Assembly (NCBI RefSeq): GCF_018977255.1
Contig: NW_024704742.1
Coordinates: 138,324,001 to 138,388,000, forward strand
DNA length: 64,000 nt
Direction: 5' to 3'
Source of the DNA: Callorhinchus milii
Lineage: Eukaryota
Shown: one piece after another, positions 1 through 64,000 of the stretch
Position numbering within the stretch: position 1 is the stretch's first letter
Layout of the letters: each line of letters starts with the position of its first letter
Position numbers and translations under genes: made by a program
The notes under the pieces: generated by a model
Told to the model about the DNA's origin: nothing
What the model saw: only the letters and a program-made list of their open reading frames with translations
Databases searched by the model: none

Positions 1-916
1 CGTTTGTCACCTCCCACCTGGATTACTCCCAACTCATTCCTCGCCGGTCTCCCCAGCTCCACCATTCACAAGATCAGTTCATTCAGACTCTGCCGCTCGT
101 TTACTGACCTGGACCAAACTCCGTACCCACATCTCACCAGTTGTAGCCCTTGCTCCACTGGCTCCCAAACACCGGACGGATTGACTTCCAAGATCCTCAC
201 ACTCGTGTTCAAATCCCTTCACTCTCTGGCACCTCCCTATCTCTCCGATATCCTCACTCCCCAATCCAGCATCTGGCGCCTCCACTCGACTGGCACCGGC
301 TCCTGCTTATCCCTCGCACCTTCCGACCCACCATTAGAGGTTGCGCTTTCAGCCACTATGCCCTGAAACTCTGGAACACTCTCCCTCAATTCCTCCGCCT
401 TGCCCTTCTCTTCCCGTTTCCAAGTCCCGCCTAAAAACCTTTCTTTTCAACTGTGTTTACGGTCACCTCCCCAGCTCGGAGTCAGGCTCTGCTACTGTTA
501 AGCGCTCCGAGACTCTACCCTTTATGGAGGGCATTATATAAATGCAAGTTGTTGTTAACTGCCTTAAATGGGGTGCAGTGCAGCTTCGCAATAACACATT
601 TCACTGTGGTGTGGATTTACTTATAACATGGTTACACTGTGGAACCCACTCCTTGTGTAAGAGCACAGCTTGCTGCCCACATGTCAGCTGTTTTTTTTGA
701 GCTTGAAGGACTGAAGTTACCAGCTTACACAGCAAGGTCCCAGATACTGCAGGAAATGGATGATCAAATTATCATGTGATTAAGGCCAGGACATTGACCG
801 GGAGAAATGTGCTCTTTTACAGGACCAGGAAGAGGCCATTCAGCCTCTCAAGCCTGTTCCACCATTCTATAAGATCACGGCTGATCTGTACCTCAACTCC
901 AATTGCCCGCCTTTGC

Positions 917-1470
917 TTGTCGGCCTCCCCAACTCCTCCCTCCATAGGCTGCAGATCATCCAGAACTTTGCAGCCCATGTCCTCTCCCGCACCAGGCTCG
1001 GTGACCCCATCTCCTCCATCCTCGCCCGACTCCACTGGCTTCCCATCACACAGAGGATACAGTTCAAGAACCTTCAAAGCCCTCCATGGTCTTGCTCCCC
1101 ACGACCTCTCTGACCTCCTAACCCCCAACCATCCTGTTCGCTCCCTCCGCTCAGGGGGCTCCAGCCTGCTTCACGTTCCCCTCCTCGCTCACCCCACTAT
1201 CGGCGGGTTGGCCTTCCGTCACTCTGCCCCCACCCTCTGGAACTCCATCCCGCAGTTCATCCGTGTTACCCCCTCCCTCGCCACCTTCAAGACCCACTCA
1301 AGACCCTCCTCTTCGACTGTTCTTTCGATCTCCCTGTTTCCACCCCTGCTTTCCATCCTCCCTGACCCCGACCCCCAGCTCGGGTCTGTAACTCTTGTCT
1401 GTCCAGCACCTTGGGATGTCCTCCTGACGTGAAAGGCACTACAAATGTAATTTTGTTGTGGTTGTTGTCG
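917..1470 (+). mobile_element. L2 3' fragment nested in a CR1 3'-end fragment (~820-2075)
   Basis: [33 protein letters not shown] duplicated at both ends. Confidence 0.85.
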
Positions 1471-1511
1471 TTTGCCCCATAATCCCTTGATCCTCTGACC
1501 TAACAAACATC

Positions 1512-1816
1512 GGAGTCCTGTAGCTCAGTGGTTAGAGCACTCGCTTTGCAAGTGAGAGACCTGAGTTCAATTCCAGGCAGAGGGCGAAACCTTGGGCAAG
1601 TTTCCTTACTCCACACAGAGCCTAATAATAATCCCTCCAAAACCCAAAACAATAATAAATTGGTCATTTTCAATCTACGACTGTTTGTGGGACATTGCTG
1701 TGCGCAATTGGCTGCCGCGTTCGCCCACAAATATACAGTCAATTCACTTTACAGTATATTCTGTGAAGCGCTTTGGAACGTCCTCTTCTACATTGGATTA
1801 TTATTATTATTATTAT
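1512..1816 (+). mobile_element. tRNA-Ala-derived SINE, short subfamily
   Basis: A box TAGCTCAGTGG, B box GTTCAATTCC, TGC anticodon loop, Deu-like domain, (ATT)n tail. Confidence 0.9.
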
Positions 1817-3784
1817 CCACCTTAGTCTGGACAATGTGAATGGATACAGTCATAATCCACAGTCTTGTGGCGGAGAGAGAGAGAGAGAGACTTCCAGATT
1901 TCCACTACCTTTGGGTGAAAAATTGGCTCTGATTTCAGTCCAAAATGGCCTGGCTCTAATTTTAAGATGATGCCCCCACCCTGTTCTGGATTTCCTTGCC
2001 AGAGGAAATAGTTTCTCTGTAGCCGCCCTATCGAATCCCTTTAGCATTTAAAAAAAACTCAATTAGATCACAATTTCCAATAATATCATGGAATCTACAG
2101 TGATCACCTGCATAGGCACTGGCAGCACCTTGGTTTAAACTCTGGAACACTCTTCCTCTATCCCTCCGCCTTGCCCCGTCCTTCCCCATCTTCAGATTGC
2201 GCCTGAAGACCTTGCTATTTGACCGTGCCTGCGGTCACCTCTCCTGGCTTGGCATCGTGTTCCGCCACTGTCAAGCGCTCTGGGATGCTACCCTGCGTGA
2301 GGGGCACTGTGTAAATGCAAGTTGTTGTTGTAATGCCTCATCTGAAGGACAGTTCATTCAGCAACGTTGTGCCATCACTGTACTGTGTGATGGAGTGTTA
2401 GCCTAACCTGGGAGCTTTAGTCTTGGAAGTATGGCTTGAATTCACAACCTTTTGAGCCGATGCATGCAACAGCTTGGTTGTAGTGAACCAGAGTGGAATA
2501 AATGTTTTAAATGGTGCTCTGTTTTATTGGGTTCATGAAGTAAACAGATGGATCACATTGTCGACATCTCTCTGTAATATCCTGAACCACCTTCGCTCAA
2601 TGAGTAAATAAATTATAGATTTGATTGTGGTAACATGTTTATTGTTTTATAATATGCTGGAGGGCTGAGTGAGAAACTCAAATCTATAATAATGTGTCTG
2701 GTCAAAAACAACTTGCTCTTATGTAATGTCTTTCACTCAGAGTTAATGCCTTGATGCTTCACAGAGACACAGGAACAGGAGGAGGCCATTCAGCCCCTCA
2801 GACCTATTCAACCCTTCTATGAGACCATGGCTGATCTGTATCTCAACTCCATTTATCTGATTTTGCTCCATATCTCTTGATACCCTGACCTAACAAATAT
2901 GTATTCACCTCAGTCTTAAATCAGCCTTTTTGGGGGAGAGAGAGAGTTCCAGATTCCCACTACCTTTGGGTGAAAAACTGCCTCCTGATTTCACTCCTAA
3001 ATGGCCCGGCTGTAATTTTAAGATGATGCCCCTTATTCTGGATTCACCATCGGAGGCAATAGTTTCTCTGTATCTACCCTATTGATTCCCTTTATCACGG
3101 TAAACATCTCAATCAGATCACTTCTAAACTCAGGGAATACAGACCAAGTTAATGCAACATTGTCCTCATAATTTAACCTTTTAAACCCTGGTATCATTCT
3201 ATAAGTCCTGTAGCTCAGTGGTTAGAGCACTCGCCTCGCAAACGAGAGGACCTGGGTTTGATTCCCGGGCAGCGCAATATGTTGGGCAAGTTTCCTTACT
3301 CCAACGCCTCTGTTTATTGAACAGCAAGTAGGAACCTGGTTGTTAATCAATTGTCAGATTGCTTTTCCGGGGTAATAATGCCTTAAAAAAAATTAGCTGC
3401 TGCGTTTCGCCCACAAAATACACAGCAACTACACTTTACAGTGTATTCTGTGAAGCGCTTCAAGACGTCTCAAAGACGTGAAAAGGCTCTGTATCAAATG
3501 CAAGGATTATTATTAAAATAATAATTTTATTATTAATCTGGTAAAACTGCGCTGCATCCCCTCCACAGCCAATATATCTTTCCTGAATTTGGTATAAAGC
3601 TCTCTCTTCCTTCTTCTAAGTCATTTATATAGACGGTGAAAAGCTGAGGCCCCAGCAATAATAATAATAATCCTTGCATTTGATATAGCGCTTTTCACGT
3701 CTTCCAGACAGAATATGCTATAAAGTGAATTGACAGTATATTTTGTGGACGAAACGCGACAGCCAATTGCACACAGCAGTACAG

Positions 3785-4500
3785 ACCCCTGGGGGGACAC
3801 CACTATCTCGCCAATCAGAGAACGTTCCCCCTATCCCTACTCTTTTGTTTCCTGCCTCCCAACCAATTACCAAGCCACGTTGCGAGGTTACCTCCGATTC
3901 CACGGGCTTTTATCCATTTTTGCTCATAACCTCCTGTGCGGAACCTTATCAAATGCCTCTGAAAGTCCATGTAGACGACATCCGTAGACACTCTCTTATC
4001 CACCGTGTTAGTGACCTCAAAAAATTCAATTAGATTCGTCAGACATGACCTAACCTTCATAAATCCACGCTGACTCTCTTTGATTAGCTCATACTTGTCC
4101 AAGTGCTCAGTCACTCTGTCCCTGATAAGCGATTCCAACAACTTCCCAACAATGGAAGTGAAGCTGACAGGTCTGTACTTACCTGGTTTCTCCTTCCCTT
4201 CATTTTTATTTTTATAATGGAGTGATATTTGCAGTTCCCCCTAAGGGCACAATTCCTGAATGTAGAGCTTTAGAAAATTATCACTAACACATCTGCAATT
4301 TCCTCCCCTATTTCTTTTAATGCCCTGGGGTGGAAATTATCAGGTCCTGGAGATTTGTCTATCTTTAGCTCCATTATTTTCTCCAATGCCATTTTTTAAA
4401 TACATATTAAATCCATTAAGTACTTCTCTTTGACTTATTTTAGGATTCCCTTGTACCGCTGGTAATTTGGTCTCTTACTCTGTGTGAAAACGGATGTAAG
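3785..4500 (-). mobile_element. Degenerate CR1 RT fragment
   Basis: SQRGFMKVRSCLTNLIEFFE, VVYMDFQ. Confidence 0.85.
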
Positions 4501-4689
4501 ACCACCATTCCCTTATTATAATAACAATAATCCTTGCCTTTTATATAGCGCCTTATCACATCATTGAGACATCTGGAAGATGTGATAAAGCGCTACATCA
4601 AACGCAAAGATTATTATTATTATTATTATTATTCTGTAAAGTGCTTCCATAGATTTCTTACATGCGCCTACCTTGTGTAGAAAGTACTG

Positions 4690-5014
4690 AGGAGAAGCAA
4701 ATGTGCTATTTTGTTTATTTGACTGCTGGAAATGTTTTGCTGTCAAATTTGCAGCTGGGTTGCAGAAGGGGAAGGAAGAGGGAGGGAAGAGGGAGGGAGG
4801 GAGGGGTTTAGACATCGAGTGACTTTGATAAAAGTCTGCTTCTCATAAGTGGATCAGCAGCTCTGCTCGGAAACAGGGAATAGTGCGTGTCAGCCTCTGC
4901 TCCACTTAACTCCCACTCTGCTCCAACATGTGAGTGTGCCTTTCTAGTGCGGATTTGTAGCCCGAGAATGAGAGAGAGAGGGATCGGTCGACTCTGAAAC
5001 CATAGGAATTCCAG
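4690..5014 (+). promoter_or_regulatory. Candidate promoter and non-coding first exon (duplicate at ~53475-53798)
   Basis: Unique island among repeats, purine tract (GGGA)n, donor CAG|GTACGG at 5014 (alternative AA|GTAAGG at 5046); inferred from position only. Confidence 0.35.
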
Positions 5015-5612
5015 GTACGGTATGAACAACAGGCTGGATTTAACAAGTAAGGAAGCAACTATAGCGAGCGGTGAATAATGGTAGATTTATTAGGGAAGTC
5101 GTCATGGTGTGTTAGTGTGGACTTGTTATTGTGGATTTGCGTAAGTGACTTTAATGCCATCTGGGATATTCTCTGTCCCTGTCCTGGCATCACAAACAGA
5201 AGTAGAATTATAACTGCATTGGAAGAGCAAAACAAATGGGATACAGTTAATACAGTTAGCGTTATTATTATATAACTTAAAAGACATCCTCTTGACATGA
5301 AAGGCGCGATATCAATTGAAAAGATTAATAATATGCCTTGCGTTTGATATAGCACCAGGTCATGTTGTTGAGACGTGAGTTGCACACAGCAATTTCTCAC
5401 AAATAGCCATGTAGTGAGTGACCAGTTTTATCTGGGGGATTGGTGGGCTGGGCACCAAGGGAGAGAGAGAGAAACTCCCCTCTCTTTTTGAGTAGTGTTG
5501 AGCTCCGGGAAGCGAACCTCAAAAGGCAGGTGGGAGCTTGGATTAACATCTTATCTGAAAGCACCCCAGACAATTTAGTGCTCCTCTCGGTTTACACTGG
5601 AGCCTGGTCTGT

Positions 5613-5958
5613 AACAACAACAACAAGATTCCATTTATTGAGCGCCTTTCACGTCGGGAGGACGTCCCAAGGCGCTGTACAGTTGGGTCAGGACCCGAGG
5701 AGGGGGGAAATGGTCAGGGTGAGGGGAGGGAAGGGAGGGAGCGAGGAGGGGGTAGAGAGTCGAGAGCGGCGCTGAAGGCTGAAGGTCAAAGAGAAAGGTC
5801 TTGAGACCGGCCTTGAAGGAGGAAAGGGAGGAAGCGGCGAAGGCACTGGGGGATAGAGTTCCAGAGCCTCGGGGCTGAGAGGCTGAAGGCCACCGATGGT
5901 AGGGCGGTTGGGGCGGGGGATGTGGAGCAGACCGGAGCCGGAGGAACGGAGGGTAGTA
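5613..5958 (-). mobile_element. L2 3' end fragment, young subfamily
   Basis: Reverse complement closely matches 60150-60535; (CAA)n tail. Confidence 0.85.
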
Positions 5959-6619
5959 ATGTCAAAGTCAAAGTGCCCACGTGGGGCTTGAACTCACAAT
6001 CAAGAAACATTTGTGTATGTGTTTGTGGAGTCCTGTAACGTATTGGTTAAGAGCGCTCGCCTCGCAAGTGAGAGGACCTGGGTTTGTTTCCTGGGCAGGG
6101 CAAGGTTCCTACCCCACACGCCTTTGTTTACCTAGCAGTAAGTAGAAACCCGGTTGTTAGTCGATTGGAGGATCGCTTTCCCAGGGGTAATAACCCCTTC
6201 AAAAAATATAAATAACAAAAATAATTTGGTCACTCAATCCAAGACTTGTTTGTGGGACACTGCAGTGCGCAATTGGCAGCTGCGTTTCACCCACAAAATA
6301 TACAGTCAATTCCCTTTACAGTATATTCTGTGAAGTGCTTTGAGACGTCTCGAAGACGTGATATCAAATGCAAGGATTATTATTATTATTGTTGTGTGTG
6401 TGCTGGGGAGGGGAAACACTTCTGTTTACATGTCTATTGGGTGAAGTGACCCTGTGATACATTCCCTCGTGTTGGTTTGACTGTTGAGGGCAATCTGTTT
6501 GACACACATGCGGACGAGATTTGACATTCTGTCGAAATATCTCAATTGTTCTGTTGTCATGTAACTCTTTCCTCATCAGAGCTGTGCTGCTGTCACTGAG
6601 CCTGTAAAAGGCAGCCCAC

Positions 6620-7165
6620 CTTCAGCATGTTTCGCCGGTCTCCCTCGCCGGTCTCCCATCCACTACCATCCATAAAATCCAACTCATTCAAAACTCTGCC
6701 GCCCGCATTCTCACCCGCACGAAACTCTGCTCCCCGATCCCCCCAGTCCTGGCCAGACTGCACCGGCTGCCTGTCCCAGGGAGAATCGACTTCAAGATCC
6801 TCACCCTCGTATTCAAGTCTCTGCACTCCTCTGCACCCCCCGACCTCTCTGACCTCCTTCTTCAGCACAGTACCTGTTGCCTTCGTTCCTCCGGGTCTGG
6901 CCTCCTCCTCATCCCCCGATTCCTCCGCTCAACCCTCGGCGGCAGTGGCTTCAGTCACTACGCCCCGAAGCTCTGGAACTGCCTTCCTCACTCCCTTCAC
7001 CTCGCTCCCTCCCTTCCCATTTTCAGGTCTCTGCTGAAGACCTTGCTTTTCGACCGCGCCTTCGGTCGCCTTCCCACCCCTCCCCCTGGCTCGATCCCGG
7101 GATCCTAAACTGTAAAGCGGTCTGAGACGCCGTCCGACGTGGAGGGCGATATATAAATCCAAGTT
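6620..7165 (+). mobile_element. L2 3' fragment
   Basis: IQNSAARILT / RIDFKILTL-type sequence and L2 tail. Confidence 0.8.
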
Positions 7166-10100
7166 ATAGATTAATAGAATGTTATGACACAGAAGGAGGC
7201 CATTCGGCCCATCGAGTCTGTGCGGCTCTTTGACAGAGCGTCACTTTCATTAACCCCAAATCACCAGCTTTCTCCCCATAACCTGCAAACCCGTCTTCCC
7301 CGATACCTGTCCAGTCCTCTCTTAAAAGCTGTTATCGAATCGGACTTCACTGCCCTTTCGGGCGGATCATTCCAAATTCTAACAACTCGCTGAGTGAAAA
7401 ATTTCTTCTAACCTCCCCTCTGCTTCTTTTGGTAGATATCTTAAGACTGTGACCACGGGTCACAGACACACCTACCAGCGGAAATAGCTTTTCCCTAACT
7501 CGCCTGTCAAAACCTTTCATGATCTTGAAGACCTCTATCAGGTCCCCGCGTAACCTTCTCTGCTCTAATGGGAAAGGTCCTAACTTCTCCACTGTCCTCA
7601 TAGCTAAGGTTCCCCATTCCTGGTATCATTCTCGTGAATCTCCTCTGCACCCTTTCCAGTGCCTTAATGTCCTTCCTGAGGTAAGGTGCCCAGAACTGGA
7701 CGCAGTACTCCAGCTGAGGCCTAACCAGTGTTTTGTACAGATTAACCATAACCCCTACTCTTATACTCTATGCCCTACTAATAAAGCTCAGTACACCAAA
7801 TGCCTTTTTTACTGCCCTATCTACCTGCCCCACTACCTTTAATGATTCGCTTACTTGAACACCCAGATCTCTCTGTACGTTCACCCCCTTAAGATTGAGC
7901 TCCAAGTCTATATTGCCTCCTATCATTTTTCCTACCTAAGTGTATCACCTCACACTTATCCACATTGAAATCCATCTGCCACATGTCAGCCCATTCCACC
8001 ATTCTGTGTATGTCTGCCTGCAGTTGGTTACAGTCCTCCTCACTATTTACTGCCTGACCTAACTATATCATCTGCAAACTTGGAAATAGTGCTCCCTATG
8101 TCCAGATCATTAATATATATTAGAAAGAGCAGTGGTCCCAATACCGATCCCTGGGGGACACCGCTGCACACCTCCTTCCATTGCGAGAAACACCCATTAA
8201 CCACCACCCTCTGCTCTCTGTCACTCAGCCAGTTCCTAATCCAAACTGCCACTGTCCCCTTAATACCGTGGGCCTCTAATTTTTTATTAATCTCTTATGC
8301 GGTACTGTGTCAAAAGCCTTTTTGAAATCCATGTAAATAACGTCCACCGCATTTCCCTCATCAACCCTCGCAGTCACCTCTTCAAAAAATTCTATTAGAT
8401 TTGTTAGGCAAGATTTGCCTTTAACAAATCCATGTTGGCTGTCTCTAATTACCTCGTGTTCCTCTAAGTAGAGATTTATTCTGTCCCGGATTATGGTCTC
8501 CAGTAGTTTTCCTATTACCGAAGTTAGGCTGACTGGCCTGTAATTTCCGGGTTTGTCTTTCTGCCCCTTTTTGTAGAGGGGGTAACATTAGCCACTCTCC
8601 AGTCTCTTGGCACCACTCCTGTGTCCAATGACGATTGAAATATAATGGCCAAAGCCTCCGCTATTTGAACCCGTATCTCCCACAGCAACCTTGGGTGAAA
8701 CCCATCTGGTCCTGGTGACTTATCAATTTTGAGCCCAGTCAATCTTTTCAGAACTTCCTCTCTGTCTATAGTAATCTGATCTATTTCCTCTACCCTCTCA
8801 TCCAATACTGCGGCATTTGGGGCATCCATTTCCGTTGTGAAGACAGATGCAAAGTACTCGTTCAGTACATCAGCCATCCTCTGCCTCCACAACAAGATTG
8901 CCGTCATTGTCTTTGATTGGCCCCACCCTACCTTTAACTAACCTTTTTTCCTTTATGTGCTTGTAAAATATTTTAGGATTCCCCTTTATGTTACCCGCTA
9001 ACCTCTTCTCATGCGATCTTTTAGCCTGTCTTATCACTCTTTTAAGATCACTCCTGCATTCTCTATAATGCGCTTTGCTATCCTCAGTGTCTTGCGTCTT
9101 CCAATTGTCGTACGCCGTCTTCTTCTTTTTCATCCTAGACAGAATATCCCTGGTCATCCAGGCTGGCTTGGTTCTCGCACATTTCCCTTTTGTGGGAATA
9201 TATCTATTTAGACCTTGAGCTATCATATCTTTGAAGATCTCCCATTGCTCATGAGTCGTTTTATCTGCTCGTCTCACTTGCCAGTCCACCAACTCTAGGT
9301 CCCTTTTTAGCCCATCAAAATTAGCCCTTTTCCAGTCAAGCATTTTCACCCTTGACTGTACTTTGTCCCTGTTCATGAGTAATCTAAATCTAATAATATT
9401 ATGGTCACTGTTACTTAGATGATCCCCTACCGAAACCTGTTCAACCTGACCTATTTCATTCCCCAGAACTAAATCCAGCAATGCTTCCTTCCTCGTAGGA
9501 TTGGAGACATACTGCTTAAGAAAATTTTCCTGTACACAGTCTATGAATCTTTCTCCTGCCTTGCCCTTAGCGCTACTAAGGAGTCCTGTAGCTCAGTGGT
9601 TGGAATCCTGTAGCTCAGTGGTTATAGCACTCGCTTTGCAAGTGAGAGACCTGAGTTCAATTCCAGACAGGGCCAAACCTTGGGCAAGTTTCCTTACTCC
9701 ACACAGAGCCTAATAATAATCCCTCCAAAAAACAGTAATAAATTGGTCATTTTCAATCTACGACTGTTTGTGGGACATTGCTGCGCGCAATTGGCTGCCG
9801 CGTTCGCCCACAAATATACAGTCAATTCACTTTACAGTGTTCTGTGAAGCGCTTTGGGACGTCCTCCCGACGAGAAAAGCGCTATATCAAATGCAAGGAT
9901 TATTATTATTATTATTACTATTTTGCCAGTCTATATTGGGATAATTGAAATCCCCCATTATCACAACTCTGTTCGCCTATCTACATCTATCCGTGATCTG
10001 GTTGCAGATCTGCTCCTCTATCTCCTTCCCGCTGTCTGGTGGTCTATAGTAAACCCCCATCAGTGTAACCACTCCTTTCTTATTTCTTATCTCTAACCAG

Positions 10101-10430
10101 ATGGATTCTGTTGTCGGGCCCTCCAGAGCCTCGTTCCTTTCTACAGCTATAATTGTATCCTTAACTAATATTGCCACCCCTCCTCCTTTTCTTCCTTCTC
10201 TATCCTTCCTGAACACCTGGAATATATCCGGAATATTTAACTCCCATTCCTGTTCTGGCTTGAGCCATGTCTCGGTTACTGCCACCACATCGTAACCCCC
10301 TACGGCCAGTTGAACCTTCAGCTCATCAACCTTATTCCCTAAGCTACGTGCATTCAGGTGCATGCATTTGAGGAAATTGTCCGCTTGTACCTGCTCTACA
10401 CTTCCCACTTGTCTTTTTCCTCTAATCTCT
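7165..10430 (-). mobile_element. CR1-clade LINE, most of ORF2 (APE endonuclease + RT), frameshifted
   Basis: [76 protein letters not shown]. Confidence 0.95.
9581..9918 (+). mobile_element. SINE, short subfamily, inserted in the CR1 endonuclease region
   Basis: Splits CR1 ORF2; doubled head; TACTA on both flanks. Confidence 0.9.
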
Positions 10431-11276
10431 TAATTGTTGTTGTTGAATTTGTTGTTGTTTCAAAGAATATTCTTCAATTCCTGACATAAATATTACTGGT
10501 GCATTGCCTTTGTTTCAGGATATTGTAGTTCCGCTTCCTGGATTAGGGGAAATAAAAGCAATAATCCTTGCATTTGGTATAGTACCTTGTCACGTCTTCG
10601 AGATGTCTCAAAGCGCTTCACAAAATATAGTGTAATGTGAATTGACTGTATATTTATGGACAAAACGCGACAGCCAATTGCGCACAGCAGTGTCCCACAA
10701 ACAGTCGTGGATTGAGTGACCAAATTATTATTATTATTTTCTTTTGAAAGGATTATTATCCCCGGAAAGCGATCCGCCATTGACTAACAACCAGGTTCCT
10801 ACTCACTGCTAGGTAACCAGAGGCTTACGGAGTAAGGAAACTTGCCCAAAGTTACGCCCTGCCTGGGAGTCCAGCCCAAGTCCTCTCGCTTGCGAGGCAA
10901 GTGCTAAGTTACAGAACTCCACAAATGACTGTGTGTGGTTAAGGTACATTGATTGACTTTCTCTCTCACCCCAAACCTTTTCTACTTTTCCCCAATTAGG
11001 AATAATGTGTGGCTCATAGAACTTACTAGGGAGGCAATTTGCCTGTGCTGGCTCTCTGAAAGTCTTCTCAGTTTAGTCCCACTCTCCTGCTCTTTTCTCA
11101 AACCCTACCATATTTTTCCCATCACTTTTGCTTTCACTTTTGTGTCGACTGGTTGCAATGTGGTGCCGGGAGAGCACAGCATTGTTGGAGGATTATGTGC
11201 CATCCTTCAGATAAGACGTTAAACTGAGGTCCCATCTGTGCCTGTTGAGGTCAAAAGTAACAAAAGGTCTTTCCTT

Positions 11277-11935
11277 CAACAACAACAAGATTACATTTAT
11301 ATAGCGTCTTTCACGTCAGGAGGACGTCCCAAGTGTACAGCATTTCAGACCCAAGCTGGGGTCAGGGGGGGAGAAGGGAGGGGAAGGGGGGTGACCGATG
11401 ACATGCTCGAAGAGGAGGGTTTTGAGGCGGGACTTGAAGGAGGCTAAGGAGTGGGTGAGGCAGAGTGACTGGGGGATGGAACTCCAGAGGTTGGGGGCAG
11501 AGTGGTTGAAGGCCCTCCCGCCAATGGTGGGGCGGGTGGGTCGGGGAACATGGAGCAGGTCGGAGCCGACTGAGTGGAGGGAGCGGGCGGGTTGGTAGGG
11601 GGTTTGGAGGTTGCAGAGGTAGGGTGGGGCGAGGCCATGGAGGGCTTTATTGGTGAGGATCAGGATCTTGAACTGGATCCTCTGAAGGGTAGAGAGCCAA
11701 TGGAGTCGGGCGAGAGTGGGGGAGATGGGGTCACGGAGTTTGGTGCGGGAGAGGACACGGGCTGCAGAGTTCTGGATTATCTGCAGTCTGTGGAGGGAGG
11801 AGTTAGGAAGGCCGACACGCAGGGGGTTTGCATAGTTGAGCCTCGAGGTGATGACGGCATAAACAAGAGTTTCAGCGCCTGAGGGGTGAGATAGTGGCGG
11901 AGTCGGGCGATGTTACGGAGGTGAGGGAAGGCACC
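11277..11935 (-). mobile_element. L2 3' fragment
   Basis: Reverse complement of the L2 RT C-terminus; (CAA)n tail. Confidence 0.85.
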
Positions 11936-13770
11936 TATTCGAAATGAGTTTCTTCTGGGATCCTAGCCAACAATCCTTCAGATAAAATAGGTCTCCCACT
12001 TCATTTCTGTAGTTGGACGTTGCTTTGCAAAAATTGACGGCCGTATTCACCACCTAGTCCTGTAGTTCAGTGGTTAGAGCACATGCCTCGCAAGCGAGAG
12101 GACTGGGTTCAATACCCAGGCAGGGCGAAACGTTACCAAGTTTCCTTACTCCACACACCTCTGTTTACCTAGCAGTAAGTAGGAATCCTGTTGTTAATAA
12201 AAATAATGTTTTTTTATTACGACATACTACGACTGTTTGTGGGACGCTGCTGTGCCCAATTGGCTGCCGCATTTCACCAACAAAATATACAGTCAATTCA
12301 CTTTATAGTATATTCTGTGAAGCGCTTTGAGAAGTTTTGAAGACATGATAAGGCAATATATCAAATGCAAGGATTGTTATATTATTATTATCCCTGTGTT
12401 ATCCAGTGTCCCCTAAAGGGCTAGGAAAGATTTCAGCCAAGTGTGATTCTCTCTGTCAGCGCAGTAAAGCAGAGACGGGGACCGCAAATAGTTTTAGCTT
12501 TTAATCGACAGATACTTTGGTTTTAAAACACTCTCCTCCTTCTAATCGCTGTTCTGATGATTTGATCTCACATTTAATGCAGAACTGAGCTAAGCCTGAT
12601 CATTAGGTAGGTGTGGCCTTCAGCACCCAGACCTCTCCTTCAGTTTCCTTAAACAACCATGTTGATCCTCAAAGTAATTTAAGAAATGAAAAATGTGGCC
12701 AGGCTGGTCTTGGGAATAAAGGCAGATTTATTCGCAGATTATTGTTTTTGTAAGAGAAAGCTCCAGGGCAAGCTTCCAAAACAACTGGCACTTCCTACCA
12801 CCTTTCACATAGGGGGGGAACATCTCAAAGCGCTTTACAGACACAGTGGACGCCTATCAGAGCGGAGGTCTTATTAAAGAATTCAGGAGCCTATAAGCTT
12901 TATCGTGGAGTTCCTGTAGAATTTTGATTAGAGCGAACGAGAGAATCCGGTTTCGATTCCCAGGCAGGATGAACCCGTAGGCAAGTTTCCTTACTCCGCA
13001 CACCTCTGTTTACCAGCAGTAAACAGGGGTAATAATTTTTCACTTTTTTTTAAAATAATACTAATTTAGTCATTGAATCCACAACTGTTTGTGGGACGCC
13101 TCTGTGCACAATTGGCTGCCACATTTCACCAACAAAATATACAGTCAACTCACTTTACAGTATACTCTGTGAAGTGCTTTGAGATGTCTTGAAGACGTGA
13201 TAAGCCGCTATATCAAATGTAAGGATTATTATATATTATACAATTACTATAGAAGTACTATGTAAATGCAAATTGTGAAATGTACAGAAAACCAATTTCA
13301 AAATTAAGGCTGTATTAAAGAATTTGCCAAATTGTGTTTGTGTTTAAGGGGATTTTTATTCTTAGGAGATTTTAAACCGAGACCTCATGCGTGTCTTTTC
13401 AGGTGTATGTTAAAGATCCCACAACACTATTGGAAAAGAGAAGGATATTTCTCCCTTAGCTGGCAATCCTCCACATGAAATGATCACTAACTTCATAGCT
13501 GTCTGCAAATTTGCTGACACGCTTGCTTACAAATACACAAGCGACTGCACTTGACAGTAATAGCCTATGAAATGCTTTGAGACAGTTTAACATTGCGGAC
13601 AGTGTAATTACACATGCAGTCAAGCAACAACAGCAACAACTTCGATTAATATAGCGCCCTCCACGCCGGACGGCGTCTCGGAGCTTCATGTCTGGTTGTT
13701 CAGTGTTATTTCACAGTCCATTGAGAACCTTGATCTACAGATTAATCTGTCATCAGATTATGTCATTTAT

Positions 13771-14087
13771 GGAGTCCTGTAGCTCAGTGGTTAGAGCACT
13801 CGCTTTGCAAGTGAGAGACCTGAGTTCAATGCCAGGCAGAGGGCGAAACCTTGGGCAAGTTTCCTTACTCCACACGTCTAATAATAATCCCTCCAAAAAC
13901 AATAATAAATTGGTCATTTTCAATCTACGACTGTTTGTGGGACATTGCTGTGCGCAATTGGCTGCCGCGTTCGCCCACAAATATACAGTCAATTCACTTT
14001 ACAGTGTGTTCTGTGAAGCGCTTTAGGACGTCCTCTCGACGTGAAAAGCGCTATATCAAATGCAAGGATTATTATTATTATTATTAT
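13771..14087 (+). mobile_element. SINE, short subfamily
   Basis: Near-identical to the copies at 1512, 9581 and 35653. Confidence 0.9.
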
Positions 14088-14951
14088 CAATTCTGGTTCC
14101 AATGGACCATTACTTCTCATGTGTCTGCATAACAACTTTTTCTTTCTATCAGTACTGGATCCTATTTTTAGATCCTTATTTGTCTAATTTATGGAGTCAG
14201 ACACATGTTTGAAAGGAAGGCCTGTCTTAGGACCGAGCCTTCGGTCACCTTCCTACCCCAAATAATAATAACCCTTGCATTTGATATAGCGCCTTATCAC
14301 ATCTTCGAGACTTTTCACAGAATATACAGAAAATACTGTGAATTGACTGTATATTTTGTGACCGAAATGCGGCAGACAATTGTGCACAGCAGTGTCCCAC
14401 AAACAGTCGTGGATTGAGTGAACAAATTATTATTTTTTTCAAGGGATTATTACCCCGGGAAAAGCGATGCACCTTTTTACTAACAATCGAGTTCTGACTT
14501 GCTGCTGGTAAACAGAGGCGTGTGGCGTAAGGGAATGCCTAACGTCTTGCCCTGCCTGGAAAATGAACCCAGGTGCTGTCACTGGTGAGGCGAGTGCTCT
14601 AACCACTACGCTGCAGGACTCCTACCCTCCACCGCTCCTGATCCCAACTCCGGCTCGGGTCCAAATTGTTGACTGTCCAGAGCCTTGGGACGTCCCCCCA
14701 CCGAGAAAGGTGCTGTGTAATGTGTTGTTATTATGTGCTCAGTTTCTTAAGCATTCATGATTTGTAAGCTTGCATGTGTGCGCGTGTGCACTTGTTGCAC
14801 AAGTGTATATCTTTAGGAGGGGCTAATTTTGTGGTCCAGTTGGTTTAAATCCCCATGTTGAGGGCTTTGAGCCCACAGTCCAAGCTGATACTCCAGGGAA
14901 GCGCTGTGTTGCTGGAGGTACCAACCTTCTCATGAGGGGTTAAACCAGTCC

Positions 14952-14988
14952 AGTTCTGATGAAGGGTCGTGGACCCGAAACGTTGACT
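14952..14988 (+). ncRNA. Minimal type I hammerhead ribozyme motif (Penelope-type)
   Basis: AGTT-CTGATGA-A-GGGTC gtg GACCC-GAAA-C-GTT-GACT. Confidence 0.5.
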
Positions 14989-15166
14989 CACTTTCCTTTC
15001 TAAGCAACCTGTCCTCATAATTTAACCCTTTTATCCGTGGCATTATTCTGGTGAACTCACCCCATTGTGAGCAAAATGGCTTGTCTACACCATATAGTTG
15101 CTGCATTTGAACATTTATGTAAAAAAAATTAATAGTGGAAAAAATCTTTTTGTTTCAGTGAATTCC

Positions 15167-15301
15167 ATGGTGAAGGATTCTGTCGTTTATTTCCTCTGGA
15201 ACCGATCGACAGCAACAACAACAAGTTGCATTTATATAGCGCCTTTCAAGTCAGAAAGATGTCCCAAAGCACTGGAACAACGACCGAGGGTGGAACAATG
15301 A
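15167..15301 (+). other. uORF (44 aa) whose TGA overlaps the main ATG (ATGA)
   Basis: ATG at 15167 lies inside the exon starting at 15159; stop at 15299-15301. Confidence 0.6.
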
Positions 15302-15364
15302 AGTTGTTTGTGTTTTTAGTACTTTTTTTATTTGAGTCACATTTGGCAAGTGGACAGAATGGAG
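15298..15364 (+). CDS. Coding exon 1: signal peptide [22 protein letters not shown]
   Basis: acaATG context, hydrophobic core, donor G|GTAAGT in phase 1 matching the next exon; likely acceptor ttttgtttcag at 15158. Confidence 0.8.
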
Positions 15365-18300
15365 GTAAGTATAATAATAATAATCTTTGCATTTGACATC
15401 TCAAAGCACTTCACAGAATACACTGTAAAGTGAATTGACTATGTATTTTGTGGGTGAAACACGACACCCAGTTGTGAATGGCAGTGTCCCACAAACAGTC
15501 GTGGATTGAATGACTAAATTATTAGTTCATGAATTATCCAAAATTACACCCCATCTTAAAATTTAATACCTTGATCTTAAGCCACAGAATACTAAATAAT
15601 AATCCTTTTTTTGATATAGAGCCTATAATGCCAAAACATTTCCAAATGAGTCACAGGTCATTGCTCTAAGGCATAGTGATATTTTGTTTATAGGAAGGTC
15701 AGCCAATTTATGCACAGAAACTTCCCCCAATCATGATGTGGATGATTGATTTATCTGGAGGATCGTTGGGCATGATACCAGGAGAAACATGTCTTTTCCA
15801 ATTGTGTTGCCAGATCTGTAAAGTTGCCCTGAACAGCTCACTTCACTCCTCCCAACACAGCATCCCTTCCCTCATTACCGCATTGGAGGGTCAGGCCTGG
15901 CTGGGTTGTGAGCTCAAGTCCTCACATGGGCCTTCACAATCTTCATAATAATAACAGTAATAATCCTTGCATTTGATATAGCCCCTTATCATGTCTTTGA
16001 GACGTCTTAAAGGGCTTTACAGAATATAGTGTAAAGTAAATTGGCTGTGTATTCTGTGGGCCAAACGCAGCAGTCAATTGCCCACAGCAGTGTCCCACAA
16101 ACAGTCGTGGATTGAGTGACCAAATTTTTTTAAAATTATAATTTTTGAAAAGATTAGTATCCCTGGAATGGTGATCTACTAATCAACTAACAACTGGGTT
16201 CCTACTCACTGCTGGTAAACAGAGGCATGTGGAATAAGGAAACTTGCCCAGTGTTTTGCCCTACTGGGAATCGAACCCAGATCCTCTCGCTTGTGAGGCG
16301 AGCGCTCTAACCACTGAGCTACAGGACTCCACTGCATTGAGGACAGATGCCTAGGAATTTGCAGTTGGTGGAATAGTTGGTTTGTCAACAAACACACATT
16401 TCTGACAGTAAAATACAGACTATTGTTTCCATGTGTTAAGTGTGGAGAAAGCAAAATAAACTGTTTTCATAACCAATCAGTCCACCCAAGTCAGTTTGAA
16501 GCCTGCTAAGCCAGGCTATAAGGCTATAATACGTACGGGATAGATTGTCTTTGTATCTTTGCAGCCTGTGTCCTCTCCCACACAGGCTCTGTAGCCTGAC
16601 ATCACACACATCCTCACTCAGATCCATTGGCTCCCCAACCCACAGCGGATCAAGTTCAAGATCCTCTTTCGCACCTTATAAATCCCTTCAATGTCTCACC
16701 CCACAGTATATAGTCTGGGATGTGACATGTGCAACCTCCTTCAACCCTACCAACCTGGCCACTCCCTTCGCTCAGCGAACACCAACCTGCTGCACCAGGA
16801 TCTGGCCTGCTTCACGTCCCCTGCCTCACTCGCCCCACTATCAATGGGCAGGCCTTCCGCCACTCTGCACCTATCCTCTGGAACTCCATCCCACAGTCCC
16901 TCCGTCTCGCCTCCTCCCTCGCCACCTAAAGACCCACCTCGAGACCCTCCTCTTCGACCGTGCTTTCGATCTATCTGCGCCCCCCCCACCCCTAGCCCCC
17001 CCCCTTCCCCATCCCGACCCTCAGCTCGGTTCCGTAACTCTGTCTGTCCAGGGCCTTGGGACGTCCTTCCAACGTGAAAGGTGCTATACACATGTAATTT
17101 TGTTGTTGTTGTTGCTGCATGCCTTCTACCCTCCCTGCCCACATTGGCTGGGAGTCATTCTGCCTCCACTCTCTGGAATTGCATCCCAAAGACCCTCCAA
17201 CTCGCTCCCTCGTCTCTTTCAAGACACACCTCAAAACCTACATCTTTGACCGTGCTTTCGGTCACCGTGTTGCATTTGGAACAGGAAAAGAGCTGGGACA
17301 TGTAACAGCCAATCTGACACCTGAGGCAGGACGCTGTGACTTTCCAAATTGTTTCTACCCAAGCAGCTTGTATTTCAAGCTGGGATGTCTTTCTGGCGGG
17401 ATGGATGTGTCATTTGTTGTGGTTGTTGTTGTACTGGCCTGAACTTATTAATTGCACCAGAGATAGAACCACATTGCTTTCTGTCCACCTTGGCTTTTCA
17501 AGTCACTAACCAGTAGATCACTAGCTCACTGTCCAGCGCTTTGGGACGTCCTCCCGACTTGAAAGGCGCTCTATAAATGGAATCTTGTTGTTGTTGTTGT
17601 AGAGCGATTGGCCCATTGGGAGGACATCTCAAAGTGCTTAAATATCAATGAGATATGTAGGGGGAGAAATAATTAATAATAATAATCCCTGTATTTGATA
17701 CAGCGCTTTATCATGTCGCCAAGACGTCCCCAAGGGCTTCACAGGATATATACTGTAAGTGGATTCACTTTGTATTTTGTGGGCAAAACTCGGCAGCTAT
17801 GTTACAAACAGCCATGGAGTGAGCGATCAATTTTATTTGGAGAGAGAAACTCCCTTCTCTTTTTAAATCTTGCCGCGGGATCTTTAACATCCACCTGAAC
17901 AGGTGGACGGGATCTCGGTTTAACGTCTTGTCCAAAGGACGGCAAACCCACAATTCAATTCCCCCCCACCCCACCCAGCACTGCATTGGAGCATCAGCAT
18001 AGACTGTAATTCAAGTCCAGACGTGGGGCTTGAGCCAACAACCTTCTGACTCAGAGGCGATAGAGAGAGCGTTACCACTGAGCCAGACTGATGCAGCTTC
18101 AAGTTATTGAATAGAAGAGGCTTTGAGTTTATTGCAAGTATAAACAGGACTTTGGCTCCTATCACAAATCATAGTTGATTTATTTTAGGTGATTTACTTG
18201 GCACCAGAATAGCACAATAGAGTGGTGTGGTGGTTTCCATAGTGCAATGTGTAAGCCAGGTCATTGCTGAGTATTCCAGGGCTCTGCTGGTGATGGACCA

Positions 18301-21300
18301 GCCAGCCTGGTTCATCGGCAGGACCTGGAGAGGTAGACTCAGCTCTTGTCAATACTGTGAGTCAAAGCCCTAACGGGGAGGGTGGTCCTAGCTGGACAAG
18401 CAACGGGAAGCCAGGCAGTGCTCTCAATGGCCAAGCTGTGTGGGTTTAGCTGGTTAGACTCCAGCAGTTATCCCAACACGCACTCTGGGCACTCTGGGCT
18501 CCCCCAAGCCTTAGCTTTCACCAACCTGCGCCTAGTACTCTCCAGACTTAGATAAGCAGGATGTGTCTCTCCAGAGAGAAAGTGCGCATTCCATTCCAGA
18601 CACAGAGAAATTTCATGCGTAGGTGGGAAACATATGTAGAATTCTCATGTTTGGCATTGGATACTTGTCACCATGATGAAGGGTTCCTATATACCCACAC
18701 CTGGAATGTAATAATAATCCTTGCATTTGATATAGCGCTTTTCATGTCTTCGAGACGTCCCAAAGCGCTTCACAGAATATACTGTAAAGTGAATTGACTG
18801 TATATTTGTGGGCGAACGCAGCAGCCAATTGTGCACAGCAGCGTCCCACAAACAGTCATGAATTGAAAATGACCAATTTATTATTGTTTTGTTGTTTTGG
18901 AGGGATTATTATTAGGCTCTGTGTGGAATAAGTGGGACACTGTTGTGCGCAATTGGCTCCCACATTCCGTCCACAAAATGTGCAATTTTACAGCATCCAA
19001 TTCACTTTACAGGATAATCTGTGAAGCACTTTGAGACGTCTCAACGACGATGTAATGCGCTGTATCAAATGCAAGGATTCAGTCAATTCACCTTACAATA
19101 TATATGCCAAGAGAAAGCAAGTTACGTCAGGACAAGTAACCATTTCTGGAGGCTGATGCTTTATGTATTTAGCGCCGTCTACTGTCAGATTGATATAATG
19201 CATAAGAAGGGCACACAGACAGAGGCTCGTAATGCCACCTTGTGCAGAATAGTGGAAAATTCTTAGTCAGGAACTGGGAGCTGCTGTGAAATTTCAGGCC
19301 TTGGGCATCAAACATCCCTTAACAACAGCAGCAGCAAAATTACATTTATATAATCCTGTAATCCTGTAATTTAGTGGTTAGAGCACTCGCGAGCGAGGGG
19401 ACCTGGGTTCGATACGTTGGGCAAGTTTCCTTACTCCACACACCTCTGGTTATCTAGCAGCAGTAAGTAGGAACCCGGTTGTTAGTCGATTGGCAGATCA
19501 CTTTCTGGGGGTAATAATCCCTTCAAAAAAATAATAAATTGGTCACTCAATTTATGACTGTTTGTGGGACACTGCTGTATGCAATTGGCTGCCGCGTTTC
19601 ACCCACAAAATACACAAAGTCAATTCACTTTACGGTGTATCCTGTGAAACGCTTTGAGACATCTCAACGACATGACTAACAATCAGATTCCTACTTACTG
19701 CTAAGTATCCAGAGGAGTGTGGAGTAAGGAAACTTGCCCAACATTTCGACCTGCCTGGGAATCAAACCCAGGTCCTTTCTCTTGCGATACACATTACAAT
19801 GCATTACTGTTGTATTATTGTACTAACTGTGTGTTTCTGTAGATCCTCCAGAAGCACCTACTGATCTACGTTGCCTATCCCAGAGCCTCGCCACTATCGT
19901 CTGTTCATGGAACCCAAACACAAGCCTCGATACTACCTACACTGTCTGCCAGGAGTGAGTCTTTATTACTTTCCAATGGGGCAGTTCGGAAGCCCTCGAA
20001 CAACAAACATGTGCCTCTTACCATCCGCTCACTGCTGGGAAGAACAGCCCATGACTTCTCTCAATTCATTGTGAAAGCGCCAATTCGATTTCAAGATCCT
20101 CATCTTTGCCTTCAAATCCCTTCATGTCCTGGCACCTCCCTATCTCTCCGACCTGCTTGTTCCCCAACCCACTATCCGCTTCCTCCCCTTGACTGGCTCA
20201 GGCCTCCTGCATGTCCCTTGTCCCCTCCGTTGCACCATTGTTAGCAGCGCTTTCAGCCACTAAGCCCAGAAACTTTGGAACACTCTTCCCCTATCCCTCC
20301 GCCTTGCCCTCTCCTCCCCCATCTTCAGATCACGCCTGAAGACCTTCCCCTTCGACCGTGCCTAAGGTCATTTCCCCTCCCCCTGGCTTGGTATCAAGCT
20401 CTAGGACGCTGCCCTGTGTGAGGGGCGCTGTGTAAATGCAAGTTATTGTTGTCGTTTTCTTTTGGCGTGTGTGTTTCTCAGACTATAGCATTCAGGTAAT
20501 TATCAAAAAAAAGATCAAAATAGCCTCTCTGCCCCCACCCTTTGAAACTTCATCCCACAGTCTCTTTGCCTCGCCTTCTTCTCCTCCTTCAGGCATGTCT
20601 CAAGACCCTCCTCTTCGACCGCGCCTTCAGCCACCCTCCTACCCCTCCCCTCCCTCCCCTCCACACCTCCTTCGAGGTTGTCCAGCATCTTGGGACGTCC
20701 TCCCAATGTGAAAGGCTCCGTGTAAATGTAATGTGTTGTTGTTGAATGAGATATGTTTAGTGTTTACAAGCTGTATTGTGTTTTACTCTTCGTAGCAGTT
20801 CAAGAAAATGCACCTCAGTGGGAAGAAACACCTCTGTTGAATTACAGTTTTCTCTGTTCAAGACTTTGCAAATAAGAATCATTGCTAATAATTCCCTGGG
20901 CACACAGGAGTCGGATATATTTACAGTGAACGAAAGCAATATCGGTAAGTATTCTTAGTCTCTAAGAAACCAGTCGAAGTCTGAAGGGATGTGTGGAAAG
21001 TGGGATCCTGTAGTGTAGTGGTTAGCGTGCTCATCTCGCAAGAGGGAGGACCAGCGTTCAATTCCCAGGGCAGGGCAAGACCTTAGGCAACTCCCTTGGC
21101 TCGGCCTCGGGCTCCGCCACTGTTAATCGCTCCGAGACGCCTTCCAGCATGAAGGGCGCTATGTAAATGCGAGTTGTTGTTGTTGTAACTTGCTTGGCTG
21201 TTTATCTTGGATCTTGTGTTTCAGTGTTTCAGCCTCACACACCGCGTATGGTCAGGGTGTTCAGAGAGGAATCAGACCTGGAGCTGCTGGTGGAGTGGAG

Positions 21301-24300
21301 CGATGGTGCTGATATGTACAGCTTTGATTTAAATCTCCTGTTCCAGATCCAGGTCATCCAAACACAGAGCCTGAAGGAGGTCGGGACAGTAAGTCACATT
21401 ACACCTCAAGAAAATTTAAGCACGACTTTCATCGTCCATGTTTATTAGCAAATATTATTGTAGTCCTGTAGCTCAGTGGTTAGAGCACGTGCCTCGCAAG
21501 CGAGAGGACCCGGGTTCGATTCCGGGCAGCGTGAAATGTTCGGCAAGTTTCCTTACTCCACACAACTCTGTTTACCAGCAGTGAGTAGGAAGCCAATTGA
21601 TTTGTGGGGGTAATAATCCCTCCAAAAATATAAAAATAAAAAAAACATGTGGCCACTTAACTCACAATCTGCTTAATCTTATGAAATGGTGAATCACTTC
21701 ATGGGCCAAATGGTCTCCTCCGTTCTATTCCGATATTACGATTGTGTTTCCGTGGGATAAAACGCAGTATGTAGTTTGGGACACGGCATGTCAAACAACT
21801 GCAGGATGGTGGAAGGCGAACTGCATGAACCTTGGTCTTCTTTTGCCAATAAAATTCTTAAGTTCTGCCCCAAAAGGCTGTGGATTATGGCTGGATCCAT
21901 TCACATTGTCCAGAATGAGGTGGAGAGATGTTTGTTAGGTCAGGGGATCCAGGGATATGGGCAAGGGCGGGTAATTGGAGATGAGGTACAGATCAGCCAT
22001 GGTCTTATCAAATGGTGGAACAGGCTCGAAGGGCTGAATGGCCTCCTCCTGTTCTTATATATATATGCATCCAGTTCCTGTTTGGATTTTAGGGACTTCT
22101 GATAAAAAAAAGTCTGAGAGCATTTGTCAATAGCCTCTAGTGTACAGAGGCTGCTGCCTTGAGAATTGAATCACCAGTTCCTGGGTTTGTTACTGCAGTT
22201 TCCAACAGCTTTGGTTGGTTCTTGCAGGGGAATCGCAGTGTGACTCTGAACCCTGGACATAACCGAATACTGCAGTGGAGCTGGCTGACAGAGATGCCGT
22301 TACAATGCACGTCTCACTCTGTGAGAGTCCGCTGTATCAGCAATGAACCTCAGTACCTGTTTGCTGGGATCAAAGCTTGGAGTGACTGGAGCCCGTGGTC
22401 AACATTGGATGGTAAACTGCTCATTCACCTTCATCTCCATCTCTATCCTGCGGACTGGGGGTGGGAGGGGTGGAAATGGGCTGTGGAATCTTGTAGTCAG
22501 TGGTTAGAGCACTTGCTCGCAAGTAAGAGGACCTTGGTTCGATTCCGGGCAGGGCAAAACGTTAGGCAAGTTTCCTTACTTCGCAAGCCTCTGTTTACCT
22601 AACAGTAAATAGGAACCCTGTTGTTAGTCGATTGGCAGATCGCTTTCCGGGAGTAATAGTCCCTTCAAAAAAAAAAGAAGAATTTGGTCACTCAATCCAC
22701 GACTGTCTGTGGGACGCTGCTGTGCACAATTGGCTGCCGCGTTTCGCCCACAATATATACAGTCAATTCAGGTTACAGTATACCCTGTGAAGCGCTTTGA
22801 GACGTCTCAAAGACATGATAAGGCGCAATATCAAATGCAAGGATTATTATTATTAATCGTGAGTCCATAGAAATAGAGAGGGGTGGGGGGAAGGGGGAGG
22901 GGAGATTATAGAGTTGACACCGTTGTTGTTATTCTTTCTGCAGGAGAGGATGTGTCCAATCAAACCAGTAACCATATCTACCCTAAAGACGCGATCGTCC
23001 TGGAAGCAGGAACCAATATGACATTTTGCTGCATCGCTGGTGTGGGAAGTTTTGTTAAAAGACTCACTTATCACAACTATCTGATACCACTGATTAAACT
23101 GAGCAACAGGAGCACTGCCATCGAAGTGAAGAATCTGACATTCCTCTTAGAAGCCGGAGGCAATGTGTTTTGTGAGCTATCTTCAGATATCACGGGAGCA
23201 GTTATATTTGTTGGAAGTACGTATGTCAGTGAGGGGCCTGAACTTATAGAAACTCTCAGAAAGCCACTCAGGGCTTGAGTAGAATCATAGAGTCTTATAA
23301 CACAGAAAAAGGCTGTTTGGCCCATTGTGGCTGTGTTGGCTCTTTGAAAGAGCTACCATCTAGTCCCATTCCCCCACTCTTACCCCATCTAGTCCCACTC
23401 CCCCGCTCTTACCCCATCTAGTCCCACTCCCCCGCTCTTACCCCATCTAGTCCCACTCCCCCGCTCTTACCCCATCTAGTCCCACTCCCCCGCTCTTACC
23501 CCATCTAGTCTCACTCCCCCGCTCTTACCCCATCTAGTCCCACTCCCCCGTCTTACCCCATCTAGTCCCACTCCCCCGCTCTTACCCCATCTAGTCCCAC
23601 TCCCCCGCTCTTACCCCAACTAGTCCCACTCCCCGCTCTTACCCATCTAGTCCCACTCCCCCGCTCTTACCCCATCTAGTCCCACTCCCCCGCTCTTACC
23701 CCATCTAGTCCCACTCCCCTGCTCTTACCCCAACTAGTCCTACTCCCCCGCTCTTACCCACAGCCCTGCACATGAGATGGCAGAAGGTAGTTTCCTCCAA
23801 TGTTCTGGCCAATAATCCCTCAGATACATTGGTCACTTTGGGGCTGATGGTGGGAAATTGCTCTGTGCAAAATCTCTGCTTTGATTGTCTTCAAACACAC
23901 TCTCTACACTTACAGCAATGACACAAGACTTTCTTTGAAACATATTGATATCTTTAGATTTGATATAGTGCCCTTCACATCAGGTACATGTATCAAAGGG
24001 CTTCATTAGATTTACTTCTAAACCATATAGGTCTCTCCGCTCCATGTAACCTGCTCGGCCCTTCCCGCCATCGGTGGTCAGGCCTTCAGCTTCTCTGCTT
24101 TTGGGACCATATCTCACAGTCCTTTCGCCTCGCCACCTCCCTTGCCTCTTTCAAAGCTTGCCTCAGGACCCTTCTCTTCGACTGTGCCTTTGGTCACTCT
24201 CCTACCCCTACCCTTCCTGCCCTCCACCCCTCCTGATCCCAACCTCCAGCTCGGGTCCAATCCCTGACTATCCAGGGCCTTGGGATGTCCTCGCAACATG

Positions 24301-27300
24301 AAAGACGCAATACTAATGTGATTTGTTGTTGTCGTTAAGTGTAGTGACTGTAATTTGTAGGTAATTTGGGTGGAGAGCTCCAGTGTAAAAAGAGCAGGGA
24401 ATGGAGCTAACTCCAGATAGAGAGCCTGCGATGACTGTCAAACCCCAGTGATTGTAGGGGAAGAAGACCTGACAAGCCTCTCATTGCAATTGCTCACACA
24501 CACAGCTCTGTCCCTTTGTGGACTATTTCCCCTTTTCTAAACCACACGTACCAGGCCCGTCTCAAACTTGCCAACTTACTTTCATCTCCAAAGTCCTGGA
24601 ATGTATTGTTGCCAACCAACTTTGCTCACACTTTGCTCCAGTGCCTACTCGAGCCCTTCCTGTCTGGTGTCCACCCTGTCCACTGTACGGAGACAGTGAT
24701 TTTGTCAAAATCACACCCACAACCACACTAACACAGCTGAAACCCTTATCCATGCAGTTGTCACCTCACTCCTCGATTTTTCCCCTCCTTCCTCACCAAT
24801 CTCTCCAGCTCCACCATTTAATGCAAAATTCCGACATCCAGCAAACTACAGCAAACTCCATCCCCCCATTATCCCAATCCTTGTCAGGCTCCACTGGCTC
24901 CCTATTGCAGAATGGATCGATTTGATCCTCACACTTGCATATAAATCACTAGATGCCCTGCCACCTCCCTAACTCTCTGGCCTGCTTACTCACCAACCCA
25001 CTACCCGCCCCCCTCTGCCTCAATCCCTCTGCATGGTCCGACTACAGATCGCCTCTGAAGACCTTCCTCTTTGGCCGTGCTTATGGGCAGCTCCCCTCTC
25101 TCCCAAGCTCAATGTCAGGCTCTTCCACTGTTAAGCCCTCCAACACACTACCCCTCATGAAGGTAGCTATATAAAACCAAGTTGTTTGTTCCAGGGTCGG
25201 TAAAGTTCCCCTCCTCGTTTTATCAAATTGTCCGCTCCCTCCACTCAACAGGCTCCAGCCTGCTCCATGTCCCCTCCTGGCTCGCCCCACCATCGGCGGT
25301 CAGGCTTTCAATCTCTCTGCCCCCACCCTCTGGAACTCCATCCCCCATTCCCTATGCCTCGCTCCCTCCCTCGCCTCCTTCAAGACCCTCCTCTTCGACC
25401 GTGCCTTTGGCCACCCTCCTACCCTCTCTGCCTTCCACCCTCCTTGATCCTGATCCCCATCTCGGGTCCTAATCCCTGACTGTTCAGCACCTTGGGACAT
25501 CCTCCCGACATGATACGCGCTTTAAAAATATAATTCTGTATTGTACTGTGTCTGAGTTTGTGTCTAGAGGGAGAGGGACAAGAGTAGAGACAAACTGGTT
25601 GTTGGCTGGTTAAAGACACACTTTAATCTTAAAGCAAATACTGCAGTTTGGAAATCTGAACTAAAAACAGAAATCGCTGGGAACACTCAGCAGGTCAGGC
25701 AGCATCTATGGAAAGTTCTGACAAAAGGTCAACAACCTGAAAACGTTACCTCACTTTCCTCTCTCCATAGATGCTGCCTGACCTGCTGAGTATTCTCAGC
25801 AACTTCTATTTTTATTACACTTTAACGTTAACTGGCCGAAGGGAAAAAGCACAGTCATTGATGGCAAATATTCTCTTCCACAGGTCACCCCGACGTCCCA
25901 CAGAATCTGACCTGTGAAACACGGGACTTGAAGACTCTGAATTGTACCTGGGACCCGGGAAGATTTACGGGACTGACTGCAGAACGCAATACAATCTACA
26001 CTCTCAGTCACGGGTATGATTCTCTCTCAGCATCTTCTTCAGCTTTCCATTTTCTCCTCTCCCCTCTCGTCCCTGAGGTTTGAGCTAACTTTCTTCAGTT
26101 GAACGTCAACAAGACCGAGGCTCCTGATTGTCTCCGGTCAGCGCCTTCTCACCTCAGGCGCTGACAGCATCACTATCCATGGGGCTCACTCCCCCTCACT
26201 GAGCCAGTCCAGGAACCTTGGGGTCTTGTTTGATCCTCAACTATCCTTTCTACCCCACATCTGCACCATGACCCGCTCTGCCTTCCCCACCTCCGCAACA
26301 TCCCCCGGCTCCCCCACTGTCTCACACCGCAGCCCCAGAGACCCTCACACACGCCTTCATTACATCTAGGCTCCACTATGAAAACTCCCTCCACAGGCTG
26401 CAAATCATCCAGAACTAACTCTGCAGCCCGTGTCCTCACCCCCACCAGCTCCGTGATCCCATCACACTCATCCTCAACCCCACCAGGCTCCGTGACCCCA
26501 TCACCCCCATCCTCGCCCGACTCCACTGGCTTCCCATCACACAGAGGATACAGTTCAAGATCCTGGTCCTCACCTTCAAAGCCCTCCATGGTCTTGCTCC
26601 TCCCTACCTCCAACTTCCTAAACCCTACCATCCTGCTCGTTCTTTCTGGACAGTTTCGCTTCCCCCGCCTCGCCCACCCCACCATTGGCGGGAGGGCCTT
26701 CCGCCACTCTGCCCCGCCCTTTGGAACGCCATCACGCAGTCCCTTCACCTTGCCCCCTCCCTCGCCACCTTCAAGACCCATCTCAAGACCCTCTTCTTCG
26801 ACCGTGCTTTTGATCACCCTCCTTCCCCCTGCCCTCCACCCTCCCCAACCCGACCCCCAGCTCGGGTCCGAAACACTGACTGTCCAGTACCTTGGGACGT
26901 CCTCCTGACTTGAAACATGCTTTACAAATGTAACTTTATTGTTGTTTACAAAAAAAATAAATAATTTGGTCATTTAATCCACGACTGTTTGTGGGACGCT
27001 GTTCTGCGCAATTGGCTACCGCATTTCGCCCACAAAATATACGACCGATTCACTTTACAGTATATTCTACGAAGCCCTTTGAGATGTCTCAGTGACATGT
27101 TAAGGTACTATATCAAATGCAAGGATTATTATTAGTAGTTATTTAAGGACTCTTCTCTAAAATAATTTGTGGCTCTGCTTCTACTGCGGTTTGTGGCTGA
27201 GAAATGTGTCTTGTCACTACCAGCCTCCTACACAGCGCTCCCGTTTCTAACGTACGTCTCTCATTCCTCAGATCAACATCTCTCACATGTGATAAAGCTT

Positions 27301-30300
27301 CGCAGACCTCAGCATATTACTGGTGTGCTTATACACTCTCCAATACAAGTCAATATAATATCTCACTGACTGCTGAAAACCCACTGGGGAAAACACAAGC
27401 CAGCATCTCAGTCAATGTCACCCGAGTAGGTGAGTGCAAAAAGACGGGTTGAAATAAAACCTATAACAATTATTAAAAGGGAATTAGAAAAATATTTTAA
27501 ACTTAAAGGGCAAGAGTAGTGGCCTGAAAAGATCGCTGTTTCAGAGTACCAGCACAGGCACGATGGGCTGAACGGCCTCTGTCTGTGCTGTAAACCTCTA
27601 TGATTCTTGGATCAATTCAATGATTGAAATCTCTAACCTGTGTTTTTTTACTCTTCCTAGTTCACCCCTTTGCTCCTGATAATCTAAGGCAAGGACTCGT
27701 CACTGCAGACACAATCACTCTGTTGTGGTTGGACCCAGTGAATTACAAAGGCATTTGGCTGATGTGTGAGATTGTGATCAGCGAAGAGGGGGGTAAAAGC
27801 ACGTTGGTAAGTTACCATCCACAGGGTAGATACTGTAACCTTTAAATAATAATAATACTTGCATTTGATATATTTAAGCACTTTTACACATTAGGACAAT
27901 ATTTCCAGGTATGATATAAAATGCTTGGATGAATGTTTAATACCGATATAAAATCAGCTTTTAAATTAAGACAATTCAAGACTGTTTTCCTAAATTTCGT
28001 ACAACCTGACAGTTTTAAATGGGGTTCAGGAGCAGAGAGACCTGGGGGTTCACCTACACAGGTGTTTGAAGGTGGCAGAACAGGTTGATCGAGCTGTTAA
28101 AAACATATGGGATCCTTGGCTTTATAAATAGAGGCATCGAATACAAAAGCAAGAAAGTTCTGCTAAACCTTTACAAGTCACTGGTTAAGCCTCAGCTGGA
28201 ATATTGTGTCCAATTCTGGGCATCGCACTGTAGGAAGGATATCAAGGCCTTGGAGAGGGTGCAGAGGAGATTTACCAGAATGGTACCAGGGATGACGGAC
28301 TTCAGTTATATGGAGAGACAAGAGAAGCTGAGATTGTTCTCCTTAGAGCAGAGAAGGTTAAGGAGAGATTCAATACAGGTGTTCAAAATTATGAAGGGTT
28401 TTGAATAGGGAGAAACTGTTTCCACTGGCGGTAACCAGAGGACACAGATTTAAGATTATTGGCAAAAGAACCAGGGGAGGGACTAGTTGGGGTAAGAGCG
28501 GGGGAGTGGGACTAGTTGGGGTAAGAGTGGGGCAGTGGGACTAGTTGGGGTAAGAGTGGGGCAGTGGGACTAGTTGGGGTAAGAGTGGGAGAGTGGGACT
28601 AGTTGGGAAAAGAGCGGGGGAGTGGGACCAGTTGGGGTAAGAGTGGGGGAGTGGGACTAGTTGGCAACTCTTCCAAAGAGCCGGCACAGGCTCGATGGGC
28701 TAAATGGCCTCCTTCTATGTTGTAAAATTCTGTGATTCTATGACCTTAAATTTTCAAGCCTGAGAGCCTGAGAAACTTTGGGGCCTTTGTGCCCTAACTG
28801 TTGGCTAACATAGCACTGTCAGTTATCAGTTTGTAATAACGTTACGTTTCAGCTCAACTACTCGGTACGTGGAGAATCGCCGTATAAAAGCCACGTGGTA
28901 CAGATAGACCGATTGCGAGCCAACACATTGTACACCATCAGAGCCCGCTACACGTCTCAGCACTTCTGGAAGTGGAGTGAATGGAGTAACACAGTGACTG
29001 TGCGAACCCAGCAAGCTGGTGAGTGACGAGCGGTCGCTAAACATGTCAGCATTCTCCCACAGAGGGTCCGCAGGACGAGGGTGAGAGAGGCTTGAGAAAG
29101 GTGAGAGGACGCTGGGATTATGGGGTCCTGTAGCTCAGTGGTTAGAGCCCTCGCCTCGCAAGCGAGAGGACCCGGGTTTGATTCCCGGGCAGGAGGCGAA
29201 ACATTGGGCAAGTTTCCTTACTCCACACGCCTCTGTTTACCAGCAGTGAGTAGGATCCTGGTCGTTAGTCAATTAGTGGATCGCTTTCTGTGGGGTAATA
29301 ATCCCTTCAAAATAAAATTGTTCACTCAATCCACGACTGTTTGTGGGCCGCTGCTGTGTGTAATTGGCTTCCACGTTTCGCCCACAAAATATACAGTTAA
29401 TCCACTTTACAGTATATTCTGTGAAGCACTTGGCGTTGTCTCAACGACGTGATGAGGCGCTGTATCAAATGCGAGGATTATTATTATTATTAGATTGACG
29501 CTTGTCAAAGAGGAAGAAGAAGGGGAGGGAGAAGGATGAGCTTAGGTCAAAAACTAACAGTTTCTCTGCTCCAGCCAAAAAAGCCCTGACTTCTGCCGTC
29601 TCTCTTCTCATTGTGACTGAATCTTTGCGTGAGATTCTACCCGAAGGACATTGTGTAAACCGTGTTGTTGTTTCAATCCTAGCTCCATCAGTGGGTGTGG
29701 ACGTCTGGAGAGACATTAGTGTGAATGGTTCCAGACGGATGGTCACGCTTTTCTGGAAGGTAAGGATTATACTACAGGGTGTCCACAAAGTTCCTGTTAT
29801 CCTTTGTTTTGTTTTTGCCTAACAGTGCACTGAGTAACAACTGAAATATAATAATAATAATCCTTGCATTTGATATAGCGCCTTATCACATTAAGACTTC
29901 TTAAAGGGCTTCACAGGATATACTATAAAATGTAGTGACTGTATATTTTGTGGGTGAAACGCTGCAGCCAATTGCGCACAGCAGTGTCCCACTTTATTGT
30001 AGCTTCTCAATTTTTCAGCACTAGTATTTCTCAGTGGCCGTGCCTTCGGTCCCTACACTCCGAAACTCTGGAACTCTCTCCCTCAATCCCTCCGCCTTGC
30101 TCCCTCCCTCCTCACCTCCAAATCGTGCTTAAAGACGTTCCTTTTTGATCGTGCCGACGGTCACCTCCTCCTTGCCTCTCCCCCTGGCTCAGGGTCAGAC
30201 CCCCCCCCCCACCGTCGAGCACTCCAGGACGCTAGCCTGTGTGAAAGGCTCTACATAAATGCAAGTTGCTGTCATCGTTCTCTTGAGGCTAAGGCCATGA

Positions 30301-33300
30301 GGAATCTGCTGCTCTAACCTCTGTGTCCTGCTCACAGTCCCTGTCAGACGCTGAGGCTAATGGGCCAATCGAGTCCTACACAGTGACATGGAAGAAGGTG
30401 GGAGATGGTGCTGTGAGCAGTGAGGAGGCCGTGAGCACCAGCACAGAGCTGGAGCTGGACACAGCTGCCTACAGCGTCAGTGTGGTCGCCAGGAACAGTG
30501 CTGGACTCTCTCCTCGCTCCACTATCACCATCCCTCCTCACAGAGGTAAGTGGGTCACTTCGGGGCTCAGCTGCCTCCAAAGTGTCCAACGTGTAATAAT
30601 AATAATCCTGGCATTTCACACAGCGGCTTTTTAAGGACGGAGAGAGAGAGAGATACGCGCACACTCATGGAAACAGAGAGATACACACACACACACACAC
30701 ACAGGGAAACAGAGAGACACACACACTCATGGAAACAGACACACACACACACACTCATGGAAACAGACACACACACACACACTCATGGAAAAAGAGAGAC
30801 ACACACTCATGGAAACAGAGAGAGGGACACACACACACACACATTCAGGGACAGAGAGAGAGAGACACACACACACACACAGGGAAACAGACACACACAC
30901 ACTCAGAGACAGAGAGAGAGAGACACATATACACAGGGAAACAGAGAGACACACACACACACACACAATCAGAGACAGACAGAGAGAGATACACACACTC
31001 ACACACACTCAGAGACAGAGAGACACACACACACTCGGACATAGAGAGAAAGACACACTCAGGGACAGAGACAGACACACACACATGCTCAGAGACAGAG
31101 AGAGAGACACATACACGCAGGGAAACAGAGAGACACACACACCCACACTCGGACATAGAGATAAAGACACACTCAGGGACAGAGAGAGAGAGAGACACAC
31201 ACACACAATCAGAGACAGACAGAGAGAGATACACACACACACACACAGGGAAACAGAGAGAGTCACACATACACTCACACTCGGAATAGAGAGAAAGACA
31301 CATTCAGGGACAGAGAGAGACACACACACACACACACAATCAGAGACAGACAGAGATACACACACACACAGGGAAACAGAGAGACACACATACACCCACA
31401 CTCGGACATAGAGAGAAAGACACATTCAGGGACAGAGAGAGAGAGAGACACACATACACTCAGAGACAGAGAAAAAGAGACACACACACACAGGGAAACA
31501 GAGAGAGACACACACACACACACAGAAAGAGTGAGAGAGACACACACCCATACAGATACACAGGGAAATAGAGAGACACACATACACACACACTCAGGGA
31601 AACAGAGAGAGAGAGACACCCACACATGCAGTTAGAGAGATACACAGAGACAGACAGACAGAGACAGACAGACAGAGACAGACAGACAGAGAAGCGTAGG
31701 AGAGACACAGAGAGTATGCTGTTTCCATGACCACACCTCTGCCGGTTTCTCTGCTTCTCCAGGTGATGTAGATGTGGAGGTGGAGAGAGTGACTGGTTCG
31801 GAAGGTGGATTCAACTTAAGTTGGGAGAGCAGACACCACAGGAGCTGTGGCTACACTGTGCAGTGGTGCAGACCCCCTGACTGCCAGCCAGAGTGGCTCA
31901 AATTACCCTCCAACCTCCGGCACGCCGTCATCCGATCAGGTAAAGTGTTTGGAGCATTTTTTGGCATTTAAAAATGCGGTCACTCAATCCACGGCTGTTT
32001 GTGGGGACGCTGCTGTGCACAATTGGCTGCCGAGTTTCACTCACAAAATATAGTCAATTCACTTTACAATATATCCTGTGAAGCGCTTTGAGACGTCTCG
32101 AAGACGTGATAAGGCGCTATATCAAATGCAAGGAATATTATTATTTTCTGCCCGTCTCTGGCATCTGTTACCACACGTTCGACAACAACAACCACTGCGC
32201 CCGTCACACAGGCAGCGTCCCAGAGCGCTTGACAGTGGAGGAGCACGACACAGAGCCGGGGGAGGGGGGAGGTGACCATAGGCACGGTTGAAGCGGAAGC
32301 GCGACCTGAAGATGGGGAAGGAGGCGGAGGGAGGGACAGAGGGAGAGTGTTCCAGAGTTAAAGCCAGTGACAAAGATTAGTTTGATCTCAGTAGAGCGTT
32401 TAGATCACAGATGGTTTGGATGTAGAGGGTAATCTGCTCTATTTGATCTCATGTCTCCCGACTGGCCTCCCGCCTTCCCATCAAAGTATCGAGCTGTTTT
32501 GCAATGAACCTAGAGCCTTTCACGTCAGGAAGATGTCTCAAAGCGCTTCACAGGATATACTGTAAAATGTAGTGACTGTGTATTTCATAGTGAGCAAATG
32601 TTTGCACAGCGACAACCTGCAAACAGCCAGGAAGTTAATAATAATAAGACCAATTTTATCTGGGGAATTGTTGGCCAGGACAACGAGAGAGAAAGAGAAA
32701 GAGAGAAAGATTAACTCTCTTTTCGAATAGTATCGCAAGATCTTTAATGTCCACCTGAACAGATAACGACACCTTGCATTTATATAGCATCCCTCACATG
32801 AGTAATGTCAAGGAGCGTGGTATAGCAGTGTGGGTTGTTGCTCAGCTGGATAAAGAGAGGAGGTGACTGAAGGCACAGTCGAAGAGGAAACACTTTAAAC
32901 ACTTTGAGACGACCACTCAGATGTCCTTGGTTTTATGTCTCAGGGCTCCTCCCAGCTATGTCAACCTGGACTGTGAGCTCAAACGCCCAACCCACAACCT
33001 CCTGACTCAGGTGAGAGTTTCACCACCTGAGCCAGGCTGACATAAAGGCATGATATAAATGTAAGTTGTTGTTGATGCATGTTAAGCTGCCCCCCCCCCC
33101 CCCACCCCCAGGGCTTGTTGTAATCTGCTCTGCGCAGGACAGTTTTCATTTGATTTTCTTATTCTCCCACAGATGTCTTTAAACCTGGAGTGCGCTACAA
33201 CTTCTCAGTGTATGAGTGCAGGCCGGACGGTGATTACTTACTGGAGGAACAGGTTGGCTACACAAAAGAACTAGGTGAGCATCAGGTACATGGGACTGAG

Positions 33301-36300
33301 GGAGACTGAGGCAGAGATTGAGACAGACAGAGAGAGACTGAGACAGACAGAGACTGAGACAGACAGAGACTGAGAGAGACTGAGACAGAGAGAGACTGAG
33401 ACAGAGAGACTGAGACAGAAACTGAGGCAGAGAGAGAGACTGAGACAGAGAGAGAGACTGAAACAGAGAGAGACTGAGACAGAAAGAGAGACTGGGGCAG
33501 AGAGAAACTGTGAGAGAATGTCTGACAGAGAGTATGTTTGAAACAGACAGGCAGACAGAAACTGTATTTGTGAGAGAGAAAGATAGAGTGACAGAGACTG
33601 AGAGAGAGAGAGTTTATGAGAGAGATTGAGACTGTGTGGGACAGATAGACAGAGTGTGTGAGCTGGAGAGAGACAGAGCTACCAGTAAAAGTCTCTTCAT
33701 TGTCTGGTGGTGTTTAGCGCCCACTGATGGGCCTGAGGTGACAGTGAGGGAGACGGCGGGGGATTGGATTTGGCTGCAGTGGGAGGACATCCCCCAGGAC
33801 AAGCTACGAGGGTTTATTGAGGGATTTAACATCTATTATATCAAGAGCAACGCCTCGTCCCCAGCCTGGCTCAGCCAGCCCGCAAGTACGTCTGGTCTCT
33901 GTTATCTTAGCTTAGTAACACAGCATGTGTGAGATACACACACACCCATGCGCACACACACACGTGCACACACACACACATGCACTCACGCGCACGCAAG
34001 GGGGGTGGGGGGAGAGGGTGGTCATTTCAAATAGATGGAAGGGAGGGTGGGTATCTGGAGGGAAGAAGAGGGTGATGAGGGTGTCTGGAGGTGATGTGAA
34101 GATGCTGTATGCCCCTTCAGCGTTCCCACATTTCTGACTCTCCTTTCTCTTTCCTCTTCACCCGTTACCCCAGAGACGATACGAGCCTCGGAGAAGAAGA
34201 TCTTTAAGATCAATGGCCTGAATCCTGGCACAACGTACAACATCGCTGTGAGCGCCTTCACTGGAGGAGGGGAGGGTCCGGTCAAACTGACCATGGTCAC
34301 TACCCTGAACAGCCGTGAGTTACCCAGCACCCTTCCCCCACTCCCCCACTAGCCTTCAGTTACCCTCACACTACCCCCTCCCCCTCAGTTACCCCACTGC
34401 CCCCCCCAGCCCTCAGTTCCCCCACACATTGTCCCCCAGGTAGTCTGGTTCCTGAGCCAGTTCAGTGTGCAGTATTCCATGGCACTGCTGATGACAGCAC
34501 AGCTCAGCCTCGCTCAACGGGGAGAGTGGTCCTCGCTGGACAAGTAGCAGGAAAGCTTGTCAGACAGAGATATCAATGACCAACTGGTTTAACTGGTTGG
34601 ACTCCAGCAGTTACCCCAACACACTCTCTGGGCTCCCCCCAAGCCTTGGCTCTTGCCAACCTGTGCCTAATACTCTCCGGAATTAGGTAAACAGGATGCC
34701 TCCCTCCAGGGAGAGAGAGAAAGAGAGAGAGAGAGAGCGCATTCCATCCCAACAATCTATCTCTGGGATTCCCATGTGTAGGTGGAAGGCAGGGAATTCT
34801 CAGTTTGGTTTAGAGACTCTTAAGCAACAGTGATGGGTTTGTGTGTGTGTCAGATACCCGGCTGGGCAAAAAAAAAGCTCCCGGCTTTGCTTAGTCACAT
34901 GCACTCTCACCACGGGATCAGGAGGATGTGGATTCAAGCCCCCCCCCCCACCCCTTACATCAGGGTCTCTGAGCTCACAGTCCAGGCTGACGTTCCAGCA
35001 CAGCGATGGGGGGGGGGAACGAGAGGGAGATGCATTTTCAGAGACTCCGTCCTTTGGATGAGACATTAAACCAAGTCTGTGTGTACTCATGTGGAGTCCT
35101 ATAGCTTAGTGGTTAGACACTGGGGTTTAATAATCCCTTCAAAAAGAGAAGGCAGTTTCTCTCTCCTGATGACCTGGCAGCTTGGGAATCAAACCCGTGA
35201 CCTCTCACTTGCGAAGGAATCTAACCACGGAACTACAGGACTCCACTGTGTTGTGTGGTGTGGATCAGTGTCTGACTGTACTGACTGTTCTCTCCTCTCC
35301 CCTCAGCCCTCACCCTGATCCTGGGCATCACTGTACCTCTCCTCCTGGCCCTAATACTGGGACTGATGCTCAGTGTCTTCTGCTATCGCAAACAGGAATG
35401 GTAAGTTCCTCTCCACCTTCCCTTCCCCCCCCCGCTCCCCCCCCACCGCCTCTCTCTGTCCCCTTCACCAGATATGTCCACAGGTCTGAAATACCTCCTA
35501 GTTTTATCCTCCAACACCATATTGTCCCACTCGTCGTCACACTCTTCTACAAATCCCTTCACGTCCTGGCACCTCCCGACCTCTCTGACCTACTTACTCC
35601 CCAACCCACAACCCGCTGCCTCCACTCGACTGGCTCCGGCCTCTCTCTTTGTGGAGTCCTGTAGCTCAGTGGTTAGAGCACTCGCTTTGCCAGTGAGAGA
35701 CCTGAGTTCAATTCCAGGCAGAGGGCGAAACCTTGGGCAAGTTTCCTTACTCCACACAGAGCCTAATAATAATCCCTCCAAAACCAAAAACAATAATAAA
35801 TTGGTCATTTTCAATCTACGACTGTTTGTGGGACATTGCTGTGCGCAATTGGCTGCCGCGTTCGCCCACAAATATACAGTCAATTCACTTTACAGTGTGT
35901 TCTGTGAAGCGCTTTGGGACGTCCTCCCGACATGAAAAGCGCTATATCAAATGCAAGGATTATTATTATTATTATTATTGTGCTCGTCCCTCTGTTCCAC
36001 CATTGGTGGCTGCGCTTTCAGCCACTACGCCCGGAAACTCCCTCTATCCCTCCCTCCGGCTTGTCGCCTCCTTCCCCATCTCAGATCGCGCTGACCATCT
36101 TCCTCTTCGACCGTGCCTACCATGACCTCCCCTCCCCCGGCTCGGTGTCGTGCTCCACCGCTGTCAGGCTCTGGGACGGTGCCCTGCGTGGGGGACGCTG
36201 TGTAAACGCAAATTGTTGTCTTGAAATGTAAGTAACGGCGAGGTGTTTGTGTGATGTAGTGTGTAGTGTGTGTGTAGAGTGACTGCCTGTGCGCAGTTCG

Positions 36301-37500
36301 CTTCTGTGACCCTCTGATCACTGAACAACACTTTCTGTCTTATCCCCGTCTGCTTATAGGATCAAAGAGAGCTTTTATCCTGACATTCCCGACCCCAATA
36401 ACAGCAAAGTTCTGCAGGATGGAAATTTCTTTCAGGTATGGCCCATTTTGCATGTATGTGCATACGTGTGTCTGAGTGTGTGTGGTGGTGTGCCTGTGTG
36501 CGCACATGTGCATATCTGTGTGTATGTGCGCGTGTGCCTTTGTGTGCATCGTGTGTGTGTGCATGTGTGCCTGTGTTCGCACATGTGCGTCTGTGCGTGT
36601 GCCTGTGTGTGTGTGTGTGCGTGTGTATGTGTGCGCGTGTGTGTATGTTCGCATATGTGCATGTGTGTGTGGTGCCGGTGGTGTGGTGTGTGTGAAACCT
36701 ACCTATCTGCAAAATGGATTGCAATGGCAGAATTTGGAGTCCTGTGGTGTACTGGTTCGAGAGAGCGAGAGGACCCGGGTTTGATTCCCGGGCAGAGCAA
36801 AACACTGAGCAAGTTTCCTTACTCCACACACCTCTGATTACCAGCAGTGAGTAGGGACCCGGTTGTTAGTCAATTGGCAGATCACTTTCCAGGGTAATAA
36901 TCCCTTCAAGAAAATAATAATAATAATTTGGTCACTTCAATCCACGACTGTTTGTGGGGACACTGCTGTGTACAATTGGCTGCCGCGTTTCACCCGCAAA
37001 ATACACAGTCATTACACTTTACAGTATATTCTGTGAAGCGCTTTGAGACGTCTCGAAGATGTGATGAGGCGCTTTATCAAATGCAAGGATTATTGTTATT
37101 ATTACACTACTTACTGGCTGCTTTGTTCTCCCACAAAATACAGTCATTACACTTGATAACAAGTAGCTGAAGGGCTGTGAGACACATTGACCTGATGGCT
37201 GCTGTATGGAGCGTGAGGATGATGGCATTGGGGCCCTTACTTGTCCTGTTGTTGGTTTGTTCCCTCCAGGGAGTCTCCACCTGTAGTACGCTGGAGCCCA
37301 GGGACTGCATCCCCAACGAGGTGCAGGTGGTGGAGGGCAGACAGCTGGCGATGGAGGGCAGGAAGGGCAGCCTGTACGAGTCAATCCCTGACGACACATC
37401 CAACCAGGAGAGCCAGAGCCAAGGCGTGCTGTCCTACACCCACAGCGGGTATCAACCGATACCAACCTGCCCTCCAACACCTCGGGCCGCACAAACCTAG
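15298..37500 (+). CDS. LIFR: LIFR-like (LIFR/OSMR family) class I cytokine receptor, 19 coding exons, 940 aa as read
   Basis: Manual splicing gives a continuous 2823-nt frame: signal peptide, CBM1 (WSDWS), Ig domain, CBM2 (WSEWS), three FNIII, TM, Box1 (PDIPDP) and Box2. Domain order matches LIFR. Several segments look OSMR-like, so the symbol means LIFR-like, not proven orthology. Confidence 0.9.
17830..18087 (-). mobile_element. Older DeuSINE (SacSINE1-like) fragment
   Basis: Reverse complement reads tggctcagtggtaac..gagtcagaaggttgt..gacgttaaaccgaga..gttcaggtggatgttaaagatccc; family name from recalled similarity. Confidence 0.6.
18270..18700 (+). repeat. Unclassified interspersed repeat (also ~34470-34865 + and ~46170-46445 -)
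   Basis: Shared blocks actccagcagtta.ccc.ac, ccccaagcctt.gct.t..ccaacct and gcgcattcc in three copies. Confidence 0.75.
19843..19954 (+). CDS. Coding exon 2: CBM1 N-domain [29 protein letters not shown]
   Basis: tttctgtag acceptor, gtgagt donor, phase 1/2; P-x-x-L-x-C...C-S-W pattern. Confidence 0.9.
20796..20944 (+). CDS. Coding exon 3: SSRKCTSVG...[14 protein letters not shown]
   Basis: TAGCAG acceptor, gtaagt donor, phase 2/1. Confidence 0.85.
21225..21388 (+). CDS. Coding exon 4: VFQPHTP...LLVEWSD...FQIQV
   Basis: tttcag acceptor, gtaagt donor, phase 1/0. Confidence 0.9.
22228..22411 (+). CDS. Coding exon 5: [20 protein letters not shown]...WSDWS
   Basis: First WSxWS motif; ttgcag acceptor, gtaaac donor, phase 0/1. 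Confidence 0.95.
22944..23216 (+). CDS. Coding exon 6: Ig-like domain ([13 protein letters not shown]...GAVIFVG)
   Basis: Matches the LIFR/OSMR Ig-domain pattern; ctgcag acceptor, gtacgt donor, phase 1/1. Confidence 0.93.
23356..23760 (+). repeat. 29-bp minisatellite, ~14 copies
   Basis: Unit ccatctagtcccactcccccgctcttacc. Confidence 0.95.
25650..25818. mobile_element. Penelope-derived palindromic element
   Basis: Perfect 28-bp inverted repeat 25685-25712 / 25764-25791 around a degenerate CTGA..GAAAACGTT core. Confidence 0.65.
25884..26013 (+). CDS. Coding exon 7: [26 protein letters not shown]
   Basis: Start of CBM2; ccacag acceptor, gtatga donor, phase 1/2. Confidence 0.95.
26080..26945 (+). 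mobile_element. L2 fragment
   Basis: [18 protein letters not shown] and LHWLP remnants, L2 tail. Confidence 0.85.
27272..27429 (+). CDS. Coding exon 8: ...[23 protein letters not shown]
   Basis: cctcag acceptor, gtgagt donor, phase 2/1. Confidence 0.92.
27661..27806 (+). CDS. Coding exon 9: VHPFAPDNL...LMCEIVI
   Basis: cctag acceptor, gtaagt donor, phase 1/0. Confidence 0.92.
28010..28742 (+). mobile_element. CR1 3' fragment
   Basis: [17 protein letters not shown]...[11 protein letters not shown]...LEQRRLR; ATTCTATG-type tail. Confidence 0.9.
28478..28664 (-). repeat. Same 29-bp minisatellite, inverted, ~6 copies
   Basis: Unit gggactagttggggtaagagtgggggagt. Confidence 0.9.
28853..29018 (+). 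CDS. Coding exon 10: ...[10 protein letters not shown]
   Basis: Second WSxWS motif; tttcag acceptor, gtgagt donor, phase 0/1. Confidence 0.95.
29122..29491 (+). mobile_element. SINE, long subfamily (others near 3206, 6027, 12054, 12905, 19355, 22485, 36736, 43001, 47441 on +; 10560, 14262, 15950 on -)
   Basis: tRNA head with CGC anticodon loop, extra central block cctctgtttacc..gttagtc, Deu-like domain, (ATT)n tail. Confidence 0.9.
29683..29759 (+). CDS. Coding exon 11: [11 protein letters not shown]...VTLFWK
   Basis: cctag acceptor, gtaagg donor, phase 1/0. Confidence 0.93.
30338..30545 (+). CDS. Coding exon 12: [21 protein letters not shown]...ARNSAGLSP
   Basis: cacag acceptor, gtaagt donor, phase 0/1. 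Confidence 0.95.
30640..31712. repeat. Compound (AC)n/(AG)n microsatellite
   Basis: About 1.1 kb of AC/AG runs. Confidence 0.95.
31763..31939 (+). CDS. Coding exon 13: [14 protein letters not shown]...YTVQWC...WLKLP
   Basis: ctccag acceptor, gtaaag donor, phase 1/1. Confidence 0.93.
33173..33274 (+). CDS. Coding exon 14: [16 protein letters not shown]...GYTKEL
   Basis: ccacag acceptor, gtgagc donor, phase 1/1. Confidence 0.95.
   Translation: MSLNLECATTSQCMSAGRTVITYWRNRLATQKN
33293..33677. repeat. (GAGACT/GA)n low-complexity repeat
   Basis: Direct inspection. Confidence 0.9.
33718..33885 (+). CDS. Coding exon 15: APTDGP...[20 protein letters not shown]
   Basis: tttag acceptor, gtacgt donor, phase 1/1. 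Confidence 0.92.
34174..34314 (+). CDS. Coding exon 16: [21 protein letters not shown]
   Basis: Long pyrimidine tract then cag, gtgagt donor, phase 1/1. Confidence 0.93.
35307..35400 (+). CDS. Coding exon 17: transmembrane [29 protein letters not shown]
   Basis: Hydrophobic helix then CYRK; cctcag acceptor, gtaagt donor, phase 1/2. Confidence 0.95.
35653..35979 (+). mobile_element. SINE, short subfamily, nested in an L2 fragment
   Basis: Full head-to-tail copy; L2 sequence resumes after the tail. Confidence 0.9.
36360..36435 (+). CDS. Coding exon 18: Box1 [20 protein letters not shown]
   Basis: JAK-binding PxxP motif; ttatag acceptor, gtatgg donor, phase 2/0. Confidence 0.95.
36451..36694. 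repeat. (TG)n-rich microsatellite
   Basis: Direct inspection. Confidence 0.9.
37270..37500 (+). CDS. Coding exon 19 (terminal): Box2 [10 protein letters not shown], ending at a premature-looking TAG
   Basis: ctccag acceptor, phase 0; TAG at 37498-37500. Confidence 0.85.
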   Translation, partial: GVSTCSTLEPRDCIPNEVQVVEGRQLAMEGRKGSLYESIPDDTSNQESQSQGVLSYTHSGYQPIPTCPPTPRAAQT

Positions 37501-37913
37501 CCTTCGACGTCTCCTCTCTGCCGCCCCTCGCCTCCGTGCCCGAGCCAGGTCACCTACTCCACTATCCAGAGCTCTGGGTACCAGCGGCAGGGCAGGCCGG
37601 GGCCCGAGCAACCACAGGCGCAGACAGATATCGTTGTGAAGTCTGGTTACCAGCCCCAGATCCACTCCCACACCCCCCCAAGTGCTGCCCTCAGGACCTC
37701 TCCTCCCCAGAGGTATCCCTGCCCACACACTGCGGTACAAGCCCCAGATGCAGCCTGACAGCCTGGGCATCGCTGACCAGCAGCCCCCATCACCACCCCC
37801 ATCGGCAGCCCCCATCCGTCAATTCCCAAACATTCCTGCTCGCAGAGCAAGAGAGCGCTGAGCTCCCAGCCGGGAACAGGAGCTGGCCTCTCTCCTCCTT
37901 CTTCAACACATGA
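37501..37913 (+). pseudogene. Disrupted remainder of the cytoplasmic tail (or assembly-error-damaged CDS)
   Basis: VTYSTIQSSGYQRQ and GYQPQ lie in the original frame after the stop, YKPQM in a second frame, and PSVNSQTFLL...SWPLSSFFNT-TGA in the third frame. Confidence 0.7.
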
Positions 37914-38344
37914 ACAGCTCCAAGTCCTTCTTGCAGCTCCTCCCTCCTCCCCCACCCCCGAACTGTCACTGGGAAGCCAGGGGCAGAGGCCAGGATTATA
38001 CCCTGAGGGGAGCCCAGGCCAAACCTTCCTGGTCCTCTCAGCTCTCCTGTGTGTCCTCAGCGTAAAAATCCCACAACACGATCGCAACACAGAAGGACGT
38101 TTCTCCCGGTGTCTAGGCCGACAATTCCGCACATAAACCGTCCGTTCACGTCCTGGCCGGCAGCTTTGGGACCTCACTGTGTGTATTGGCTGCTGCTTCT
38201 CCCTGTCTGACAGTCAGTCTGACAGTCAGTCTGATAGTCTGATAGTCTGCACCCGACAGGGATTGTGTTCTTTGAGATGTTCCCACGTGACCCAAGTGCT
38301 GCATAAACACAAGTTCTTTCTCTTTTATACCAGTTAATATATTC

Positions 38345-38768
38345 CTCCCCACCCCCCAACCACACCCCCCCCCAACACCACCCCCCCCAACCACCATCCC
38401 CCCCCAACCACCATCCCCCCAACCACCATCCTCCCCCACCCCCCTCAACCACCATCCTCCCCACACCCCCTCAACCACTATTCCCCCCTCAACCACCATT
38501 CCCCCCTCAACCACCATTCCCCCCCTCAACCACCATTCCCCCCCTCAACCACCATTCCCCCCCCTCAACCACCACCCCCCAACCACCATCCTCCCACCCC
38601 CCTCAACCACCACCCCCCCTCAACCACCACCTCCCGCTTAACCCACCATCTCCCCCCACCCCCTTCAACCACCATTCCCCCCCTCAACCACCATCACCCC
38701 TCAACCATCATCCTCCCTCCCCTCAACCACCATCTCCCGCCCTCCACCACCATCCCCTCCCCTCAACC
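38345..38768. repeat. C-rich tandem repeat (CCCCCTCAACCACCATT)n
   Basis: Direct inspection. Confidence 0.9.
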
Positions 38769-40458
38769 TTGACCTCCATCAGCTCATGTCAGGCTGACAA
38801 TACCCAAATTCCGTTCAGTTACAGGCATTGTCTCACTGCGGGAGGGCGGGGGAGGAGGAGAGGACGTTTGGTTGTTGGAGTGGGAGCTGGTTTGTTATCG
38901 ATGTGTTCCTCGTCCCTCACTCTCCCCCTCATTCCACTGGTGGCTGAGCTTTGAGTCCCTGCTCTTGAGGCCCTTTGCTTTGCGCCCACTCTTCCTGCTT
39001 TGGGATGTGTGTATGTGTGAACTTGTGCTGTGAGGGTTTCAGTTAGTGGCAGAGCGAGTGTTTGAGGCTAATGAGCTGCCCTTGTCCTGGGCCCAGGGTC
39101 ACCATTCCACAGCCCTAGAGCCCTACAGCCTCAGCATCTCCATTATTGTTCCATCTATTTATTCCAACTTAATTCATCTTAAAACATCATTTAATCAGCA
39201 GCACGACACTGTGTACAGGGCCCACAGAGCTGGAGATTAGAGACCTTTCCCCAATCATCAGTAATCCACCACCTAAATTGGTCATTCACCTCAGGGGGAC
39301 ACCAACGGATGCAGTTTTTGCCCAAAAGACACTGTCAGGGAATCAGCTGTGAAGCTGAGGTGTTTTGATAAGATGATACAAAGAGAAAACTAATAATAAT
39401 CCTTGCATTTGATATCGCGCCTTTGAGACGTCTCAAAGCGCTTCACAGAATATACTGTAAAGCACTTAGAGACTGTATATTTTGTGGGCAAAATCAGGAC
39501 TGTCGTGTCAGGCTCTGTGCAACCCTCAACTGAGTGAGATTACTGTCGACCTCATCCACCACAGGCAGTTCTACCCATTGTTTATGGCAGTTCTTAATGT
39601 GATTCCATAAGAAATTTGTTCTCCATGTTGTAAATCGCCACTGACTCCCTATCGCCAAATGAATTGATTTTAAGATCCTCATTTTCAAATCCTTCACACC
39701 CTGACACCCCCCACCTCTCCAACCTGCTTACTCCCCAACCCACCACCATTGGGTTGCCTCCAGGTCGTGCCTGAAGGCCTTCCTCTTTGACCGTTCCTAT
39801 TGATCACCTCCCCCGCCCCCCGTGCTCTGCCACTAACACGGACGCTGCCCGGTATGATGGCCGCTATGTAAATGTAATGCGTTCTGGTCTCCTGGTAAAC
39901 CCTGAGCCCAGTGGGCAAATGGGTCCATTGAGCTGCTGGTGTTACTGGGATTTCAGTGGCCACCAATGAGCAGTCAATGGCACAAACCCTGAGCACTGGG
40001 AGCAGCACCGACACCCCAGGACAAGTTCCAGGTGTCATTATTCATGGTCAAGAGGTTGATATCAGTGTTAATTAGCACATCACAAAGTCTCTCTGGTTGG
40101 ATGTATCACGTTTACACTGAGAGAGTCTGAGTTAGCTTCAGCCTCAGAAAACTTAACACACTTTGATGTATTTCCATTCTAAGAATTTGACCATTTCCCC
40201 AAAGGCAATGCCCCATTGATATTATACTGTACTGAGAGAAAGTGTATGTAATCATCTGCTTTATGTGTAACTATATATAGTCATTGTTACAAAACAATGT
40301 AAAGGGAATATCTGATGATGAGCCTCTGATTGAACACAACCGGACAAACTCTGGGATCAAACCATCTGTAAAACACAACACTGTCCTTTGTGATCACAAG
40401 AGCAGTTCAGATGAAGAAATACTATATTGAAAATTATGCACAAAAGGAGAATATTCAG

Positions 40459-41230
40459 CCCATGGTGTCTGTGCTGGTGCTCACTCCCCCACTGGAGCTC
40501 TCTACTCTAACCCCATTCCCTGCTCTCTCCCCATCGTGTCTGTGCTGGTGCTCACTCCCCCACTGGAGCTCTGTACTCTAACCCCATTCCCTGCTCTCTC
40601 TCTCTCCCCATCGTGTCTGTGCTGGTGCTCACTCCCCCACTGGAGCTCTCTACTCTAACCCCATTCCCTGCTCTCTCTCCCCATGGTGTCTGTGCTGGTG
40701 CTCGCTCCCCCACTGGAGCTCTCTACTCTAACCCCATTCCCTGCTCTCCCCCATCGTGTCTGTGCTGGTGCTCACTCCCCCACTGGAGCTCTCTACTCTA
40801 ACCCCATTCCCTGCTCTCTCTCTCCCCATGGTGTCTGTGCTGGTGCTCACTCCCCCACTGGAGCTCTCTACTCTAACCCCATTCCCTGCTCTTCCCCATC
40901 GTGTCTGTGTGGTGCTCGCTCCCCCACTGGAGCTCTGTACTCTAACCCCATTCCCTGCTCTCTCTCTCTTCCCCATCGCTTCTGTGCTGGTGCTCACTCC
41001 CCACTGGAGCTCTCTACTCTAACCCCATTCCCTGCTCTCTCTCTCCCCATGGTGTCTGTGCTGGTGCTCACTCCCCACTGGAGCTCTCCACTCCAATCCC
41101 ATTCCCTGCTCTCCCCCCATCGTGTCTGTGCTGGTGCTCACTCCCCCACTGGAGCTCTCTACTCTAACCCCATTCTACTGAATGTCTGTGATTGTCCTGT
41201 TCCGTCACTGGAGCTCTGTATTCTAACCAA
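40459..41230 (+). repeat. ~65-75 bp minisatellite, ~10 copies, in the putative 3' UTR
   Basis: Unit ccccatggtgtctgtgctggtgctcactcccccactggagctctctactctaaccccattccctgctctc. Confidence 0.95.
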
Positions 41231-41824
41231 AAGGTGGTTGGAAGAGATGGGATAAATATTTGAGAGGAAAATAATTCCATTTATTCTTGTCCAATTCCAA
41301 TTTTGATATTGGTTTCAGATTACCCACCGAACATCTTCCCAGTGTCGTGGCTCCTCTCCCTGCCTCGTAACCTGTCCCAAAGATAACTGAAATGAGTAAC
41401 CGTCTACATCTGCTCTCTGCTCCTTCCGCCTCTTTGCGCCCATCCTTTGGGATTCCATCCCAGTCCCTTCCCCTCGCCCCGTTGCCTCGTTTCAAGGCAC
41501 GTCTCAGAATCCTCTTCAGTTCCGCCTTTGACCACCCCCCAACCTCTGCCCTCCACCCTCCCTGATCCCAACCCCCAGCTCACATACAAATCCCTGGGAT
41601 GACCTCCCGATGGGAAAGGCGCTGTTCAATTGTCATTTTGTATTGTATCCAAACCTCTTGTCAACAGATTGGTTTCTGCCTTTTAGCTGAACACGGTATG
41701 AAATCAAATGTCCAACACTACACAGGTATTATACCACTACATAGGCTTCGCAGCAAAGAAATGTTTACTGCTGCATTTTGTTTTTGTAGATCTATAAATG
41801 TTGAATTAATGTCATTTTATTTTT

Positions 41825-41830
41825 AATAAA
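41825..41830 (+). terminator. Candidate polyadenylation signal of the receptor gene
   Basis: AATAAA after a U-rich stretch, followed by a GT-rich element (tttctgttgtgttgtagttt). Confidence 0.5.
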
Positions 41831-44800
41831 ACAAGTTACTCGAAGATTGGTTTCTGTTGTGTTGTAGTTTACTTTGCAATGTTGGGATAATATATTTAAA
41901 TCAAAAAATAATTTGGTCATTCAATCCATGACTGTCTGTTCGCTGCCGAGTTTCGCCCACAAAATAGTCAATTCACTTTACAGTATACAACAACAACAAC
42001 ATTCCACGTGTAAAGCCTTTCACGTCGGGAGGACATCCCAGAGCCGAGTTACAGACCCGAGCTGCTGAGGGCGGGGGGGGGGGGGGGAAGCACGGAGATC
42101 GAAAGCGCGGTCAAAGAGGTGAGTCTTGAGATGAATCTTGAAGGTGGCGAGGGAGGGGGGTGAGGGAGGGGGTGAGGGAGGGGGGTGAGGGAGGGGGTGA
42201 GGGAGGTGGGTGAGAGAGGGGGCGAGGGAGGGAGGCGAGGGAGGGGGACGAGGGAGGGGGTGAGGGAGGGGGGCGAGATGGAAGGACTGGTATGGAGGTC
42301 CAGAGGGTGGGGGCAGAGTGGTGGAAGGCTCACCCTTTGCAGGCAATTGAGGCAGTCAATTTGCACAGTATTAGTAATAATAATCCTTGCATATATTCTG
42401 TCTATCGTTGTGTATATTCTGTGAAGCTTTGAGATATCTCAAAGACATGATAAGGCGCAATAACAAATGCAAGAATTATTATTTATTTTCATTAAGTCTC
42501 AGTTGTACTGTTGTAGTTTCAGGATGTGGGTTTGAGCCACTGAGTCAGTACTGATGGCTGTAGTGATGCTCTGGTGCAGTGCTGAAGGGAAGCACTACAA
42601 TATGAGCGGTGCTGAATATCCATCTTCCTGTTCAGGTGGATATTAATGATCCAATATTACTAATGCAGAAGGAGTTTTTCTCCCGGTGTTTTGGCCAAAA
42701 TTCCCCACAAACAATTGCTCATTCACTTTAATGGCTGTTTGTGGGACAATACAATATTTCACCTACAAAATATAGTCAATTCACTTTACAGTATATTCTG
42801 TGAAGCGCTTTGAGACGTCTCAGACCTGAGAGCTATATCCAATACAAGGATTATTATTATTACTGTGTGCAAATTGCCTGACTCATTTGCCTACAGTCAC
42901 TTCACTTGACAATAATAATAACACCATTCAGTTTCTCCTGTTGTGGGATGAGAGAAAGGCGAATACCCACATCATCACTTTCTTATTGTAAAATGATTGT
43001 GGAGTCCTGTAGTTTTGTAGTTACAGCATTCACCTCACAAGCGCGAGGACCCGGGTGTGATTCCTGGCAGAGCGAAACATTGGGCAAGTTTCCTAACTCC
43101 ACACGTCTGTTTACCTAACAATAAGCAGGAACCCGGGTGTTAGTCAATCAGGGGATTGCTTTTCTGGGAGGAAATAATGCCTTCAAAAATATATAATCTG
43201 GTCACTCAATCCACGACTGTTTGTGGGGACACTGCTGTGCACAATTGGCTGTCGCATTTCACCCACAAAATTTAGTCAATTCACTTTACAGTATATTCTG
43301 TGAAGCGCTTTGATACGTCTCAAGGATTTGATAAGGAGATATATCAAATTCAAGGATTAATAACCTGTTACAGGCCCCGCCCACATACAGCCCCACTGTA
43401 GTTAATCTGTAATTAACACATAAAATAAACCCTCTGACATGTTTTGATGGGGGATAATAATAATTGCTTCACAGAATATACTGTAAATTGACTCTATAAC
43501 TTTGTGGACGAAACACAGGAGCCAATTGCACGCAGCAGTGTCCCACAAACAGTCGTGGAAATACGTACAAACAGATAAGGCAGTATATAACACACACGGA
43601 TTATTATAATAACCAGACTGACAGTAAATAAGGACTGGACGCCAGGAAAGTGCGTTTCAGTACTTTTATTAACGCACCCCTTTGATCAGAGTGAATGTTC
43701 AGAAGAGAGATGCCCAGAAACACAAACTGTACACACTATACAGAGGAACCACAATTGGGCAAAAAAAACCCTGACACTGCCTTCGCTTTGCATTTTATTT
43801 AAATTATACACAGCTTCATGAAATATTCTCTTATGGAAAATATAAATAATTTCTTCTTTCTTCTGTTGAATTCTCTATGTTACAGGTATACAATATAAAT
43901 CCCGTGTGGTGTTCAGTGACCTATAAACACTGGACATCCGAGTAACGTAGCAGCTTATCAGAAACAAACAGACAGATCCACAAATGCTGGGTCGATGGGT
44001 GTGAATGTGTTGGTCATTGCTGTCAGATTTCCCCCCCGTTTCTCTCTGTCCCCCACGTAACACAGCACAACGCTGGGTCAAACCTCTCACCTGTGAGCAA
44101 ACCTTGGCCTATGTCTCCCTTCATTTTCCAATCTAATTAGCCCTCGACTTTAAATTCCTTCATGCCCAGGTACTTCCCTACCTCTCCCACCTGCTTACTC
44201 TACTCCACTACACATCACCTCCGCTGAACTGGCTCCAACCTCCTGCTTGTCCCTCGTGCCCTCCATTCCACCATCGGTGACCCTGCGTTCAGCTACTACA
44301 CCCAAAACTCTGGAACACTCTCCCTCTATCCTCCGCCTTGTCCCCTCCTTCCCCATCTTCAGGTCCCCCTTGAAGACCTTCCTCTTTGACCGTGTTAAGT
44401 CACGATGACCCTGAAGGACTCTGTCTACTCTTATCAAAACCCCTCATTAAATTTGAACACCTCTATTAAATGTCCCTTCAACTTTCTTTGCTGTAAGGAG
44501 AACGATCCCAGCCTGTCTAGTCTTATCTGGCTAACTCTCAGAAGTCAGCCATTTTTTAACATGTGGAATGGTGGACAGTCTGTGCACCAAAGCTCTCCGC
44601 CTTATAAGCAAACCCAGTTTGTACCAGGCACCCTTTAAGGGGATTGTACTTTATCCCAATATGACGTTAATCTATTGAAGTCCATAATTGCTTGCAAAGA
44701 GACAGTAACATGAAGGAAAAGTATTAAAATATTAAATGCTGCAGCTGTTTATTGCTTGGGCGACACAATGCTATGTGCCGTGTAGCATAATAGATGGTTG

Positions 44801-47180
44801 GAAATGAAATTAATTCAATTCAGTAGCAGAGTGAGATCAGAAACCACAAGAGTGAAGCTTTAGCTTGAGTGCTTTATAATAATGGACCTTATGGACTGAA
44901 CTGTCCCCATCCTCACTAGGCTCCACAGGCTCCCTCAACAACAACTAACGTCTACAAATTGCATTTACACAGCGCTTTCAATGTCAGGTCTCAAGCGGAT
45001 CCACTTCAAGATCTTTGTCTTGGCCGTCAAAATCCCTTAATGGTCTCTACCCATAACGTGACTGCTCTAATTCTGGTCCACGGCTTTGTTCCTCATCCCC
45101 TCAGTCCCACCATGAATGTCCATCCTAGTTTTCAGCCACAATTCCCTTGTTCTCGGTTACTTGCTACCCCAAATTCCCTTTTCTTTTTGTCGTTTTTCAC
45201 TGCCTTCAAAGCCCCCTTTAAAAGTGTAACTTTTGATTGTACATTTGGCCAACACACATATCTCTCTGTCCAATGATCCCCACCATTCGTTTACAAAATA
45301 CACAGTAACTACACTTTACAGTGAATCCCATGAGGCGCTTTGAGTCACCTTCCTGTTGTGCCAAAAAAAATCCTTAATTCTTACATTTGGTGGGTATATT
45401 GGACATGAAAAGTACTAAATCAAATGCAATATATTTACATTTAAAGCCTACATGTGTGCTCTGACCCGCTCAGTTTCCCCCACCTACATAAGAACATAAG
45501 AATTTGCTGGCGAAAGAAACAAAGGTCCATCTAGTTTGCCTTCCACCATTCTGGCAGTCGCTTGACATGTCATGTCCCAAACTATGCACTGCATCCCGAG
45601 ATACTATTTTCTCAGACCGTGGTGTCTGGTTCTACTGTTCAGTACAAAATAAAACAGCTTATCATGATCAACATTATCTATTAATCTTAAAGAGTGTAAC
45701 CATATTGCATCTCAACCTTCTCTTCTCCAGTGTGAACATGCCCAGTTTATCTGATCGCTAACATAACATGGCCCGCCTACCCTATTATCCCGCTGAGACT
45801 TTGATCCACATATTCAGCCATCCAGGCTTGACTGCGCTAACTATCTGCTCACTGACTGATCAGCTCTTCCCTTCACAAGCTGCAAACCACCCAGAACTTC
45901 GCACTGGGCTCCTCCAAGCCTATCACCCCCATCCTCGTCAGCTTCACTAGCTCCCCATTCCACAGCGGATCAAGTTCCTTGTTTTAAATCCCTCTGTGGT
46001 CTTGTTCCACCCTACATCTGCAGCCTCCTCAAACCCTACATATCCAGCTATTCCTTCCACATAGGGGTGCTGGCTTGCTTAATGACCTCCTTCCCTGCCA
46101 GCCCCCCTGGGGTCGAGCTTTCAGTGCATCTTCAGTTGAGGGATCTGTCCTGTGAGATGGCTCCCTGGTTTTTGTGAGTGGCGAGTGGTATCTGACACAT
46201 GCGAAACCTATCACCATACTTAAGAATATCCAAACCAAGAATAAGATTTCCATGTATTCCACCTATAAGTGGAAATCCTAGAGATAGATTGTTGGAAAGG
46301 AATGCGCTCTCTCTCCCGGGAGGGACGTGTCCTGTTAGACTATAGGCGAAGGTTGGCAAAAGCCAAGGCTTGGGGTGACCCCAGAGTGTGTGCTAGGATA
46401 ACTGCTGGAGTTTAACCAGTTAAAGCAGCATAACTTGCCAGGAAGTAGTCACCCGGTTGTTAGTCAATTGGCGGATCGCTTTCTGGGGGTAATAATCCCT
46501 TAAAAAATAATAATAATTTGGTCACTCAATCCACGATGTTTGTGGGTCACTGCGGTGGGCAGTTGGCTGCCACGATTCGCCCATAAAATATACATTCCCT
46601 ACACTTTACACTATATTCTGTGAAGCGCCTTGGGACGTCATCCTGACATAAACAGCGCTATAAAAATGTAATTTTGTATTGTATTATAATTATACGGCAG
46701 CAAAGATCACTTCAGCAAAGGTCTTATAGAAATCTAATTCCTCAACATCAACTGCATTTTCATTGTCTACTTTCAAAGAATTCAGCAAGGTCGGTGAAGC
46801 ATAACTTTCCTTTCATAAATCCAGGTTGACTGCTTTGAATTATACTCTCCTTGATCTGACAAGTTAATCTTTTACTTGGATTCCAGTACCTTGATGAACA
46901 AGGGATTAGAAGACTGGTTCTAAGCAAAATTCTCCTGCAATCCCGACGTTCGTAGTTACTCTTCTGAAGCTATGAAATCCTTGACTGTCCAGCACCTTGG
47001 GACATCCTCCCATCGCGAGTGGCGCTATACAAATATAATTTGTTGTTATTGAAATTCTTTAATAATAATAATAATCCTTACATTTGATAGAGTGCCAGTT
47101 CCCTTCAAAAATAAATTTACAGCTCCACCTCAATCATGGTTTGTGACAGAGAATTGCACATTCCCCCCACACACTGTAAC

Positions 47181-47401
47181 CTCGTCTATCATTCTTTTCG
47201 ACATTATCTTAAGCGTGTACCCAGTGAAGATTGCATAGAGATTATGGAGAAATGGCAGTTCCCTTACACTTAGTGGCAGAGAAGGTTTCAAGGTTTTTTC
47301 TCCGTCCTTCCACCTTAGTTCTTTTAGTTTTTGATAGACAGCAGGGGTGAAGGTATCAAGTGGAATATAAAAATTGGTATGGATTAATTGGGTCAAATTG
47401 C
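47181..47401 (-). other. Candidate coding exon of an unidentified convergent gene
   Basis: Unique 221-nt open frame after aaacag (NLTQLIHTNFYIPLDTFTPAVYQKLKELRW...ELPFLHNLYAIFTGYTLKIMSKRMIDE); donor GTTACA is weak. Confidence 0.4.
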
Positions 47402-48116
47402 CTGTTTTCAATGTCGTTTTATAGAATTCTGGGCACGTGTGGAATCCTGTAGAATAGTGGTTAGATCACTCGCTTCGCAAGTGAGAGGACCCAAGTTCGA
47501 TTCCTGGGCAGGTTTAAACCTTAGGTAAGTTTGCTTACTCCACACGCCTCTGTTTCTCAAGCAGTATGTAGGAAATCGGTTGTTAGTCGATTGGCGGATC
47601 ACTTTTCCGGGATAATAATCCCTTCAAAAAAAAATTTAGTCACTCAATCCACGACTCTTTGTGTAACACTGTTGTGTTCACTTGGCTGCCACATTTCGCT
47701 CCCTCCCTTCCCTCCCCTCACCCTGACCATTTCCCCCTGACCCAACTGTCCAGCACCTTGGGACGTCCTCCCGACGTGAAATGCGCTCTATAAATGGAAT
47801 CTTGTTGTTGTTGTTGTTTAGAGGGTTGTAATTTTATCAGGTCTGGGGTGATATTGGAAATTCGTGGCTTGAAAGTTGAGCAGTTTTTCTGGTTTGTTCA
47901 GCTACTTGTGAAATTGGACCTTTGCCATCCTTCCCACCTTATAATAATAAAATTCATGGATGATAGGTTTTGTGGTTGTTCGCTCACCTCTGATGCTATC
48001 TCATCTCATGCCCTTCGATACATTATGAGGCTATCACGAACAGATATGTGATGTCAATCTCTGTGATATTAGCAGCAAACCAATTAGCAACCAAGCGATT
48101 AGACATTGTGGCTATC

Positions 48117-49332
48117 TCTGCCTCTGCCCACAGCACAGAGACAGCGCTTATCAAAGTCACAAACAATGTCCTATCTGTGACCAGGGCTCCCTCTGCCTTC
48201 TCGTCCTCCTGGATCTCTTTGCCACGTTCGACACAATCGACCTCAGCATCCTCCTCCACCAACTCTTCTCCCTCATCCACCTTAGTTAGATCGCACTCGC
48301 ATGGTTCGAATCCTACTTAATCAACGCCTCCACTTCATCTCGGCAAATGTTTTTTCCTCCCGCTCCTGACCCGTCACCAGAGGGGTGCCCTAGGGCTCTC
48401 CACCCTTGGTCCTCTTCCAAAATCAACTTTGCCTCCTCCGCATCGACTCCCAAGTCCACCGATGTTCTATTAACTTGTCTGACAGACACCAGGGCCTGGA
48501 TGAGTGTAAATTTCCTGCAGTTGAATGTGGACAAGATGGAAGTCATATTCCTTGGCTCCTGTCAACATTTTCACTCCTGCGGATCTGAATTCCTCAACCG
48601 CCCTGGGCTCTCCCTCAGACTCACCAAACCAGTGCGCAATCTAGGCATCGGTTCAACCCCCAGCTGTCCTTCCTTCCCCACATTGTTCCCCGACCAGGAC
48701 GGCATTCCTCCCTATCCGCCACATTGCTCATCTCTGTCCGTACCTTAACCCAAATGCAGCTGAAACCCTCATGCATGCGTTTGTCACCTCCCACCTGGAT
48801 TACTCCCAACTCATTCCTCGCCGGTCTCCCCAGCTCCACCATTCACAAGATCAGTTCATTCAGACTCTGCCGCTCGTTTACTGACCTGGACCAAACTCCG
48901 TACCCACATCTCACCAGTTGTAGCCCTTGCTCCACTGGCTCCCAAACACCGGACGGATTGACTTCCAAGATCCTCACACTCGTGTTCAAATCCCTTCACT
49001 CTCTGGCACCTCCCTATCTCTCCGATATCCTCACTCCCCAATCCAGCATCTGGCGCCTCCACTCGACTGGCACCGGCTCCTGCTTATCCCTCGCACCTTC
49101 CGACCCACCATTAGAGGTTGCGCTTTCAGCCACTATGCCCTGAAACTCTGGAACACTCTCCCTCAATTCCTCCGCCTTGCCCTTCTCTTCCCGTTTCCAA
49201 GTCCCGCCTAAAAACCTTTCTTTTCAACTGTGTTTACGGTCACCTCCCCAGCTCGGAGTCAGGCTCTGCTACTGTTAAGCGCTCCGAGACTCTACCCTTT
49301 ATGGAGGGCATTATATAAATGCAAGTTGTTGT
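48117..49332 (+). mobile_element. Degenerate L2-clade LINE (its 3' part is duplicated at 1-555)
   Basis: HSTETALIKVTNNVL, WMSVNFLQLNVDKMEVI, LHWLP, (TTG)n tail. Confidence 0.9.
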
Positions 49333-52300
49333 TAACTGCCTTAAATGGGGTGCAGTGCAGCTTCGCAATAACACATTTCACTGTGGTGTGGATTTACTTA
49401 TAACATGGTTACACTGTGGAACCCACTCCTTGTGTAAGAGCACAGCTTGCTGCCCACATGTCAGCTGTTTTTTTTGAGCTTGAAGGACTGAAGTTACCAG
49501 CTTACACAGCAAGGTCCCAGATACTGCAGGAAATGGATGATCAAATTATCATGTGATTAAGGCCAGGACATTGACCGGGAGAAATGTGCTCTTTTACAGG
49601 ACCAGGAAGAGGCCATTCAGCCTCTCAAGCCTGTTCCACCATTCTATAAGATCACGGCTGATCTGTACCTCAACTCCAATTGCCCGCCTTTGCTTGTCGG
49701 CCTCCCCAACTCCTCCCTCCATAGGCTGCAGATCATCCAGAACTTTGCAGCCCATGTCCTCTCCCGCACCAGGCTCGGTGACCCCATCTCCTCCATCCTC
49801 GCCCGACTCCACTGGCTTCCCATCACACAGAGGATACAGTTCAAGAACCTTCAAAGCCCTCCATGGTCTTGCTCCCCACGACCTCTCTGACCTCCTAACC
49901 CCCAACCATCCTGTTCGCTCCCTCCGCTCAGGGGGCTCCAGCCTGCTTCACGTTCCCCTCCTCGCTCACCCCACTATCGGCGGGTTGGCCTTCCGTCACT
50001 CTGCCCCCACCCTCTGGAACTCCATCCCGCAGTTCATCCGTGTTACCCCCTCCCTCGCCACCTTCAAGACCCACTCAAGACCCTCCTCTTCGACTGTTCT
50101 TTCGATCTCCCTGTTTCCACCCCTGCTTTCCATCCTCCCTGACCCCGACCCCCAGCTCGGGTCTGTAACTCTTGTCTGTCCAGCACCTTGGGATGTCCTC
50201 CTGACGTGAAAGGCACTACAAATGTAATTTTGTTGTGGTTGTTGTCGTTTGCCCCATAATCCCTTGATCCTCTGACCTAACAAACATCGGAGTCCTGTAG
50301 CTCAGTGGTTAGAGCACTCGCTTTGCAAGTGAGAGACCTGAGTTCAATTCCAGGCAGAGGGCGAAACCTTGGGCAAGTTTCCTTACTCCACACAGAGCCT
50401 AATAATAATCCCTCCAAAACCCAAAACAATAATAAATTGGTCATTTTCAATCTACGACTGTTTGTGGGACATTGCTGTGCGCAATTGGCTGCCGCGTTCG
50501 CCCACAAATATACAGTCAATTCACTTTACAGTATATTCTGTGAAGCGCTTTGGAACGTCCTCTTCTACATTGGATTATTATTATTATTATTATTATTATC
50601 CACCTTAGTCTGGACAATGTGAATGGATACAGTCATAATCCACAGTCTTGTGGCGGAGAGAGAGAGAGAGAGACTTCCAGATTTCCACTACCTTTGGGTG
50701 AAAAATTGGCTCTGATTTCAGTCCAAAATGGCCTGGCTCTAATTTTAAGATGATGCCCCCACCCTGTTCTGGATTTCCTTGCCAGAGGAAATAGTTTCTC
50801 TGTAGCCGCCCTATCGAATCCCTTTAGCATTTAAAAAAAACTCAATTAGATCACAATTTCCAATAATATCATGGAATCTACAGTGATCACCTGCATAGGC
50901 ACTGGCAGCACCTTGGTTTAAACTCTGGAACACTCTTCCTCTATCCCTCCGCCTTGCCCCGTCCTTCCCCATCTTCAGATTGCGCCTGAAGACCTTGCTA
51001 TTTGACCGTGCCTGCGGTCACCTCTCCTGGCTTGGCATCGTGTTCCGCCACTGTCAAGCGCTCTGGGATGCTACCCTGCGTGAGGGGCACTGTGTAAATG
51101 CAAGTTGTTGTTGTAATGCCTCATCTGAAGGACAGTTCATTCAGCAACGTTGTGCCATCACTGTACTGTGTGATGGAGTGTTAGCCTAACCTGGGAGCTT
51201 TAGTCTTGGAAGTATGGCTTGAATTCACAACCTTTTGAGCCGATGCATGCAACAGCTTGGTTGTAGTGAACCAGAGTGGAATAAATGTTTTAAATGGTGC
51301 TCTGTTTTATTGGGTTCATGAAGTAAACAGATGGATCACATTGTCGACATCTCTCTGTAATATCCTGAACCACCTTCGCTCAATGAGTAAATAAATTATA
51401 GATTTGATTGTGGTAACATGTTTATTGTTTTATAATATGCTGGAGGGCTGAGTGAGAAACTCAAATCTATAATAATGTGTCTGGTCAAAAACAACTTGCT
51501 CTTATGTAATGTCTTTCACTCAGAGTTAATGCCTTGATGCTTCACAGAGACACAGGAACAGGAGGAGGCCATTCAGCCCCTCAGACCTATTCAACCCTTC
51601 TATGAGACCATGGCTGATCTGTATCTCAACTCCATTTATCTGATTTTGCTCCATATCTCTTGATACCCTGACCTAACAAATATGTATTCACCTCAGTCTT
51701 AAATCAGCCTTTTTGGGGGAGAGAGAGAGTTCCAGATTCCCACTACCTTTGGGTGAAAAACTGCCTCCTGATTTCACTCCTAAATGGCCCGGCTGTAATT
51801 TTAAGATGATGCCCCTTATTCTGGATTCACCATCGGAGGCAATAGTTTCTCTGTATCTACCCTATTGATTCCCTTTATCACGGTAAACATCTCAATCAGA
51901 TCACTTCTAAACTCAGGGAATACAGACCAAGTTAATGCAACATTGTCCTCATAATTTAACCTTTTAAACCCTGGTATCATTCTATAAGTCCTGTAGCTCA
52001 GTGGTTAGAGCACTCGCCTCGCAAACGAGAGGACCTGGGTTTGATTCCCGGGCAGCGCAATATGTTGGGCAAGTTTCCTTACTCCAACGCCTCTGTTTAT
52101 TGAACAGCAAGTAGGAACCTGGTTGTTAATCAATTGTCAGATTGCTTTTCCGGGGTAATAATGCCTTAAAAAAAATTAGCTGCTGCGTTTCGCCCACAAA
52201 ATACACAGCAACTACACTTTACAGTGTATTCTGTGAAGCGCTTCAAGACATCTCAAAGACGTGAAAAGGCTCTGTATCAAATGCAAGGATTATTATTAAA

Positions 52301-55300
52301 ATAATAATTTTATTATTAATCTGGTGAAACTGCGCTGCATCCCCTCCACAGCCAATATATCTTTCCTGAATTTGGTATAAAGCTCTCTCTTCCTTCTTCT
52401 AAGTCATTTATATAGACGGTGAAAAGCTGAGGCCCCAGCAATAATAATAATAATCCTTGCATTTGATATAGCGCTTTTCACGTCTTCCAGACAGAATATG
52501 CTATAAAGTGAATTGACAGTATATTTTGTGGACGAAACGCGACAGCCAATTGCACACAGCAGTACAGACCCCTGGGGGGACACCACTATCTCGCCAATCA
52601 GAGAACGTTCCCCCTATCCCTACTCTTTTGTTTCCTGCCTCCCAACCAATTACCAAGCCACGTTGCGAGGTTACCTCCGATTCCACGGGCTTTTATCCAT
52701 TTTTGCTCATAACCTCCTGTGCGGAACCTTATCAAATGCCTCTGAAAGTCCATGTAGACGACATCCGTAGACACTCTCTTATCCACCGTGTTAGTGACCT
52801 CAAAAAATTCAATTAGATTCGTCAGACATGACCTAACCTTCATAAATCCACGCTGACTCTCTTTGATTAGCTCATACTTGTCCAAGTGCTCAGTCACTCT
52901 GTCCCTGATAAGCGATTCCAACAACTTCCCAACAATGGAAGTGAAGCTGACAGGTCTGTACTTACCTGGTTTCTCCTTCCCTTCATTTTTATTTTTATAA
53001 TGGAGTGATATTTGCAGTTCCCCCCCAAGGGCACAATTCCTGAATGTAGAGCTTTAGAAAATTATCACTAACACATCTGCAATTTCCTCCCCTATTTCTT
53101 TTAATGCCCTGGGGTGGAAATTATCAGGTCCTGGAGATTTGTCTATCTTTAGCTCCATTATTTTCTCCAATGCCATTTTTTAAATACATATTAAATCCAT
53201 TAAGTACTTCTCTTTGACTTATTTTAGGATTCCCTTGTACCGCTGGTAATTTGGTCTCTTACTCTGTGTGAAAACGGATGTAAGACCACCATTCCCTTAT
53301 TATAATAACAATAATCCTTGCCTTTTATATAGCGCCTTATCACATCATTGAGACATCTGGAAGATGTGATAAAGCGCTGCATCAAACGCAAAGATTATTA
53401 TTATTATTATTATTATTCTGTAAAGTGCTTCCATAGATTTCTTACATGCGCCTGCCTTGTGTAGAAAGTACTGAGGAGAAGCAAATGTGCTATTTTGTTT
53501 ATTTGACTGCTGGAAATGTTTTGCTGTCAAATTTGCAGCTGGGTTGCAGAAGGGGAAGGAAGAGGGAGGGAAGAGGGAGGGAGGGAGGGGTTTAGACATC
53601 GAGTGGCTTTGATAAAAGTCTGCTTCTCATAAGTGGATCAGCAGCTCTGCTCGGAAACAGGGAATAGTGCGTGTCAGCCTCTGCTCCACTTAACTCCCAC
53701 TCTGCTCCAACATGTGAGTGTGCCTTTCTAGTGCGGATTTGTAGCCCGAGAATGAGAGAGAGAGGGATCGGTCGACTCTGAAACCATAGGAATTCCAGGT
53801 ACGGTATGAACAACAGGCTAGATTTAACAAGTAAGGAAGCAACTATAGCGAGCGGTGAATAATGGTAGATTTATTAGGGAAGTCGTCATGGTGTGTTAGT
53901 GTGGACTTGTTATTGTGGATTTGCGTAAGTGACTTTAATGCCATCTGGGATATTCTCTGTCCCTGTCCTGGCATCACAAACAGAAGTAGAATTATAACTG
54001 CATTGGAGGAGCAAAACAAATGGGATACAGTTAATACAGTTAGCGTTATTATTATATAACTTAAAAGACATCCTCTTGACATGAAAGGCGCGATATCAAT
54101 TGAAAAGATTAATAATATGCCTTGCGTTTGATATAGCACCAGGTCATGTTGTTGAGACGTGAGTTGCACACAGCAATTTCTCACAAATAGCCATGTAGTG
54201 AGTGACCAGTTTTATCTGGGGGATTGTTGGGCTGGGCACCAAGGGAGAGAGAGAGAAACTCCCCTCTCTTTTCGAGTAGTGTTGAGCTCCGGGAAGCGAA
54301 CCTCAAAAGGCAGGTGGGAGCTTGGATTAACATCTTATCTGAAAGCACCCCAGACAATTTAGTGTTCCTCTTGGTTTACACTGGAGCCTGGTCTGTAACA
54401 ACAACAACAAGATTCCATTTATTGAGCGCCTTTCACGCCGGGAGGACGTCCCAAGGCGCTGTACAGTTGGGTCAGGACCCGAGCAAGGGGGAAATGGTCA
54501 GGGTGAGGGGAGGGAAGGGAGGGAGCGAGGAGGGGGAAGAGAGTTGAGAGCGGAGCTGAAGGCACGGTCAAAGAGAAAGGTCTTGAGACCGGCCTTGAAG
54601 GAGGAAAGGGAGGAAGCGGCGAAGGCACTGGGGGATAGAGTTCCAGAGCCTCGGGGCTGAGAGGCTGAAGGCCACCGATGGTAGGGCGGTTGGGGCGGGG
54701 GATGTGGAGCAGACCGGAGCCGGAGGAACGGAGGGTAGTAATGTCAAAGTCAAAGTGCCCACGTGGGGCTTGAACTCACAATCAAGAAACATTTGTGTAT
54801 GTGTTTGTGGAGTCCTGTAACGTATTGGTTAAGAGCGCTCGCCTCGCAAGTGAGAGGACCTGGGTTTGTTTCCTGGGCAGGGCAAGGTTCCTACCCCACA
54901 CGCCTTTGTTTACCTAGCAGTAAGTAGAAACCCGGTTGTTAGTCGATTGGAGGATCGCTTTCCCAGGGGTAATAACCCCTTCAAAAAATATAAATAACAA
55001 AAATAATTTGGTCACTCAATCCAAGACTTGTTTGTGGGACACTGCAGTGCGCAATTGGCAGCTGCGTTTCACCCACAAAATATACAGTCAATTCCCTTTA
55101 CAGTATATTCTGTGAAGTGCTTTGAGACGTCTCGAAGACGTGATATCAAATGCAAGGATTATTATTATTATTGTTGTGTGTGTGCTGGGGAGGGGAAACA
55201 CTTCTGTTTACATGTCTATTGGGTGAAGTGACCCTGTGATACATTCCCTCGTGTTGGTTTGACTGTTGAGGGCAATCTGTTTGACACACATGCGGACGAG

Positions 55301-55946
55301 ATTTGACATTCTGTCAAAATATCTCAATTGTTCTGTTGTCATGTAACTCTTTCCTCATCAGAGCTGTGCTGCTGTCACTGAGCCTGTAAAAGGCAGCCCA
55401 CCTTCAGCATGTTTCGCCGGTCTCCCTCGCCGGTCTCCCATCCACTACCATCCATAAAATCCAACTCATTCAAAACTCTGCCGCCCGCATTCTCACCCGC
55501 ACGAAACTCTGCTCCCCGATCCCCCCAGTCCTGGCCAGACTGCACCGGCTGCCTGTCCCAGGGAGGATCGACTTCAAGATCCTCACCCTCGTATTCAAGT
55601 CTCTGCACTCCTCTGCACCCCCCGACCTCTCTGACCTCCTTCTTCAGCACAGTACCTGTTGCCTTCGTTCCTCCGGGTCTGGCCTCCTCCTCATCCCCCG
55701 ATTCCTCCGCTCAACCCTCGGCGGCAGTGGCTTCAGTCACTACGCCCCGAAGCTCTGGAACTGCCTTCCTCACTCCCTTCACCTCGCTCCCTCCCTTCCC
55801 ATTTTCAGGTCTCTGCTGAAGACCTTGCTTTTCGACCGCGCCTTCGGTCGCCTTCCCACCCCTCCCCCTGGCTCGATCCCGGGATCCTAAACTGTAAAGC
55901 GGTCTGAGACGCCGTCCGACGTGGAGGGCGATATATAAATCCAAGT

Positions 55947-58900
55947 TATAGATTAATAGAATGTTATGACACAGAAGGAGGCCATTCGGCCCATCGAGTC
56001 TGTGCGGCTCTTTGACAGAGCGTCACTTTCATTAACCCCAATCACCAGCTTTCTCCCCATAACCTGCAAACCCGTCTTCCCCGATACCTGTCCAGTCCTC
56101 TCTTAAAAGCTGTTATCGAATCGGACTTCACTGCCCTTTCGGGCGGATCATTCCAAATTCTAACAACTCGCTGAGTGAAAAATTTCTTCTAACCTCCCCT
56201 CTGCTTCTTTTGGTAGATATCTTAAGACTGTGACCACGGGTCACAGACACACCTACCAGCGGAAACAGCTTTTCCCTATCTCGCCTGTCAAAACCTTTCA
56301 TGATCTTGAAGACCTCTATCAGGTCCCCGTGTAACCTTCTCTGCTCTAATGGGAAAAGTCCTAACTTCTCCACTGTCCTCATAGCTAAGGTTCCCCATTC
56401 CTGGTATCATTCTCGTGAATCTCCTCTGCACCCTTTCCAGTGCCTTAATGTCCTTCCTGAAGTAAGGTGCCCAGAACTGGACGCAGTACTCCAGCTGAGG
56501 CCTAACCAGTGTTTTGTACAGATTAACCATAACCCCTACTCTTATACTCTATGCCCTACTAATAAAGCTCAGTACACCAAATGCCTTTTTTACTGCCCTA
56601 TCTACCTGCCCCACTACCTTTAATGATTCGCTTACTTGAACACCCAGATCTCTCTGTACGTTCACCCCCCTTAAGATTGAGCTCCAAGTCTATATTGCCT
56701 CCTATCATTTTTCCTACCTAAGTGTATCACCTCACACTTATCCACATTGAAATCCATCTGCCACATGTCAGCCCATTCCACCATTCTGTGTATGTCTGCC
56801 TGCAGTTGGTTACAGTCCTCCTCACTATTTACTACCCTACCTAACTTTATATCATCTGCAAACTTGGAAATAGTGCTCCCTATGCCCAAGTCCAGATCAT
56901 TAATATATATTAGAAAGAGCAGTGGTCCCAATACCGATCCCTGGGGGACACCGCTGCACACCTCCTTCCATTGCGAGAAACACCCATTAACCACCACCCT
57001 CTGCTTTCTGTCACTCAGCCAGTTCCTAATCCAAACTGCCACTGTCCCCTTAATACCGTGGGCCTCTAATTTTTTTATTAATCTCTTATGCGGTACTGTG
57101 TCAAAAGCCTTTTTGAAATCCATGTAAATAACGTCCACCGCATTTCCCTCATCAACCCTCGCAGTCACCTCTTCAAAAAATTCTATTAGATTTGTTAGGC
57201 AAGATTTGCCTTTAACAAATCCATGTTGGCTGTCTCTAATTACCTCGTGTTCCTCTAAGTAGAGATTTATTCTGTCCCGGATTATGGTCTCCAGTAGTTT
57301 TCCTATTACCGAAGTTAGGCTGACTGGCCTGTAATTTCCGGGTTTGTCTTTCTGCCCCTTTTTGTAGAGAGGGGTAACATTAGCCTCTCTCCAGTCTCTT
57401 GGCACCACTCCTGTGTCCAATGACGATTGAAATATAATGGCCAAAGCCTCCGCTATTTGAACCCGTATCTCCCACAGCAACCTTGGGTGAAACCCATCTG
57501 GTCCTGGTGACTTATCAATTTTGAGCCCAGTCAATCTTTTCAGAACTTCCTCTCTGTCTATAGTAATCTGATCTATTTCCTCTACCTTCTCATCCAATAC
57601 TGCGGCATTTGGGGCATCCATTTCTGCTGTGAAGACAGATGCAAAGTACTCGTTCAGTACATCAGCCATTCCTCTGCCGCCACAACAAGATTGCCGTCAT
57701 TGCCTTTGATTGGCCCCACCCTACCTTTAACTAACCTTTTTTCCTTTATGTGCTTGTAAAATATTTTAGGATTCCCCTTTATGTTACCCGCTAACCTCTT
57801 CTCATGCGATCTTTTAGCCTGTCTTATCACTCTTTTAAGATCACTCCTGCATTCTCTATAATGCGCTTTGCTATCCTCAGTGTCTTGCGTCTTCCAATTG
57901 TCGTACGCCGTCTTCTTCTTTTTCATCCTAGACAGAATATCCCTGGTCATCCAGGCTGGCTTGGTTCTCGCACATTTCCCTTTTGTGGGAATATATCTAT
58001 TTAGACCTTGAGCTATCATATCTTTGAAGATCTCCCATTGCTCATGAGTCGTTTTATCTGCTCGTCTCACTTGCCAGTCCACCAACTCTAGGTCCCTTTT
58101 TAGCCCATCAAAATTAGCCCTTTTCCAGTCAAGCATTTTCACCCTTGACTGTACTTTGTCCCTGTTCATGAGTAATCTAAATCTAATAATATTATGGTCA
58201 CTGTTACTTAGATGCTCCCCTACCGAAACCTGTTCAATCTGACCTATTTCATTCCCCAGAACTAAATCCAGCAATGCTTCCTTCCTCGTAGGATTGGAGA
58301 CATACTGCTTAAGAAAATTTTCCTGTACACAGTCTATGAATCTTTCTCCTGCCTTGCCCTTAGCGCTACTAAGGAGTCCTGTAGCTCAGTGGTTGGAATC
58401 CTGTAGCTCAGTGGTTATAGCACTCGCTTTGCAAGTGAGAGACCTGAGTTCAATTCCAGACAGGGCCAAACCTTGGGCAAGTTTCCTTACTCCACACAGA
58501 GCCTAATAATAATCCCTCCAAAAAACAATAATAAATTGGTCATTTTCAATCTACGACTGTTTGTGGGACATTGCTGCGCGCAATTGGCTGCCGCGTTCGT
58601 CCACAAATATACAGTCAATTCACTTTACAGTGTTCTGTGAAGCGCTTTGGGACGTCCTCCCGACGAGAAAAGCGCTATATCAAATGCAAGGATTATTATT
58701 ATTATTATTACTATTTTGCCAGTCTATATTGGGATAATTGAAATCCCCATTATCACAACTCTGTTCGCCTATCTACATCTATCCGTGATCTGGTTGCAGA
58801 TCTGCTCCTCTATCTCCTTCCCGCTGTCTGGTGGTCTATAGTAAACCCCCATCAGTGTAACCACTCCTTTCTTATTTCTTATCTCTAACCAGATGGATTC

Positions 58901-59220
58901 TGTTGTCGGGCCCTCCAGAGCCTCGTTCCTTTCTACAGCTATAATTGTATCCTTAACTAATATTGCCACCCCTCCTCCTTTTCTTCCTTCTCTATCCTTC
59001 CTGAACACCTGGAATATATCCGGAATATTTAACTCCCATTCCTGTTCTGGCTTGAGCCATGTCTCGGTTACTGCCACCACATCGTAACCCCCTACGGCCA
59101 GTTGAACCTTCAGCTCATCAACCTTATTCCCTAAGCTACGTGCATTCAGGTGCATGCATTTGAGGAAATTGTCCGCTTGTACCTGCTCTACACTTCCCAC
59201 TTGTCTTTTTCCTCTAATCT
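55947..59220 (-). mobile_element. CR1-clade LINE, duplicate copy with a 332-aa open RT segment
   Basis: ORF 56671-57669 with NYRPVSLTS, QHGF, YMDFKKAFD, GVPQG and FADD. Confidence 0.95.
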
Positions 59221-59606
59221 CTTAATTGTTGTTGTTGAATTTGTTGTTGTTTCAAAGAATATTCTTCAATTCCTGACATAAATATTACTGGTGCATTGCC
59301 TTTGTTTCAGGATATTGGAGTTTCGCTTCCTGGATTAGGGGAAATAAAAGCAATAATCCTTGCATTTGATATAGTACCTTGTCACGTCTTCGAGATGTCT
59401 CAAAGCGCTTCACAAAATATAGTGTAATGTGAATTGACTGTATATTTATGGACAAAACGCGACAGCCAATTGCGCACAGCAGTGTCCCACAAACAGTCGT
59501 GGATTGAGTGACCAAATTATTATTATTATTTTCTTTTGAAAGGATTATTATCCCCGGAAAGCGATCCGCCATTGACTAACAACCAGGTTCCTACTCACTG
59601 CTAGGT

Positions 59607-60535
59607 GAGGTCAGCTCAACGTGCAAAAAACCGAGGCCCTCCTGATTGGCTCACGTCAGCGCCTCCGCACCTCAGGCGCTGACACCATCAGCATCCAAGG
59701 CTGCACTCTCCACCTCTCAAAGCCAGTCAGGAACCTCGGCATTTTGTTCGACCCTGAGCTGTCCTTTCTCCCTCACATCCGCACCACAACTGGCACCGCC
59801 TTCCATCACCTCCGGAATATCGCCAGACTACGGCATTACCTCACCCCTCACGCTGCTGAAACCCTGGTTCACGCCTTTGTCACCTCAAGGCTGGACTATG
59901 GGAACTCTCTCCTCGCCGGCCTTCCCGCCACCTCCTCCACAAGCTGCAGGTCATTCAGAACTCTGCAGCTCGTGTACTGTCCTGCACCAGGCTTCGGGAC
60001 CACATCACTCCCACCCTCGCTCGCCTCCACTGGCTCCCCATCCCCCAGAGGATTGATTTCAAGATCCTCATCCTCACCTACAAGGCTATTCACGGCCTTG
60101 CTCCCTCCTACCTCTCCAACCTACTATCCCCTACCTACCTGCCCGTACCCTCCGTTCCTCTGGCTCCGGTCTGCTCCACGTCCCCCGCCCCAACCGCCCT
60201 ACTATCGGTGGTCGGGCCTTCAGCCTCTCAGCCCCGAGGCTCTGGAACTCCATCCCCAGTGCCTTCGCCTTGCTTCCTCCCTTTCCTCCTTCAAGGCCGG
60301 TCTCAAAACCTTTCTCTTTGACCGTGCCTTCAGCTCTCGACTCTCTTCCTCCTCCTCGCTCCCTCCCTTCCCTCCCTCACCCTGACATTTCCCCCTCCTC
60401 TCTCTCTCCCTCCCTTCCCTCCCCTCACCCTGACCATTTCCCCCCTGCTCGGGTCATGACCCAACTGTGCAGCGCCTTGGGACGTCCTCCTGACGTGAAA
60501 GGCGCTCTATAAATGGAATCTTGTTGTTGTTGTTG
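59607..60535 (+). mobile_element. Young 5'-truncated L2-clade LINE, only in copy B
   Basis: KTEALLIG, RNLGILFD, VTSRLDYGNSLLAGLP, LHWLP; (TTG)n tail; TSD TAGGT at 59602-59606 and 60536-60540. Confidence 0.95.
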
Positions 60536-63500
60536 TAGGTAACCAGAGGCTTACGGAGTAAGGAAACTTGCCCAAAGTTACGCCCTGCCTGGGAGTCCAG
60601 CCCAAGTCCTCTCGCTTGCGAGGCAAGTGCTAAGTTACAGAACTCCACAAATGACTGTGTGTGGTTAAGGTACATTGATTGACTTTCTCTCTCACCCCAA
60701 ACCTTTTCTACTTTTCCCCAATTAGGAATAATGTGTGGCTCATAGAACTTACTAGGGAGGCAATTTGCCTGTGCTGGCTCTCTGAAAGTCTTCTCAGTTT
60801 AGTCCCACTCTCCTGCTCTTTTCTCAAACCCTACCATATTTTTCCCATCACTTTTGCTTTCACTTTTGTGTCGACTGGTTGCAATGTGGTGCCGGGAGAG
60901 CACAGCATTGTTGGAGGATTATGTGCCATCCTTCAGATAAGACGTTAAACTGAGGTCCCATCTGTGCCTGTTGAGGTCAAAAGTAACAAAAGGTCTTTCC
61001 TTCAACAACAACAAGATTACATTTATATAGCGCCTTTCACGTCAGGAGGACGTCCCAAGTGTACAGCATTTCAGACCCAAGCTGGGGTCAGGGGGGGAGA
61101 AGGGAGGGGAAGGGGGGTGACCGATGACATGCTCGAAGAGGAGGGTTTTGAGGCGGGACTTGAAGGAGGCTAAGGAGTGGGTGAGGCAGAGTGACTGGGG
61201 GATGGAACTCCAGAGGTTGGGGGCAGAGTGGTTGAAGGCCCTCCCGCCAATGGTGGGGCGGGTGGGTCGGGGAACATGGAGCAGGTCGCAGCCGACTGAG
61301 TGGAGGGAGCGGGCGGGTTGGTAGGGGGTTTGGAGGTTGCAGAGGTAGGCTGGGGCGAGGCCGTGGAGGGCTTTATTGGTGAGGATCAGGATCTTGAACT
61401 GGATCCTCTGAAGGGTAGAGAGCCAATGGAGTCGGGCGAGAGTGGGGGAGATGGGGTCACGGAGTTTGGTGCGGGAGAGGACACGGGCTGCAGAGTTCTG
61501 GATTATCTGCAGTCTGTGGAGGGAGGAGTTAGGAAGGCCGACACGCAGGGAGTTTGCATAGTTGAGCCTCGAGGTGATGACGGCATAAACAAGAGTTTCA
61601 GCGCCTGAGGGGTGAGATAGTGGCGGAGTCGGGCGATGTTACGGAGGTGAGGGAAGGCACCTATTCGAAATGAGTTTCTTCTGGGATCCTAGCCAACAAT
61701 CCTTCAGATAAAATAGGTCTCCCACTTCATTTCTGTAGTTGGACGTTGCTTTGCAAAAATTGACGGCCGTATTCACCACCTAGTCCTGTAGTTCAGTGGT
61801 TAGAGCACATGCCTCGCAAGCGAGAGGACTGGGTTCAATACCCAGGCAGGGCGAAACGTTACCAAGTTTCCTTACTCCACACACCTCTGTTTACCTAGCA
61901 GTAAGTAGGAATCCTGTTGTTAATAAAAATAATGTTTTTTATTACGACATACTACGACTGTTTGTGGGACGCTGCTGTGCCCAATTGGCTGCCGCATTTC
62001 ACCAACAAAATATACAGTCAATTCACTTTATAGTATATTCTGTGAAGCGCTTTGAGAAGTTTTGAAGACATGATAAGGCAATATATCAAATGCAAGGATT
62101 GTTATATTATTATTATCCCTGTGTTATCCAGTGTCCCCTAAAGGGCTAGGAAAGATTTCAGCCAAGTGTGATTCTCTCTGTCAGCGCAGTAAAGCAGAGA
62201 CGGGGACCGCAAATAGTTTTAGCTTTTAATCGACAGATACTTTGGTTTTAAAACACTCTCCTCCTTCTAATCGCTGTTCTGATGATTTGATCTCACATTT
62301 AATGCAGAACTGAGCTAAGCCTGATCATTAGGTAGGTGTGGCCTTCAGCACCCAGACCTCTCCTTCAGTTTCCTTAAACAACCATGTTGATCCTCAAAGT
62401 AATTTAAGAAATGAAAAATGTGGCCAGGCTGGTCTTGGGAATAAAGGCAGATTTATTCGCAGATTATTGTTTTTGTAAGAGAAAGCTCCAGGGCAAGCTT
62501 CCAAAACAACTGGCACTTCCTACCACCTTTCACATAGGGGGGGAACATCTCAAAGCGCTTTACAGACACAGTGGACGCCTATCAGAGCGGAGGTCTTATT
62601 AAAGAATTCAGGAGCCTATAAGCTTTATCGTGGAGTTCCTGTAGAATTTTGATTAGAGCGAACGAGAGAATCCGGTTTCGATTCCCAGGCAGGATGAACC
62701 CGTAGGCAAGTTTCCTTACTCCGCACACCTCTGTTTACCAGCAGTAAACAGGGGTAATAATTTTTCACTTTTTTTAAAAATAATACTAATTTAGTCATTG
62801 AATCCACAACTGTTTGTGGGACACCTCTGTGCACAATTGGCTGCCACATTTCACCAACAAAATATACAGTCAACTCACTTTACAGTATACTCTGTGAAGT
62901 GCTTTGAGATGTCTTGAAGACGTGATAAGCCGCTATATCAAATGTAAGGATTATTATATATTATACAATTACTATAGAAGTACTATGTAAATGCAAATTG
63001 TGAAATGTACAGAAAACCAATTTCAAAATTAAGGCTGTATTAAAGAATTTGCCAAATTGTGTTTGTGTTTAAGGGGATTTTTATTCTTAGGAGATTTTAA
63101 ACCGAGACCTCATGCGTGTCTTTTCAGGTGTATGTTAAAGATCCCACAACACTATTGGAAAAGAGAAGGATATTTCTCCCTTAGCTGGCAATCCTCCACA
63201 TGAAATGATCACTAACTTCATAGCTGTCTGCAAATTTGCTGACACGCTTGCTTACAAATACACAAGCGACTGCACTTGACAGTAATAGCCTATGAAATGC
63301 TTTGAGACAGTTTAACATTGCGGACAGTGTAATTACACATGCAGTCAAGCAACAACAGCAACAACTTCGATTAATATAGCGCCCTCCACGCCGGACGGCG
63401 TCTCGGAGCTTCATGTCTGGTTGTTCAGTGTTATTTCACAGTCCATTGAGAACCTTGATCTACAGATTAATCTGTCATCAGATTATGTCATTTATGGAGT

Positions 63501-64000
63501 CCTGTAGCTCAGTGGTTAGAGCACTCGCTTTGCAAGTGAGAGACCTGAGTTCAATGCCAGGCAGAGGGCGAAACCTTGGGCAAGTTTCCTTACTCCACAC
63601 GTCTAATAATAATCCCTCCAAAAACAATAATAAATTGGTCATTTTCAATCTACGACTGTTTGTGGGACATTGCTGTGCGCAATTGGCTGCCGCGTTCGCC
63701 CACAAATATACAGTCAATTCACTTTACAGTGTGTTCTGTGAAGCGCTTTAGGACGTCCTCTCGACGTGAAAAGCGCTATATCAAATGCAAGGATTATTAT
63801 TATTATTATTATCAATTCTGGTTCCAATGGACCATTACTTCTCATGTGTCTGCATAACAACTTTTTCTTTCTATCAGTACTGGATCCTATTTTTAGATCC
63901 TTATTTGTCTAATTTATGGAGTCAGACACATGTTTGAAAGGAAGGCCTGTCTTAGGACCGAGCCTTCGGTCACCTTCCTACCCCAAATAATAATAACCCT

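Follow-up and report, generated by a model that had tools for sequence, protein, structure and literature searches.

A near-identical direct repeat flanking LIFR in the assembly of Callorhinchus milii: assembled haplotypes or a young tandem duplication?

The window considered here, i.e., the whole stretch of 64,000 bases that was analysed, contains at 15298–37913, between two copies of a repeated block, the LIFR gene of Callorhinchus milii. The encoded protein is identical to RefSeq XP_042187998.1 (P0003; 953 aa), named there "LIFR-like". The features of the window are as follows:

1–14275, + strand: copy 1 of the repeated block, the upstream flank of LIFR, mostly SINE and LINE pieces and without receptor exon (self-BLAST, tblastn)
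15159–15364, + strand: first coding exon of LIFR, encoding the signal peptide, with the ATG at 15298 and an in-frame ATG 13 codons upstream
19843–22411, + strand: four exons of cytokine-binding module 1 (LIFR_N, LIFR_D2, first WSXWS-type motif)
22944–23216, + strand: Ig-like exon, with 100% identity to C. milii LIFR
25884–29018, + strand: four exons of cytokine-binding module 2 (LIFR_D4, second WSXWS-type motif)
29683–34314, + strand: six exons of the membrane-proximal FN3 region
35307–36435, + strand: transmembrane exon and box1-type exon
37270–37913, + strand: last coding exon of LIFR, with the assembled stop at 37498 and the conserved end at 37911–37913
41900–47990, no strand: zone in which the join of the two units most likely lies
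48778–64000, + strand: copy 2 of the repeated block, continuing past the right edge of the window (self-BLAST)
59607–60540, + strand: 934-bp 5'-truncated retroelement with a (TTG)n tail and a 5-bp target duplication, present in copy 2 only (BLAST alignment; no Pfam match)

The Pfam domains LIFR_N, LIFR_D2, LIF-R_Ig-like and LIFR_D4 each match single exons in this order, which gives two cytokine-binding modules, D1 included, around an Ig-like domain. Each module bears a WSXWS-type motif, and FN3 repeats, one membrane helix and a box1 follow, fn3 being above the Pfam cut-off in 2 of the 5 FN3-region exons scanned (a 77-bp exon was left out). The best solved-structure matches are also LIFR. The domain order is that of the elasmobranch "LIF receptor subunit alpha a" and of the LIFR/OSMR of bony vertebrates, and the protein shares 46–52% identity with those of sharks and rays, with which it clusters in the tree. 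Shark and ray proteins possess an extra N-terminal Ig-like module, whereas the elephant-shark protein does not, and tblastn found no remnant of the corresponding exon. In OSMR, the N-terminal cytokine-binding module is without its first half; an OSMR identity was rejected given the presence of LIFR_N and the position of the protein outside the OSMR clade.

Bases 1–14275 recur in direct orientation at 48778–64000 with 99.4–99.8% identity (self-BLAST of the 64-kb window), far beyond chance, and the match overruns both edges of the window, as the initial annotation had stated. It is composed of two segments, 1–10814 with 48778–59606 (99.39% identity, reaching base 1) and 10810–14275 with 60536–64000 (99.77%, reaching base 64000). 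In the BLAST alignments, the copies differ by 50 substitutions, 36 of which are transitions, and by 12 small indels, 8 of a single base; divergence amounts to 50/14,275, i.e., 0.35%, and to 11/3,808 (0.29%) outside repeats. Over 1–3466 the sole difference is 6 bp of an (ATT)n run, as had been claimed for the first ~3.4 kb. Identical and diverged blocks alternate along the copies (dispersion P about 6e-7), a pattern of which gene conversion could be the source, or equally allelic mosaics or polishing. True tandem segmental duplications are defined as direct repeats over 1 kb with an identity of 90% or more; the present repeat has these properties, and so do false duplications.

The 934-bp insertion, which we take to be L2-like, has its matching empty site in copy 1 at 10810–10814. 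It was absent from the description of the repeat in the initial annotation. The spacing between copies is 48,777 at the left, grows to about 48,790 by 10.8 kb and reaches 49,725 past the insertion, so that the proposed 48.8-kb unit holds at the left and the unit is not simply of that length. No receptor exon was found by tblastn in the part seen twice, the first coding exon beginning only at 15159. Therefore, although the repeat is real, a duplication of the whole receptor locus, as originally announced, is not visible within the window, which shows only exon-free flank twice.

As assembled, 18 exons of the gene are intact and the last alone is broken. The window protein equals UniRef V9KAG5 (P0005; 1092 aa), presumably transcript-derived, over its first 934 residues, except at residues 628 and 880, where P0005 agrees with copy 2. 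Beyond this point, the last exon shows six single-base frame breaks within 376 bp relative to the intact protein (near 37438, 37527, 37687, 37734, 37784 and 37813), five of which are lost bases, mainly within runs of C or G, in an exon of 63% G+C. The tail of P0005 is full, alignable to shark tails and endowed with three YxxQ motifs; these motifs are present in the DNA of the window, but out of frame or behind the stop as assembled. All five other members of the protein cluster have a full tail. Altogether, about 640 bp of tail contain six frameshifts and a single amino-acid change; the rate seen between the copies predicts 0.54 indels for this length (P about 2e-5). Judging from the sequence, the short tail of this copy is almost certainly a consensus or sequencing error because of these six single-base frame breaks, which replace the "copy-specific tails" of the initial annotation by damage to an otherwise intact, shark-conserved tail.

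The damage being confined to the last exon, and the 953-aa form being listed in RefSeq, one could instead propose that the duplication is real and that the window's copy truly lacks its tail after residue 934. Such a receptor would keep the ectodomain, the membrane helix and box1 but be deprived of the three YxxQ motifs and of the tyrosine motif before them; it would bind JAK, stay silent towards STAT3 and act as a decoy or dominant-negative receptor. We consider this very improbable: six indels with a single amino-acid change cannot build up while the flanks diverge by 0.35%, the breaks favour C/G runs of a G+C-rich exon, and the full tail is kept by all other cluster members. Moreover, the same copy exhibits five small deletions over some 820 bp of a CR1 reading frame, which copy 2 retains intact.

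A second LIFR copy is already annotated in RefSeq, since a second model, XP_042188003.1 (P0002; "LOW QUALITY PROTEIN: LIFR", 1029 aa), lies on a contig of identical size, both models being assigned to a contig of 139,202,109 bases. This model has a full tail, but lacks residues 281–330 of the Ig domain and carries a lesion at 201–202 that, in our reading, one missing C would explain. LOW QUALITY RefSeq models are edited against the genome, and the intact tail of P0002 may thus be partly corrected. P0002 and the window's copy are broken at different places, at which P0005, P0001, P0004 and P0006 are intact; the older models carry R331, a position at which both assembled copies show H. The existence of two models (953 and 1029 aa) makes the receptor copy predicted past the window probable, and a second, nearly full-length gene probably follows; the predicted position of its signal exon, 64884–65089, is arithmetically correct.

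The overrun of both window edges would also suit a larger array of at least three units, or a duplicate that is not in tandem and stops short of the gene. P0002 spans the signal peptide to the tail, and homology therefore probably extends through the gene. The idea of a larger array gained no ground, as no third LIFR model was present in the protein cluster (6/6 members) and a weak search of shorter proteins for a third copy or fragment returned 2 matches among 8000 candidates, both being OSMR proteins from other species. These two possibilities are, in our opinion, the most improbable of all. The cluster contains a single older RefSeq model, and one LIFR model or its isoforms was found in 17/18 shark and ray species, the exception having as second model a partial sequence (994/996 identical) on a contig of 183 kb.

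The origin of the assembly bears on these observations. The supplement of PMC8302630 describes a FALCON primary assembly with duplicated heterozygous contigs and with terminal overlaps ranging from 10 kb to 2 Mb, a merging limited to overlaps of 30 kb or more, PBJelly gap filling as the last step, and a BAC library from the same male. False duplications are described as looking like whole-gene gains, mostly heterotype and with more erroneous k-mers; a gap most often separates the false copies, and wrong gap filling can join them (Ko et al., 2022, PMC9516828). The LIFR copies resemble heterotype false duplications (Ko et al., 2022, PMC9516828; Rhie et al., 2021, PMC8081667) by their adjacency and near-identity with allele-level divergence (0.35% between copies vs 0.25% between window and individual), by their annotation as "gene" and "gene-like", by their excess of errors (six frame breaks in 376 bp and the lesions of the second model) and by the FALCON CLR assembly. 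They differ from the typical case by the lack of a gap between them, as no N occurs in the 64,000 bases, but gaps were filled with PBJelly and wrong filling can hide a gap. The authors of PMC3964593 analysed gene duplication and heterozygosity, and their results may be directly relevant to the number of copies and to the divergence of alleles. We found no published heterozygosity figure for C. milii in the literature, and the papers listed on C. milii LIFR, on LIFR/OSMR duplication in cartilaginous fishes and on segmental duplication in C. milii included none on a duplication of the locus.

Contigs of four DNA runs, all from the same study, were placed on 42300–61200, a stretch outside which the last LIFR exon lies. 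Such contigs break at repeats and drop variants, and their joints and loose ends are dominated by SINE/LINE copies. Among the 32 pieces listed for the four DNA samples, the window differs at 34 letters in 13,857 (0.25%), and 47091–47504 exists in four different versions across the four samples. Nine stretches of 42300–49303 are unbridged among these pieces, seven of them at least 75% repeat, and none of the pieces spans the junction, which is not proof of absence. At site 51272, a letter foreign to both assembled copies is the only one in X4 and has about half depth in X1, a pattern that is simplest under a single locus. In the 40 of 64 rows of differences covered, the copy-diagnostic site 53820 is ambiguous: extra depth, read without a single-copy baseline, accompanies the G-bearing contig in three of four runs and could reflect a second form in most individuals.

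A candidate join lies at about 47700, where a cut-off SINE is fused to an L2-like 3' end with clean microhomology. Truncated SINEs are common in this region. No long young repeat occurs in 42–48 kb, and no neighbouring gene to place the join was recognised, the 75 minus-strand frames of 43380–48330 giving no Pfam match above cut-off in a scan that also took in 1 of the 54 plus-strand frames. This candidate breakpoint fits a real and very young tandem duplication of about 49–50 kb, fixed or segregating as a copy-number variant, which would have arisen by unequal exchange or microhomology-mediated repair and would provide two near-identical full-length LIFR genes, the frame breaks of both copies remaining assembly errors. 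The gapless copies, the R331 that fits neither of them, the two RefSeq models on one contig size and the block alternation that gene conversion could give point the same way. Nevertheless, we hold such a duplication to be possible rather than probable: the divergence is inside the allelic range, the assembly is known to keep haplotype duplicates, the cluster has its single older model, the relatives are single-copy and no junction-spanning contig appeared among the pieces listed.

We rather favour, with some reserve, a false haplotype duplication. The animal would have one LIFR gene, whose two parental haplotypes, one with the recent 934-bp retroelement upstream, would have left a long-read assembler as separate sequences, with no haplotype purging, before being set head to tail, as in heterotype false duplications. 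The copies would thus be alleles, and the insertion may have helped to split them. With read support divided between them, each copy would have kept single-base errors of its own that went uncorrected, i.e., the frameshifted tail in the window and the broken ectodomain exons in the other, and the gap may have disappeared when gaps were filled or because the join falls within a repeat. Allele-level divergence and different errors in each copy make parental versions side by side likelier than a young gene array, and we also counted in favour the indel excess of the tail, the assembly record, the single-copy relatives and site 51272. Were all lesions real, the animal would live without an intact LIFR. 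On the other side, besides the lack of an N gap, contig ends overlapping by at least 30 kb should already have been merged by the script of the assembly's authors, no long young repeat was there to mislead the assembler, the SINE/L2 fusion resembles a biological breakpoint, R331 may represent a third haplotype, the BAC library being from the same male (or an error), and the depth at 53820 is raised. Real duplications do occur in this receptor family, since gp130 is described as triplicated in cartilaginous fishes (PMC6238376). False concatenation of haplotypes, which the initial annotation itself had named as a refutation, is somewhat likelier than a real duplication.

If the doubling is an artefact, the reference holocephalan annotation presents LIFR as two broken genes in place of what is probably a single intact one, cytokine-receptor counts are inflated in a key outgroup and a tail-less receptor has been invented, which is a point for curation. 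If it is real, a receptor that appears single-copy in 17/18 of the sharks and rays examined would have changed its copy number very recently, which is of modest interest as gene dosage. A true tail-less copy would be a newborn membrane decoy without STAT3-recruiting YxxQ motifs, which would surprise a specialist, and would repeat the tandem duplication that produced LIFR and OSMR in bony vertebrates. Were all lesions real, the animal would live without an intact LIFR.

Self-BLAST of the window confirmed the direct repeat, spaced by about 48.8 kb, that the initial annotation had described, with matches reaching base 1 and base 64000. Positions 1-10814 match 48778-59606 at 99.39% identity and 10810-14275 match 60536-64000 at 99.77%, both in direct orientation. 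The proposed single 48.8 kb unit holds to the left of a 934-bp insertion in copy 2, which shifts the spacing to 49.7 kb on its right. The leftmost stretch (1-3466) differs, as had been noticed, solely by two ATT units. In the BLAST alignments, the copies are separated by 50 substitutions (36 of them transitions), which are clustered (dispersion P about 6e-7), and by 12 small indels. The window contains zero N bases, and no LIFR exon lies inside the part present twice, which harbors the following retroelements:

59607-60540, copy 2 only: 934-bp insertion that has a tail of (TTG)n repeats and is flanked by a 5-bp target duplication
7140-10460 (copy 1) and 55920-59250 (copy 2), minus strand: CR1-type LINE

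The insertion at 59607-60540, presumably L2-like, has no Pfam match; it is a young, 5'-truncated insert within a SINE, and a polymorphic insertion under either reading of the duplication. In copy 2 the CR1 reverse-transcriptase frame stays open over 341 codons and has an RVT_1 match in Pfam; in copy 1 it is broken by five small deletions within about 820 bp.

The gene of the window comprises 19 coding exons on the plus strand (15298-37500), translating to 940 aa. Pfam matches to single exons (LIFR_N, LIFR_D2, LIF-R_Ig-like, LIFR_D4 and fn3) are arranged as in LIFR, whose architecture the gene fits, and its Ig exon shows 100% identity to the LIFR of Callorhinchus milii; an OSMR identity was ruled out by domain content and tree position. 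Downstream of the stop, and probably inside the 3' UTR, lies a minisatellite of about 10 copies of ~73-bp units (40459-41175). Two LIFR introns carry arrays of one 29-bp unit on opposite strands (23356-23759, 14 copies; 28479-28664, 6.4 copies), both close to the end of a CR1-like fragment. An AT-rich, window-unique stretch at 43560-44142, with minus-strand polyadenylation-like signals and no Pfam match nearby, could be where a convergent gene has its 3' end.

All six members of the 90% cluster of the window protein were examined. P0003 (XP_042187998.1) is the window gene model plus 13 N-terminal residues. P0002 (XP_042188003.1), a LOW QUALITY model and as such edited, is on a contig of equal length (139,202,109 bases). 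P0002 is very probably the gene copy starting beyond window position 64000. RefSeq already annotates both LIFR copies. P0005 (V9KAG5), which we take to be transcript-derived, is intact (1092 aa). P0001, P0004 and P0006, which we take as models from an older assembly, have intact tails and mis-predicted membrane exons.

In the assembled sequence, a stop codon at 37498 ends the last exon's frame upstream of one tyrosine motif and two of the YxxQ motifs, and the remaining YxxQ and the C-terminus are encoded in other frames. Frameshift-aware alignment to P0005 located six single-base breaks at 37438-37813 (five bases missing, one extra), mostly within C or G runs; once these are corrected, the tail differs by one amino-acid change, and the P0005 reading is the version conserved in sharks and rays. 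The copy-to-copy rate predicts 0.54 indels in 640 bp (P about 2e-5 for the excess). The second model, P0002, has its lesions elsewhere, at residues 201-202 and 281-330. Two copies with lesions at different sites, alongside a recorded intact protein, form the pattern expected of uncorrected long-read errors. The copy-specific tails initially proposed are not supported by this comparison, and the tail difference is, on these alignments, almost certainly an error.

The second receptor copy announced earlier does exist in the assembly; the biological reality of a young duplication is unproven and somewhat more doubtful than probable. We favor, as reasonably probable, a false duplication of the LIFR locus. 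The copies diverge by 0.35% (11/3,808, or 0.29%, outside repeats), which is close to the 0.25% (34 of 13,857 letters) by which contigs of four other samples, X1-X4 from one study, differ from the window in the longest 32 of about 320,000 pieces, a choice favoring low-variation stretches. The named RefSeq records match a PacBio CLR/FALCON assembly with a longest scaffold of 139.2 Mb. According to its supplement (PMC8302630), this assembly had duplicate heterozygous contigs, and terminal overlaps that ranged from 10 kb to 2 Mb; merging was limited to overlaps of at least 30 kb, and PBJelly gap filling was the final step. Ko et al. (PMC9516828) describe false gene gains of like kind, with excess errors and gaps sometimes wrongly filled, and Rhie et al. 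(PMC8081667) restricted PBJelly use, avoiding greedy closures. Moreover, 17 of 18 shark and ray species have one LIFR model or its isoforms (12 clusters; members of eight were examined, the other four being single-member clusters). In Heterodontus francisci, which has the models P0011 and P0095, a partial second model (994/996 identical, on a 183-kb contig) resembles a retained haplotig.

The window shares allelic divergence and excess errors with heterotype false duplications, and differs from them in having no gap between the copies, a point in favor of a young duplication, or a copy-number variant, that is real, a reading we hold possible though rather doubtful. Under the merging rule in the supplement, a 49-kb terminal overlap should also have been merged. 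The likely join zone lacks a long young repeat, and a SINE/L2 fusion near 47700 resembles a microhomology breakpoint, although truncated SINE matches are common in the window. R331, found in the older models, is present in neither assembled copy; according to the supplement, the BAC library was made from the same male. The four long contigs all have the letter of copy 1 at 53820, but extra depth in three runs may be the other letter. In the longest 32 pieces, nine stretches of 42300-49303, including 47505-47789, are unbridged. One substitution at 44829, common to all four runs, and a one-base gap each in 44336-45321 and 45730-46232, seen in three runs, are either errors in the window or alleles private to it. 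We found no literature on this duplication; the main supplement of PMC3964593 may hold duplication and heterozygosity results.

Regarding the family, Redmond et al. (PMC6238376) place a cartilaginous-fish sequence inside an OSMR/LIFR clade and report three gp130 copies. In our tree of 22 proteins, whose root hangs on one long gp130 branch, cartilaginous-fish LIFR falls outside the clade of bony-vertebrate LIFR and OSMR (support 96/93), so it could be the pro-orthologue of these two. Shark, ray and some sturgeon/paddlefish LIFRs (P0007-P0017, P0020, P0021, P0023) bear an extra Ig-like module of ~90 aa between signal peptide and D1, whereas it is missing from elephant-shark LIFR and both aligned tetrapod LIFRs, and a search of the window (interval compared: 15365-19842) revealed no remnant. 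The extra module may be ancestral, with loss on more than one occasion.
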